Of a stretch of 64,000 nt of DNA, positions 1 through 64,000 are shown in pieces. The notes beneath the pieces are model-generated. The model had not been told where the DNA came from. It ran no database searches and worked only from the letters and a program-made list of their open reading frames with translations. The stretch spans positions 3,844,001-3,908,000 of the forward strand of contig NC_086108.1 in the NCBI RefSeq assembly GCF_963921235.1, written 5' to 3'. The translations under genes and the position numbers were made by a program. The first letter of the stretch is position 1; every line of letters starts with the position of its first letter. This stretch comes from Mobula hypostoma. Lineage: Eukaryota.

Positions 1-3000
1 AGGAGCCCGATGGTTGTGGGGTAATAACTGTTCCTGAAGCTGGCGGTGTGGGACCTGAGGCTCATTGTGGTGGGTGAAGTTATCCACACTGGTTCAGGAG
101 CCTGATGGTTGTGTGGTAATAACTGTTCCTGAACCTGCTGGTGTGGGACCTGAGGCTCATTGTGGTGAGTGAAGTTATCCACACTGGTTCAGGAGCCTGA
201 TGGTTGTGGGGTAATAACTGTTCCTGAACATGGTGGTGTGGGACCTCATTGTGGTGAGTGAAGTTATCCACACTGGTTCAGGAGCCTGATGGCTGTGGGG
301 TAATAACTGTTCCTGAACCTGCTGGTGTGGGACCTGCGGCTCATTGTGGTGAGTGAAGTTATCCACACTGGTTCAGGAGCCTGATGGTTGTGGGGTAATA
401 ACTGTTCCTGAACCTGCTGGTGTGGGACCTGAGGCTCATTGTGGGGAATGAAGTTATCCACACTGGTTCAGGAGCCTGATGGTTGTGGGGTAATAACTGT
501 TCCTGAACCTGCTGGTGTGGGACCTGAGGCTCATTGTGGTGAGTGAAGTTATCCACACTGGTTCAGGAGCCTGATGGTTGTGGGGTAATAACTGTTCCTG
601 AACCTGGTGGTGTGGGACCTCATTGTGGTGAGTGAAGTTATCCACACTAGTTCAGGAGCCTGATGGCTGTGGGGTAATAACTGTTCCTGAACCTGGTGGT
701 GTGGGACCTGAGGCTCATTGTGGTGGGTGAAGTTATCCACACTGGTTCAGGAGCCTGATGGTTGTGGGGTAATAACTGTTCCTGAACCTGGTGGTGTGGG
801 ACCCTCATTGTGGTGAGTGAAGTTATCCACACTGGTTCAGGAGCCTGATGGTTGTGGGGTAATAACTGTTCCTGAACCTGGTGGTGTGGGACCTGAGGCT
901 CATTGTGGTGGGTGAAGTTATCCACACTGGTTCAGGAGCCTGATGGTTGTGGGGTAATAACTGTTCCTGAACCTGCTGGTGTGGGACCTGAGGCTCATTG
1001 TGGTGAGTGAAGTTATCCACACTGGTTCAGGAGCCTGATGGTTGTGGGGTAATAACTGTTCCTGAACCTGCTGGTGTGGGACCTGAGGCTCATTGTGGGG
1101 AGTGAAGTTATCCACACTGGTTCAGGAGCCTGATGGTTGTGGGGTAATAACTGTTCCTGAACCTGCTGGTGTGGGAGCTGAGGCTCATTGTGGGGAGTGA
1201 AGTTATCCACACTGGTTCAGGAGCCCGATGGTTGTGGGGTAATAACTGTTCCCGAACCTGGCGGTGTGGGACCTGAGGCTCATTGTGGTGAGTGAAGTTA
1301 TCCACACTGGTTCAGGAGCCCGATGGTTGTGGGGTAATAACTGTTCCCGAACCTGGTGGTGTGGGACCTGAGGCTCATTGTGGTGGGTGAAGTTATCCAC
1401 ACTGGTTCAGGAGCCTGATGGTTGTGGGGTAATAACTGTTCCTGAACCTGGTGGTGTGGGACCTGAGGCTCATTGTGGTGGGTGAAGTTATCCACACTGG
1501 TTCAGGAGCCTGATGGTTGTGGGGTAATAACTGTTCCTGAACCTGCTGGTGTGGGACCTGAGGATGATTGTGGTGAGTGAAGTTATCCACACTGGTTCAG
1601 GAGCCTCATGGTTGTGGGGTAATAACTGTTCCTGAACCTGCTGGTTTGGGACCTGAGGCTCATTGTGGGGAGTGAAGTTATCCACACTGGTTCAGCAGCC
1701 TGATGGTTGTGGGGTAATAACTGTTCCTGAACCTGCTGGTGTGGGACCTGAGGCTCATTGTGGTGAGTGAAGTTATCCACGCTGGTTCAGGAGCCTGATG
1801 GTTGTGGGGTAATAACTGTTCCTGAACCTGGTGGTGTGGGACCTCATTGTGGTGAGTGAAGTTATCCACACTGGTTCAGGAGCCTGATGGCTGTGGGGTA
1901 ATAACTGTTCCTGAACCTGCTGGTGTGGGACCAGAGGCTCATTGTGGGGAGTGAAGTTATCCACACTGGTTCAGGAGCCTGATGGTTGTGGGGTAATAAC
2001 TGTTCCTGAACCTGGTGGTGTGGGACCTGAGGCTCATTGTGGTGAGTGAAGTTATCCATACTGGTTCAGGAGCCCGATGGTTGTGGGGTAATAACTGTTC
2101 CCAAACCTGGCGGTGTGGGACCTGAGGCTCATTGTGGTGAGTGAAGTTATCCACACTGGTTCAGGAGCCCGATGGTTGTGGGGTAATAACTGTTCCTGAA
2201 CCTGGTGGTGTGGGATCTGAGGCTCATTGTGGTGGGTGAAGTTATCCACACTGGTTCAGGAGCCTGATGGTTGTGGGGTAATAACTGTTCCTGAACCTGG
2301 TGGTGTGGGACCTGAGGCTCATTGTGGTGGGTGAAGTTATCCACACTGGTTCAGGAGCCTGATGTTTGTGGGGTAATAACTGTTCCTGAACCTGCTGGTG
2401 TGGGACCTGAGGCTGATTGTGGTGAGTGAAGTTATCCACACTGGTTCAGGAGCCTGATGGTTGTGGGGTAATAACTGTTCCTGAACCTGCTGGTTTGGGA
2501 CCTGAGGCTCATTGTGGGGAGTGAAGTTATCCACACTGGTTCAGCAGCCTGATGGTTGTGGGGTAATAACTGTTCCTGAACCTGCTGGTGTGGGACCTGA
2601 GGCTCATTGTGGTGAGTGAAGTTATCCACACTGGTTCAGGAGCCTGATGGTTGTGGGGTAATAACTGTTCCTGAACCTGGTGGTGTGGGACCTCATTGTG
2701 GTGAGTGAAGTTATCCACACTGGTTCAGGAGCCTGATGGCTGTGGGGTAATAACTGTTCCTGAACCTGCTGGTGTGGGACCAGAGGCTCATTGTGGGGAG
2801 TGAAGTTATCCACACTGGTTCAGGAGCCTGATGGTTGTGGGGTAATAACTGTTCCTGAACCTGGTGGTGTGGGACCTGAGGCTCATTGTGGTGAGTGAAG
2901 TTATCCACACTGGTTCAGGAGGCCGATGGTTGTGGGGTAATAATTGTTCCTGAAGCTTGCGGTGTGGGACCTGAGGCTCATTGTGGTGGGTGAAGTTATC

Positions 3001-6000
3001 CACACTGGTTCAGGAGCCCGATGGTTGTGGGGTAATAACTGTTCCTGAAGCTGGCGGTGTGGGACCTGAGGCTCATTGTGGTGGGTGAAGTTATCCACAC
3101 TGGTTCAGGAGCCCGATGGTTGTGGGGTAATAACTGTTCCTGAATCTGCTGGTGTGGGACCTGAGGCTCATTGTGGTGGGTGAAGTTATCCACACTGGTT
3201 CAGGAGCCTGATGGTTCTGTGGTAATAACTGTTCCTGAACCTGCTGGTGTGGGACCTGAGGCTCATTGTGGTGGGTGAAGTTATCCACACTGGTTCAGGA
3301 GCCTGATGGTTGTGGGGTTATAACTGTTCCTGAACCTGCTGGTGTGGGACCTGAGGCTCATTGTGGTGAGTGAAGTTATCCACACTGGTTCAGGAGCCTG
3401 ATGGTTGTGGGGTAATAACTGTTCCTGAACCTGGTGGTTTGGGACCTGAGGCTCATTGTGGGGAGTGAAGTTATCCACACTGGTTCAGGAGCCTGATGGT
3501 TGTGGGGTAATAACTGTTCCTGAACCTGCTGGTGTGGGACCTGAGGCTCATTGTGGTGAGTGAAGTTATCCACACTGGTTCAGGAGCCTGATGGTTGTGG
3601 GGTAATAACTGTTCCTTAACCTGGTGGTGTGGGACCTCATTGTGGTGAGTGAAGTTATCCACACTGGTTCAGGAGCCTGATGGTTGTGGGGTAATAACTG
3701 TTCCTGAACCTGCTGGTGTGGGACCTGCGGCTCATTGTGGTGAGTGAAGTTATCCACACTGGTTCAGGAGCCTGATGGTTGTGGGGTAATAACTGTTCCT
3801 GAACCTGGTGGTGTGGGACCTGAGGCTCATTGTGGTGGGTGAAGTTATCCACACTGGTTCAGGAGCCTGATGGTTGTGGGGTAATAACTGTTCCTGAACC
3901 TGCTGGTGTGGGACCTGAGGCTCATTGTGGGGAGTGAAGTTATCCACACTGGTTCAGGAGCCTGATGGTTGTCGGGTAATAACTGTTCCTGAACCTGCTG
4001 GTGTGGGACCTGAGGCTCATTGTGGTGAGTGAAGTTATCCACACTGGTTCAGGAGCCTGATGGTTGTGGGGTAATAACTGTTCCTGAACCTGGTGGTGTG
4101 GGACCTCATTGTGGTGAGTGAAGTTATCCACACTGGTTCAGGAGCCTGATGGCTGTGGGGTAATAACTGTTCCTGAACCTGCTGGTGTGGGACCTGCGGC
4201 TCATTGTGGTGAGTGAAGTTATCCACACTGGTTCAGGAGCCTGAAGGTTGTGGGGTAATAACTGTTCCTGAACCTGGTGGTGTGGGACCTGAGGCTCATT
4301 GTGGTGAGTGAAGTTATCCACACTGGTTCAGGAGCCTGATGGTTGTGGGGTAATAACTGTTCCTGAACCTTCTGGTGTGGGACCTGAGGCTCATTGTGGT
4401 GAGTGAAGTTATCCACACTGGTTCAGGAGCCTGATGGTTGTGGGGTAATAACTGTTCCTGAACCTGGTGGTGTGGGACCTGAGGCTCATTGTGGGGAGTG
4501 AAGTTATCCACACTGGTTCAGGAACCTGACGGTTGTGGGGTAATAACTGTTCCTGAACCTGGTGGTGTGGGACCTGAGGCTCATTGTGGTGAGTGAAGTT
4601 ATCCACACTGGTTCAGGAGCCTGACGGTTGTGGGGTAATAACTGTTCCTGAACCTGGTGGTGTGGGACCTGAGACTCATTGTGGTGAGTGAAATTATCCA
4701 CACTGGTTCAGGAGCCTGACGGTTGTGGGGTAATAATTGTTCCTGAACCTGGTGGTGTGGGACCTGAGGCTCATTGTGGTGAGTGAAGTTATCCACACTG
4801 GTTCAGGAGCCCGATGGTTGTGGGGTAATAATTGTTCCCGAACCTGGTGGTGTGGGACCTGAGGCTCATTGTGGTGAGTGAAGTTATCCATACTGGTTCA
4901 GGAGCCCGATGGTTGTGGGGTAATAACTGTTCCCGAACCTGGCGGTGTGGGACCTGAGGCTCATTGTGGTGAGTGAAGTTATCCACACTGGTTCAGGAGC
5001 CCGATGGTTGTGGGGTAATAACTGTTCCCGAACCTGGTGGTGTGGGACCTGAGGCTCATTGTGGTGGGTGAAGTTATCCACACTGGTTCAGGAGCCTGAT
5101 GGTTGTGGGGTAATAACTGTTCCTGAACCTGGTGGTGTGGGACCTGAGGCTCATTGTGGTGGGTGAAGTTATCCACACTGGTTCAGGAGCCTGATGGTTG
5201 TGGGGTAATAACTGTTCCTGAACCTGCTGGTGTGGGACCTGAGGCTGATTGTGGTGAGTGAAGTTATCCACACTGGTTCAGGAGCCTCATGGTTGTGGGG
5301 TAATAACTGTTCCTGAACCTGCTGGTTTGGGACCTGAGGCTCATTGTGGGGAGTGAAGTTATCCACACTGGTTCAGCAGCCTGATGGTTGTGGGGTAATA
5401 ACTGTTCCTGAACCTGCTGGTGTGGGACCTGAGGCTCATTGTGGTGAGTGAAGTTATCCACACTGGTTCAGGAGCCTGATGGTTGTGGGGTAATAACTGT
5501 TCCTGAACCTGGTGGTGTGGGACCTCATTGTGGTGAGTGAAGTTATCCACACTGGTTCAGGAGCCTGATGGCTGTGGGGTAATAACTGTTCCTGAACCTG
5601 CTGGTGTGGGACCAGAGGCTCATTGTGGGGAGTGAAGTTATCCACACTGGTTCAGGAGCCTGATGGTTGTGGGGTAATAACTGTTCCTGAACCTGGTGGT
5701 GTGGGACCTGAGGCTCATTGTGGTGAGTGAAGTTATCCACACTGGTTCAGGAGGCCGATGGTTGTGGGGTAATAATTGTTCCTGAAGCTTGCGGTGTGGG
5801 ACCTGAGGCTCATTGTGGTGGGTGAAGTTATCCACACTGGTTCAGGAGCCCGATGGTTGTGGGGTAATAACTGTTCCTGAAGCTGGCGGTGTGGGACCTG
5901 AGGCTCATTGTGGTGGGTGAAGTTATCCACACTGGTTCAGGAGCCTGATGGTTGTGTGGTAATAACTGTTCCTGAACCTGCTGGTGTGGGACCTGAGGCT

Positions 6001-9000
6001 CATTGTGGTGAGTGAAGTTATCCACACTGGTTCAGGAGCCTGATGGTTGTGGGGTAATAACTGTTCCTGAACATGGTGGTGTGGGACCTCATTGTGGTGA
6101 GTGAAGTTATCCACACTGGTTCAGGAGCCTGATGGCTGTGGGGTAATAACTGTTCCTGAACCTGCTGGTGTGGGACCTGCGGCTCATTGTGGTGAGTGAA
6201 GTTATCCACACTGGTTCAGGAGCCTGATGGTTGTGGGGTAATAACTGTTCCTGAACCTGCTGGTGTGGGACCTGAGGCTCATTGTGGGGAATGAAGTTAT
6301 CCACACTGGTTCAGGAGCCTGATGGTTGTGGGGTAATAACTGTTCCTGAACCTGCTGGTGTGGGACCTGAGGCTCATTGTGGTGAGTGAAGTTATCCACA
6401 CTGGTTCAGGAGCCTGATGGTTGTGGGGTAATAACTGTTCCTGAACCTGGTGGTGTGGGACCTCATTGTGGTGAGTGAAGTTATCCACACTAGTTCAGGA
6501 GCCTGATGGCTGTGGGGTAATAACTGTTCCTGAACCTGGTGGTGTGGGACCTGAGGCTCATTGTGGTGAGTGAAGTTATCCACACTGGTTCAGGAGCCTG
6601 ATGGTTGTGGGGTAATAACTGTTCCTGAACCTGGTGGTGTGGGACCTGAGGCTCATTGTGGTGGGTGAAGTTATCCACACTGGTTCAGGAGCCTGATGGT
6701 TGTGGGGTAATAACTGTTCCTGAACCTGCTGGTGTGGGACCTGAGGCTCATTGTGGTGAGTGAAGTTATCCACACTGGTTCAGGAGCCTGATGGTTGTGG
6801 GGTAATAACTGTTCCTGAACCTGCTGGTGTGGGACCTGAGGCTCATTGTGGGGAGTGAAGTTATCCACACTGGTTCAGGAGCCTGATGGTTGTGGGGTAA
6901 TAACTGTTCCTGAACCTGCTGGTGTGGGAGCTGAGGCTCATTGTGGGGAGTGAAGTTATCCACACTGGTTCAGGAGCCTGATGGTTGTGGGGTAATGACT
7001 GTTCCTGAACCTGGTGGTGTGGGACCTGAGGCTCATTGTGGTGAGTGAAGTTATCCACACTGGTTCAGGAGCCTGATGGTTGTGGGGTAATAACTGTTCC
7101 TGAACCTGGTGGTGTGGGACCTGAGGCTCATTGTGGTGAGTGAAGTTATCCACACTGGTTCAGGAGCCTGACGGTTGTGGGGTAATAACTGTTCCTGAAC
7201 CTGGTGGTGTGGGACCTGAGGCTCATTGTGGTGAGTGAAGTTATCCACACTGGTTCAGGAGGCCGATGGTTGTGGGGTAATAATTGTTCCTCAAGCTGGC
7301 GGTGTGGGACCTGAGGCTCATTGTGGTGGGTGAAGTTAACCACACTGGTTCAGGAGCCCGATGGTTGTGGGGTAATAACTGTTCCTGAAGCTGGCGGTGT
7401 GGGACCTGAGGCTCATTGTGGTGGGTGAAGTTATCCACACTGGTTCAGGAGCCCGATGGTTGTGGGGTAATAACTGTTCCTGAACCTGCTGGTGTGGGAC
7501 CTGAGGCTCATTGTGGTGGGTGAAGTTATCCACACTGGTTCAGGAGCCTGATGGCTGTGGGGTAATAACTGTTCCTGAACCTGCTGGTGTGGGACCTGAG
7601 GCTCATTGTGGTGGGTGAAGTTATCCACACTGGTTCAGGAGTCTGATGGTTGTGGGGTAATAACTGTTCCTGAACCTGCTGGTGTGGGACCTGAGGCTCA
7701 TTGTGGTGAGTGAAGTTATCCACACTGGTTCAGGAGCCTGATGGTTGTGGGGTAATAACTGTTCCTGAACCTGCTGGTGTGGGACCTGAGGCTCATTGTG
7801 GGGATTGAAGTTATCCACACTGGTTCAGGAGCCTGATGGTTGTGGGGTAATAACTGTTCCTGAACCTGCTGGTGTGGGACCTGAGGCTCATTGTGGGGAG
7901 TGAAGTTATCCACACTGGTTCAGGAGCCTGATGGTTGTGGGGTAATAACTGTTCCTGAACCTGCTGGTGTGGGACCTGAGTCTCATTGTGGTGAGTGAAG
8001 TTATCCACACTGGTTCAGGAGCCTGATGGCTGTGGGGTAATAACTGTTCCTGAACCTGGTGGTGTGGGACCTGAGGCTCATTGTGGTGAGTGAAGTTATC
8101 CACACTGGTTCAGGAGCCTGATGGTTGTGGGGTAATAACTGTTCCTGAACCTGGTGGTGTGGGACCTGAGGCTCATTGTGGTGGGTGAAGTTATCCACAC
8201 TGGTTGAGGAGCCTGATGGTTGTGGGGTAATAACTGTTCCTGAACCTGCTGGTGTGGAACCTGAGGCTCATTGTGGTGAGTGAAGTTATCCACACTGGTT
8301 CAGGAGCCTGATGGTTGTGGGGTAATAACTGTTCCTGAACCTGCTGGTGTGGGACCTGAGGCTCATTGTGGTGAGTGAAGTTATCCACACTGGTTCAGGA
8401 GCCTGATGGTTGTGGGGTAATAACTGTTCCTGAACCTGCTGGTGTGGGACCTGAGGCTCATTGTGGGGATTGAAGTTATCCACACTGGTTCAGGAGCCTG
8501 ATGGTTGTGGGGTAATAACTGTTCCTGAACCTGCTGGTGTGGGACCTGAGGCTCATTGTGGGGAGTGAAGTTATCCACACTGGTTCAGGAGCCTGATGGT
8601 TGTGGGGTAATAACTGTTCCTGAACCTGCTGGTGTGGGACCTGAGTCTCATTGTGGTGAGTGAAGTTATCCACACTGGTTCAGGAGCCTGATGGCTGTGG
8701 GGTAATAACTGTTCCTGAACCTGGTGGTGTGGGACCTGAGGCTCATTGTGGTGAGTGAAGTTATCCACACTGGTTCAGGAGCCTGATGGTTGTGGGGTAA
8801 TAACTGTTCCTGAACCTGGTGGTGTGGGACCTGAGGCTCATTGTGGTGGGTGAAGTTATCCACACTGGTTCAGGAGCCTGATGGTTGTGGGGTAATAACT
8901 GTTCCTGAACCTGCTGGTGTGGAACCTGAGGCTCATTGTGGTGAGTGAAGTTATCCACACTGGTTCAGGAGCCTGATGGTTGTGGGGTAATAACTGTTCC

Positions 9001-12000
9001 TGAACCTGCTGGTGTGGGACCTGAGGCTCATTGTGGGGAGTGAAGTTATCCACACTGGTTCAGGAGCCTGATGGTTGTGGGGTAATAACTGTTCCTGAAC
9101 CTGCTGTTGTGGGACCTGAGGCTCATTGTGGGGAGTGAAGTTATCCACACTGGTTCAGGAGCCTGATGGTTGTGGGGTAATAACTGTTCCTGAACCTGGT
9201 GGTGTGGGACCTGAGGCTCATTGTGGTGGGTGAAGTTATCCACACTGGTTCAGGAGCCTGATGGTTGTGGGGTAATAACTGTTCCTGAACCTGCTGGTGT
9301 GGGACCTGAGGCTCATTGTGGTGAGTGAAGTTATCCACACTGGTTCAGGAGCCTGATGGTTGTGGGGTAATAACTGTTCCTGAACCTGCTGGTGTGGGAC
9401 CTGAGGCTCATTGTTGGGAGTGAAGTTATCCACACTGGTTCAGGAGCCTGATGGTTGTGGGGTAATAACTGTTCCTGAACCTGGTGGTGTGGGACCTGAG
9501 GCTCATTGTGGGGAGTGAAGTTATCCACACTGGTTCAGGAGCCTGATGGTTGTGGGGTAATGACTGTTCCTGAACCTGGTGGTGTGGGACCTGAGGCTCA
9601 TTGTGGTGAGTGAAGTTATCCACACTGGTTCAGGAGCCTGATGGTTGTGGGGTAATAACTGTTCCTGAACCTGGTGGTGTGGGACCTGAGGCTCATTGTG
9701 GTGAGTGAAGTTATCCACACTGGTTCAGGAGCCTGACGGTTGTGGGGTAATATCTGTTCCTGAACCTGGTGGTGTGGGACCTGAGGCTCATTGTGGTGAG
9801 TAAAGTTATCCACACTGGTTCAGGAGGCCGATGGTTGTGGGGTAATAATTGTTCCTGAAGCTGGCGGTGTGGGACCTGAGGCTCATTGTGTTGGGTGAAG
9901 TTATCCACACTGGTTCAGGAGCCCGATGGTTGTGGGGTAATAACTGTTCCTGAAGCTGGCGGTGTGGGACCTGAGGCTCATTGTGGTGGGGGAAGTTATC
10001 CACACTGGTTCAGGAGCCCGATGGTTGTGGGGTAATAACTGTTCCTGAACCTGCTGGTGTGGGACCTGAGGCTCATTGTGGTGGGTGAAGTTACCCACAC
10101 TGGTTCAGGAGCCTGATGGCTGTGGTGTAATAACTGTTCCTGAACCTGCTGGTGTGGGACCTGAGGCTCATTGTGGTGGGTGAAGTTATCCACACTGGTT
10201 CAGGAGTCTGATGGTTGTGGGGTAATAACTGTTCCTGAACCTGCTGGTGTGGGACCTGAGGCTCATTGTGGTGAGTGAAGTTATCCACACTGGTTCAGGA
10301 GCCTGATGGTTGTGGGGTAATAACTGTTCCTGAACCTGCTGGTGTGGGACCTGAGGCTCATTGTGGGGATTGAAGTTATCCACACTGGTTCAGGAGCCTG
10401 ATGGTTGTGGGGTAATAACTGTTCCTGAACCTCCTGGTGTGGGACCTGAGGCTCATTGTGGGGAGTGAAGTTATCCACACTGGTTCAGGAGCCTGATGGT
10501 TGTGGGGTAATAACTGTTCCTGAACCTGCTGGTGTGGGACCTGAGTCTCATTGTGGTGAGTGAAGTTATCCACACTGGTTCAGGAGCCTGATGGCTGTGG
10601 GGTAATAACTGTTCCTGAACCTGGTGGTGTGGGACCTGAGGCTCATTGTGGTGAGTGAAGTTATCCACACTGGTTCAGGAGCCTGATGGTTGTGGGGTAA
10701 TAACTGTTCCTGAACCTGGTGGTGTGGGACCTGAGGCTCATTGTGGTGGGTGAAGTTATCCACACTGGTTCAGGAGCCTGATGGTTGTGGGTGTAATAAC
10801 TGTTCCTGAACCTGCTGGTGTGGAACCTGAGGCTCATTGTGGTGAGTGAAGTTATCCACACTGGTTCAGGAGCCTGATGGTTGTGGGGTAATAACTGTTC
10901 CTGAACCTGCTGGTGTGGGACCTGAGGCTCATTCTGGGGAGTGAAGTTATCCACACTGGTTCAGGAGCCTGATGGTTGTGGGGTAATAACTGTTCCTGAA
11001 CCTGCTGGTGTGGGACCTGAGGCTCATTGTGGGGAGTGAAGTTATCCACACTGGTTCAGGAGCCTGATGGTTGTGGGGTAATAACTGTTCCTGAACCTGG
11101 TGGTGTGGGACCTGAGGCTCATTGTGGTGAGTGAAGTTATCCACACTGGTTCAGGAGCCTGACGGTTGTGGGGTAATAACTGTTCCTGAACCTGGTGGTG
11201 TGGGACCTGAGGCTCATTGTGGTGAGTGAAGTTATCCACACTGGTTCAGGAGCCTGATGGTTGTGGGGTAATAACTGTTCCTGAACCTTGTGGTGTGGGA
11301 CCTGAGGCTCATTGTGGTGAGTGAAGTTATCCACACTGGTTCAGGAGCCCGAAGGTTGTGGGGTAATAATTGTTCCTGAACCTGGTGGTGTGGGACCTGA
11401 GTCTCATTGTGGTGAGTGAAGTTATCCACACTGGTTCAGGAGCCCGATGGTTGTGGGGTAATAACTGTTCCTGAAGCTGGCGGTGTGGGACCTGAGGCTC
11501 ATTGTGGTGGGTGAAGTTATCCACACTGGTTCAGGAGCCCGATGGTTGTGGGGTAATAACTGTTCCTGAATCTGCTGGTGTGGGACCTGAGGCTCATTGT
11601 GGTGGGTGAAGTTATCCACACTGGTTCAGGAGCCTGATGGTTGTGGGGTAATAACTGTTCCTGAACCTGCTGGTGTGGGACCTGAGGCTCATTGTGGGGA
11701 ATGAAGTTATCCACACTGGTTCAGGAGCCTGATGGTTGTGGGGTAATAACTGTTCCTGAACCTGCTGGTGTGGGACCTGAGGCTCATTGTGGGGATTGAA
11801 GTTATCCACACTGGTTCAGGAGCCTGACGGTTGTGGGGTAATAACTGTTCCTGAACCTGCTGGTGTGGGACCTGAGGCTCATTGTGGTGAGTGAAGTTAT
11901 CCACACTGGTTCAGGAGCCTGATGGTTGTGGGGTAATAACTGTTCCTGAACCTGGTGGTGTGGGACCTCATTGTGGTGAGTGAAGTTATCCACACTGGTT

Positions 12001-15000
12001 CAGGAGCCTGATGGCTGTGGGGTAATAACTGTTCCTGAACCTGGTGGTGTGGGACCTGAGGCTCATTGTGGTGAGTGAAGTTATCCACACTGGTTCAGGA
12101 GCCTGATGGTTGTGGGGTAATAACTGTTCCTGAACCTGGTGGTGTGGGACCTGAGGCTCATTGTGGTGGGTGAAGTTATCCACACTGGTTCAGGAGCCTG
12201 ATGGTTGTGGGGTAATAACTGTTCCTGAACCTGCTGGTGTGGAACCTGAGGCTCATTGTGGTGAGTGAAGTTATCCACACTGGTTCAGGAGCCTGATGGT
12301 TGTGGGGTAATAACTGTTCCTGAACCTGCTGGTGTGGGACCTGAGGCTCATTGTGGGGAGTGAAGTTATCCACACTGGTTCAGGAGCCTGATGTTTGTGG
12401 GGTAATAACTGTTCCTGAACCTGGTGGTGTGGGACCTGAGGCTCATTGTGGTGAGTGAAGTTATCCATACTGGTTCAGGAGCCTGACGGTTGTGGGGTAA
12501 TAACTGTTCCTGAACCTGCTGGTGTGGGACCTGAGGCTCATTGTGGTGAGTGAAGTTATCCACACTGGTTCAGGAGCCTGACGGTTGTGGGGTAATAACT
12601 GTTCCTGAACCTGCTGGTGTGGGACCTGAGGCTCATTGTGGTGAGTGAAGTTATCCACACTGGTTCAGGAGCCTGATGGTTGTGGGGTAATAACTGTTCC
12701 TGAACCTTGTGGTGTGGGACCTGAGGCTCATTGTGGTGAGTGAAGTTATCCACACTGGTTCAGGAGCCCGATGGTTGTGGGGTAATAATTGTTCCTGAAC
12801 CTGGTGGTGTGGGACCTGAGGCTCATTGTGGTGAGTGAAGTTATCCACACTGGTTCAGGAGCCCGATGGTTGTGGGGTAATAACTGTTCCTGAAGCTGGC
12901 GGTGTGGGACCTGAGGCTCATTGTGGTGGGTGAAGTTATCCACACTGGTTCAGGAGCCTGATGGTTGTGGGGTAATAACTGTTCCTGAACCTGCTGGTGT
13001 GGGACCTGAGGCTCATTGTGGTGGGTGAAGTTATCCACACTGGTTCAGGAGCCTGATGGTTGTGGGGTAATAACTGTTCCTGAACCTGCTGGTGTGGGAC
13101 CTGAGGCTCATTGTGGGGAGTGAAGTTATCCACACTGGTTCAGGAGCCTGATGGTTGTGGGGTAATAACTGTTCCTGAACCTGCTGGTTTGGGACCTGAG
13201 GCTCATTGTGGGGAGTGAAGTTATCCACACTGGTTCAGGAGCCTGATGGTTGTGGGGTAATAACTGTTCCTGAACCTGCTGGTGTGGGACCTGAGGCTCA
13301 TTGTGGTGAGTGAAGTTATCCACACTGGTTCAGGAGCCTGATGGTTGTGGGGTAATAACTGTTCCTGAACCTGCTGGTGTGGGACCTGAGGCTCATTGTG
13401 GTGAGTGAAGTTATCCACACTGGTTCAGGAGCCTGATGGTTGTGGGGTAATAACTGTTCCTGAACCTGCTGGTGTGGGACCTGAGGCTCATTGTGGGGAA
13501 TGAAGTTATCCACACTGGTTCAGGAGCCTGATGGTTGTGGGGTAATAACTGTTCCTGAACCTGCCGGTGTGGGACATGAGGCTCATTGTGGTGAGTGAAG
13601 TTATCCACACTGGTTCAGGAGCCTGATGGTTGTGGGGTAATAACTGTTCCTGAACCTGGTGGTGTGGGACCTCATTGTGGTGAGTGAAGTTATCCACACT
13701 GGTTCAGGAGCCTGATGGCTGTGGGGTAATAACTGTTCCTGAACCTGGTGGTGTGGGACCTGAGGCTCATTGTGGTGAGTGAAGTTATCCACACTGGTTC
13801 AGGAGCCTGATGGTTGTGGGGTAATAACTGTTCCTGAACCTTGTGGTGTGGGACCTGAGGCTCATTGTGGTGGGTGAAGTTATCCACACTGGTTCAGGAG
13901 CCTGATGGTTGTGGGGTAATAACTGTTCCTGAACCTGCTGGTGTGGGACCTGAGGCTCATTGTGGTGAGTGAAGTTATCCACACTGGTTCAGGAGCCTGA
14001 TGGTTGTGGGGTAATAACTGTTCCTGAACCTGCTGGTGTGGGACCTGAGGCTTATTGTGGTGGGTGAAGTTATCCACACTGGTTCAGGAGCCCGATGGTT
14101 GTGGGGTAATAACTGTTCCTGAAGCTGGCGGTGTGGGACCTGAGGCTCATTGTGGTGGTGAAGTTATCCACACTGGTTCAGGAGCCCGATGGTTGTGGGG
14201 TAATAACTGTTCCTCAACCTGCTGGTGTGGGACCTGAGGCTCATTGTGGTGGGTGAAGTTATCCACACTGGTTCAGGAGCCTGATGGTTGTGGGGTAATA
14301 ACTGTTCCTGAACCTGCTGGTGTGGGACCTGAGGCTCATTGTGGTGGGTGAAGTTATCCACACTGGTTCAGGAGCCTGATGGTTGTGGGGTAATAACTGT
14401 TCCTGAACCTGCTGGTGTGGGACCTGAGGCTCATTGTGGTGGGTGAAGTTATCCACACCGGTTCAGGAGCCTGATGGTTGTGGGGTAATAACTGTTCCTG
14501 AACCTGCTGGTGTGGGACCTGAGGCTCATTGTGGGGATTGAAGTTATCCACACTGGTTCAGGAGCCTGATGGTTGTGGGGTAATAACTGTTCCTGAACCT
14601 GCTGGTGTGGGACCTGAGGCTCATTGTGGGGAGTGAAGTTATCCACACTGGTTCAGGAGCCTGATGGTTGTGGGGTAATAACTGTTCCTGAACCTGCTGG
14701 TGTGGGACCTGAGTCTCATTGTGGTGAGTGAAGTTATCCACACTGGTTCAGGAGCCTGATGGTTGTGGGGTAATAACTGTTCCTGAACCTGCTGGTGTGG
14801 GACCTCAGTGTGGTGAGTGAAGTTATCCACACTGGTTCAGGAGCCTGATGGCTGTGGGGTAATAACTGTTCCTGAACCTGGTGGTGTGGGACCTGAGGCT
14901 CATTGTGGTGAGTGAAGTTATCCACACTGGTTCAGGAGCCTGATGGTTGTGGGGTAATAACTGTTCCTGAACCTGGTGGTGTGGGACCTGAGGCTCATTG

Positions 15001-18000
15001 TGGTGGGTGAAGTTATCCACACTGGTTCAGGAGCCTGATGGTTGTGGGGTAATAACTGTTCCTGAACCTGCTTGTGTGGAACCTGAGGCTCATTGTGGTG
15101 AGTGAAGTTATCCACACTGGTTCAGGAGCCTGATGGTTGTGGGGTAATAACTGTTCCTGAACCTGCTGGTGTGGGACCTGAGGCTCATTGTGGGGAGTGA
15201 AGTTATCCACACTGGTTCAGGAGCCTGATGGTTGTGGGGTAATAACTGTTCCTGAACCTGCTGGTGTGGGACCTGAGGCTCATTGTGGGGAGTGAAGTTA
15301 TCCACACTGGTTCAGGAGCCTGATGGTTGTGGGGTAATAACTGTTCCTGAACCTGGTGGTGTGGGACCTGAGGCTCATTGTGGTGAGTGAAGTTATCCAC
15401 ACTGGTTCAGGAGCCTGACGGTTGTGGGGTAATAACTGTTCCTGAACCTGGTGGTGTGGGACCTGAGGCTCATTGTGGTGAGTGAAGTTATCCACACTGG
15501 TTCAGGAGCCTGATGGTTGTGGGGTAATAACTGTTCCTGAACCTTGTGGTGTGGGACCTGAGGCTCATTGTGGTGAGTGAAGTTATCCACACTGGTTCAG
15601 GAGCCCGATGGTTGTGGGGTAATAATTGTTCCTGAACCTGGTGGTGTGGGACCTGAGGCTCATTGTGGTGAGTGAAGTTATCCACACTGGTTCAGGAGCC
15701 TGATGGTTGTGGGGTAATAACTGTTCCTGAAGCTGGCGGTGTGGGACCTGAGGCTCATTGTGGTGAGTGAAGTTATCCACACTGGTTCAGGAGCCTGATG
15801 GTTGTGGGGTAATAACTGTTCCTGAACCTGGTGGTGTGGGACCTGAGGCTCATTGTGGTGGGTGAAGTTATCCACACTGGTTCAGGAGCCTGATGGTTGT
15901 GGGGTAATAACTGTTCCTGAACCTGGTGGTGTGGGACCTGAGGCTCATTGTGGTGGGTGAAGTTATCCACACTGGTTCAGGAGCCTGATGGTTGTGGGGT
16001 AATAATTGTTCCTGAAGCTGGCGGTGTGGGACCTAAGAATCATTGTGGTGGGTGAAGTTATCCACACTGGTTCAGGAGCCCGATGGTTGTGGGGTAATAA
16101 CTATTCCTGAACCTTCTGGTGTGGGACCTGAGGCTCATTGTGGTGAGTGAAGTTATCCACTTTGGTTCAGGAGCCTGATGTTTGTGGGGTAATAACTGTT
16201 CCTGAACCTGCTGGAGTGGGACCTGAGGCTCATTGTGGGGAGTTAAGTTATCCACACTGGTTCAGGAGCCTGATGGTTGTGGGGTAATAACTGTTCCTGA
16301 ACCTGCTGGTGTGGGACCTGAGGCTCATTGTGGTGAGTGAAGTTATCCACACTGGTTCAGGAGCCTGATGGTTTTGGGGTAATAACTGTTCCTGAACCTG
16401 CTGGTGTGGGACCTGAGGCTCATTGTGGTGGGTGAAGTTATCCACACTGGTTCAGGAGCCTGATGGTTGTGGGGTAATAACTGTTCCTGAACCTTCTGGT
16501 CTGGGACCTGAGGCTGATTGTGGTGAGTGAAGTTATCCACACTGGTTCAGGAGCCTGATGGTTGTGGGGTAATAACTGTTCCTGAACCTGGTGGTGTGGG
16601 ACCTGAGGCTCATTGTGGTGAGTGAAGTTATCCACACTGGTTCAGGAGCCTGACGGTTGTGGGGTAATAACTGTTCCTGAACCTGGTGGTGTGGGACCTG
16701 AGGCTCATTGTGGTGAGTGAAATTATCCACACTGGTTCAGGAGCCTGACGGTTGTGGGGTAATAATTGTTCCTGAAGCTGGCGGTGTGGGACCTAAGGCT
16801 CATTGTGGTGGGTGAAGTTATCCACACTGGTTCAGGAGCCCGATGGTTGTGGGGTAATAACTGTTCCTGAACCTGCTGGTGTGGGACCTGAGGCTCATTG
16901 TGGTGGGTGAAGTTATCCACACTGGTTCAGGAGCCTGGTGGTTGAGGGGTAATAACTGTTCCTGAACCTGCTGGTGAGGGACCTGAGGCTCATTGTGGTG
17001 AGTGAAGTTATCCACACTGGTTCAGGAGCCTGATGGTTGTGGGGTAATAACTGTTCCTGAACCTGCTGGTGTGGGACCTGAGGCTCATTGTGGGGAGTGA
17101 AGTTATCCACACTGGTTCAGGAGCCTGATGGTTGTGGGGTAATAACTGTTCCTGAACCTGCTGGTGTGGGACCTGAGGCTCATTGTGGTGAGTGAAGTTA
17201 TCCACACTGGTTCAGGAGCCTGATGGTTGTGGGGTAATAACTGTTCCTGAACCTGGTGGTGTGGGACCTCATTGTGGTGAGTGAAGTTATCCACACTGGT
17301 TCAGGAGCCTGATGGCTGTGGGGTAATAACTGTTGCTGAACCTGCTGGTGTGGGACCTGAGGCTCATTGTGGTGAGTGAAGTTATCCACACTGGTTCAGG
17401 AGCCTGATGGTTGTGGGGTAATAACTGTTCCTGAACCTGCTGGTGTGGGACCTGAGGCTCATTGTGGTGGGTGAAGTTATCCACACTGGTTCAGGAGCCT
17501 GATGGTTGTGGGGTAATAACTGTTCCTGAACCTGCTGGTGTGGGACCTGAGGCTCATTGTGGTGAGTGAAGTTATCCACACTGGTTCAGGAGCCTGATGG
17601 TTGTGGGGTAATAACTGTTCCTGAACCTTCTGGTGTGGGATCTGAGGCTCATTGTGGTGAGTGAAGTTATCCACACTGGTTCAGGAGCCTGATGGTTGTG
17701 GGGTAATAACTGTTCCTGAACCTTCTGGTGTGGGACCTGAGGCTCATTGTGGGGAGTGAAGTTATCCACACTGGTTCAGGAGCCTGATGGTTGTGGGGTA
17801 ATAACTGTTCCTGAACCTGGTGGTGTGGGACCTGAGGCTCATTGTGGGGAGTGAAGTTATCCACACTGGTTCAGGAACCTGACGGTTGTGGGGTAATAAC
17901 TGTTCCTGAACCTGGTGGTGTGGGACCTGAGGCTCATTGTGGTGAGTGAAGTTATCCACACTGGTTCAGGAGCCTGACGGTTGTGGGGTAATAACTGTTC

Positions 18001-21000
18001 CTGAACCTGGTGGTGTGGGACCTGAGGCTCATTGTGGTGAGTGAAATTATCCACACTGGTTCAGGAGCCTGACGGTTGTGGGGTAATAATTGTTCCTGAA
18101 CCTGATGGTGTGGGACCTGAGGCTCATTGTGGTGAGTGAAGTTATCCACACTGGTTCAGGAGCCTGATGGTTGTGGGGTAATAACTGTTTCTGAACCTGG
18201 CGGTGTGGGACCTGAGGCTCATTGTGGTGGGTGAAGTTATCCACACTGGTTCAGGAGCCTGATGGTTGTGGGGTAATAACTGTTCCTGAACCTGGCGGTG
18301 TGGGACCTGAGGCTCATTGTGGTGGGTGAAGTTATCCACACTGGTTCAGGAGCCTGATGGTTGTGGGGTAATAACTGTTCCTGAACCTGCTGGTGTGGGA
18401 CCTGAGGCTCATTGTGGTGGGTGAAGTTATCCACACTGGTTCAGGAGCCCGATGGTTGTGGGGTAATAATTGTTCCCGAACCTGGTGGTGTGGGACCTGA
18501 GGCTCATTGTGGTGAGTGAAGTTATCCACACTGGTTCAGGAGCCTGATGGTTGTGGGGTAATAACTGTTCCTGAACCTGGTGGTGTGGGACCTCATTGTG
18601 GTGAGTGAAGTTATCCACACTGGTTCAGGAGCCTGATGGCTGTGGGGTAATAACTGTTCCTGAATCTGCTGGTGTGGGACCTGAGGCTCATTGTGGTGGG
18701 TGAAGTTATCCACACTGGTTCAGGAGCCTGATGGTTGTGGGGTAATAACTGTTCCTGAACCTTCTGGTCTGGGACCTGAGGCTGATTGTGGTGAGTGAAG
18801 TTATCCACACTGGTTCAGGAGCCTGATGGTTGTGGGGTAATAACTGTTCCTGAACCTGGTGGTGTGGGACCTGAGGCTCATTGTGGTGAGTGAAGTTATC
18901 CACACTGGTTCAGGAGCCTGACGGTTGTGGGGTAATAACTGTTCCTGAACCTGGTGGTGTGGGACCTGAGGCTCATTGTGGTGAGTGAAATTATCCACAC
19001 TGGTTCAGGAGCCTGACGGTTGTGGGGTAATAATTGTTCCTGAAGCTGGCGGTGTGGGACCTAAGGCTCATTGTGGTGGGTGAAGTTATCCACACTGGTT
19101 CAGGAGCCCGATGGTTGTGGGGTAATAACTGTTCCTGAACCTGCTGGTGTGGGACCTGAGGCTCATTGTGGTGGGTGAAGTTATCCACACTGGTTCAGGA
19201 GCCTGGTGGTTGAGGGGTAATAACTGTTCCTGAACCTGCTGGTGAGGGACCTGAGGCTCATTGTGGTGAGTGAAGTTATCCACACTGGTTCAGGAGCCTG
19301 ATGGTTGTGGGGTAATAACTGTTCCTGAACCTGCTGGTGTGGGACCTGAGGCTCATTGTGGGGAGTGAAGTTATCCACACTGGTTCAGGAGCCTGATGGT
19401 TGTGGGGTAATAACTGTTCCTGAACCTGCTGGTGTGGGACCTGAGGCTCATTGTGGTGAGTGAAGTTATCCACACTGGTTCAGGAGCCTGATGGTTGTGG
19501 GGTAATAACTGTTCCTGAACCTGGTGGTGTGGGACCTCATTGTGGTGAGTTAAGTTATCCACACTGGTTCAGGAGCCTGATGGCTGTGGGGTAATAACTG
19601 TTGCTGAACCTGCTGGTGTGGGACCTGAGGCTCATTGTGGTGAGTGAAGTTATCCACACTGGTTCAGGAGCCTGATGGTTGTGGGGTAATAACTGTTCCT
19701 GAACCTGCTGGTGTGGGACCTGAGGCTCATTGTGGTGGGTGAAGTTATCCACACTGGTTCAGGAGCCTGATGGTTGTGGGGTAATAACTGTTCCTGAACC
19801 TGCTGGTGTGGGACCTGAGGCTCATTGTGGTGAGTGAAGTTATCCACACTGGTTCAGGAGCCTGATGGTTGTGGGGTAATAACTGTTCCTGAACCTTCTG
19901 GTGTGGGATCTGAGGCTCATTGTGGTGAGTGAAGTTATCCACACTGGTTCAGGAGCCTGATGGTTGTGGGGTAATAACTGTTCCTGAACCTTCTGGTGTG
20001 GGACCTGAGGCTCATTGTGGGGAGTGAAGTTATCCACACTGGTTCAGGAGCCTGATGGTTGTGGGGTAATAACTGTTCCTGAACCTGGTGGTGTGGGACC
20101 TGAGGCTCATTGTGGGGAGTGAAGTTATCCACACTGGTTCAGGAACCTGACGGTTGTGGGGTAATAACTGTTCCTGAACCTGGTGGTGTGGGACCTGAGG
20201 CTCATTGTGGTGAGTGAAGTTATCCACACTGGTTCAGGAGCCTGACGGTTGTGGGGTAATAACTGTTCCTGAACCTGGTGGTGTGGGACCTGAGGCTCAT
20301 TGTGGTGAGTGAAATTATCCACACTGGTTCAGGAGCCTGACGGTTGTGGGGTAATAATTGTTCCTGAACCTGATGGTGTGGGACCTGAGGCTCATTGTGG
20401 TGAGTGAAGTTATCCACACTGGTTCAGGAGCCTGATGGTTGTGGGGTAATAACTGTTTCTGAACCTGGCGGTGTGGGACCTGAGGCTCATTGTGGTGGGT
20501 GAAGTTATCCACACTGGTTCAGGAGCCTGATGGTTGTGGGGTAATAACTGTTCCTGAACCTGGCGGTGTGGGACCTGAGGCTCATTGTGGTGGGTGAAGT
20601 TATCCACACTGGTTCAGGAGCCTGATGGTTGTGGGGTAATAACTGTTCCTGAACCTGCTGGTGTGGGACCTGAGGCTCATTGTGGTGGGTGAAGTTATCC
20701 ACACTGGTTCAGGAGCCCGATGGTTGTGGGGTAATAATTGTTCCCGAACCTGGTGGTGTGGGACCTGAGGCTCATTGTGGTGAGTGAAGTTATCCACACT
20801 GGTTCAGGAGCCTGATGGTTGTGGGGTAATAACTGTTCCTGAACCTGGTGGTGTGGGACCTCATTGTGGTGAGTGAAGTTATCCACACTGGTTCAGGAGC
20901 CTGATGGCTGTGGGGTAATAACTGTTCCTGAATCTGCTGGTGTGGGACCTGAGGCTCATTGTGGTGAGTGAAGTTATCCACACTGGTTCAGGAGCCTGAT

Positions 21001-24000
21001 GGTTGTGGGGTAATAACTGTTCCTGAACCTGCTGGTGTGGGAGCTGAGGCTCATTGTGGTGGGTGAAGTTATCCACACTGGTTCAGGAGCCTGATGGTTG
21101 TGGGGTAATAACTGTTCCTGAACCTGCTGGTGTGGGACCTGAGGCTCATTGTGGTGAGTGAAGTTATCCACACTGGTTCAGGAGCCTGATGGTTGTGGGG
21201 TAATAACTGTTCCTGAACCTTCTGGTGTGGGACCTGAGGCTCATTGTGGTGAGTGAAGTTATCCACACTGGTTCAGGAGCCTGATGGTTGTGGGGTAATA
21301 ACTGTTCCTGAACCTTCTGGTGTGGGACCTGAGGCTCATTGTGGGGAGTGAAGTTATCCACACTGGTTCAGGAGCCTGATGGTTGTGGGGTAATAACTGT
21401 TCCTGAACCTGGTGGTGTGGGACCTGAGGCTCATTGTGGGGAGTGAAGTTATCCACACTGGTTCAGGAACCTGACGGTTGTGGGGTAATAACTGTTCCTG
21501 ATACTGGTGGTGTGGGACCTGAGGCTCATTGTGGTGAGTGAAGTTATCCACACTGTTTCAGGAGCCTGACGGTTGTGGGGTAATAACTGTTCCTGAACCT
21601 GGTGGTGTGGGACCTGAGGCTCATTGTGGTGAGTGAAATTATCCACACTGGTTCAGGAGCCTGACGGTTGTGGGGTAATAATTGTTCCTGAACCTGGTGG
21701 TGTGGGACCTGAGGCTCATTGTGGTGAGTGAAGTTATCCACACTGGTTCAGGAGCCTGATGGTTGTGGGGTAATAACTGTTCCTGAACCTGGCGGTGTGG
21801 GACCTGAGGCTCATTGTGGTGGGTGAAGTTATCCACACTGGTTCAGGAGCCTGATGGTTGTGGGGTAATAACTGTTCCTGAACCTGGCGGTGTGGGACCT
21901 GAGGCTCATTGTGGTGGGTGAAGTTATCCACACTGGTTCAGGAGCCTGATGGTTGTGGGGTAATAACTGTTCCTGAACAAGCTGGTGTGGGACCTGAGGC
22001 TCATTGTGGTGGGTGAAGTTATCCACACTGGTTCAGGAGCCCGATGGTTGTGGGGTAATAATTGTTCCCGAACCTGGTGGTGTGGGACCTGAGGCTCATT
22101 GTGGTGAGTGAAGTTATCCATACTGGTTCAGGAGCCCGATGGTTGTGGGGTAATAACTGTTCCCGAACCTGGTGGTGTGGGACCTGAGGCTCATTGTGGT
22201 GAGTGAAGTTATCCACACTGGTTCAGGAGCCCGATGGTTGTGGGGTAATAACTGTTCCTGAACCTGGTGGTGTGGGACCTGAGGCTCATTGTGGTGGGTG
22301 AAGTTATCCACACTGGTTCAGGAGCCTGATGGTTGTGGGGTAATAACTGTTCCTGAACCTGGTGGTGTGGGACCTGAGGCTCATTGTGGTGGGTGAAGTT
22401 ATCCACACTGGTTCAGGAGCCTGATGGTTGTGGGGTAATAACTGTTCCTGAACCTGGTGGTGTGAGACCTGAGGCTCATTGTGGTGAGTGAAGTTATCCA
22501 CACTGGTTCAGGAGCCTGATGGTTGTGGGGTAATAACTGTTCCTGAACCTGGTGGTGTGGGACCTGAGGCTCATTGTGGTGAGTGAAGTTATCCACACTG
22601 GTTCCGGAGCCTGACGGTTGTGGGGTAATAACTGTTCCTGAACCTGGTGGTGTGGGACCTGAGGCTCATTGTGGTGGGTGAAGTTATCCACACTGTTTCA
22701 GGAGCCTGGTGGTTGAGGGGTAATAACTGTTCCTGAACCTGCTGGTGTGGGACCTGAGGCTCATTGTGGTGAGTGAAGTTATCCACACTGGTTCAGGAGC
22801 CTGATGGTTGTGGGGTAATAACTGTTCCTGAACCTGCTGGTGTGGGACCTGAGGCTCATTGTGGGGAGTGAAGTTATCCACACTGGTTCAGGAGCCTGAT
22901 GGTTGTGGGGTAATAACTGTTCCTGAACCTGCTGGTGTGGGACCTGAGGCTCATTGTGGTGAGTGAAGTTATCCACACTGGTTCAGGAGCCTGATGGTTG
23001 TGGGGTAATAACTGTTCCTGAACCTGGTGGTGTGGGACCTCATTGTGGTGAGTTAAGTTATCCACACTGGTTCAGGAGCCTGATGGCTGTGGGGTAATAA
23101 CTGTTGCTGAACCTGCTGGTGTGGGACCTGAGGCTCATTGTGGTGAGTGAAGTTATCCACACTGGTTCAGGAGCCTGATGGTTGTGGGGTAATAACTGTT
23201 CCTGAACCTGCTGGTGTGGGACCTGAGGCTCATTGTGGTGGGTGAAGTTATCCACACTGGTTCAGGAGCCTGATGGTTGTGGGGTAATAACTGTTCCTGA
23301 ACCTGCTGGTGTGGGACCTGAGGCTCATTGTGGTGAGTGAAGTTATCCACACTGGTTCAGGAGCCTGATGGTTGTGGGGTAATAACTGTTCCTGAACCTT
23401 CTGGTGTGGGACCTGAGGCTCATTGTGGTGAGTGAAGTTATCCACACTGGTTCAGGAGCCTGATGGTTGTGGGGTAATAACTGTTCCTGAACCTTCTGGT
23501 GTGGGACCTGAGGCTCATTGTGGGGAGTGAAGTTATCCACACTGGTTCAGGAGCCTGATGGTTGTGGGGTAATAACTGTTCCTGAACCTGGTGGTGTGGG
23601 ACCTGAGGCTCATTGTGGGGAGTGAAGTTATCCACACTGGTTCAGGAACCTGACGGTTGTGGGGTAATAACTGTTCCTGAACCTGGTGGTGTGGGACCTG
23701 AGGCTCATTGTGGTGAGTGAAGTTATCCACACTGGTTCAGGAGCCTGACGGTTGTGGGGTAATAACTGTTCCTGAACCTGGTGGTGTGGGACCTGAGGCT
23801 CATTGTGGTGAGTGAAATTATCCACACTGGTTCAGGAGCCTGACGGTTGTGGGGTAATAATTGTTCCTGAACCTGGTGGTGTGGGACCTGAGGCTCATTG
23901 TGGTGAGTGAAGTTATCCACACTGGTTCAGGAGCCTGATGGTTGTGGGGTAATAACTGTTTCTGAACCTGGCGGTGTGGGACCTGAGGCTCATTGTGGTG

Positions 24001-26254
24001 GGTGAAGTTATCCACACTGGTTCAGGAGCCTGATGGTTGTGGGGTAATAACTGTTCCTGAACCTGGCGGTGTGGGACCTGAGGCTCATTGTGGTGGGTGA
24101 AGTTATCCACACTGGTTCAGGAGCCTGATGGTTGTGGGGTAATAACTGTTCCTGAACCTGCTGGTGTGGGACCTGAGGCTCATTGTGGTGGGTGAAGTTA
24201 TCCACACTGGTTCAGGAGCCCGATGGTTGTGGGGTAATAATTGTTCCCGAACCTGGTGGTGTGGGACCTGAGGCTCATTGTGGTGAGTGAAGTTATCCAC
24301 ACTGGTTCAGGAGCCTGATGGTTGTGGGGTAATAACTGTTCCTGAACCTGGTGGTGTGGGACCTCATTGTGGTGAGTGAAGTTATCCACACTGGTTCAGG
24401 AGCCTGATGGCTGTGGGGTAATAACTGTTCCTGAATCTGCTGGTGTGGGACCTGAGGCTCATTGTGGTGAGTGAAGTTATCCACACTGGTTCAGGAGCCT
24501 GATGGTTGTGGGGTAATAACTGTTCCTGAACCTGCTGGTGTGGGAGCTGAGGCTCATTGTGGTGGGTGAAGTTATCCACACTGGTTCAGGAGCCTGATGG
24601 TTGTGGGGTAATAACTGTTCCTGAACCTGCTGGTGTGGGACCTGAGGCTCATTGTGGTGAGTGAAGTTATCCACACTGGTTCAGGAGCCTGATGGTTGTG
24701 GGGTAATAACTGTTCCTGAACCTTCTGGTGTGGGACCTGAGGCTCATTGTGGTGAGTGAAGTTATCCACACTGGTTCAGGAGCCTGATGGTTGTGGGGTA
24801 ATAACTGTTCCTGAACCTTCTGGTGTGGGACCTGAGGCTCATTGTGGGGAGTGAAGTTATCCACACTGGTTCAGGAGCCTGATGGTTGTGGGGTAATAAC
24901 TGTTCCTGAACCTGGTGGTGTGGGACCTGAGGCTCATTGTGGGGAGTGAAGTTATCCACACTGGTTCAGGAACCTGACGGTTGTGGGGTAATAACTGTTC
25001 CTGATACTGGTGGTGTGGGACCTGAGGCTCATTGTGGTGAGTGAAGTTATCCACACTGGTTCAGGAGCCTGACGGTTGTGGGGTAATAACTGTTCCTGAA
25101 CCTGGTGGTGTGGGACCTGAGGCTCATTGTGGTGAGTGAAATTATCCACACTGGTTCAGGAGCCTGACGGTTGTGGGGTAATAATTGTTCCTGAACCTGG
25201 TGGTGTGGGACCTGAGGCTCATTGTGGTGAGTGAAGTTATCCACACTGGTTCAGGAGCCTGATGGTTGTGGGGTAATAACTGTTCCTGAACCTGGCGGTG
25301 TGGGACCTGAGGCTCATTGTGGTGGGTGAAGTTATCCACACTGGTTCAGGAGCCTGATGGTTGTGGGGTAATAACTGTTCCTGAACCTGGCGGTGTGGGA
25401 CCTGAGGCTCATTGTGGTGGGTGAAGTTATCCACACTGGTTCAGGAGCCTGATGGTTGTGGGGTAATAACTGTTCCTGAACCTGCTGGTGTGGGACCTGA
25501 GGCTCATTGTGGTGGGTGAAGTTATCCACACTGGTTCAGGAGCCCGATGGTTGTGGGGTAATAATTGTTCCCGAACCTGGTGGTGTGGGACCTGAGGCTC
25601 ATTGTGGTGAGTGAAGTTATCCATACTGGTTCAGGAGCCCGATGGTTGTGGGGTAATAACTGTTCCCGAACCTGGTGGTGTGGGACCTGAGGCTCATTGT
25701 GGTGAGTGAAGTTATCCACACTGGTTCAGGAGCCCGATGGTTGTGGGGTAATAACTGTTCCTGAACCTGGTGGTGTGGGACCTGCGGCTCATTGTGGTGG
25801 GTGAAGTTATCCACACTGGTTCAGGAGCCTGATGGTTGTGGGGTAATAACTGTTCCTGAACCTGGTGGTGTGGGACCTGAGGCTCATTGTGGTGGGTGAA
25901 GTTATCCACACTGGTTCAGGAGCCTGATGGTTGTGGGGTAATAACTGTTCCTGAACCTGGTGGTGTGAGACCTGAGGCTCATTGTGGTGAGTGAAGTTAT
26001 CCACACTGGTTCAGGAGCCTGATGGTTGTGGGGTAATAACTGTTCCTGAACCTGGTGGTGTGGGACCTGAGGCTCATTGTGGTGAGTGAAGTTATCCACA
26101 CTGGTTCCGGAGCCTGACGGTTGTGGGGTAATAACTGTTCCTGAACCTGGTGGTGTGGGACCTGAGGCTCATTGTGGTGAGTGAAGTTATCCACACTGGT
26201 TCAGGAGCCTGATGGTTGTGGGGTAATAATTGTTCCTGAACCTGGTGGTGTGGG
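1..26254 (-). repeat. 95-bp tandem satellite (about 275-280 monomers, with 89-bp deletion variants) derived from a Rex1/Babar-type LINE ORF2 3' end; continues beyond the window start
   Basis: Consensus GTTATCCACACTGGTTCAGGAGCCTGATGGTTGTGGGGTAATAACTGTTCCTGAACCTGSTGGTGTGGGACCTGAGGCTCATTGTGGTGRGTGAA repeats with a 95-bp period (ORF track steps of 95 or 89). The minus strand reads RSHTTRFRNSYYPTTIRLLNQCG*. Confidence 0.98.
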
Positions 26255-26480
26255 TCCTAACGCTTCTGTACCTCCTTCGTGATGGCAGCAGTGAGAAGAG
26301 AGCATGGCCTGTGTGGTGGGGGTTGTTGATAATGGGTGCTGCTTTCTTGTGGATGTACTCAATGTTGAGGAGAGAACTTCATGCGATGGACTGGGCTGTA
26401 CCCAGCACTATTTGTAGGCTTTTCCATTGGTGTTTCCATGCCAGGCTGTGATGCAGCCAGTCACAATATCTCACTATTTC
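26255..26480 (-). mobile_element. Rex1/Babar-type LINE fragment, contiguous with the satellite (parent element body)
   Basis: Minus strand reads degenerate TGCITAWHGNT...KAAPIINNPHHTGHALFSLLPSRRRYRSVRTHTTRFRN, running without a break into the first monomer. Confidence 0.88.
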
Positions 26481-26665
26481 CCGTTTGACTGGGTTCACAT
26501 GCTGGAGCTCCCTCCACATCAGCCCAGTGGGAGCACCTTCACCTGAAGAACGGCAATCATTCAAGAAGGTAAATGATAACCCTCCTTCACGAGGACAATT
26601 CGGAGATGGTTAGATGTTGGTCTCTCCAGTGGTGTGCAGATCCAGAATAAAAATAAGTTAGTTAG

Positions 26666-26942
26666 GGTGATACGGTATCATAGTGGTTAGCCCAACACTT
26701 TACAGTATAGGGGACGTGGGTACAATTCCTACTGCTGCCTGTAAGGAGTTTGTACGTTCTCCCCGTGACTGTGTGGGTTTCCTCCGGGTGCTCTGGTTTC
26801 CTCCCACAGTCCAAAGACGTATTGTGTGGTGGGTTAATTGGTTGGAGGGTAAACTGTCCCGGATTAGGCTAGGATTAAATTGGGGTAGCTGGACGTCTTG
26901 GCTCGAAGGGTTTACTCTGCATTGTGTCTCAGTAAAAAAAAA
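26666..26942 (+). mobile_element. tRNA-derived V-SINE (HE1-like)
   Basis: A-box-like TAGTGGTTAG, B-box-like GGTACAATTCC, V-domain core GTTTGTACGTTCTCCCCGTG..GGGTTTCCTCCGGGTGCTCTGGTTTCCTCCCACAGTCCAAAGAC, A-rich tail. Confidence 0.82.
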
Positions 26943-27389
26943 TTAGAATACGGCAATTGCTCCACAACGTTAGCAGTGAAACTTGAGATTCCTTTATCAC
27001 CAACCGCTTGTTCAGCATCGAACCTAAGAGTTAACCCTTTCAGGACTGCTACACATAAAGGTTCCACATTTAACCATTCACTTCACATTTATCCATCCCA
27101 AATGGGAAGCACCTACATTTCTAAAACACCTAACACAAAGCCCTTAATGACCAGGGACGTACTTTAAGAGTGGAGTCATTGTAAGGAAGGAAACGTGGGC
27201 AGACATGTTTTTTACACAGCAAGATCCCAAAACATGATGGGGATTGGAACTTTGAGGTGGCACTGGCTGAGGGGTATGAACAAAGCACTTCAGAAGGGAT
27301 GGTGAGTAGTGTCTTCAGACTGAAGTCTGTCAACAATTGCGGTAATCTCTCTTCATTGCTGACGGGCGGTCTCCAGCTGTAAGGTTGAC

Positions 27390-27870
27390 AGAGTATAGAG
27401 AAAATTTACAAGGATGTTTCCAGGTCTGGAGGGCCTGAGGTATCAGGAAAGATTGAAAAGATTAGGACTTTATTCCTTGGAACGTAGAAGATTGAGGGGA
27501 GATTTGACAGAGGTATACAAAATTATGAGGGGTACAGATAGGGTAACTGCAAGCAGGCTTTTTCCACTGAGGTCGCTTGGGACTACAATCAGAGATCATG
27601 GGTTAAAGGTGAAAGGTGAAAAGCTTAAGGGGAACATGAGGGGAACTTCTTCACTCAGAGGGTGGTGAGAGTGTGGAACGAGTGCCAGCGCAAGCGATGC
27701 ATGTGAGCTTGACTTCAACATGTAAGAGAAGTTTGGATAGGTACATGGATGGTTGGGGTATGGAGGGCTATGGTCCCAGTGCAGGTCAATGCGAGTAGGC
27801 AGTTTAAATGGTTCAGCACAGACTAGATGGGCCAAAAGGCCTGTTTCTGAACTAACTTTTCTCTGACTCT
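27390..27870 (+). mobile_element. CR1 LINE 3' fragment
   Basis: ORF 27414-27668 (ERLKRLGLYSLERRRLRGDL) matches the CR1 ORF2 C-terminus; 3' UTR GGGCCAAAAGGCCTGTTTCTG. Confidence 0.9.
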
Positions 27871-28519
27871 ACACCAAGGTGCATTTGCCTCAGTGTGATT
27901 ACTGCAGTCTCTGGTTTTAAGGTCCAAGTCCGTCCCGTCTTATAATCCGTCCCCAGTGACATTCAAAGTACATTAGTGCGTTAATCCCGTAATGTAAGAG
28001 CATGTGACCAGCTGGCAGCCTCGATGAATGTGGGCCACTTCCATAATCCGTGAGAGCATTTAATGCATCCTGTTTATAAATATCTCAAGGTTCAGGATGC
28101 TTAAAGGGACAGAGACGTTGTGGAAGAAAGAGCCGCGCAAGTTGGGTGACAAAGCACGAGCTTCGGAGCCCGGGCACGTCGGGGACAGAGGGCCCTGGGT
28201 TCCAAACCCACACCGGGGCAGGCGGGGGTCTAATGCAAATTCTAGACCGACTCCCCTCAGTCGCAACCCTGCAGAGTCAAATGTGCCATCTTAAGGATGA
28301 GACATTAAACCTGAGTAATGTCTCACGGTCACCTCCTTATGCAACGTAGTCACACAGCGCAGAAACAGGCCCTTTGCGCCAGATGAGTCGACAGAGAAGC
28401 AGGCAACGTGGAAATATGTGATCTCACTGTCAGTTCAACTCTCCTCAGTTACAGTCCCAAGGCTTCCTGGTGCCCAGGCAAGTCTCCAGGCCTTTTGCAT
28501 CAAGTTGTTCCTAAAATAA

Positions 28520-28875
28520 GAGAAGATAGCGTCGCAACGCAGCGCGCAGCGGCCACTCCAATGAATGATATCTGTAATCTGTCAAGTAGGGGGCCGTGCA
28601 CAATCCTGATTTGATGGGGACAGCTGTGAGAGCACGGAGGAACATCTGGTGAAACTTCTGAAATGCCCGCCTCGCTGCTGCTGCTACTGTGCGATCCAGA
28701 ATCTCCGGAGAGGAAGGCCCCGAATCCTCGGCTTTGCCTATTGCTTGGCGGCCGGGGTGGGGTCGAAGCACTTGGCAGAGATGGTGCTCAGTGTTGGAGA
28801 GCTGGTCAGAGGCTCGAAATTTTCGGACGGACTCAGAGTCGGCTGTGGTCGGGTGCTGCATCGGCAAGTTTGCTT
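28520..28875 (+). mobile_element. 5' part of a non-coding retroelement family (same family as 40877-41494)
   Basis: Clear similarity to 40877-41220 (GTGCACAATCCTGATTTGATGG, GAGGAACATCTGG..TTCTGAAATGCCCG, GGCAGAGATGGTGCTC). Confidence 0.8.
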
Positions 28876-28878
28876 CGT

Positions 28879-28910
28879 ATGATGAAGGGTCTCGGCCCGA
28901 AACGTCGACT
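28879..28910 (+). ncRNA. Degenerate minimal hammerhead ribozyme of a Penelope-like element
   Basis: ATGATGA-AGGGTCTCGGCCC-GAAAC-GTC-GAC gives core (C>A)UGAUGA, stem II GGG/CCC, GAAA and a GUC cleavage triplet. The 5' strand of stem I is missing. Followed by the PLE repeat GATGCTGCCTGGCCTGCTGCGTTCACCAGCA (to about 29005). Confidence 0.7.
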
Positions 28911-29087
28911 ATACCTTTTCCTAGAGATGCTGCCTGGCCTGCTGCGTTCACCAGCAACTTTGATGCGTGTTGCTTGAAATTCCAGCATCTGCAGATTTCC
29001 TCATGCTTGCAGGGCACACATTATGGGCCAAAGGGACTGTTCCTGATTGTTTGATTTTCTATAATTTCTCTCTGCTAGTGTGGGAGA

Positions 29088-29158
29088 TACAGTACTGTGC
29101 AAAAGTCTTAGGCACGTATATATAGCTAGGGTGTCTCAGACTTTTGCACAGTACTGTA
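29088..29158. mobile_element. Tc1/mariner-derived mini-MITE (about 67-bp palindrome)
   Basis: TA-CAGTACTGTGCAAAAGTCTTAGGCAC...GTGTCTCAGACTTTTGCACAGTACTG-TA: about 26-bp inverted repeats flanked by TA. Confidence 0.8.
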
Positions 29159-29359
29159 GTAATTTTGTGTATTGTGCTGTACTGCTGCCACCCAAAGAAA
29201 CAAATTTCATGTTGTATGTGAGTGATGATAAACCTGATTCTGATATGGGTCTCTATTGTGGACTGAGAGTGAGAAGGGAACAGGGAGAGGGGGATCATGG
29301 TTGGGAGAGGGGAAGGGAGAGGGGAAAGAGCTGGAAGTACCAGAGAGACATTCTGTAAT

Positions 29360-29725
29360 CGGCAAAAGGGATATGTGAGGATCACGGGACAGGAGGCCTA
29401 AGGAGAAGGAAAAGGGGGAGGGGGTAAACCCAGAGGATTGGCAAAGGGTATAGTCAGAGGGACAGAGGGAGAAAAAGGAGAGTGAGAGAAAGAATGTGTG
29501 TATAAAAATAAATAACGGATGGGGTACGAGGCGGAGGTGGGGCATTAGCGGAAGTTACAGAAGTCAATGTTCATGCCATCAGGTTGGAGGCTTCCCAGAC
29601 GGAATATAAGGTTTTGTTCCTCCAACCTGAGTGTGGCTTCATCTTGACAGTAGAGGAGGCCGTGGATAGACATATCAGAATGGGAATGGGACATAGAATT
29701 AAAATGTGTGGCCACTGGGAGATCT
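29360..29725 (-). mobile_element. Penelope-like element fragment (GIY-YIG C-terminus)
   Basis: Minus strand encodes SHSDMSIHGLLYCQDEATLRLEEQNLIFRLGSLQPDGMNIDF, followed by a pyrimidine-rich UTR. Confidence 0.8.
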
Positions 29726-29939
29726 GGGACTTGTAGGACTTGTAAAGTACGGTGATTAACGTAACAGAATCAAAGTGAGGTAAATTACACACAAGAAACC
29801 CACAGCAATTCCCTTGTAATAACACACTTGTAAAGTCTGCAGCGTCGAGTGAGGGATTAATGTTGGCCCAAGAGGACTACAAAAGCCAACATCACTGTTA
29901 AACTTTCTTCCCTCACCTTAAGGCTATTCTCCCTCGTAT

Positions 29940-30520
29940 TTCAGAATCAGAACCAGCATGTAACGTGAAATTTGTTGTTTTTCAGCACCAGTACAGTGCA
30001 ATCCATAATAACCAAATCTGTGAATGACAGTAAATATATGCATTTTAAATAGTTAAATGAAACATTGAGTGCAAAAAAAGCAGTGAGGTACTGTTCTTGG
30101 GTTCAACATTCATTCAGAAATCTGATGGCAGAGGGGAAGAAGCTGTTCCTGAGTCATTGAGTGTGTGTCTTCAGGCTCCTGTACCTCCTCCCTGATGGTA
30201 ACAATGAGAAGAGGGCACGTCCTGGGTGATGGGGGTCCTTAATGACAGACGCTGCCCTTTTGGGGCATCGCTCCTTGAAGATGTCCTGGATACTACGGAA
30301 GTTAATGCCCATGATGGAGCTGACCGAGTTCACAACTCTCTGCAGCTTACTTCAATCCTGTGCAGTAGCCACCACCACCCCCCCACCCCCATACCAGATG
30401 GTGATGCAGCCAGTTAGAATCCTCTCCATGGTACATCTGTAGAAATTTACCAGTGCTTTTGGTGACACACCAAGTCTCCTCAAACTCTGAATGATATAAG
30501 CGGCTGTCGTGCCTTCTTTG
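29940..30520 (-). mobile_element. Rex1/Babar-type LINE 3' fragment (single, non-amplified copy of the satellite source region)
   Basis: ORF 30352-30669 has LRRLGVSPKALVNFYRCTMERILTGCITIWYG (DUF1891-like). Downstream: HPGRALFSLLPSGRRYRSLKTHTQ*LRNSFFPSAIRFLN and a (CTGATT)-type tail. Confidence 0.85.
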
Positions 30521-30864
30521 TAACTCTGCCTCTGACTCTGTCTGCTGACCCCGTCTATACCTCTCATGATTCTATATACTTCTGGCTGGTCTCCCCTCAG
30601 CATCCAGCACTCTGGAGAAACCAATCCAAGTTCGTCCAACTTCAACATCTGAGGGATGCACGGTATCAAGAGGGTATGATACCTTGAAGATCTGATAGAG
30701 GTTTATAAGATTACGAGAGGCATAGATAGCATAGACGGACAGTATCTTTTTAATACCAGAGGGCACGCATTGAAGGTGCTCATTTGAATGATGTTGGCGA
30801 TCGTGGCCTTTCCAGAACCATGGTTGCTCTTGACAAAATTTTCTACAGAAGTGGTACAAAGGTC

Positions 30865-31765
30865 ATCACGATAATGGTTGGTGCATCACTTTACGGCGCC
30901 AACGATAACTGATCGGTGTTCAGTTCCCACTGCTGTTTGTGAGGAGTTTGTAGGTTCTCCCCGTAACTGCGTGGGTTTCCTCCAGGTGCAATGAATGAGG
31001 TGGACCCACGTGCAGGACGCAGGCACTGAGATTTAGTTAGGATGCAGACGTGAACGGCAAACAGGAGGGACAGCAGGAAGGCAGGAGACAGGCAGAATTA
31101 TCTTGACACGGAGCGTAGAAAGGGAAACAGCAGACAAAACTCTTCTTAGCACGGAGAGACGGAGTTACGCAAGCAAACCTCGGTGCTGGTGTAAAACTTT
31201 AGAAGACTTATCTTGACGCGGAGAGGCTGGTTTCACAGGTAAACCTCAGAACTGGAATAGAACTTAGAAAACTGATCTTGACACGGAGAGACTAAGTTTC
31301 ATGGTAATTCTCAGTACTGAAGCAAAACTTAGAACACACAGTCCTAAGCAGCCGGGAAATGTTAATTACCATACAGGCAAAACCAATGATCTGGTGACTA
31401 GTGGTTGTAAAGCCGGGGTTCTTATGCTACAGGTCTTGATGGAAACCAGTTGTGCTGTCATCAAAGAGAATTAGGAGCAAATGGGGAATTAATGTCGGAA
31501 CTCTGGCACAATCAAAGGGAATTAGGAGAAAATAGGGGATTAACGGTTAGGACCGTGACACCTCCAGGTGCTCCGGTTTCCTCCCACAGCCCAAAGATGC
31601 ACTGGGTTAGGGTTAGTAAACTGTGGGCATGCTATGTTGGCACTGGAAGTGTAGTAACACTTTTCGGCTGCCCCAGCACATCCTGGGACTGTATTGGTTG
31701 TTGATGCAAAAACATTTCACTGTACATTTCAATGCCCATGTGACAAATGAAGCTACTCTTTATAA
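30865..31765 (+). mobile_element. V-SINE split by a 571-bp insertion
   Basis: The V-domain stops at 30989 (GGGTTTCCTCCAGGTGC) and resumes at 31561 (CCTCCAGGTGCTCCGGTTTCCTCCCACAG). Confidence 0.8.
30990..31560 (-). mobile_element. LTR-like insertion (probable truncated solo Gypsy LTR) with internal repeats of about 65 bp
   Basis: Ends in TGACA. Starts with GGACCCACGTGCAG, resembling the reverse complement of a Gypsy U5. Contains TCTTGACACGGAG-type repeats and is flanked by duplicated CCTCCAGGTGC. Confidence 0.55.
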
Positions 31766-32074
31766 AAGTAACCTCTCTGTGTCAGGAAATCTAACAAGTC
31801 TCATCTCAATCTAAGGTACTATTTCCAATACCATGTATTATGTATTATTTCCAGTACCTCTGGCTTCCAGTATGGGACGTTATCAAAGGCGTTCCGACAC
31901 TGTGAGCTGCGTTGGTCATCAATGCAAAGGACCCACCTCAGGTATGTTCCAATATTTTGAGTACATGTGATAAATAAAACCAATCTTTAGAATCTTTTGA
32001 TCTGATGGAAGTTAAGGTACTAAGAAGAAACAATGGAAACAATGCAGGAGAGAGAGAGAGAAACTCCATCGTTA

Positions 32075-32530
32075 AATTGACACACAAAATGCTAGGGGAA
32101 CTCAGCAGGTCAGGCAGCATCTATGGAAATGAATAAACAGTTGATGCTTGGAGACTATAAGGAAGGGGAAAGAAGGGAGAATAAAAAAGTGGGGGAGGGG
32201 AAGGTGAAAAGCTGGCAGGTGATAGGTGAGGCCAGGTGAGTGGGAAAGGTAAAAGGTTGGAGAGGAAAGAATGTGATAGGAGAGGAGAGTGGACTACAGG
32301 AGAAAGGGAAGGAGGAGGGGACACAATGATGTGCAGGAGAGAAGGAGTAAGAGGCCAGAGTGGGAAATAGAAGGGGGGGGGGGGGAAAGAGAAGTTTCTT
32401 TTTAACCAGAAGGAGAAATCAATGTTCATGCCATCAGGTTGGAGGCTACCCAGACAGAATATAAGATATTGCTCCGTCACCCTGAGTGTGGCCTCATCTT
32501 GGCAAAAGAGGAGGCTATGGACTGACCTGG
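32075..32530 (-). mobile_element. Penelope-like element fragment
   Basis: ORF 32121-32480 starts EQYLIFCLGSLQPDGMNIDF; PLE terminal motif GATGCTGCCTGACCTGCTGAGTTCCCCTAGCA on the minus strand. Confidence 0.8.
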
Positions 32531-33109
32531 TCTGACCTCCTTAAACTGGTGGCTTCGAAGCCCCTGACTAGATTCAGAGATGAGGTATTAGGTGCGGCCA
32601 ATCAATGAAGGCGTTTCTGCTTCTCTCCAGCTACCTCCTGTCTACTCTCACGTAAATCTGTGAGTGTAACCCTCCACTTCCTCCTCCCCCGTATTGGACG
32701 ACAGGATGTCATTGTGTGAACATTTGAGCCAGAGATTTGAATTCAGATAACTGGATTGTGGTGTCAATCACCCATTGACTCTATTCACGGTGGTAGAAAT
32801 TTAGAACTTCTTTCTTCATTCAACAATACAGTGTCAAAGTCAAGTACATTCATTATCAAAGAAGATATAACTTATACAACCTTGAGATTTGCCTTCCTAC
32901 AGGCAGCCACAAAACAAGAAACCCAAAGAACCCAATATGTGTAGAGAAAGAGGGGAAAAACACACACATCATGCAAACAAATGAAGCAAATGTTCAGTGC
33001 TCTGAATCAGATCGAGTCCTTACTCTGCTCCCTGGAGTAGCCAGAGTAGGTCCAAGCCTCGAACTCAGTTCATCATAATAGCACGGCGAAAACGCCACAA
33101 AACTTGCAG

Positions 33110-34195
33110 AGACAGAAACATAGGAAACCCTACAGCACAATACAGGCCCTTCGGCCCACAATGCTGTGCTAAACATGTACTTACCTTAGAAATTACCTAG
33201 GGTTACCCATAGCCCTCTATTTTTCTAAGCTCCATGTACCCATCCAGGAGTCTCTTAAAAGACCCCATCGTTTCCACCTCCACCGCCGTCGCCGGCAGCC
33301 CATTCCACGCACTCACCACTCTCTGCGTTAAAAACTTACCCCTGACATCTCCTCTGTACCTACTTCCAAGCACCTTAAAGTTGTGTCCTCTCGTGTTAGC
33401 CATTTCAGCCCTGGGAAAAAGCCTCTGACTATCCACAGGATCAATGCCTCTCATCATCTTATACACCTCTATCAAGTCACCTCTCATCCTCCGCCGCTCC
33501 AAGGAGAAAAGGCCGAGTTCACTCGACTTATTCTCATAAGTCATGCTCCCCAATCCGGGCAACATCCTTGTAAATCGCCTCTGCACCCTTTCTGTAGTTT
33601 CCACATCCTTCCTGTAGTGAGGTGACCAGAACTGAACACAGTAGTCCAAGTGGGGTCTGACCAGGCTCCTAGATAGCTGAAAAATTACCTCTTATCTCCT
33701 AAACTCAATCCCACGATTGATGAAGGCCAATGCACCGTATGCTTTCTTAACCACAGAGTCAACCTGCGTAGCAGCTTTGAGTGTCCTATGGACTCGGACC
33801 CCAAGATCCCTCTGATCCTCCACACTGCCAAGCGTCTTACGATTAATATTATATTCTGCCATCATATTTGACCTGCCAAAATGAACCACCTCACACTTAT
33901 CTGGGTTGAACTCCATCTGCCACTTCTCAACCCAGTTTTGCATCCTATCAATGTCCCTCTGTAACCTCCGACAGCCCCCCACACTATCCACAACACCTCC
34001 AACCTTTGTGTCATCAGCAAATTTACTAACCCATCCCTCTACTTCCTCATCCAGGTCATTTGTAAAAATCACAAAGAGTAGGGGTCCCAAACAGATCCCT
34101 GAGGCACACCACTGGTCACCAACCTCCATGCAGAATATGACCCGTCTACAACCACTCTTTGCTTTCTGTGGGCAAGCCAGTTCTGGATCCACAAA
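33110..34195 (-). mobile_element. CR1 LINE 3' part (RT C-terminal half and tail)
   Basis: ORFs 33692-34237 (KFADDTK) and 33203-33649 (YCVQFWSPH..ERVQRRFTRM); tail GAAACATAG. Confidence 0.93.
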
Positions 34196-34960
34196 GCCCT
34201 GAGCTGAACCCCCGAACCTTGAGGACTGGTGGACCACTCAATCTGGCCTTTACCCTTTGACTTGTTTGGCATGGGTGGCCCAAAAGCCAAAGCATAGAGC
34301 CCTGACTCCTGCCACCATACAGTGGCTCTCCGGGTCATTGAGGCACACGAGCCTCTAAACTCTACAACATGGCTGTGGTCTTGTTGGAGGATGTAGACCT
34401 TGTCAAACTGTTAACTTGCCTAGTCCCACCGAGCCCCACCGAGACCATCGCCCTCTGTACCCCTCTTATGTCTTCATCGTGACAGCAGCCTCCCCTCGGT
34501 TTTCACCGTTGTCAGCCATGCAAGCTGCACGATAGTGTAGTGGTCAGCACAACGCTCTACAGTACAGGTGACCCGTGCTCAGTTCCTGCCATTGCCTGTA
34601 AAGAGTTTCTATGTTCTCCCCGTGACCGCGTGGGTTTCGCACGGTACAGGGATGTACCAGTGAGTAGGGTAATTGGTCATTGCAAATTGTATTGTGATTA
34701 GGCTAGGGTTAAAAATCGGGGGATTGCTGGGTAGTGCGGCTTAAAGGACCAGAAGGACTTATTAATAAATAAATAAAAGTCCCGGGTGGAGACTCAGGAA
34801 TACCGTCGCACTCAGGTGTAGAAGGATTCTTCATTGTTGTTTCCATAACAGTTCTGTTTGACCAGTCAGGGTTGTTAGCCCTTAGCTGAACCCCCGAACC
34901 TGGAGGACCAGTGGACCACTCTTAGACTGGCCTCTACCCTTTGACCTGTTTTTCCTGGGT
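34195..34960 (-). mobile_element. RTE-like 5'-region repeat fragments (two pieces; one interrupted by a SINE)
   Basis: 34195-34390 and 34470-34960 align with 45510-45865 (AGTCCCGGGTGGAGACTCAGGAATACC, GGGTTGTTAGCCC). Family assignment is by recall of RTE 5' UTR-like motifs. Confidence 0.6.
34524..34777 (+). mobile_element. V-SINE
   Basis: GTGTAGTGGTCAG A-box-like motif, GTTCTCCCCGTGACCGCGTGGGTTTC core, (TAAA)n tail. Interrupts the RTE-like repeat between ..ATGCAAG and ..AAGTCCCGGG. Confidence 0.75.
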
Positions 34961-35183
34961 GGAAATGGCTAATACAAGCAGTGATTGGAGGAAAGTATAG
35001 GAGGGATGTACCTTCTTTACACAGAGAGTGGTGGGTTCATGGAATTGTGGGGTCCTAGTTTTGAGAATGTCACTTCTCAGTCAGCTCAGCCACCAATATT
35101 CCTTTGGAATTATTATGAATAAACTCTTGTCACCATCTCTACATCTGAGTCTGTCTTTCCTTTGCACTTGGGTTCTGATATTG

Positions 35184-35697
35184 TGTCAGTACCTCCAGTT
35201 GAATTCTGTCTTTTTGTGTGTTTTCCCCCTAGCCGTCAGTCTGTGGTTTTGTATTGCCACATGCTCTTGTTTGTCTTCATGCCCCATGTGCTCCTGTCCC
35301 CACTCCTGCTCTACTCCGGCCCCTGTATGACTGAGTACCCCGCCTCTCACCTGTTTCTCATTATTACCTGTTTTCCTGCCACTTCTGTCTCATTGTGCTC
35401 CACCTATCATCTGCCTCTCTGCCTATCGCTCAGTGTATTTCAGTCCTGTGTTTTCACCCATTTGTTGTCAGATTGTGCTAGTAAATTCTCTTGAGCCTTT
35501 CCAGCATTTGTATCTGTACTTTGTCTGTTGACTCTGCCTGTTTCCTGATTCTGGTTTTTGGAATTCTCTGGATGTTTTGATCTCTGCCTGAACTTTGACA
35601 CTGACTTTGTTTGCACCTCAGGATTTGTTATTGAATTAATATCACTGTGTGCACAGTACTGGGTCTGCAATTGGATCCCTGCTCCAGTATCTGGACA
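35184..35697 (+). repeat. 5' LTR
   Basis: TGTCAGTACCTCC...CTGGACA; direct repeat of 44876-45403. Confidence 0.93.
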
Positions 35698-35709
35698 GTA
35701 CAATCTGGC
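35698..35709 (+). promoter_or_regulatory. Self-priming primer binding site
   Basis: GTACAATCTGGC is complementary to the LTR sequence G(C/T)CAGATTGTGC (35467-35478; 45159-45170). Confidence 0.8.
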
Positions 35710-35713
35710 CAGA

Positions 35714-36669
35714 ATGGATCCAGCAGACCCTGGTCATCTGAGAGCTGTCCTGGAACAACAGGGAGTGATGCTGGGGAGACACCAGAACCAGCTGGACTCC
35801 ATCGTGTTCAGGGCCGTGGAGTCACTCTCTGCCAATGTAGCCGACCTTGTGGCCCAGACTCCGTCACTCCAGCTGTCCCAGAGCGTCCAGCAACATTCTG
35901 CGACTGCATCTTCCACCCTGCCCTCCGCATCCTCACATGCTCCTCCCATCCAAGAGCCCCGTCTGTCTCCTCCAGAAAAGTACTCAGGTCAGCCCAGTAC
36001 TTGCTGCCCTTCTCTTTCCCAGTGCACCCTCATTTTTGAATTGCAACCAACAACATTTCCGACTGAGCCAAGGTGGCCGACGTCATCGCCCAACTCTCCG
36101 GTCGGGTGAGAGAATGGGGAACAGCCGTCTGGGAGGCAAGCTTCCCTTTCTGCAGTAGTTTTCAGTTATTTTCTGAGGAGATGAGAAAAGTGTTTGATCG
36201 CTCCAAACGTGGCAGAGAAGCTGCATGTGAAAATGCTGTACATGCATCAGGGGCGCAGATCCGTGTCAGATTACACCATAGAGTTCCGGATCCTAGCCAC
36301 CTCCAGTGGCTGGAACTCGGAGGCACAGTACGACACCTTGCTGAATGGCCCTCCGACGACATCAATGATGAGCTGGTCACCCAGGACCTTCCTGCTACCT
36401 TTGAAGCCCTGGTGGATTTGGCCATCCGTATTGATGTTCGCCTTCAACAACGCCATGGGGGAGGGTGGTCCAGAGGGTCCCTGGGGGCACTGGGTAAGTT
36501 CCAAGCTCCCCATCAGTCTACATTGCACTGCCGTTTACCCCCACCTACAATTCCTGTTCCAGAGCCCGAGGCTATGAAGGTCGGCTGTACCCACCTGATA
36601 CAGACTGAAAGACAAAGGAGAATCAGCACCCATTCCTGTCTGTACTGTGGCCAACCAGACCACTTCACT
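35714..36669 (+). pseudogene. gag: Gypsy gag (sushi/PEG10-like capsid), frameshifted
   Basis: MDPAD..PPEKYSG..QCTLIF; LSGRVREWG; QGRRSVSDYTIEFR; zinc knuckle CLYCGQPDHF, interrupted by the insertion. Confidence 0.9.
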
Positions 36670-36945
36670 TCAGTCGAAGCAAGTAGCTGAAGAAGTGAGC
36701 GGAAGAATTCGGATCGAAAAAGTCGTTTTTTTTTAAACACTGCTCGGGGAGAAGGGTCTGCACTGCGCAGGCACGTGACGTAGTGCGCCAAGGTTTAAAA
36801 AGCAGACCACCATATACAGCGGCCATCGTCGGAATGGACTGAGTCAGAGCGGGGCGGCTTTGGCTCAAACAGGCTTCGGCGAGAACAGGTAGAGGCCAGG
36901 GTAGGTTCTGGTAAGGTTTTGTTCAGATTGTTTAGTGCAGTGAGA

Positions 36946-37881
36946 ATGCCAGGCAGGATGTTGAAATGCTCGTCTTGCAGGATGTGGGAAGTCAGGGAGC
37001 CCTCCGGTGCCCCTGACAACGACACCTGCAAGAAGTGCATCCAGCTGCAGCTCCTGACAAACCGCGTTAGGGAACTGGAGCAGGAGCTGGATGACCTGCG
37101 GATCATTCGGGAGAATGAGGAGATTATAGATCGTAGCTACAGGGAGGTAGTTACGCCAAAGGAGCAGAGGACGGGAAATTGGGTCACTGTCAGGCGAGGG
37201 AAGAGGAAAGGGCAGGCAGAGCAGGGTTCCCCTGTGGCCATTCCCCTCAGCAACAAGTATACCGCATTGGATACTGTTGGGGGGGATGACTTACCTGGGA
37301 CTAGCTGCAGTAGCCAGATCTCTGGCACTGAGTCTGGTTCTGCAGTGCAAAAGGAAGGGGGGAAAAGGAGGAGAGCGGTAGTGATAGGGGACTCGATAGT
37401 TAGAGGTGCAGATAGAAGGTTCTGTGGTCGTGACAGAGAATCCAGGATGGTTTGTTGCCTCCCGGGTGCCAGGGTCAAGGATGTCTCTGATCGATTGCAT
37501 GACATTCTGAAGTGGGAGGGTGACCAGCCAGATGTCGTGGTGCACATCGGTACCAATGACATAGCAAGGAAGAGTGAGGAGGTCCTGGACAGTGAGTATA
37601 GAGAGCTTGGTAGGAAGTTAAAAAGCAGGACCTCAAGGGTGGTAATCTCAGGATTGCTACCTGTGCTAGGTGCCAGCGAGGGTAGGAATAGGATGCTCTG
37701 GAGGAGGAACAAGTGGCTGAGGAACTGGTGTAGGGGGCAGGGTTTCAGATTTCAGGATCATTGGGACCTCTTCTGGGGCAGGTGGGACCTGTACAAGAGA
37801 GACTGGTTACACTTGAACCACAGGGGGACCAATATCCTTTCAGGGAGGTTTGTTAGTGCTATTGGGGAGGCTTTAAACTAG
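36946..37881 (+). CDS. CR1 ORF1p: Cys-pair zinc-finger-like N-terminus, coiled coil and SGNH/GDSL esterase domain
   Basis: Open frame with CSSC..CKKC, LTNRVRELEQEL, GDSIVRG, HIGTND and DWLH. Confidence 0.9.
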   Translation: MPGRMLKCSSCRMWEVREPSGAPDNDTCKKCIQLQLLTNRVRELEQELDDLRIIRENEEIIDRSYREVVTPKEQRTGNWVTVRRGKRKGQAEQGSPVAIPLSNKYTALDTVGGDDLPGTSCSSQISGTESGSAVQKEGGKRRRAVVIGDSIVRGADRRFCGRDRESRMVCCLPGARVKDVSDRLHDILKWEGDQPDVVVHIGTNDIARKSEEVLDSEYRELGRKLKSRTSRVVISGLLPVLGASEGRNRMLWRRNKWLRNWCRGQGFRFQDHWDLFWGRWDLYKRDWLHLNHRGTNILSGRFVSAIGEALN

Positions 37882-37883
37882 AT

Positions 37884-40798
37884 TTGCAGGGGGATGGGAA
37901 CCAGAATGCCAGGGCTGACAGTGAGGCTGGGGTGAAAATAAATGATGTTGAAAGTTTAAGCAAATCCACTGATAGAAAGGTTGTGAGTGGTGGTAAAAAT
38001 CTTCTGAGGTGTATATATTTCAATGCTAGGAGTATTGCGGGGAAGGCGGATGAGTTGAGGGCGTGGATTGACACGTGGAATTATGATGTTGTAGCAATTA
38101 GTGAAACTTGGCTACAGGAGGGGCAGGACTGGCAGCTTAATATTCCAGGGTTCCGATGTTTCAGATGTGATCGAGGCAGAGGAATGAAAGGTGGGGGAGT
38201 AGCATTACTTGTTAGGGAAAATATTACAGCAGTGCTCAGGCAGGACAGATTAGAGGGCTTGTCTACTGAGTCCTTATGGGTGGAGCTGAGAAACAGGAAA
38301 GGTATGGCCACATTAGTGGGATTGTATTACAGACCACCCAATAGTCAACGAGACTTGGAAGAGCAAATCTGCAGAGAGATAGCAGGCAACTGCAGGAAAC
38401 ATAAAGTTGTGGTGGTAGGGGATTTTAATTTTCCATACATTGATTGGGACTCCCATACTGTTAGGGGTCTAGATGGTTTAGAGTTTGTAAAATGTGTTCA
38501 GGAAAGTTTTCTAAATCAGTATATAGAGGGACCAACTAGAGGGGATGCAATATTGGATCTCCTGTTAGGAAACGAATTAGGGCAAGTGACAGAAGTCTGT
38601 GTAGGGGAGCACTTTGGTTCCAGTGATCATAACACCATTAGTTTCAATTTGATCATGGACAAGGATAGATCTGGTCCTAGGGTTGAGGTTCTGAACTGGA
38701 AGAAGGCCAAATTTGAAGAAATGAGAAAGGATCTGAAAAGCGTGGATTGGGACAGGTTGTTCTCTGGCAAAGATGTGATTGGTAGGTGGGAAGCCTTCAA
38801 AGGTGAAATTTTTAGAGTGCAGAGTTTGTATGTTCCTGTCAGGATTAAAGGCAAATTGAATAGGAATAAGGAACCTTGGTTCTTGCAACTCTGATAAAGA
38901 AGAAGAGGGAGTTGTATGAAATGTATAGGAAACGGGGTAAATCAGGTGCTTGAGGAGTATAAGAAGTGCAAGAAAATACTAAGAAAGAAATCAGGAGGGC
39001 AAAAAGAAGACATGAGGTTGCCTTGGCAGTCAAAGTGAAGGATAATCCAAAGAGCTTTTACAAGTATATTAAGAGCAAAAGGATTGTAAGGGATAAAATT
39101 GGTCCTCTTGAAGATCAGAGTGGTCAGCTTTGTGCGGAACCAAAGGAAATGGGGGAGATCTTAAATAGGTTTTTTGCATCTGTATTTACTAAGGAAGCTG
39201 GCATGAAATCTATGAAATTGAGGGAATCAAGTAGTGCGACCATGGAAACTGTACAGATTGAAAAGGAGGAGGTGCTTGCTGTCTTGAGGAAAATTAAAGT
39301 GGATAAATCCCCGGGACCTGACAGAGTGTTCCCTTGGACCTTGAAGGAGACTAGTGTTGAAATTGCGGGGGCCCTGGCAGAAATATTTAAAATGTTGCTG
39401 TCTACGGGTGAAGTGCCGGAGGATTGGAGAGTGACTCATGTTGTTCAGTTGTTTAAAAAAGGATCGAAAAGTAATCCGGGAAATTATAGGCCGGTGAGTT
39501 TAACGTCAGTAGTAGGTAAGTTATTGGAGGGTGTACTAAGAGACAGAATCTACAAGCATTTGGATAGACAGGGGCTTATTAGGGAGAGTCAACATGGCTT
39601 TGTGCGTGGTAGGTCATGTTTGACCAATCTGTTGGAGTTTTTCGAGGAGGTTACCAGGAAAGTGGATGAAGGGAAGGCACTGGATATTGTCTACATGGAC
39701 TTCAGTAAGGCCTTTGACAAGGTCCCGCATGGGAGGTTAGTTAGGAAAATTCAGTCGCTAGGTATACATGGAGAGGTGGTAAATTGGATTAGACATTGGC
39801 TCGATGGAAGAAGCCAGAGAGTGGTGGTAGAGAATTGCTTCTCTGAGTGGAGGCCTGTGACTAGTGGTGTGCCACAGGGATCAGTGCTGGGTCCATTGTT
39901 ATTTGTCATCTATATCAATGATCTGGATGATAATGTGGTAAATTGGATCAGCAAGTTTGCTGATGATACAAAGATTGGAGGTGTAGTAGACAGTGAGGAA
40001 GGTTTTCAGAGCCTGCAGAGGGACTTGGACCAGCTGGAAAAATGGGCTGAAAAATGGCAGATGGAGTTTAATACTGACAAGTGTGAGGTATTGCACGTTG
40101 GAAGGACAAACCAAGGTAGAACATACAGGGTTAATGGTAAGGCACTGAGGAGTGCAGTGGAACAGAGGGATCTGGGAATACAGATACAAAATTCCCTAAA
40201 AGTGTCGTCACAGGTGGATAGGGTCGTAAAGAGAGCTTTTGGTACATTGGCCTTTATAAATCAAAGTATTGAGTATAAGAGCTGGAATGTTATGATGAGG
40301 TTGTATAAGGCATTGGTTAGGCCGAATCTGGAGTATTGTGTTCAGTTTTGGTCATCAAATTACAGGAAGGATATAAATAAGGTTGAAAGAGTGCAGAGAA
40401 GGTTTACAAGGATGTTGCCAGGACTTGAGAAACTCAGTTACAGAGAAAGGTTGAATAGGTTAGGACTTTATTTCCTGGAGCGTAGAAGAATGAGGGGAGA
40501 TTTGATAGAGGTATATAAAATTATGATGGGTATAGATAGAGTGAATGCAAGCAGGCTTTTTCCACTGAGGCAAGGTGAGAAAAAAACCAGAGGACATGGG
40601 TTAAGGGTGAGGGGGGATAAGTTTAAAGGGAACATTAGCGGGGGCTTCTTCACACAGAGAGTGGTGGGAGTATGGAATGAGCTGCCAGACGAGGTGGTAA
40701 ATGCGGGTCCTTTTTTAACATTTAAGAATAAATTGGACAGATACGTGGATGGGAGGTGTATGGAGGGATATGGTCCGTGTGCAGGTCAGTGGGACTAG
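37884..40798 (+). pseudogene. CR1 ORF2 (APE endonuclease and reverse transcriptase), broken by frameshifting indel(s) near 38880-38960
   Basis: YFNARS, ISETW, GDFN and SSDH in 37884-38894; NYRPVSL, QHGF, DFSKAFD, GVPQGSVLGP and FADD in 38966-40798. Confidence 0.93.
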
Positions 40799-40876
40799 GC
40801 AGAAAATGGTTCGGCACAGCCAAGAAGGGCCAAAGGGCCTGTTTCTGTGCTGTAGTTTCTATGGTTCTATGGTTCT

Positions 40877-41494
40877 AAGATGGCAGCGCGATGCAGCACG
40901 CGCAGCTCTCCGGTGAAATGATATCGTATTTTTAAGTAGAATGCTGTGCACAATTCTGATTTGATGGAGACAGATGTGAAAGCACAGAGGAACATCTGGA
41001 GAAATTTCTGAAATGCCCGGTTCGCTGACACTGCTACTGTGCTATCGAGAATCTCCAGAGGGAAGGCCCCAAAATCCCCGGCTTTACCTGCTGCTGGCGA
41101 CCGAGGCTGAGGTCAAAGCGTTCGGCAGAGATGGTGCTCGGTATTCGGTGTCTGAGGGCTGATCAGAGGCACGAAGTTTTCGGATGACTCAGAGTTGGAC
41201 TGTGGTCGGGCATGGCAGGGAGAGCTTTCTTCCTTCTCCCGTCTGCGTGAGATGTGGGACTTTTGAGAGACTTTGAACTTTTTTACCGTGCCCATTGCCT
41301 GTTCTTCATCAAGTTATGGTATTGTTGCACTGTTATAACTATATGTTATAATTATGTGGTTTTTATTAGTTTCTCAGTCTTGGTCTGTCCTGTGTTTCTG
41401 TGATCACACCGGAGGAATATTGTATCATTTCTTAATGCATGCATTACTAAATGACAATAAAAGAGGACTACGTGTCTTCATAATCCAATCTAAT
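40877..41494 (+). mobile_element. Non-coding (non-autonomous) retroelement of about 620 bp
   Basis: Begins AAGATGGCAGCG (YY1-like LINE start) and ends AATAAA...(TAATC)n; second copy at 28520. Confidence 0.75.
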
Positions 41495-44400
41495 CATCTC
41501 CAGCTGCCCAGTAAAAGCCAAGCGCTCTCCAGTAGACTGAAGGGTACTGGTGAGCGTGACCCCTCTCCGGCCCTCCTCGACACCACTCACTCTCATACCT
41601 GCTTCTCTGGAGTGGGGCGTCCAACACCAAGCAGTCTCCGTCTTGGTCAATTCTGGTGCGGAGGGGTGTTTTATCGATTCTGGCTTGGCTGCCCAGTGGG
41701 GACTATCCACTTCTGCTCTCCAGTCACCATTGGTGGCCAACGCCTTGAGCGGTCAGAGACTGGCCAACATCATCCATGTCACCGCCCCGGTGAGTCTCAG
41801 TTTATCCAGCAGCCATCATGAACAGTTAACCCTTTACGTTATTGACTCTCCTCAAACTCCCATTGTCCTGGGCCATCCCTGCTTAGTCAGACACAACCCC
41901 CACATTGACTGGCTCAGTCGCAAGATTGTAAGCTGGAGCCAATTCTGTCACTCCCACTGCCTCCGCCATGCTCAGATCCTCTTGTCTCCAAGCCCAGATC
42001 CCTCGAGGAATTTCCGGACCTTAGTGCCATCCCTCCTGAATACATGGACCTCAAGGCTGTGTTTAGCAAGTTCCGGGCCACCTCCCTGCTGCCTCATCGT
42101 CCATACAATTGTGCCATTGACCTCTTGCCTGGCACAACTCCCCCAAGGGGCCGCCTGTATTCCCTGTCCGTACCTGATACAGAAGCCATGAATAAGTACA
42201 TTCAAGAGTCTCTGGCTGCATGCATAATCCGGCCGTCTTCCTCCCCTGCTGGGGCCGGTTTTTTCTTTGTTGAAAAGAAGGACGGTTCCTTACGTCCATG
42301 CGTTGATTACTGGGGACTGAATGCAGACACTGTTAAGAACTATTTCCCTCTTCCAATCAGGACCACGGCATTTGAACTACTGCAAGGAGCCTCAGTTTTC
42401 ACTAAGCTTGATCTCCATAACATATACCATCTTGTACGCATCCGTGAAGGGGACGAGTGGAAGACGGCCTTCAACACCACCTCAGGCCATTACGAGTATC
42501 TGGTCATGCCATTCTGCCTCACCAATGCCCCGGCCGTCTTCCAAGCCCTGGTAAATGACGTTCTCAGGGACATGATGAACCAATTTGTTTTCGTGTATCT
42601 CTACGACATTTTGATTTTTTACTCTAAAGTCCCTTGCTGAACATACAGGTCACGTCCACAGAGTTCTACAACGCCTTTTGTAGAACCAGCTTTTTGTGAA
42701 GGCTGAGAAATGTGAGTTTCATCACAATACAGTCTCCTTCCTGGGTTATGTAATTTCAGGTGGTTCCATTCAGATGGACCAACAAGGTCAAGGTGGTGGT
42801 CGATTAGCCCCAACCCTTGACTTGTCGGGAGTTGTAACACTTCTTGGGCTTCGCTAACTTCTATCGCTGCTTCATCAGAAAGTACAGTACACTGGCTTTA
42901 CCACTCACTGCTCTCACCTCATCAGCTGTCAGATTCTCCTGGTCCCCTGCTGCTGAGAAAGCGTTGCCTGAACTGAAGGAACGTTTCCCCTGTGCCCTCA
43001 TCCTGATTCAACCTGACACCGACCAGCAGTTCATTGTAGAGGTGGATGCATCTGATATTGGTGTAGGAGCTGTTCTCTCTCAGCGCTCGGCTAAGGATGA
43101 GAAGGTACACCCCTGCGCCGCCTTCTCTCACCACCTCACTCCCACCGAGCAGAATTACGATGTCGGAAACCCGGAGCTGCTGGCTGTGAAGCTAGCTCTG
43201 GAGGAGTGGAGGCATTGGCTGGAGGGAGCCAAGGTGCCATTCTTAGTCTGGACTGATCACAAGAATCTGGAATATATCTGTACTGCCAAGCGTCTCAACT
43301 CCTGTCAAGCTCATTGGTCCCTGGTTTGTCTCAAGATTCAATTTTACTCTGTCCTTCTGCCCCTGTTCCAAGAATGGAAAACCTGACGCCCTCTCCTGAA
43401 GATTTCCCTCCTCTGAGACCCTTGAGGTCCCCGATGCTATCCTCCCTGCTCACTGTCTCATGGGTGCAGTGCAATGGGACATTGAATCCATTGTGCGAGC
43501 TGCTCACAGAGCAAGGCAGCCCCTAGTCAATGCCCCACTAACCGTGTTTACGTTCCCAGCTCAGTCTGCTCACAGGTATTGCAGTGGGGTCATTCTTCCC
43601 GGTTATCCTATCACCCTGGAACCAAGCGTACTCAGGCCTTCATCAGTCGGCGGTTCTGGTGGCCCTCCATGGGAGATGACATCCGCAACTTTGTCTCAGC
43701 CTGCTCGGTCTGTGCTCAAGGCAGGAACTCTAACCAGTCACCCGCTGGTCTGTTACAACCCCTGTCTATCCCCAAGAGACCCTGGTCCCACATTGCCCTG
43801 AATTTTGTCACGGTCTTCCCCCATCAGATGGTAACACCACCATTCTCACAGTAGTTGATCGTTTCTCCAAGTCTGTACACTTCATTCCTTTACCTAAACT
43901 CCCCTCGGCCAAAGAAACAGCCAAATTACTAGTACTGCATGTTTTTAAATTACATGGTCTATCTGTAGATGTTGTGTCAGACAGGGGCTCTCATTTCACA
44001 TCCAGCTTCTGGAGGGCATTCTGTAATCTTCTGGGTGCCTCCATGAGTCTGTCTTCAGGATTCCACCCACAGACCAATGGCCAGACCGAGCGGCCAACCA
44101 ACAGCTAGAGATTGTATTGCAGTGCCTGTTCTCTCAGAACCCCTCTGTGTGGAGTCAGCAGCTACCCTGGACCGAGTACATCATAAACTCTCATCCGTCC
44201 TCATCCACTGGTCTGTCCCCGTTCGAGTGCTGCCTTGGCTACCAACCTCCACTGTTTCCTGCCCAGGAGGAGGAGGTTGGCGTTCCATCTGCCAAGGCAT
44301 TCAGCCGCCATTGTCAGCTGATGTGGAGGCGCATTCGCTCTGCCCTTCTCCATGCCTCTGCTAGGATCAAGCGTCAAGCTGACCACCATCACTCCAAGGC

Positions 44401-44860
44401 CCCATGTTGCCACCAGAGACAGCATGTGTGGATTTCAACCCGAGACCTGCCCCTCAAGGTGGGTTCCTGCAAGCTCGCCCCCCCCCGCTTCATTGGCCCC
44501 TTTCCCATTGCTAAAGTCATCAGCCCTGCTGCCGTCCGTCTCAAGCTCCCCTCCACTCTCCACCACATTCATCCCACCTTCCATGTGTACCGCATCAAGC
44601 CTTTCATGAGCCACCCCCTGTGTCCTGTCCCCAAACCCCTCCCCCCCCCACAGCTAATCGATGGGTCAGAGGCCTTCACGGTGCATCAGCTGCTGGGCGT
44701 TCATCGCCAGGGCTGTGGCCTTCAGTACCTTGTGGACTGGGAGGGCTACGGTCCTGAGGAGAGGTGCTGGGTCCCTGCCTGTAACAGCCTAAACCCCTCT
44801 CTCATCAGGGACTTCCATTGCCAGCACCCAGCTCGACCTGCCGTGATGCCAGGAGGTGTC
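41495..44860 (+). pseudogene. pol: Gypsy gag end and pol (protease, RT, RNase H, integrase, chromodomain); multiply frameshifted
   Basis: LVNSGA (D>N); [20 protein letters not shown] (YLDD decayed); DASD..ELLA..TDHKNL; H..HPG..CSVC; chromodomain QYLVDWEGYGPEERCW. Confidence 0.93.
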
Positions 44861-44875
44861 TGGGGGTGGGGGTAC

Positions 44876-45403
44876 TGTCAGTATCTCAAGTTGAACTCTG
44901 TCTTTTTGTGTGTTTTCCCTCTAGCCGTCAGTCTGTGGTTTTGTATTGCCATGTGCTCTTGTTTGTTTTCATGCCCCATGTGCTCCTGTCCCCACTCCTG
45001 CTCTGCTGCGGCCCCTGTATTACTGAGTACTCTGCCTCTTACCCGTTTCTCATTATTACTTGTTTTGCTGCCGTTTCTGTCTCACTGTGCTCCACCTATC
45101 ATCTGCCTCTCTGGTTATTGCTCAGTGTATTTTAGTCCTGTGTTTTCACCTGATTGTTGCCAGATTGTGCCATGAATTTTCCTGAGTCTTTCCTGAGTGT
45201 TTGTGTTTGTATCTGTACTCTGTCCATCTGAATATTGACTTTTCCTGTTTCCCGATTCTGGTTTTTGGATTTCTCTGGATGGTTTGATCTCTGCCTGAAC
45301 TTTGACGTTGACTTTGTTTGCACCTCGGGATTTGTTACTCAATTAATATCACTGTGAGCACAGTACTGGGTCTGCAATTGGGTCCCTGCTCCACGCCCCG
45401 ACA
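44876..45403 (+). repeat. 3' LTR
   Basis: TGTCAGTATCTC...CCCGACA followed by TSD TATTG; roughly 10% diverged from the 5' LTR by eye. Confidence 0.93.
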
Positions 45404-45459
45404 TATTGCCAATGCACATCATGGCAAACGGGTTAAATTAATCTTTCTCATGCCCGTTA

Positions 45460-45865
45460 TACCTCTGTTATTTAGTGCAATGAAGATCCTCCATCACTGG
45501 CAGTCCTCAGGGCTTCTGTCATCATGTCAGTAGCTTCCTCTTGGTTTTCACTACTGTCAGACATACAAGTCCCGGGTGGAGACTCAGGAATACCGTCACA
45601 CTCAGATGTAGAAGGATTCTTCATTGCTGTTTCAATATCAGTTTTGTTTGACCAGTCAGGGTTGTTAGCCCTGAACTAAATCCTCCAAACCTGGATGACC
45701 AGTGGACCACACTTAGTCTGACCTCTACCCTTTGACCTGTTTGGCTTGGGTGACCTGACCAAGAGCCAAAGCATAAAGCCCTGACTCCAACCAGCGTAGC
45801 TCTCTGGGTCATCGAGGTACACAAACCTCCAAACCCTACAACCAGGTTTTGGTCCTCTTGGAAGT
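45460..45865 (-). mobile_element. RTE-like 5'-region repeat
   Basis: Homologous to 34195-34960. Confidence 0.6.
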
Positions 45866-46409
45866 AGGTTGATCTTGGAGTAGGTTAAAAAGTCAGCAGA
45901 ACATTGTGGGCCAAAGGGCCTGTACTGTAGTATACTGTTCTATGTTGTTTGTTCTATAAAAGCTTGTGACCTAGATGGGAATTGGACGATCTTTCTTGCC
46001 TGTTCCAATCTATCTTGCTTGTATCACATAGATTTAGCCAGACTCAAAACGAGAGCAAATTAATTCATCTTCAGGGCTAGTCAGCATTTTGTGTTCGATA
46101 AGAGCCAGTAAACTAGACAGACAGATTGGAAAATAATCCTTTTTATCCCCGCGACAGATGGGGAGCGGATATAGCAGGCTGGACAAAGGCGAATTAAACC
46201 TCGAAGAGCGAGATTGGAGGGCAGAGTAAATGTGGAAACCAGGTAATGGCAGAAGCTGATGGTCTTCGCTGAGAGATATCTCCATTTTTAATAAAGTGCC
46301 GCACTCAGATACAATATCACTCGCATGCAATTACTGGAGGAGGGTTGGTGGGGGGGTGGGGGGAAGAGACTGAACAAGCTGGCTGTCTGTTTCAAACCCT
46401 GGGGCCATG

Positions 46410-46825
46410 GCTTATAGGAGACAGATTAAAAATCTGCCTGAGTGGTGCCACAACAACAACCTCTCACTCAAATTCAGCAAAACCAAAGAGCTGATTTTTG
46501 ACTTCAGGAGGAAGAAACCAGAGGTCTTTGAGCCAGTCCTTATTGGGAGATTGGAGGTGGACAGGATTGGTAACTTTAAATTCCTTGGCATTATCATTTC
46601 AGAGGGTCTGTCCTGGGCAGAAATGGCATCATAAAGAAGGCACAACAGTGCCTCTACTTTCTGAGAAGTTTGAAAAGATTCAACATGCCACCTACAACTC
46701 TGACAACTTCTACAGATGCACAGTGGAGAGTATCCTGACTGGTTGCATCACAGTCTGGTATGGAAACACCAATGCCCGGAAACAGAAAGTGTGGACACTG
46801 CCCAGTCCATCACAGGTAGAGCTCT
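46410..46825 (+). mobile_element. Rex1/Babar-type LINE fragment
   Basis: WCHNNNLSLKFSKTKELIFDFRR, FKFLGIIIS, NFYRCTVESILTGCITVWYG. Confidence 0.87.
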
Positions 46826-46849
46826 CAATACTACCAGTGCTTTATAAAG

Positions 46850-48730
46850 TTTCAACATTACATCCTTGCTTTTATGTTATAGTCCTCTTGCAATGAATGC
46901 TTACATTGCATTTGCCTTCCTCTGTAAATTAATCTTTAGGGAATCCTGCACAGGGACTCCCAAGTCTCTTTGCAGCACCACTTTTTGCATTTTCTCTCCA
47001 TTTAGAAAATAGTCAACCTTTTCATTTCTTCACCAAAGTGCATGACCATATACTTCCTGACACTGTATTCCATCTACCATTTCTTTGCCCATTCTCCTAA
47101 TCTGTCTAAGTCCTTCTGTAGCCTCTCTACTTCCTCAAAACTACCTGCCCTCCACTTTTCTTCATATCATCTGCAAATTTTGCAATAAAACCATCAATGC
47201 CATCATTCAAATAATTGACATACCGTATAATGTAAAAAGAATCAGTCCCAACACAGACCCCTGTGGAACACCCACTAGTCACTGGCAGCCAGTCAGAAAA
47301 GGCTCCCTTTATTCCCACTCTTTGCCTCCTGCCAATCAACCTCTGCTTTATCCATGCCAGAATCTTTCCTGTAATACCATGAGCTTCTAGCTTGCTAAGC
47401 AGCTTCATCTGTGGCTCCTTGTCAAAGGCCTTCTGAAAATCCAAGTACTCAACATCAACCAATGTCACTTTGTCAATCCTGCTTGTTATTTCTTCAAAAA
47501 TTTCCAACAGATTTTTCAGGCAAGATTTTCCCTTGAGGAAACCATGCTGTCTAAGGCCTATTTTATCGTGTACCTCCAAGTACCCTGAGACCTCATCCTT
47601 AATAATCGACTCCAACATCTTCCCAACTGCTGAGGTCAGACTATAGTTTCATTTCTTCTGCCTCTCTCCCTCCTTGACGAGTGGAGTGACATTTCCAATT
47701 TTCCAGTCTTCAGGAACCATTCCAGAATCTAGTGATTCTTGAAAGATCATTGCTAATGCCTCCACAATCTCTTCAACCACCTCTTTCAGAACTTTGGGGC
47801 ATATACCATCTGGTCCAGGTAACTTAACTACCTTCAGATCTTTCAGTTTCCCAAGAACCTTCTTCCTTGTAATGGTAACAACACACAATTCATGACCCCT
47901 GATACCTGGAACTTCCACCACACTGCTAGTGTCTCCCACAGTAAGACTGATGCAAAATACTTATTCAGTTCATTCGCCATTTCCTTGTCCCCATTAGTGT
48001 TCATCCACTGTCGACGTCGATGAGGACCTCAACACCAATATGATGGTGTTGAGACTAGCGCGTGATTTGGATTTAAGAGAGGGAGAGTTGCGCAGCGTCA
48101 GCCTCACTCTCTCTTCCCAATTCCCATCTGGGTCCAGTGGCAAGACAGAGTCTAGACGGCTGGAGATGGGACCAGGCGCAGTGGATGACCAGGACGTCTT
48201 CTGTGTCTTGTCCTGCTCTACATGTTCCATGACGCTTGCAGAGACCACCTTCTTGACTGTTGGACCTTCCATTGGTCTCGTCCGCTCAATCCGCCAGAGT
48301 CTGTCTTCACATACCGGGATAGACAACTCACTATCTCACCGAGGGTTTGAGACCCGTCGGCTACCTTCACTTGGTTCAGCCGGCTTGTCGAAGCAGTTGC
48401 CTGGGGTGTGGCCGCTGTCGCATGCAAACAGCTACGGGGAGCCACAGGTGAGAGCTGAGTGCCAGGTGGGGACCAAAGGTGGACTAACCGCCTTGAAAAG
48501 GACGTGACATGTTCCCCCACCAGAGGTGCTACCGCTCCCTGACACCCCATACACCCCAAACAACCGATTACAACCTCTCCAGCATCGTTTTCCAACTGTC
48601 TGATATCCATTCTCACCTCTCTTTTACACTTTATGTATCTGAAAAAACTTCTGGTATCCCTCCGTAATATTATTGGCTAGCTTACTTTTGTATTCCATCT
48701 TTACCTTATTGACTTTTTTAGCTGCCTTCT
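46850..48730 (-). mobile_element. CR1 ORF2 fragment interrupted by an insertion of about 570 bp
   Basis: ORFs 47127-47618 (QHGF, DFQKAFD, FADD) and 47649-47939 (PGPDG..VPEDWK). CR1 resumes at about 48567 with ATTA repeated on both sides of the insert. Confidence 0.88.
47997..48566. mobile_element. Unclassified non-coding interspersed element (possibly RTE-related) inserted in CR1
   Basis: Splits the CR1 between ..CCCCATTA and ATTACAACC..; no recognisable protein. Confidence 0.55.
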
Positions 48731-48734
48731 GTTT

Positions 48735-49152
48735 TGAGTGATGATAAACCTGATTCTGATCTGGGTCTCTATTGTGGACTGAGAGTGGGAAAGGGACAGG
48801 GAGAGGGGAATCATGGTTGGGAAAAGGGGAAGAGAGGGGAGGGAGCAGGAAGCACCAGAGAGACATTCTATAATGATCAATAAACCAACTGTTTGGAATC
48901 AAATGACCTTGCCTGGTGTCTCAGGGCTGGGTGTGTCTACGCCCTCACCACATCTCACCCCTGCCCCTCTGCCACTTGTCCCACACCCCACATCCCTCCC
49001 ACGGCACTCCACCCTCACCATTCCCAACATCCTCTGCTCCCACCAGATTTACCAACTCGCTCTCTGCTCCACTTTGACAAATACAGTACCGTGCAAGTGT
49101 TTCATGTACTCCAGCTATATATATGTGCCTAAGACTTCTGTGCAGTCCTGCA
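48735..49152. mobile_element. Composite non-autonomous element related to 29088-29355, ending in a degenerate Tc1 mini-MITE palindrome
   Basis: 48735-48870 matches 29220-29355; 49082-49152 reads TACAGTACCGTGCAAG..GTGCCTAAGACTTCTGTGCAGTCCTGCA. Confidence 0.7.
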
Positions 49153-49324
49153 CATCCCAAGTGTGACTTCTCTTCATGGCTTTAGGAGCTTTGGGATGTT
49201 AGATTAGCTTTAATTATTTGTGAAGTGTGTTATTTTATGCCAAATCAAATCAGCGGGGACTGTGCTGGGGCAGCCCGCAAGGTCACCACACTTCCGGTAC
49301 CAACAGTAGCTCACTGACCCTAAT

Positions 49325-49590
49325 CCGTATGTGTAGTGGTCAGCACGACGCCTCGGCAACCTGGGTTCAATTCCTGCCACTGCCTGTAAGGAGTTTTATG
49401 TTCTCCCTGTGTGCGTGTGGGTTTCCTCCGAGTGCTCCGGTTTCTTCCCACGGTCCAAGGACTGACCAGTTGGTAGGTTAATTGGTCAATGTAAATTGGC
49501 CTCTGATTAGGTTAGGATTAAATTGGGGGATTGCTGGGCAATGTAGCTCCGAGGGCTGGAAGGGCCTATTTCGTGTTGTATCTCAATAAT
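49325..49590 (+). mobile_element. V-SINE
   Basis: GTGTAGTGGTCAG, GGTTCAATTCC B-box, V-core GGGTTTCCTCCGAGTGCTCCGGTTTCTTCCCAC. Confidence 0.82.
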
Positions 49591-49783
49591 TGGCTAGAGG
49601 AGGTAGTGCAGACAAGCTCCCACTACCTATTAAATGGCGTGTGCCTCAAATAGCCTCTGATAACCAAGTCCAACTCCTGGCCTTCATGAGTGGCTTAGCT
49701 ACTAAGCCCTGTGGAACCGTTTCTACTGACAGGAGAATGGACAAAGGCAGGTTACAGGCACCTTAAAACCAGTCGTTTTCGGC

Positions 49784-52741
49784 ATAAGACCATAAGATCT
49801 GGGAGCAGAAGTAGGCTATTAGGCCCATCGAGTCTCCTCCACCATTCAATCTTGGGCTGATCTAATTCTTCCAGTTAGCCCCACTCCCCTGTCTTCTCCC
49901 CATACTCTTTGATGCTCTGGCTAATCAAGAACATATCTATCTCTGCCTTAAATACACCCAATGATTTGCCCTCCACAGCCGCTCGTGGCATCAAATTCCA
50001 CAGATTTACCACCCTCTGACTAAAGTAATTTCTCCGCATCTCAGTTCTAAATAGATGTCCTTCAATCCTGAAGTCCTAGACTCCCCTACCATGGGAAATA
50101 ACTTTGCCATATCTAATCTGTTCAGGCCTTTTAACGTTTGGAATATTTCTATGAGATCCCCCCCATCATTCTCCTGAACTCCAGGGAATACAGCCCAAGA
50201 GCTGCCAGATGTTCCTCATATGGTAACCCTCTCATTCCTGGAATCATTCTCGTGATTCTTCTCTGAACCCTCTCCAAAGTCAGTATATCCTTTCTAAAAT
50301 AAGGAGCCCAAAACTGCACACAATACTCCAAGTTTGGTCTCATGAGTGCCTTATAGAGCCTCAACATCATATCCTCTTATATTATATACCTCCACAAATG
50401 AATGCCAACATTGCATTTGCCTTCTTCACCACCGACTCAACCTGGAGGTTAACCTTTAGGGTATCCTGCACGAGGACTCCCAAGTTCCTTTGCATCTTTG
50501 CATTTTGAATTCTCTCCCAATCTAAATAATAGTCTGCCCGTTTATTCCTTCCACCAAAGTGTATGACCATACATTTTCCAATATTGTATTTCATTTGCCA
50601 CTTCTTTGTCCATTCCCCTAAACTATCTAAGTCTCTCTGCAGGCTCTCTGTTTCCTCAACGCTACCCGCTCCTCCACCCATCTTTGTATCGTCAGCAAAT
50701 TTAGCCACAAATCCATTAATCCCATAGTCCAAATCATTGACATACATCATAAAAAGCAGCGGTCCCAACACCGACCCCTGTGGAACTCCACTGGTAATTG
50801 GCAGCCAGCCAGAATAGGACCCCTTTATTCCCACCCTCTGTTTTCTGCCGATCAGCCAATCCTCCACTCATGCTAGTAATTCCCCTGTAATTCCATGGGC
50901 TCTTATCTTGCTAAGCAGCCTCATGTGCAGCACCTTGTCAAAGGCCTTCTGAAAATCCAAGTACACCACATCTACTGCATCTCTTTTGTCTACCCTGCTT
51001 GTAATTTCCTCAATGAATTGTAGAAGGTTTATCAGGAAACCATGCCTGCTTTGGCCTATCTTGTCATGTGTCTCCAGGTACTCCATTATTTCATCCCTAA
51101 AAATCAATTCCAACAATATCCCAACCACTGATGTCAGGCTAACAGGTCTGTAGTTTCCTTTCTGCTGCCTTCCACCCTTCTTAAATAGCGGAGTAACATT
51201 AGCAATTTTCCAGTCATCTGGTACAACGCCAGAATCTATCGATTCTTGAAAGATTGTCGTTAATGCTTCTGCAGTCTCTCCAGCTACTTCTTTCAAAACC
51301 CAAGGGTGCATTCCATCAGGTCCAGGAGATTTATCCACCCTCAGACCATTAAGCTTTCTGAGCACCTTCTCGGTCGTAATTTTCATGCACATACTTCACT
51401 TTCCTGACACTCTTGAATGTCCAGTATACCGCAGATGTCTTCCACTGTGAAGACTTATGCAAAATACACATTCAGTTCCTCTGCCATCTCTGCGTCTCTC
51501 ATTACAATATCTTCAGCATCATTTTCTATTGGTCCTATATCTACCTCAACTCTCTTTTACCCTTTATATACTTATAAAAGCTTTTAGTATCTTCTTTGAT
51601 ATTAGTCTCCAGCTTCCTTTCATATTTCATCTTTTCCTTCCTAATGCCCTTCTTAGTTTCCTTCTGCTGGTTTTTAAAAGCTTCCCAATCCTCCATCTTC
51701 GCACTATCTTTGGCTTCCTTGTATGCCCTCTCTTTTGCTTTTACCTTGGCTTTGATTTCACTTGTCAGCCACAGTAGCGTCCTTCTTCCTTTCAAAAATT
51801 TCTTCTTTTTGGAATATATCTGTCTTGCACTTCCCTCATTTTTTGAGAAACTCCTGCCGTTGCTGCTCTGCTGTCCTTCCTGCTAGTGTCCCTTTCAGGA
51901 ATTACAGGGAAGGTCCAGTCAACTTTGGCCAGTTCCCCTCTCATGCCATTGTAATTTTCTTTATTCCACTGAAATACTGAAACATTGGAATTTAGTTTCT
52001 CCTCAAATTTCAAAGTGAACTCAATCATATTGTGATCACTGTTCCCTAAGGGTTCCTTAGCCTTAAGCTCTCCTATCACCTCTGGATCATTGCCAAACAC
52101 CCAATCCAGCACAGCCAATCCCCTAGTGGGCTCAACAACAAACTGTTCTAAAAAGCCATCCCTTAAACATTCTACAAATTCTCTCTCTTGAGGTCCAGTA
52201 CTGGCTTGGTTTTCCCAATCCACTTTCATGTTAAAATCCCCCATGATTATCATGACATTGCCCTTCTGTCACGCCTTTTCTATCTCCTGCTGTAATTTGT
52301 AATCCACATCCCGGCTGCTGTTTGGAGGCCTGTATACAACTGCCATTAGGGTCCTTTTACCCTTGTCATTTCTTAACTCAACCCATAGAGACCTTACACC
52401 TTCTAATCCAATGTCATCTCTTTCTAATGATTTAATATTATTTCTTATACACAGGGCCACACCACCCCCTCTGTCTACTAACCTATCTTTCCGATACATC
52501 GTATATCCTTGGACGTTCAGCTCTCAATGGCAGCCATCCTTTAGCCAAGTTTCAGAGATGACCACAACGTCATACTTGCCAATCTGTAGCTGAATTTCAA
52601 GATCGTCCATTTTATTTCTTATGCTGCGTGTATTCAAATACAACACTCTCAGTCCAATATTTGTTGCTTTCTGTTTTAACTGCACCTGTAACTCATCGCA
52701 CTGGCTGTGATTATGCCTCACCTCCTGCCTGTCCTTTCTAT
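49784..52741 (-). mobile_element. CR1 LINE (degenerate ORF2, APE to RT, plus 3' tail)
   Basis: ORFs 52524-52778 (LNTRS, ISETW), 51792-52253 (GDFN, SDH), 50868-51392, 50382-50867 (FADD) and 50149-50370; tail CATAAGACCATAAG. Confidence 0.93.
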
Positions 52742-53095
52742 GGCGGATGGCGCTTTTCAGCTGCGGTTGGCAGCTCATCTAGAAGAAGGAAGACTCTGAT
52801 CTCAAACCTCGGCTGCCTTGTAGCTACACTCACACATGGGGAAGGCTTCGGGAGTAAACCATGAGGGAAAAATCCGGAGCTGGGGTCCCTAAGGCAGTCC
52901 TATATTGAGTCCTGCGACAGTGTTGGTACCAAACTGTAACAGTCTCCACCATTCCTTTGGGTTCATCGGATGTGCGGAGAATGGGAGCTGGCTACATGGG
53001 CAACAGCTTGCTCTCCATATCGTACTGCCCAGGCTTGCCGATCTAGACAGCCGGGATGAAACATTCATGGTCAACCTAGACCAACGGAAGTCTCA
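52742..53095 (+). mobile_element. RTE-like 5'-region repeat, probably continuing 49590-49783 across the CR1 insertion
   Basis: GGCAGCTCATCTAGAAGAAGGAAGACTCTGATCTCAAACC..GGGAGTAAACC..AAATCCGGAGCTGG; family assignment by recall. Confidence 0.5.
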
Positions 53096-53759
53096 CCCTC
53101 ATTATCTCGGTAAATTACTTCATGCCATACATCCTGAGCGTGTGAAGGGTGCTAAAGAAAAGTGGCTTTCTGCTGGCATTTAGTGGGTTATTTTCAAAGT
53201 GAATTTATTATCAAGGTACATATACATCACCATATACTACCCTGAGATTCATTTTCTTGCAGGTATTCACAGGAGAACAGAGAAATACAATAGAATTTAT
53301 GAAATATGCAAGTAAAAATAGACAAACAACTAACATGCAATGTTTGCCAGTTCTGCCTGCTGCTGCATGACGTTTACTCCACTCTCCATGCCACTGAGGC
53401 TGAGCCTGTGGTCTTGACCTGCTGCTCTGAGCTTTGAGCTCCATGACCATTTGCCCCACTGTGTGATGAACTGAGGCTGAGGTTGTGGGCCTGTTCTGGG
53501 CTTTGTGTCTGTGGACTCACTGTCATTCTGAATGCTGTTTGTTTGATTTTATTGTTTACACAATTTGTGTTTTTTACTCTGTCTTCACAATGGGTGTTTT
53601 GTTAGTCTTTTTTAAAATGGATTCTTTCAGGTTTCTTGTTTGCGGCTGCCTATAAGAAGATAAATCTCAAAGTTGTATAATTTATGCACACTTTGACATT
53701 AAATGTACTTTGAACTTTGGTGTGGGACCTAAGCCTGCTGTACCCCCTTTCTGAAGAGA

Positions 53760-54540
53760 ACATGACATGAAATCGTAACCAGATTTGCCCAACCCATGTG
53801 ACAAATTACTCATCATAAACACACAACACAAAATACAATACAGACACAAAATTGATACTCGGCTCCTAGAGTGAAAATACAAAAACAAATACAACTAATA
53901 CTTACCAAAAATACATAATAAAGACCAACAAATGATAAACACAGAGAATGCCAAAAGAAACCAAAAACAATCCAACACATTACAGGATCCTGTAGCAGTT
54001 TAACTCAATCTGATTACTTAAACAGTAATCAAGTGGTAAACATCATTCACCAAAATGTTGCTTTAAAAAACAAACTCAAAACAGACAAATATCTTACTAT
54101 AAATACAAATCTGATCCAGTATTAGAGTCAGTTTCCCACAAATTATATTACGGTCGACCCGTTTTTACAGATAGGACAATCCATATTAACTGTCTGGATA
54201 TAATATTACAGGATAAACAAGCAAGAACAACTTACTTAATAGATATAGCCATTCCAAACACACACACCATACAGAAATCAACAAGTGAAATACACTAGCA
54301 ATATGCTGAATTCAAAGAGGAAACTGAAAGACTTTAGAACACGAAGAGGGTATACATTGTCCCAATAGTAATATCTACAACTGGTGTCTTCCAGAAGACA
54401 CTACACAATAGCATTAAACAATTAGGGCTACAAGAATAATCCAAAAGTTCCTAGCGATTGACAAATGTGTGTGCTAAGCTATGCCCATACCTCAGGTTTT
54501 ACCAGCTTGAGCTGAGAAAATGTAAATAATAATAATAAAA
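53760..54540 (+). mobile_element. R4/Dong-clade non-LTR retrotransposon 3' fragment (CCHC finger and restriction-like endonuclease), degenerate
   Basis: Manual translation gives RECQKKPKTIQHITGSC; TDRTIHINCLDIILQDKQARTTYLIDIAIPN; RVYIVPIVISTTG. Ends in (TAA)n. Confidence 0.75.
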
Positions 54541-54620
54541 GAGTTAATAATTAATACTGAGAACATGAGTTGCAGCCCTTGATAGTGAGTCCATAGGTTG
54601 TGGAATCAGTTCAGTGTTGG

Positions 54621-55131
54621 GGTGAGTGAAGTTATCCACACTGGTTCAGGAGCCTGATGGTTGTGGGGTAATAACTGTTCCTGAACCTGGTGGTGTGGGA
54701 CCTGAGGCTCATTGTGGTGAGTGAAGTTATCCACACTGGTTCAGGAGCCTGATGGTTGTGGGGTAATAACTGTTCCTGAACCTGCTGGTGTGGGACCTGA
54801 GGCTCATTGTGGTGAGTGAAGTTATCCACACTGGTTCAGGAGCCTGATGGTTGTGGGGTAATAACTGTTGAACCTGGTGGTGTGGGACCTGAGGCTCATT
54901 GTGGTGGTGAAGTTATCCACACTGGTTCAGGAGGCTGATGGTTGTGGGGTAATAACTGTTCCTGAAGCTGGTAGTGTGGGACCTGAGACTCATTGTGGTG
55001 AGTGAAGTTATCCACACTGGTTCAGGAGGCTGATGGTTGTGGGGTAATAACTGTTCCTGAAGCTGGTAGTGTGGGACCTGAGACTCATTGTGGTGAGTGA
55101 AGTTATCCACACTGGTTCAGGAGCCTGATGG
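54621..55131 (-). repeat. Short array (about 5.3 copies) of the 95-bp satellite, abutting a LINE 3' UTR at 54545-54620
   Basis: Same monomer and same GACCTGAGGCTCATTGTGG junction as the large array. Confidence 0.95.
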
Positions 55132-55199
55132 CCCGATTCGATGGGAACAGTTGCCTGCTGGGACATGTTGATGGTGGAGCTGCTATTTCACAGACCCAG

Positions 55200-55400
55200 C
55201 TTCGATCGCTACTTCTGGCGCTGTCTGTGTGTGGAGTTTGCACATCCTCTTTGTGACCACCTGGGTTTCCCCATGTTCTCTGCTTTCCTTCCACTTTCCA
55301 AAGGTTCAGCCTGTGGGTTGGTAAATTCACTTGCCACTGCAAATTGCCCCTAGTGGGAGTAAAATCTGTGGGGAGAAAAAAAGTGCAGGATTAGCATGGG
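55200..55400 (+). mobile_element. Degenerate V-SINE
   Basis: GTGTGGAGTTTGCACATCCTC..GGGTTTCCCCATGTTCTCTGCTTTCCTTCCAC..TAAATTCAC..GCAAATTGCCCC. Confidence 0.6.
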
Positions 55401-55404
55401 CAGC

Positions 55405-58350
55405 TGGTGAGCAACAATGCCTACATTTTATTAAGCTTTTGAGGAGATTAGGTATGTCACCAAAGTCTCTTGCAAAAGTCTACAGATGGACCTTGGAGAA
55501 CATTCTAACTGGTTGCATCACTATCTAATATGGAGAGGCCACTGCACAGGATCTGCAAAAAATCTGCAGATGGTTGCAGACTCCATCAGCTCCATCATGG
55601 TCACCAGCCTCCCCAGCACTGAGAACATCTCCAAAAGGTGATGCCTCAGATAGGCGGCATCCATCATTAAGGACCCCCATCACCATGACCATAAGACATA
55701 GGAGCAGAATTAGGCCATTTGGCCCCATCGAGTCTGCTCCACCATTCTATCCTGGATGATTCTTTATCCCCTCTTCAGTCCCATTCCCCAACCTTCTCCT
55801 CCCGTGGCTAAGCAAGAACCTATCAATCTCCGCCTTATATACACCCAGTGACCTGGCCTCCACAACAAGTTCCACAAATTCACCACCCTCTGGCTAAAGA
55901 AATGTCTCTGCATCTGTTTTAAATGGACACCCCTCCATTCTGAGGCTGTGCCCTCTTGTCCTAGACTCCTCCACCATGGGAAACATCCTTTCCACATCTA
56001 CTCTGTTTAGGCCTTTCAACATTTGAAAGGTTTCAATGAGATTCCCCCTTCATCTTTCTACATTCCAATGAGTACAGATCCAGAGCCAGCAAATGTTACT
56101 CATAAGATAACAAAATTCTATTCCACCATCTAAAACATTGATATACAGCATAAAAAGAAACAGTTCCAACACCGACCCCCGTGGAACACCACTAGTCACT
56201 GACAGCCAATTAGAAAAGGATCCTTTTATTCCCACTCACTGCCTCCTACCAATCAGCCAATGCTCTAACCATGTTAGTAACTTTCCTGTAAAATCATGGG
56301 CTCTTAACTTGGTAAGCCACCTCATGTGTGGCACCTCATCGAAGGCCTTCTGAAAGTCCCAATATACAACATCCACTGCATCCCCTTTATCTATTCTACT
56401 TGTAATCTCCTCAAAGAATTTCAACAGGTTTGTCAGGCAAGATTTTCCCTTAAGAAACCACGTTCTATCTTTGTTCTATCTTGTCCTGTCACCAAGTACT
56501 CCATCATCTCATCCTTAACAATTGACTCCAATATCTTCCCAACCACTGAGATCCGGATAACTTGTCTATAATTTCCCTTCTGCTGTCTTCCTCCTTTTTT
56601 AAAGAGTGGACTAACATTTGCAATTTTCCAGTCCTCTGGCATAATGCCTCCATAATCTCTACATACCCAACAATCTGTGATAGCTGAACAAGATCATTCA
56701 CCTTATTTCTTCTACTCTGTGCATTGAGATATAACACTTTGAGTACTGTATTTGCTAACCTTTTTGATTCTGCATCCCTAATGCACTGATACTCACCCTG
56801 CTGGCTGCAATTTTGTCCCATCATCTGCCTGACAGTATGACTGCACGTTATCTTTGCTTTTTTACCAACCATCCTATCCTGAGTCTCTTCACTCTGGTTC
56901 CCACCCCCCTGCCAAATTAGTTTAAACCCTCCCCAACAGCTCTAACAAACCTGCCCACAAGAATATTGGTTCCCCTCGGGTTTAGGTGCAACCCATCACT
57001 TTTGTACAGGTCATACCTCCCCCTGAAGAGATCCCAATGATCCAAGAACCTGAAGCCCTGCCCCCTGCACCAGCTTCTCAGCCACACATTTATCTGCCAA
57101 ATCATCCTGTTTCTACCCTCACTGGCATGTGGGGGTAGAAATCATTTCAGCAATCCAGAAATTACTACCCTGGGGGTCCTGTTTCTCAGCTTTCCACCGA
57201 GCTCTCTAAATTCTCTTTTCAGGACCTCTTTGCTTTTCCTTCCTATGTCATTGGTACCAATATGTACCAAGACATCTGGCTGCTCCCCCTCCTTCTCCAA
57301 AATGTTGTGGACACGATCCGAGACATCCCTGATCCTGGCATCTGGGAGGCAACATACCATCCGGGTGTCCCGCTCACATCCACAGAATCTCCTGTCTGTT
57401 CCCCTGACCATTGAGTCCCTCATCAGTAGCACTCCCCTCTTCTCCCTCTTTCCCTTCTGCACCACAGACCTATGCTCAGTGCCAGTAACCCAGTCACTGT
57501 GACATTCCCCTGGGAGGTCATCCCCCACAACAGTATCCAAAACGGTATACTTACTATTGGAGGGATTGGCCACAGGGGTGCTCTGCGCCAACTGCCTATT
57601 CACATTTCCATTTCTCTTGACAGTCACCCAGCTACTCGCCTCCTGCAACTTTGGGGTGACCACTTCCCTGTATCTCTGATCGATTATCTCTCACTTTCCC
57701 ATACAAGCTGAAGGTTATCCAGCTGCTGCTCAAGATCCCTAACATGGTGTTCAAGAAGCTGCAGTCAGATGCACTTCGTGTAGATGTAGCTCCCTCAGAG
57801 ACGCTGGGTCTCCCAGGACTCCAACATCTGGCATGAACACCCAACGGCCATTTACTACGCTAGGTACAGAAAGAGAAAAAAAAGGGAACCAATAGAAACT
57901 TACCCAGAGCCAATGCCTCTTTCAAGTCGAAACCTCCTTTGACCCAGGACGTGCCCTCTTCTCATTGTTATCATCAGGAAGGAGGTACAGGAGCCTGAAG
58001 ACACACACGATGAATCAGGAACAGCTTCTTTCCCTCTGTCATCCGATTTCTGAATGGACATTGAACCCATCTACAATTTTTTATAACAAAAAGTAAAAAA
58101 CTTTATTTGAATACAAAAAACATACGAAGGACAGGGGTTGCAATCCTGTTGCTAAATTCAAATTGAAATAGCGTTAAGAGCACCTGTAATACACTCAATT
58201 CCCTGGAGGGCCCACTGTTTTCAGAAATCCCTCACTAACCATGTACACCACCTCACTAGCTTTCCTGCTTTATTTCTGCAATTATAGTTTTATAATTTAT
58301 TGCAATGGACTGTTATCACAAAACAACACATTTCACAACATATGCCGGTG
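55405..58350 (+). mobile_element. Rex1/Babar-type LINE 3' fragment split by a CR1
   Basis: 55405-55685 reads LRRLGMSPKSLAKVYRWTLENILTGCIT..SIIKDPHH; it resumes at about 57942 with PGRALFSLLSSGRRYRSLKTH. Confidence 0.8.
55686..57940 (-). mobile_element. Internally deleted CR1 (ORF1 remnant, ORF2 pieces, 3' tail)
   Basis: ORF1 esterase 57142-57663 (HIGTND) and 56917-57105 (DGLH); short APE start; RT pieces 56050-56642; tail GACCATAAGACATAGG. Confidence 0.88.
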
Positions 58351-58389
58351 ATGATTCTGATTCTGGGGACTCAATGATTAATGGGTAAT

Positions 58390-59410
58390 TGACAAACTTC
58401 TACAGATGCCCAGTGGTTAGTATCTCAGCCCATCACAGGGAAAGCCCTCCTCACCATTGAGTACATTTACAAGGAGCGCTGCCACAAGAGAATATCCATC
58501 ATCCAGGATCCCCACCATCCATGCTCTCTTCTCACTACCACCATTGGGCAGGAGCTACAGGAGCCTCAGGTTCCACACCACCAGGTTCAGGAACAGTTAT
58601 TACCCCACAACCATCAGGCTCCTGAACCAGTGTGGATAACTTCACTCACCACAATGAGCCTCAGGTCCCACACCGCCAGGTTCAGGAACAGTTATTACCC
58701 CACAACCATCAGGCTCCTGAACCAGTGTGGATAACTTCACTCACCACAATGAGCCTCAGGTCCCACACCGCCAGGTTCAGGAACAGTTATTACCCCACAA
58801 CCATCAGGCTCCTGAACCAGTGTGGATAACTTCACTCACCACAATGAGCCTCAGGTCCCACACCGCCAGGCTCAGGAACAGTTATTACCCTACAACCATC
58901 AGGCTCCTGAACCAGTGTGGATAACTTCACTCACCACAATGAGCCTCAGGTCCCACACCGCCAGGTTCAGGAACAGTTATTACCCCACAACCATCAGGCT
59001 GCTGAACCAGTGTGGATAACTTCACTCACCACAATGAGCCTCAGGTCCCACACCGTCAGGTTCAGGAACAGTTATTACCCCACAACCATCAGGCTCCTGA
59101 ACCAGTGTGGATAACTTCAATCACCACAATGAGCCTCAGGTCCCACACCAGCAGGTTCAGGAACAGTTATTACCCCACAACCATCAGGCTCCTGAACCAG
59201 TGTGGATAACTTCACGCACCACAACTCTGAATTGACTTCACAAACTACACTTTCAAGGACTTCACAACTCATGTTCTAACTGTTATTTATTTTTTATTTG
59301 CAGAATTTGTCTTCTTTTGCACATTGGTTGTTTGTCAGTATTTATGTATAGTTTTTCATAAATTCTATTGCAGGAAAATAAATCTCCAAGTGGTATATGG
59401 TAATTTACAG
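58390..59410 (+). mobile_element. Rex1/Babar-type LINE 3' fragment containing a 7-copy satellite array
   Basis: ORF 58457-58639 (HALFSLPPLGRSYRSLRFHTTRFRNSYYP) leads into the array; the 3' UTR resumes at 59225. Confidence 0.88.
58561..59224 (+). repeat. 7-copy array of the 95-bp satellite, inverted relative to the other two arrays
   Basis: GAGCCTCAGG at 58561, 58656, 58751, 58846, 58941, 59036 and 59131. Confidence 0.97.
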
Positions 59411-59411
59411 G

Positions 59412-59830
59412 TACTCAAACTCATTCGTAAGGCCAGTGATGTTGTGGGGATGGAACTGGACTCTCTGACGGTGGTGTCTGAAAAGAGGATGCTGTCCAAG
59501 TTGCATGCCATCTTGGTCAATGTCTCCCATCCACTACATAATGTACTGGGTGGGCACAGGAGTACATTCAGCCAGAGACTCATTCCTCCGAGATGCAGCA
59601 CAGAGCGTCATAGGAAGTCATTCCTGCCTGTGGCCATCAAACTTTACAACTCCTCCCTTGGAGGGTCAGACACCCTGAGCCAATAGGCTGGTCCTGGACT
59701 TATTTCCTGGCATAATTTACATATTACTATTTAACTATTTATGCTTTTATTATTATTTATTATTTATGGTGCAACTGTAAGGAAAACCAATTTCCCCTGG
59801 GATCAATAAAGTATGACTATGACTATGACT
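59412..59830 (+). mobile_element. Rex1-type LINE 3' end (different subfamily)
   Basis: KLIRKASDVVG..SHPLH..RLIPPRCSTERHRKSFLPVAIKLYN; AATAAA followed by an (ATGACT)3 tail. Confidence 0.88.
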
Positions 59831-60142
59831 ACCTAGGCAATTAATGTACTTTGATTTTGACATTGTTTTTCCTAAGGTATGGCTGAAGGTGAGGGTAGGT
59901 TTACCTCTATTCCTGGGTCCACATGTAAATAGGTCTGGAGTCTGCTGACGATATCTCCAGCCTCTCAGCTCTGCCAAAAGCAAGCAGAGAGGGAATTGTT
60001 TCCACCTCAAGAGACACAGTGCTTAAAGGGAGATAGTCCTGCCCAGAGCGAATCTTGACTGACACAAGCCTGTGAATCTAGCAGGGGAGGCAGATTCATT
60101 TCAGAAACTAGCCAAGTACGTGATTCTACTGCCCAAGCAGGT

Positions 60143-60610
60143 TCTCCACTCTCTCTCTCTCTCCCCCTCTCTCACTTGTCTCAGTCTCTGTCTCTCTCTC
60201 TCCTTGTCTCTGTCTCTTTATCACACTGTCTCTCTCACTCATTCTCTCTCTTCCTGTTTCTGTCTCTCTCACTCTGTCTGTCTGTCTCTCTCACACATAC
60301 ACACTGCCTCTCATTCATTCTCTCTCACTTTTTTTTCTTTCTCTTTGTCTCTCTTTCTCTCTCTCAGTGTCTGTCCATCTCTCTCTACATCTCACACTGT
60401 CTCTCTCACTAATCTCTGTCTGTTTCCCTCTCTCTCACACACTCTGCCTCTCTCTCTTTCACTCTCTCCCTCCGCTCTGTTTTTCTCTAAATCTGTCTCT
60501 CTTTCTGTCTCTCTCTCTCACTGTCCCTATTTCCTTTTCTCTCTCTCTATCTCTCTCTCACTGTCTCTTTTTCTCTCTCTCTACCTCTGTTTCTCACTCT
60601 CTCTCTTTTG
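60143..60610 (+). repeat. Degenerate (CT)n/(CTGT)n polypyrimidine tract
   Basis: About 470 bp of almost exclusively C/T on the + strand. Confidence 0.95.
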
Positions 60611-60929
60611 GTCGAGAGATCTAACTTATATTTGCCTTGCAGGGAACAAAAACAAGCAAGAACCCTCGATTTCTTTTGAAGGGCTTCGAGTTGATCCTGA
60701 TGTGGGACAGTTTCAGGAAGAGAGGCGCCTTGGCTGGGAATTGTTTGACAGCTGGGCAATCCCACCTCAGTCAGACAAAGCCTCCTGTGTAACCTAATTG
60801 GGCACGGACGCCCCGAGAGCTACGAGAAAGCTCAACTTTAAAGAAGGAAGGCGCTCTTCCCGGTCAGGAGGTCTGTCGGTACAAAACTCGGTTGCCACAA
60901 TTTTGACTGACGCACCCTTTTTGATATTA

Positions 60930-61125
60930 GTTTTTATTTAGGCATGCAGTATGGTACCAGGCTCTTCTGGCCCAACGAGCCTGCGCTGCCCATGTGACGA
61001 ATTAACCTATTCACCTGTAATCTTTGCAATGTGGGAGGAAACCAGAGCACTCCCAGAAAACTCGTGTGCCTTGGGGAGAATGTACAAATGCCTTCCGGAC
61101 TGTGGCAGGAATTGGACTTGCTCCC
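60930..61125 (-). mobile_element. V-SINE fragment
   Basis: GTGGGAGGAAACCAGAGCAC..GGGGAGAATGTACAAA is the reverse complement of the V-core. Confidence 0.7.
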
Positions 61126-61354
61126 AGGTCCTCCTCGCTGGACTGGTTTTATTAACTGCAAAAGTGGCGAGGGGAGAATGAGAAAACGCGGTTAGTATGG
61201 TTAGCACGAGCTGAAGGTGCCGGTGTCCTTGCAGTCCAAATATTCATTGTCTTAGAGTGCTCATGTTTTAAATTGTGAAAATATTATTATATTTATTCAT
61301 TCTAAAATAAATTAAAATTATTATTTATTTAGTATACCAACAACTCAGTAACCT

Positions 61355-62348
61355 TAACCGATTGGAGGATTGTGACTAGTGGTGTCCCACAAGGATCTGT
61401 TCTGGGACCTCTACTTTTATTAACGACCTGGATGTGGGGGTAGAAGGATGGGTTGGCAAGTTTGCAGACGACACAAAGGTTGGTGGTGTTGTAGATAGTG
61501 TAGAGGATTGTCAAAGATTGCAGAGAGACTTTGATAGGATGCAGAAGTGGGCTGAGAAGTGGCAGATGGAGTTCAACCTGGAGAAGTGTGAGGTGGTACA
61601 CTTTGGAAGGTCAAACTCCAAGGCAGAGTACAAAGTAAATGGTAGGTTACTTGGTAGTGTGGAGGAGCAGAGGGATCTGGAGATACATGTCCACAGATCC
61701 CTGAAAGTTGCCTCACAGGTGGATAGGGTAGTTAAGAAAGCTTATGGGGTGTTAGCTTTCATAAGTCGAGGGATAGAGTTTAAGAGTCGTGATGTAATGA
61801 TGCAGCTCTGTAAAACTCTGGTTAGGCCACACTTGGAGTACTGTGTCCAGTTCTGGTCGCCTCACTATAGGAAGGATGTGGAAGCGTTGGAAAGGGTACA
61901 GAGGAGATTTACCAGGATGCTGCCTGGTTTAGAAAGTATGCATTATGATCAGAGATTAAGGGAACTAGGGCTTTACTCTTTGGAGAGAAGGAGGATGAGA
62001 GGAGACATGATAGAGGTGTACAAGATAATAAGAGGAATAGATAGAGTGGATAGCCAGCGCCTCTTCCCCAGGGCACCACTGCTCAATACAAGAGGACATG
62101 GCTTTGAGATAAGGGGCAGGAAGTTCAAGAGGGATATTAGAGGAAGGTTTTTTACTCAGAGAGTGGTTGGTGCGTGGAATGCACTGCCTGAGTCAGTGGT
62201 GGAGGCAGATACACTAGTGAAGTTTAAGAGACTACTAGACAGGTATATGGAGGAATTTAAGGTGGGGATTTATATGGGAGGCAGGGTTTGAGGGTCGGCA
62301 CAACATTGTGGGCTGAAGGGCCTGTAATGTGCTGTACTATTCTATGTT
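61355..62348 (+). mobile_element. 5'-truncated CR1
   Basis: ORF 61434-62291 (FADDTK..YCVQFWSPH); 3' UTR GGGCTGAAGGGCCTGTA..TATTCTATGTT. Confidence 0.94.
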
Positions 62349-62931
62349 ATACATCTGTTGGAATGTGTGAGGAAACCAGAGAGAACGTACAAAGACCATG
62401 GCGGGATTTGAACCCATGTCACTGACTCGGTAATAGGGTACACTAGCTGCTATGCTACCATGCCACCGCTAAACAAATTCCCAGCTTTGCTTCACATCCT
62501 GAGCTCAAACACAGAGACCCTGCTCATCCTGTCCTGGTGAGCAACCTGCCCCATCAGGGAGTCGAGCCGAGGCCTCTCTTGCTCTTTTAACCGGACGCTA
62601 AAGATTGCCACAAAGACAACAAATTTCAAGTCATCTGCCGGTGACATCAAACCTGATTCTGATTCTGAGCTGTCCCAGTCTGGACACGAGAAGCCACTTT
62701 ACCAGAATGAGTTACGTCATCACGCTACCACGTAATACGTATGCACTTCGCTTGAAGTAAAAACTAAAGGCAGACTTGCATTCCCGTCTCCCTTGTTCTA
62801 TTAATGATTTAATGTTTTGAAGTTACAAGACATGCCAGAAAAGCCTTGTGATATTTCTCTGCGTTATCCAACACTCGATAAGGGGCAGCATGGAATGTTG
62901 TTGTGAAGACAAGCTCTGGATGTGCGAGGGA

Positions 62932-63940
62932 ATGGAAACATAGAAACATAGAAAATAGGTGCAGGAGTAGGCCATTCGGCCCTTCCAGCCTGCACCGCCA
63001 TTTATTATGATCATGGCTGATCATCCAACTCAGAACCCCGCCCCAGCCTTCCCTCCATACCCCCTGACCCCCGTAGTCACAAGGGCCATATCTAACTCCC
63101 TCTTAAATATAGCCAATGAACTGGCCTCAACTGTTTCCTGTGGCAGAGAATTCCACAGATTCACCACTCTCTGTGTGAAGAAGTTTTTCCTAATCTCGGT
63201 CCTAAAAGGCTTCCCCTCTATCCTCAAACTGTGACCCCTCGTTCTGGACTTCCCCAACATCGGGAACAATCTTCCTGCATCTAGCCTGTCCAATCCCTTT
63301 AGGATCTTATACGTTTCAATCAGATCCCCCCTCAATCTTCTAAATTCCAATGAGTACAAGCCCAGTTCATCCAGTCTTTCTTCATATGAAAGTCCTGCCA
63401 TCCCAGGAATCAATCTGGTGAACCTTCTTTGTACTCCCTCTATGGCAAGGATGTCTTTCCTCAGATTAGGGGACCAAAACTGCACACAATTCTCCAGGTG
63501 TGGTCTCACCAAGGCCTTGTACAACTGCAGTAGTACCTCCCTGCTCCTATACTCGAATCCTCTCACTATAAATGCCAGCATACCATTCGCCTTTTTCACC
63601 GCCTGCTGTACCTGCATGCCCACTTTCAATGACTGGTGTATAATGACACCCAGGTCTCGTTGCACCTCCCCTTTTCCTAATCGGCCACCATTCAGATAAT
63701 AATTCGTTTTCCTATTTTTGCCACCAAAGTGGATAACTTCACATTTATCCACATTAAATTGCATCTGCCATGAGTTTGCCCACTCACCCAACCTATCCAA
63801 GTCACCCTGCATCCTCTTAGCATCCTCCTCACTGCTAACACTGCCACCGAGCTTCGTATCATCCGCAAACTTGGAGATGCTGCATTTAATTCCCTCATCC
63901 AAGTCATTAATATATATTGTAAACAACTGGGGTCCCAGCA
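62932..63940 (-). mobile_element. 5'-truncated CR1 with an uninterrupted RT C-terminal frame (young)
   Basis: ORF 63030-63941 (LGPQLF..FADD..RRFTRLIPG); tail (GAAACATA)n at 62935-62952. Confidence 0.94.
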
Positions 63941-64000
63941 AGTGGATCTTTTTATCTGGTTGGCAAAATATACCAAGTGTTGCGTAAGAGAGAGAGAGAG

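What the first reader, a model, noticed from the sequence alone, without database searches (positions are those of the whole stretch)
1..26480. A satellite of more than 26 kb born from the 3' end of a Rex1/Babar LINE, still attached to its parent
Seen: the 95-bp monomer translates on the minus strand to the Rex/Babar ORF2 C-terminal motif plus the stop codon and a short piece of 3' UTR, and the array merges into an ordinary LINE body at 26255. Established: TE fragments can seed satellites. Inference: this is the birth or insertion site of a large satellite that may have centromeric or subtelomeric roles. I do not recognise it as a named satellite.
Basis: partly seen in the sequence, partly recalled or inferred. 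Interest (0 to 1): 0.75.

Follow-up and report, generated by a model that had tools for sequence, protein, structure and literature searches.

The report
Ray satellite from a LINE end
A real block of more than 26,000 bases consists of a 95-base piece from the tail of a jumping gene repeated about 277 times; the same piece also sits as short arrays inside two other, older copies of that jumping gene nearby, so the neighbouring copy is probably a landing site rather than the parent, a variation on a known way satellites arise and spread.

Summary
Observation confirmed. Window 1-26258 is a 95-bp satellite (277.6 copies, 96% pairwise identity, nested higher-order blocks). Each unit is the last 25 codons of a fish-type LINE ORF2 (RT plus PF09004), the stop and 16 nt of 3' UTR. 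It runs into a short, 5'-truncated LINE relic (26255 to about 26475).

'Still attached to its parent' is doubtful. Units differ about 4% between arrays, their LINE flanks 23-26%. The relic at 26255-26265 has four letters that at most 3 of 255 units share, and its insertion is shared with another organism 10% diverged next to it.

Best reading (0.5): one founding duplication, growth by unequal exchange, spread into older LINE copies by homology-directed conversion. No evidence for a centromeric or telomeric role; no genome was available. The Rex1/Babar label is recalled, not tested. Architecture matches squamate SINE-derived satellites; LINE-derived satellites are known. The scan noted two other TE-born satellites in this genome, not this one. 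Interest 0.38.

The parts
1..26254 (-). Array A1: at least 277 units of 95 bp (LINE sense is the minus strand), open at the window's left edge; nested higher-order blocks of 14, 24 and 37 units; an 89-bp deletion variant in 18 of 276 intervals
26171..26265 (-). First unit of A1: host-specific letters at 26255, 26259, 26261, 26265, then array-type sequence from 26254 inward (conversion boundary or unhomogenised edge)
   Evidence: these letters in 0, 3, 0 and 1 of 255 units; table 3 (read majority has the monomer's letter at 26259, 26261, 26265 in 4 of 4 runs; 26255 not among the rows shown)
26255..26477 (-). Host LINE relic of A1: about 210 bp of ORF2 3' end, 5'-truncated, with deletions and a frameshift; at least 17 of 156 places differ from the family majority
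26434..26700 (.). Single-copy contig joining the relic's 5' end to unique DNA, found in runs of three organisms (0 of 267, 10 of 268, 27 of 263 letters differ): the host insertion predates their split
   Evidence: table 8; only about 37-44 letters of the contig are LINE
54617..55131 (-). Array A2: 5.5 units of the same monomer, cut in mid-unit at 55131 with no LINE body beyond
54546..54616 (-). 3' UTR flank of A2, about 70 nt, then cut off by the tail of another retroelement; first 30 nt match the read consensus at 28-30 of 30
   Evidence: by-eye comparison table 7
58561..59224 (+). Array A3: 7 units replacing exactly one unit of an otherwise colinear LINE copy
58390..58560 (+). ORF2 flank of A3 (5'-truncated host LINE); 25.6% diverged from the A1 flank; 7 of the last 30 nt differ from the read consensus
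   Evidence: by-eye comparison table 7
59225..59855 (+). 3' UTR and tail of the A3 host, interrupted at about 59415-59830 by a 5'-truncated LINE of a related family; 22.5% diverged from the A2 flank, with a 6-nt deletion

Best explanation
A LINE-derived satellite that spreads by homology into older copies of its own LINE family. (1, shown) The unit is the last 25 codons, stop and 16 nt of UTR of an abundant LINE family. (2, inferred) The head-to-tail junction arose once, in a copy close to the family consensus, not necessarily here. (3, pattern shown, mechanism inferred) Arrays grow by unequal exchange, leaving nested duplications of 14, 24 and 37 units. (4, inferred) Because every dispersed LINE 3' end carries one homologous unit, a break in or near such a copy can be repaired from an array; the single old unit is replaced by several young ones, with the switch point at the edge of the unit. 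A3 (7 units between two old flanks) is the clean product; A1 is such a site that later expanded, or the end of a larger block that recombined with this relic; A1 may in turn be the local donor for A2 and A3, 28-32 kb away. (5, inferred) The array is non-coding, probably neutral heterochromatic DNA; no centromere role is shown.
For: Same unit, phase and junction in three arrays. Units differ 3.9-4.5% between arrays; flanks differ at 33 of 129 and 16 of 71 aligned letters (Fisher p 9e-6 and 5e-4). All 4 private differences of A1's first unit lie in its first 11 of 95 nt (p 1e-4) and are nearly absent from monomers (1, 0, 3, 0 of 255); the read majority sides with the monomer at 3 of those places in 4 of 4 runs. 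Host relic differs from the family majority at 17 or more of 156 places, the unit at 1 listed place of 83 (p 0.008), and units are 2.3 letters from their consensus, so monomer lineages look younger than the host. Host insertion is shared with an organism 10% diverged in the adjacent DNA. A3 loses and duplicates no host sequence outside the unit. A2 shares the linked rare pair G25C+G58C found in 4 of 275 A1 units (0.2 expected if independent). All 3 copies of this subfamily that cover the unit in the window carry arrays, whereas reads show many single-unit copies elsewhere (tables 7, 8). Lag-37 identity 14.2% against at most 6.7% in 200 shuffles. Precedent for spread into homologous resident repeats: Rsp-like into 1.688 clusters (PMC7403614, passages).
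Against: Only three loci and no genome: no empty-site or genome-wide test. The sharp step in A1's first unit is also what an unhomogenised array edge gives after in-situ birth. 29 rows of the read table are hidden; if the unit has 3 fixed differences from the family the contrast with the host drops to p 0.08. The 30 nt next to A1's first unit match the read consensus at 29 of 30, and A2's 3' flank at 28-30 of 30 (by eye, table 7), so these flanks are not uniformly old; A2 (mid-unit 5' cut plus young-looking UTR) also fits retrotransposition. The read consensus mixes subfamilies (agreement 0.61-0.81), so flank differences may be subfamily differences. The A2 unit with the shared pair is still 4 letters from its nearest A1 unit. 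No listed contig spans the A1 host-array junction.
Confidence: 0.5

Rival explanations
1. An old LINE subfamily master already carried a few tandem units and retrotransposed them to many sites; later inter-locus gene conversion kept the units alike while the flanks decayed, and A1 expanded in place.
For: Explains the single junction and the exact register with LINE flanks in all three arrays. Squamate sSats show the same pattern, ascribed to concerted evolution: units 89% alike, SINEs 64% (PMC10702118).
Against: Needs complete overwriting of a 7-unit array up to its edges (first and last unit of A3 are 2 of 95 from the A1 consensus) while the next 30 nt differ at 7 of 30; the A1 and A3 flanks may belong to different subfamilies (25.6% apart). 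It still requires DNA exchange between loci.
Confidence: 0.2
2. One reading: the satellite was born in situ from this LINE copy at 26255, expanded, and seeded A2 and A3 locally.
For: Array is colinear and in frame with the relic; edge units commonly escape homogenisation (established knowledge); A2 and A3 lie within 33 kb and their gap-free units are 0-2 letters from A1 units in 9 of 10 cases; the scan noted two in-situ TE-born satellites in this genome (unchecked).
Against: Monomers lack the host's letters inside the unit span. Under in-situ birth at any time each monomer should be as far from the family as the host (11% or more, about 10 letters); observed about 3-5. A3 is an equally good candidate by anatomy, and at most one of three can be the birthplace.
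Confidence: 0.15
3. Recent RNA-mediated mobilisation: transcripts running from an array into the LINE 3' UTR are copied by LINE ORF2p in trans, giving 5'-truncated array-plus-UTR inserts.
For: A2 is cut in mid-unit on its 5' side and has a near-consensus UTR start. A run guessed to be RNA holds sequence like the unit (X15), which may be DNA or ordinary LINE.
Against: Cannot give A3, whose two flanks are old and whose units are young, nor A1's old shared host; no target-site duplication was identified at A2; its UTR is cut by a decayed element.
Confidence: 0.1
4. The array's length is largely an assembly expansion or the junction is a mis-join.
For: One 24-unit block is duplicated with 1 difference in 2.3 kb, and 21 of 28 singleton variants are transversions, which may include base errors. 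No read spanning the array was available.
Against: 107 distinct units of 276, nested duplications of graded age (0.04% to 1.2% per base) and heritable variant strings; the same unit-in-LINE register recurs in A2 and A3, which are short enough for any long read; the unique flank is matched with 0 differences in run X1.
Confidence: 0.05

Closest known systems
SINE-derived satellites (sSat1-3) of squamate reptiles, Vassetzky, Kosushkin and Ryskov 2023, PMC10702118 (parts 1-4 of 5 of the text read)
   Same: Units of 70-290 nt from part of a retroposon; a few to about 1000 units per locus; arrays keep parent-element sequence at one end, rarely both; units far more alike across loci than the elements; alternating subvariants in long loci.
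   Different: Here the source is the coding end of an autonomous LINE in a cartilaginous fish; the paper ascribes likeness to concerted evolution and did not compare flank age with unit age in the parts I read; subtelomeric bias is untested here.
LINE-derived satellites: common cetacean satellite (L1 3' part), chicken HinfI (CR1 ORF2 and 3' UTR), PROsat and Pvc20 (L1 ORF2), as listed in PMC9659126 (passages)
   Same: Satellite monomer contains LINE ORF2 or 3' terminal sequence; the 3' end is named as prone to this.
   Different: Different LINE clades and hosts; here the 95-bp unit is wholly LINE and short and long arrays sit in register inside several LINE copies.
Rsp-like satellite spreading into resident 1.688 clusters in Drosophila simulans and mauritiana, Sproul et al. 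2020, PMC7403614 (passages)
   Same: A satellite appears at loci where a homologous abundant repeat was already present; proposed routes are interlocus gene conversion and eccDNA reintegration.
   Different: There the two satellites are unrelated and joined by microhomology; here the landing pad is a dispersed LINE relic with a full unit of homology. Their synteny test was possible; mine was not.
Rex1/Babar LINEs (review PMC6274825, passages)
   Same: Fish non-LTR element with RT, 5'-truncated copies, conserved 3' UTR ending in a short oligonucleotide tail.
   Different: The passages read mention no Rex1-derived satellite; membership of this family rests on a recalled motif.

Membership tests
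Satellite DNA | Long head-to-tail array of a short non-coding unit | tested here: met
   277.6 copies of 95 bp; a stop in every unit, stop-free frames of 67-88 aa near the edge; no protein match for the junction-spanning frame
Satellite DNA | Concerted evolution and higher-order structure | tested here: met
   96.1% identity; lags 37, 24, 61, 14 above every one of 200 shuffles
Satellite DNA | Heterochromatic location, genome-wide abundance | not testable with these tools
   No genome; contig depth is no copy number; the flanking 37 kb holds TE frames and no host gene that I recognised
TE-derived satellite of the sSat type | Unit is a sub-segment of an interspersed element | tested here: met
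TE-derived satellite of the sSat type | Terminal extension into parent-element sequence at one or both ends | tested here: met
   A1 5' side, A2 3' side, A3 both
TE-derived satellite of the sSat type | Units more alike across loci than the elements are | tested here: met
   about 4% against 23-26%, three loci only
TE-derived satellite of the sSat type | Subtelomeric bias | tested here: inconclusive
   No TTAGGG pair in the window (0 matches); at least 2.59 Mb and 48.75 Mb of the piece lie to either side
Rex1/Babar LINE clade | Non-LTR RT with the PF09004 domain and this C-terminal motif in fishes | tested here: met
   P0001 hits an RVT_1+PF09004 fish protein, 47% identity, E 3e-8; 120 of 120 listed relatives carry both domains. 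That this architecture marks Rex1/Babar is recalled; a search for DUF1891 with Rex found 0 papers
Rex1/Babar LINE clade | RT tree placement with named Rex1 or Babar elements; match to a Dfam or Repbase consensus | not testable with these tools
   No hit was named Rex1 or Babar; no repeat library available
Centromeric satellite | CENP-A occupancy, presence at the primary constriction of many chromosomes | not testable with these tools
   A recalled CENP-B-box pattern gave 2 one-mismatch hits, both outside the array, 2.65 expected by chance; uninformative in a fish

The most novel reading that the evidence does not exclude
A satellite that 'homes': it uses the very many dispersed relics of its parent LINE as landing pads across the genome, replacing their single 95-bp segment with arrays of 5 to several hundred units. 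Each event would have a datable host and an empty orthologue in related rays, giving a natural series for measuring how satellites colonise new loci in a vertebrate.
Probability: 0.3. Interest if true: 0.62.

Novelty: new member of a known kind. Interest (0 to 1): 0.38.

Why it matters
That TE pieces seed satellites is established, and the anatomy here repeats what is described for squamate SINE satellites. The added value is the contrast of young units with old flanks at three neighbouring loci, which points to DNA-level spread into resident LINE copies rather than birth in place. If this holds genome-wide, it makes the long-standing question of how a satellite reaches new loci testable by simple orthologue comparison among ray genomes. 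It also warns that an array 'attached' to a TE copy does not identify its birthplace.

Tried and rejected
No whole genome is held, so array number, sizes, positions and A1's left end are unknown. Two scans of metagenome contigs, for the junction and for the LINE motif, gave 0 matches. The junction-spanning 67-aa frame found no protein of 36-118 residues. Pfam gave nothing for the 3 window peptides; PDB nothing for a full-length relative; Rfam 0 matches in 25000-64000. Whether other species carry the satellite stayed open: eight other coded organisms appear (seven hold 25-33% of the words, one only 10-12%), but shared LINE words and the orthologous flank can give that, and my laid stretch contained the junction, so could not count it apart; the joined-form table was not given. 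No RNA holder was listed. Depth excess over the unit in X1 and X13 is not usable as copy number. A 9-bp inverted repeat in the unit folds only weakly better than shuffles (z -1.7 as DNA, 16 of 200; z -2.2 as RNA, 7 of 200): not counted as evidence. Earlier notes showed no look-alike of this unit. Literature: 10 searches listed no paper on a Rex-derived or ray satellite of this kind; I saw only listings for most hits. The manta and devil ray genome preprint (10.64898/2026.10.27.761883, passages) reports repeat classes only; its supplementary repeat table was not seen. PMC9004415 (passages) only gives the clade's range. Dfam, Repbase and subscription journals could not be searched, so the unit may already be in a repeat library. 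Rejected: coding repeat (stop in each unit); independent birth of three arrays (identical junction).

Full report
What is there. The first 26,258 bases are a tandem array of a 95-bp unit, 277.6 copies, and the window begins inside it. Of 276 intervals between anchors, 255 are 95 bp and 18 are an 89-bp deletion form; 107 are distinct; the 255 are 96.1% identical pairwise and 2.3 letters from their consensus on average. The order of variants is not random: identity at lags 37, 24, 61 and 14 (14.2, 10.7, 10.2, 8.8%) exceeds the largest value in 200 shuffles (6.7%), and duplicated blocks differ by 0.04% to 1.2% per base. That is the pattern expected of repeated unequal exchange (established knowledge) and is hard to get from an assembler, although the near-perfect 24-unit block and the transversion-rich singletons (21 of 28) leave room for local errors.

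What the unit is. On the minus strand it holds 25 codons, a TAA and 16 nt. The frame of the adjoining flank (63 aa) hits a fish protein with RVT_1 and PF09004 at 47% identity, E 3e-8, at its very end. An HMM of the C-termini of its relatives scores a lone unit at E 1.1e-7 among 1516 frame pieces, and 58 of the 60 proteins with the motif (of 120 examined) end within 7 residues of it. So the unit is the ORF2 end, stop and UTR start of a fish-type LINE. The family is abundant: 74,587 contigs of run X1 were laid on 581 bases, with loose ends running into ORF2 on one side and the 3' UTR on the other. Earlier notes call the organism a devil ray (unchecked).

TRF shows two more arrays of the same unit: A2 at 54617-55131 and A3 at 58561-59224. 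A3 is a 5'-truncated LINE copy in which one unit is replaced by seven, with ORF2 on the left and the UTR on the right and no host sequence lost. A2 has a UTR flank and is cut in mid-unit on the other side. All share the same junction and phase.

Is the relic at 26255 the parent? Units differ by 3.9-4.5% between arrays, but the A1 and A3 ORF2 flanks differ at 33 of 129 aligned letters and the A2 and A3 UTR flanks at 16 of 71 (p 9e-6, 5e-4). The first unit of A1 has four letters (26255, 26259, 26261, 26265) found in 0, 3, 0 and 1 of 255 monomers, all within its first 11 nt (p 1e-4); at three of them the read majority agrees with the monomer in 4 of 4 runs, and 26255 is not among the rows shown. 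The relic differs from the family majority at 17 or more of 156 places, the unit at one listed place of 83 (p 0.008; 0.08 if hidden rows add two more). A single-copy contig joining the relic's end to unique DNA is present in three organisms with 0, 10 and 27 differences in about 265 letters, so the host insertion is old, though only about 40 letters of that contig are LINE. If the array had been born from this copy, each monomer should be as far from the family as the host is; it is about half as far or less. Against this: the step at 26255 also fits an unhomogenised edge; the 30 nt beyond the first unit match the read consensus at 29 of 30 and A2's UTR start at 28-30 of 30 (by-eye comparison table 7), while A3's flanks differ at 7 of 30 and 4-5 of 23 plus a deletion; and the read consensus mixes subfamilies.

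How it most likely works (0.5). One founding duplication in a near-consensus copy (inferred); growth by unequal exchange (pattern shown); spread by homology-directed repair in which an array serves as donor and a dispersed LINE relic as recipient (inferred from young units between old flanks, exact register, and a rare linked variant pair shared by A2 and 4 of 275 A1 units). All 3 copies of this subfamily that cover the unit in this window carry arrays while single-unit copies are common in the reads, which hints at a proximity effect. Rivals: an old array-bearing LINE master with later homogenisation (0.2); birth in place at A1 with export to A2 and A3 (0.15); RNA-mediated copying of array plus UTR, which fits A2 alone (0.1); assembly artefact (0.05). 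The first three readings all need DNA exchange between loci. Function: probably none; each unit has a stop, no protein or RNA family matches, and nothing here bears on centromeres or telomeres (at least 2.59 Mb and 48.75 Mb of the piece lie on either side).

Comparison with what is known. Squamate SINE-derived satellites have the same anatomy: arrays of a sub-segment, parent sequence at one or both ends, units more alike than the elements (PMC10702118, parts 1-4 of 5 read). LINE-derived satellites from ORF2 or 3' ends are listed for cetaceans, chicken, a hamster and a seal (PMC9659126, passages). Spread of a satellite into resident homologous repeats is described in Drosophila (PMC7403614, passages). 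Ten searches found no description of this unit or of a Rex-derived satellite in rays, but repeat libraries and one preprint's supplement were not seen. It works like an sSat and meets the tests I could run for a TE-derived satellite; it is not shown to be centromeric, and its clade label is untested.

Verdict. Real, correctly read as LINE-derived, probably wrongly read as sitting on its parent. A new member of a known kind, interest 0.38. The bolder reading, genome-wide homing into LINE relics, has probability about 0.3 and would deserve about 0.62; it can be settled with the assembly and two or three related ray genomes.

Noticed in passing
table 5, joint 26165 to 26120: Contigs in 4 of 4 runs go back 46 places with two letters between: a second, 48-bp tandem duplication of the same LINE segment seems to exist elsewhere, at a short internal likeness in the unit; its depth in the possible RNA run X15 is about that of DNA run X1 although X15 is otherwise some 20 times shallower. 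Absent from this window (0 matches).
   Followed up: partly
window 1-26258: The unit consensus has no CpG, but 5 of the 20 commonest variants create one (37, 31, 28, 13 and 5 of 255 units): either ancestral CpGs decaying under methylation or GC-biased conversion.
   Followed up: no
window about 53790-54535: Decayed ORF end with a (TAA)n tail that cuts A2's UTR; the motif looks like a restriction-like endonuclease of R4/Rex6-type elements (recalled, not tested; translation).
   Followed up: no
window 35184-45393: LTR retrotransposon with gag-, protease-, RT-, RNase H- and integrase-like broken frames (recalled motifs), LTRs 87% alike, interrupted by a CR1-like LINE at about 36800-40850 with long open frames of 360, 345 and 611 aa.
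   Followed up: no
window 55430-55690 and 57940-58070: One older LINE copy of a related subfamily, single-unit, split by a CR1-like insertion; a similar single-unit copy at 30000-30500.
   Followed up: partly
window about 59415-59830: A 5'-truncated LINE of another family of the same RT type, with an unbroken frame and a short-repeat tail, inserted into the tail of A3's host.
   Followed up: no
window 26300-64000: The whole right part is nested TE debris; I recognised no host gene among 52 frames of 110 aa or more (by eye). A degenerate CT microsatellite lies at 60149-60606.
   Followed up: no

What the first reader, a model, noticed from the sequence alone, without database searches (positions are those of the whole stretch)
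54545..59300. Same monomer and junction in three different diverged LINE copies: a satellite that appears to home into old LINE copies
Seen: arrays of about 277, about 5 and 7 copies share the non-parental junction CACAAT|GAGCCTCAGG and near-identical monomers, while their host LINE flanks are clearly diverged. The 3' UTRs read CCCCAACACTGAACTGATTCCACAACCTATGG (array 2) versus CCACAACTCTGAATTGACTTCACAAACTACAC (array 3), and the 5' flanks at 26255, 55132 and 58560 also differ. The 58561 array sits in register inside its LINE, with body upstream and UTR downstream. Inference: independent slippage would not give one shared junction, and old retrotransposition of a repeat-bearing master would leave monomers as diverged as the flanks. 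Homology-directed seeding (gene conversion, or integration of circular or cDNA repeats) into pre-existing LINE copies followed by local amplification fits best. This is the strongest candidate for an undescribed system in the window.
Basis: partly seen in the sequence, partly recalled or inferred. Interest (0 to 1): 0.85.

Follow-up and report, generated by a model that had tools for sequence, protein, structure and literature searches.

The report
LINE-tail satellite colonising old LINE copies
A young 95-base tandem repeat born from the tail of a jumping gene (LINE) has been copied, in register, into dozens of old, unrelated copies of that same LINE tail along one end of one chromosome, which gives an unusually clean natural record of how satellite DNA spreads to new places.

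Summary
The 95-bp monomer is the last codons of a LINE ORF2 plus the start of its 3' UTR. Its junction, CACAAT|GAGCCTCAGG, is not found in the parent LINE.

- **Main array.** The window's large array is the right-hand quarter of one array of about 96 kb.
- **Short arrays.** At least 80 more arrays of 2 to 42 units lie on the same contig between 0.54 and 11.2 Mb. Two genome-wide edge censuses put 46 of 47 distinct arrays there.
- **Hosts.** In 47 arrays examined, host flanks are only about 74-77% alike. No two hosts are duplicates. Inner monomers differ from the consensus by 1.4%.
- **Edges.** Edge units are chimeric. Their differences sit in the host-side half and are not repeated in the neighbouring unit.
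- **Controls elsewhere.** The nearest relatives of the hosts on other contigs carry a single tail (0 of 9, and 13 of 14).

Retrotransposition of a repeat-bearing master, segmental duplication and independent slippage do not fit. Homology-guided DNA transfer into pre-existing LINE tails, followed by local amplification, does. Nearby gene conversion/SDSA is favoured over circular DNA.

A second LINE-tail satellite, with a 70-bp unit, shows the same pattern on other contigs. The closest precedent is the Drosophila Rsp-like/1.688 model. I rate this a new variant of a known kind.

The parts
1..26258 (-). Right-hand 26 kb of the ~96-kb main array of the 95-bp satellite (whole array C50:3774241-3870258). 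The LINE-sense strand is the minus strand.
   Evidence: TRF. L043-L047 are array throughout. Consensus built from 183 exact-length units.
26259..26476 (-). Old LINE ORF2 3' body that hosts the 5' edge of the main array. The first unit is host-like at its outer end.
   Evidence: The best non-self genomic matches are only 73-81% identical and lie on many contigs.
54510..54616 (-). LINE 3' UTR downstream of array 2 (host of array 2; approximate outer limit).
   Evidence: UTR-like by alignment.
54617..55131 (-). Array 2: 5.4 units. It begins in mid-monomer (CCATCAGGCTCC...) against non-LINE DNA at 55132, so the host was 5'-truncated inside the unit.
58426..58560 (+). About 135 nt of old LINE ORF2 3' body upstream of array 3 (host of array 3).
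   Evidence: the best non-self matches are 79-85% identical, on many other contigs. 0 of 9 of these relatives has an array.
58561..59224 (+). Array 3: 7.0 units, in register with the host LINE. All 5 inner units carry G at unit position 20, a minority variant of the main array.
59225..59330 (+). LINE 3' UTR downstream of array 3 (approximate outer limit).
57960..58070 (+). Array-less, strongly diverged tail of a related LINE subfamily (GGAAGGAGGTACAGGAGCCTGAAG...), shown for contrast. It is too diverged to be detected with the satellite consensus.
   Evidence: Read directly. Not among the hits.
30103..30178 (-). Array-less LINE tail fragment, 67% identical to the satellite consensus.

Best explanation
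**Origin.** A 95-bp satellite arose once from the tail of a LINE (the last ORF2 codons plus the first UTR bases), creating the junction CACAAT|GAGCCTCAGG.

**Spread.** Satellite DNA was then copied repeatedly at the DNA level into LINE tails that were already in place in the same chromosome region. The short homology between the resident tail and the monomer served as a guide on both sides.

**Most likely route.** A break in a resident tail is repaired from a satellite array nearby on the same chromosome, by ectopic gene conversion through synthesis-dependent strand annealing or a related template switch. Synthesis runs across one or more junctions before the new strand re-anneals in register. 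The tail therefore gains whole units and keeps its own outer sequence. Unequal exchange then enlarges some seeds, to between 2 and 42 units in the sample and about 1,010 in the main array.

**Shown:** the shared junction; unrelated old hosts; chimeric edges; restriction to one 11-Mb region, with density falling away from the main array; and absence of arrays from relatives elsewhere.

**Inferred:** the break-repair route, the direction of transfer, and the later amplification.
For: 1. **One junction everywhere.** The exact 35-mer occurs 953 times in the genome, 1,890 times at <=3 mismatches, and 0 times in the reversed control.
2. **Hosts differ, arrays do not.** Of 47 arrays, 31 have a LINE-body 5' flank and 41 a UTR-like 3' flank. 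Flank identity has medians of 0.741 (465 pairs) and 0.771 (820 pairs). Array inner consensuses have median 1.0 and minimum 0.937 (561 pairs, 34 arrays). Inner units differ from the consensus at 422 of 29,830 positions, or 1.41%.
3. **Hosts are old.** The best non-self matches of two host flanks are 85% and 81%.
4. **Edges are chimeric.** First units differ at 3.13% and last units at 3.71%. The differences lie in the host-side half: 86 against 28 for first units and 105 against 33 for last units. They are not shared with the next unit (11 of 116 and 6 of 138). Two-unit arrays show a satellite-type patch around a single junction, bounded by host-type sequence.
5. **Even the 96-kb array sits inside one LINE tail with host-like edges**.
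6. **Region-bound.** The 3'-edge census gave 27 of 28 hits on C50:0.96-8.06 Mb. The 5'-edge census gave 23 of 23 on C50:0.76-11.22 Mb. Of the 27, 12 lie within 1 Mb of the main array.
7. **Tails elsewhere are single.** 0 of 9 relatives and 13 of 14 non-C50 candidates carry an array.
8. **The host is a LINE.** 15 of 26 longer homologues of the ORF upstream of the tail carry PF00078, and one also carries PF03372.
9. **A second LINE-tail satellite (70 bp) shows the same layout** at 4 of 4 loci on three other contigs.
Against: - No empty allele or orthologous array-less copy of any host was seen. The one attempt with public runs gave only short contigs. Gain after insertion is therefore inferred, not observed.
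- High-frequency variants of the present main array (position 21 G in about half of units, 86 C, 88 C) are almost absent from 314 dispersed inner units (21 G in 3). Today's main array is therefore not a random donor. Either the spread predates these variants, or other arrays act as donors.
- The homology is short (95 bp or less) and often 15-25% diverged at the edges. That is poor substrate for canonical homologous recombination.
- Edge substitutions match states of array-less LINE tails only slightly more often than inner substitutions do (97 of 248 against 131 of 409, p=0.08; chance 38 of 285).
- A Mantel test did not show that the 5' and 3' flanks of a host co-vary (r=0.07; 541 of 2,000 permutations as high).
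- Three arrays lie on other contigs (C5 twice, C80), and the 70-bp family is on several contigs. The process is therefore not strictly in cis.
Confidence: 0.72

Rival explanations
1. The same homology-guided seeding occurs, but the donor is extrachromosomal circular DNA of n x 95 bp released from an array, which then recombines into a LINE tail.
For: It gives the same in-register, chimeric-edged product. It would account for the three arrays on other contigs. It could also explain why the dispersed arrays lack the main array's common variants, if circles came from a homogeneous block. Satellite circles are documented and were proposed for the Drosophila case (PMC7403614, passages; PMC3225859, search listing and abstract start only).
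Against: Free circles should find the many similar LINE tails on all chromosomes (5,122-6,112 first-look candidates). Yet 46 of 47 census arrays lie in 0.3% of the genome, with density falling away from the main array. No circle data exist for this organism.
Confidence: 0.15
2. A LINE subfamily whose master carried the array retrotransposed it. The flanks then diverged while the arrays were kept alike by concerted evolution.
For: Some arrays start in mid-monomer against non-LINE DNA, as 5'-truncated insertions of an array-bearing RNA would (W2, L018, L031_0, L035). TEs with internal arrays are common (PMC7004042, search listing and abstract only; PMC12628747, passages).
Against: The hosts belong to different 3' UTR types with indels, and none share flanks. 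Retrotransposition is genome-wide, yet the arrays are regional. 0 of 9 and 13 of 14 related tails elsewhere are single. Edge units carry host-type sequence. This account would still need the inter-locus transfer that it is meant to replace.
Confidence: 0.04
3. Reverse-transcriptase template switching or cDNA-templated repair. During LINE integration, or during repair, synthesis jumps from a LINE RNA to a satellite transcript and back.
For: Homology-guided jumps would also give in-register chimeric edges. Arrays that begin in mid-monomer would need only one jump.
Against: The hosts are old (best relatives 81-85%), while the arrays are 1.4% from consensus. Trans-acting RNA should not be confined to 11 Mb of one contig. 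Transcription of the satellite was not examined.
Confidence: 0.05
4. Each LINE tail duplicated independently in place. The copies were later overwritten by homogenisation.
For: LINE tails do form tandem repeats more than once. A second satellite, of 70 bp, uses an 8-bp direct repeat CCATCAGG present in the LINE itself.
Against: The 95-bp junction reads ...CACCACAAT|GAGCC, where simple exchange in the shared ACA would give ...CACCACAGGAGCC (read). Recurrence of this junction is therefore unlikely. Neighbouring units do not share host variants. This account still requires inter-locus transfer of the junction.
Confidence: 0.04

Closest known systems
Rsp-like satellite spreading into pre-existing 1.688 clusters on the Drosophila simulans/mauritiana X (Sproul et al. 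2020, PMC7403614; passages read)
   Same: New clusters appear only where homologous repeats already lie. The same junction is shared by clusters at many places. The spread is limited to one chromosome. The proposed routes are interlocus gene conversion seeded by the resident repeat, or reintegration of circles, followed by local expansion.
   Different: Here the landing sites are single, dispersed, old transposon fragments (LINE tails), not satellite clusters. The incoming satellite is itself derived from that LINE tail, so homology exists on both sides. The insert is exactly in register with chimeric edge units, whereas the fly case has one microhomology junction and one variable junction. 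This is a vertebrate genome, and the density falls away from one 96-kb array.
CRM1TR/CRM4TR tandem repeats derived from maize centromeric retrotransposons (Sharma et al. 2013, PMC3648361; passages read)
   Same: The satellite is derived from a retrotransposon segment. The authors suggest that a second locus 1.4 Mb away arose by intrachromosomal gene conversion, 'possibly by recombination with a CRM1 sequence', and that arrays grow by non-allelic gene conversion.
   Different: The maize case has two loci and a tentative suggestion. Here there are at least 80 loci with sequence-resolved edges. The source is a LINE tail rather than an LTR/UTR.
Satellites carried inside transposons and spread by transposition (Helentron/MITE-borne repeats, Ogre 3' UTR repeats; PMC12628747 passages; PMC7492417 and PMC7004042 search listings and abstract starts only)
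   Same: Short arrays are dispersed through euchromatin, each flanked by transposon sequence.
   Different: In those cases the array travels with its element, so flanks and arrays are of one age and the spread is genome-wide. Here the flanks are old and unrelated, the arrays are young and uniform, and the spread is regional.
Repeat gain during break repair from a tandem-repeat template in yeast (SDSA). Recalled from the work of Paques, Leung and Haber (1998). That paper was not retrieved; one search returned only related papers.
   Same: Repair of a break from a donor holding more repeats yields a recipient with added whole repeats in register.
   Different: That was an engineered system with identical repeats. 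Here the events are natural, between sequences 75-90% alike.

Membership tests
Non-LTR retrotransposon (LINE) as the host element | ORF with a reverse transcriptase and an endonuclease upstream of the tail | tested here: met
   The ORF just upstream of the tail matches PF09004 (E=1.2e-8). 15 of 26 longer homologues carry PF00078, and one carries PF00078 with PF03372. No RT domain was found in the degenerate copies themselves (0 of 5 ORFs). The clade (L2, CR1 or other) was not determined.
Non-LTR retrotransposon (LINE) as the host element | Many 5'-truncated copies sharing a 3' end | tested here: met
   5,122-6,112 first-look candidates for host flanks, on many contigs. Hosts keep 0 to a few hundred nt of body.
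Transposon-derived satellite DNA | Head-to-tail arrays of a unit homologous to a transposon segment, including a long array | tested here: met
   95-bp unit, about 96-kb array, 95% matches. The unit reads as the ORF2 end plus the UTR start and aligns at 80-88% to array-less tails.
Homology-seeded satellite spread (Drosophila Rsp-like/1.688 model) | New arrays only at sites that already hold a homologous repeat | tested here: met
   41 of 47 arrays have a LINE UTR 3' flank and 31 of 47 a LINE body 5' flank. The others are truncated hosts.
Homology-seeded satellite spread (Drosophila Rsp-like/1.688 model) | Shared junction across loci whose resident repeats differ | tested here: met
Homology-seeded satellite spread (Drosophila Rsp-like/1.688 model) | Recent gain shown by absence at orthologous sites in relatives | tested here: inconclusive
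   Public-run contigs were too short to bridge any array.
Homology-seeded satellite spread (Drosophila Rsp-like/1.688 model) | Satellite present on extrachromosomal circles | not testable with these tools
   Needs Circle-seq or 2D gels.
Transposon carrying an internal array, spread by transposition | Arrays flanked by the same element sequence, of similar divergence to the array | tested here: not met
   Flanks are 74-77% alike against arrays of about 100%.
Transposon carrying an internal array, spread by transposition | Genome-wide distribution | tested here: not met
   46 of 47 census arrays lie on C50:0.76-11.22 Mb.

The most novel reading that the evidence does not exclude
Dispersed LINE tails may act as a lattice of landing pads through which a newborn satellite colonises a whole chromosome end by short-homology repair. 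If so, this is a general and repeatable process in ray genomes. At least two independent LINE-tail satellites (95 bp and 70 bp) each occupy the terminal 5-12 Mb of different contigs. The process may be how chromosome-specific, possibly centromere-associated, satellites are born and replaced in these genomes.
Probability: 0.25. Interest if true: 0.85.

Novelty: new variant of a known kind. Interest (0 to 1): 0.68.

Why it matters
How a satellite reaches new loci is a long-standing open question. Most evidence for it is indirect. This locus set offers at least 80 separate events in one genome, and each one can be read at the base level.

- The resident sequence survives on both sides of every array.
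- The crossover points can be read inside the edge units.
- Seed-size products (one extra unit) coexist with arrays of tens of units and one of about a thousand.
- The events are graded by distance from a large array.

Rules of donor choice, tract length and tolerated divergence can therefore be measured from sequence alone. Comparing related species would test the order of events.

There is also a practical point. Arrays of the sister 70-bp satellite are annotated as proteins ('mucin-2-like', 'trithorax group protein osa-like') in ray genome annotations.

Tried and rejected
1. **Strand bias.** The listings suggested about 30 '+' against 5 '-' arrays to the right of the main array. The complete censuses show no bias (13 fwd/15 rev; 9 fwd/14 rev). 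The apparent bias came from which hits those searches list, and the claim is dropped.
2. **Mantel test.** The test of whether 5' and 3' host flanks co-vary gave r=0.07, with 541 of 2,000 permutations as high (27 hosts). It is inconclusive.
3. **LINE-state test.** I asked whether edge substitutions are LINE states more often than inner ones. The result was 39% against 32%, p=0.08, with only 12 reference tails. That is weak.
4. **Public runs.** 20 rows hold part of window:54000-60000. Four runs were laid. All are short contigs swamped by repeat copies, and none bridges an array, so nothing can be said on presence or absence elsewhere. The only usable result is the divergence of unique flank pieces: 0 differences in X1, 9 of 347 and 6 of 302 in X5, and 20 of 240 in X16.
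5. **Earlier notes of this scan.** None exist for this genome.
6. **Pfam on five ORFs from degenerate LINE copies.** Only PF09004 was found, with no RT. This was resolved through homologues.
7. **First unit-splitting script.** forced the sequence ends and gave artefacts. It was replaced by a wrap-around alignment.
8. **Complete listing of junction hits by contig.** This was not obtainable, because only 100 rows are shown. It was replaced by the two edge censuses.
10. **Literature.** Searches found no paper describing a LINE-tail satellite seeded into LINE tails, and none on ray satellites of this kind. A 2025 review of TE-derived satellites has 0 occurrences of 'gene conversion' and 'eccDNA' (term search only).
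Full report
**What is in the window.** Tandem Repeats Finder reports three arrays of one 95-bp unit: 1-26258 (277.6 copies), 54617-55131 (5.5 copies) and 58561-59224 (7.0 copies). Read in the sense of the third array, the unit is GAGCCTCAGG...CACCACAAT. It translates as ...YRSLRSHTTRFRNSYYPTTIRLLNQCG*, which is the end of an ORF followed by the first bases of a 3' UTR. The junction CACAAT|GAGCCTCAGG occurs 267 times at <=1 mismatch, against 0.01 expected.

**The host element is a LINE.** The ORF just upstream of such tails matches PF09004. Of 26 longer database homologues, 15 carry a reverse-transcriptase domain (PF00078), and one also carries an AP-type endonuclease (PF03372). The named hits are gene models from rays and from teleost fishes. 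Host flanks have thousands of diverged relatives on many contigs (5,122-6,112 first-look candidates). I did not determine the LINE clade.

**Scale.** The window is C50:3844001-3908000 of a 3.48-Gb, 200-contig genome. Fetched neighbours show that the window's first array is part of one continuous array, C50:3774241-3870258, about 96 kb. The exact 35-mer across the junction occurs 953 times in the genome and 1,890 times at <=3 mismatches, with none in the reversed control. Searches and listings together name at least 80 separate arrays on C50 between 0.54 and 11.22 Mb.

**Hosts against arrays.** I cut out 47 arrays with flanks: 42 short arrays on C50 outside the window, two on C5, and the three in the window. 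The 3' end of the main array (L043) was examined separately.
- 31 of 47 have a LINE-body 5' flank and 41 of 47 a UTR-like 3' flank. The rest start or end in truncated or interrupted hosts.
- Pairwise identity of host flanks has medians of 0.741 (5', 465 pairs) and 0.771 (3', 820 pairs), using local alignments, which flatter identity. The best pairs over at least 60 nt reach 91% (64 nt) and 89% (103 nt), so none are duplicates.
- The hosts include at least two UTR types that differ by indels.
- Consensus inner units of 34 arrays are identical at the median (minimum 0.937, 561 pairs).
- Inner units of 46 arrays differ from the main-array consensus at 422 of 29,830 positions, or 1.41%.
- The 5' flanks of the hosts of array 3 and of the main array have best non-self matches of only 85% and 81%.

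**Edges.** First and last units are more diverged than inner ones (3.13% and 3.71%). The differences sit in the half facing the host: 86 against 28 in first units and 105 against 33 in last units. They are not repeated in the adjoining unit (11 of 116 and 6 of 138). In hosts of the second UTR type, the last unit switches from satellite-type to host-type sequence at different points. It switches early in L006, L023, L024, L025_0, L030 and L033_0, and only at the very end in L033_1 and L041_1. Arrays of two units show one junction inside a satellite-type patch of about a hundred bases, bounded by host-type sequence on both sides. The 96-kb array is also bounded by a LINE body and a LINE UTR, with host-like edge units.

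A gradient at array ends is also expected from within-array homogenisation. On its own it does not date the arrays. It does show that the outer sequence belongs to the host and the inner sequence to the satellite.

**Distribution.** I ran two censuses whose listings are complete.
- Junction plus a last unit running into an A-type UTR: 28 hits, of which 27 lie on C50:0.96-8.06 Mb and one on C80.
- LINE body plus a first unit plus the junction: 23 hits, all on C50:0.76-11.22 Mb.

Four arrays appear in both, so 46 of 47 distinct arrays lie in about 0.3% of the genome. Of the 27, 12 are within 1 Mb of the main array, and 5, 5, 4 and 1 fall in the next four Mb steps. Two small arrays lie on C5.

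Tails elsewhere are single. None of the 9 closest relatives of the array-3 host has an array, and the tails detected in 8 of them (none in L050) are 80-88% like the unit, apart from one 31-nt hit at 96.8%. Among the 40 best genome-wide matches to 'last unit + UTR', 26 are on C50. Most of those have further units. The other 14 are on twelve other contigs, at 85-95% identity, and only the C5 locus has an array.

In 177 kb of non-array sequence around the C50 arrays I found 14 array-less tails at 66% identity or more. This rough and biased sample suggests that about one detectable tail in ten in this region carries an array.

**What this excludes.**
- Segmental duplication is excluded because no flanks are shared.
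- A repeat-bearing LINE subfamily spread by retrotransposition is excluded on four grounds: the hosts are of different types and ages, their relatives elsewhere have no arrays, the distribution is regional, and the edge units are of host type.
- Independent slippage is excluded because the junction is not the product of simple exchange in the only shared bases. ACA would give CACCACAGGAGCC, not CACCACAATGAGCC. Neighbouring units also do not share host variants.

Any remaining account needs transfer of satellite sequence, junction included, between loci. Given that, seeding by transfer is the simplest reading.

**Which transfer.** Regional restriction and decay with distance favour a chromosomal donor found by proximity. 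That means ectopic gene conversion by strand annealing after synthesis, or a replicative template switch. These observations count against free circles or RNA, which should reach the many similar tails on all chromosomes.

Several results argue against a simple 'main array as donor' picture.
- The main array's common variants (position 21 G in 105 of 209 units of the window part, 86 C, 88 C) are almost absent from 314 dispersed inner units. The spread either predates them or runs from array to array. Some rarer variants are shared by neighbouring arrays, for example at 8.052 and 8.061 Mb. Array 3, which lies 32 kb from the main array, carries a minority variant of it (20 G) in all five inner units.
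- The homology is short and often 15-25% diverged, so short-homology template switching may be nearer the truth than classical recombination.
- Three arrays on other contigs show that the process is not strictly in cis.

**A second family.** Protein searches with the tail returned ray gene models that are three-frame translations of a 70-bp tandem repeat of the same LINE tail, bounded by the LINE's own 8-bp direct repeat CCATCAGG. In this genome that family forms many arrays, mostly on C96:0.3-4.8 Mb, on C91:60.8-72.8 Mb, on C67, and on small contigs (173 matches from 91 scored candidates). Four loci that I read (20-28 units each) all continue in register into different LINE tails and UTRs at the 3' end. 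Three of them also show different LINE bodies upstream. The fourth, L061, starts at the edge of the fetched stretch. For this family the junction could recur independently. Even so, the units are again alike while the hosts differ. The pattern is therefore not peculiar to one locus set.

**Comparison with what is known.** Satellites derived from transposon parts, LINE UTRs included, are well known (PMC12628747, passages). So are transposons that carry arrays. The closest mechanism in print is the Drosophila X-chromosome case. There, Rsp-like repeats spread into pre-existing 1.688 clusters with shared junctions, and interlocus gene conversion or circle reintegration 'seeded' by the resident repeat was proposed (PMC7403614, passages). 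For maize CRM1TR a second locus was tentatively ascribed to gene conversion with a retrotransposon copy (PMC3648361, passages).

The present case is new in four respects. The landing sites are single old transposon fragments. Homology flanks the insert on both sides, giving exact register and readable crossover points. Events run from seed size to a 96-kb array and are graded by distance. It is a vertebrate with two parallel families. My five literature searches found no description of this. They cover open-access papers and preprints only.

**Verdict.** The sub-mechanism remains open. I rate it a new variant of a known kind and of good interest, because it turns the question of how satellites colonise new loci into one that sequence comparison can answer.

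Noticed in passing
L058 (C67:56551344-56554000), L059 and L061 (C96), L060 (C91): A second satellite from the same LINE tail has a 70-bp unit bounded by the LINE's own direct repeat CCATCAGG. Its arrays of 20-28 units sit in register in different LINE tails. Most matches lie on C96:0.3-4.8 Mb and C91:60.8-72.8 Mb.
   Followed up: partly
Proteins P0001-P0008: Ray gene models named 'mucin-2-like', 'trithorax group protein osa-like' or 'uncharacterized protein' are three-frame read-throughs of the 70-bp LINE-tail array. They are probably annotation artefacts.
   Followed up: partly
window 1-26258 and L043-L047: The main array has its own high-frequency variants (position 21 C/G about 50:50, 86 T/C, 88 A/C). 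It also has a recurrent 184-nt spacing of junctions, which implies an 89-nt unit. Both are nearly absent from the dispersed arrays.
   Followed up: partly
C50: 3597k/3598.5k, 4087.6k/4089.0k, 4362.1k/4363.8k, 5435.5k/5436.0k, 6379k/6381k: Five pairs of arrays lie within about 1.5 kb of each other, four of them in opposite orientation. About 1.4 such pairs would be expected from the mean spacing. The arrays at 5303086 and 5435960 share two rare variants.
   Followed up: no
window 55410-55684 and 57942-58070: Contigs of all four public runs join these two stretches, skipping about 2,260-2,295 bases. Together they read as one diverged LINE 3' region split by a 2.26-kb nested insertion at 55685-57941.
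   Followed up: no
window 60149-60606: A degenerate (CT)n tract, 228 copies at 63% matches.
   Followed up: no
C80:1070795-1070900; L009 and L010 on C5: These are the only arrays with this junction found off C50. They have one to two units with host-like sequence and may be rare transfers between chromosomes.
   Followed up: partly
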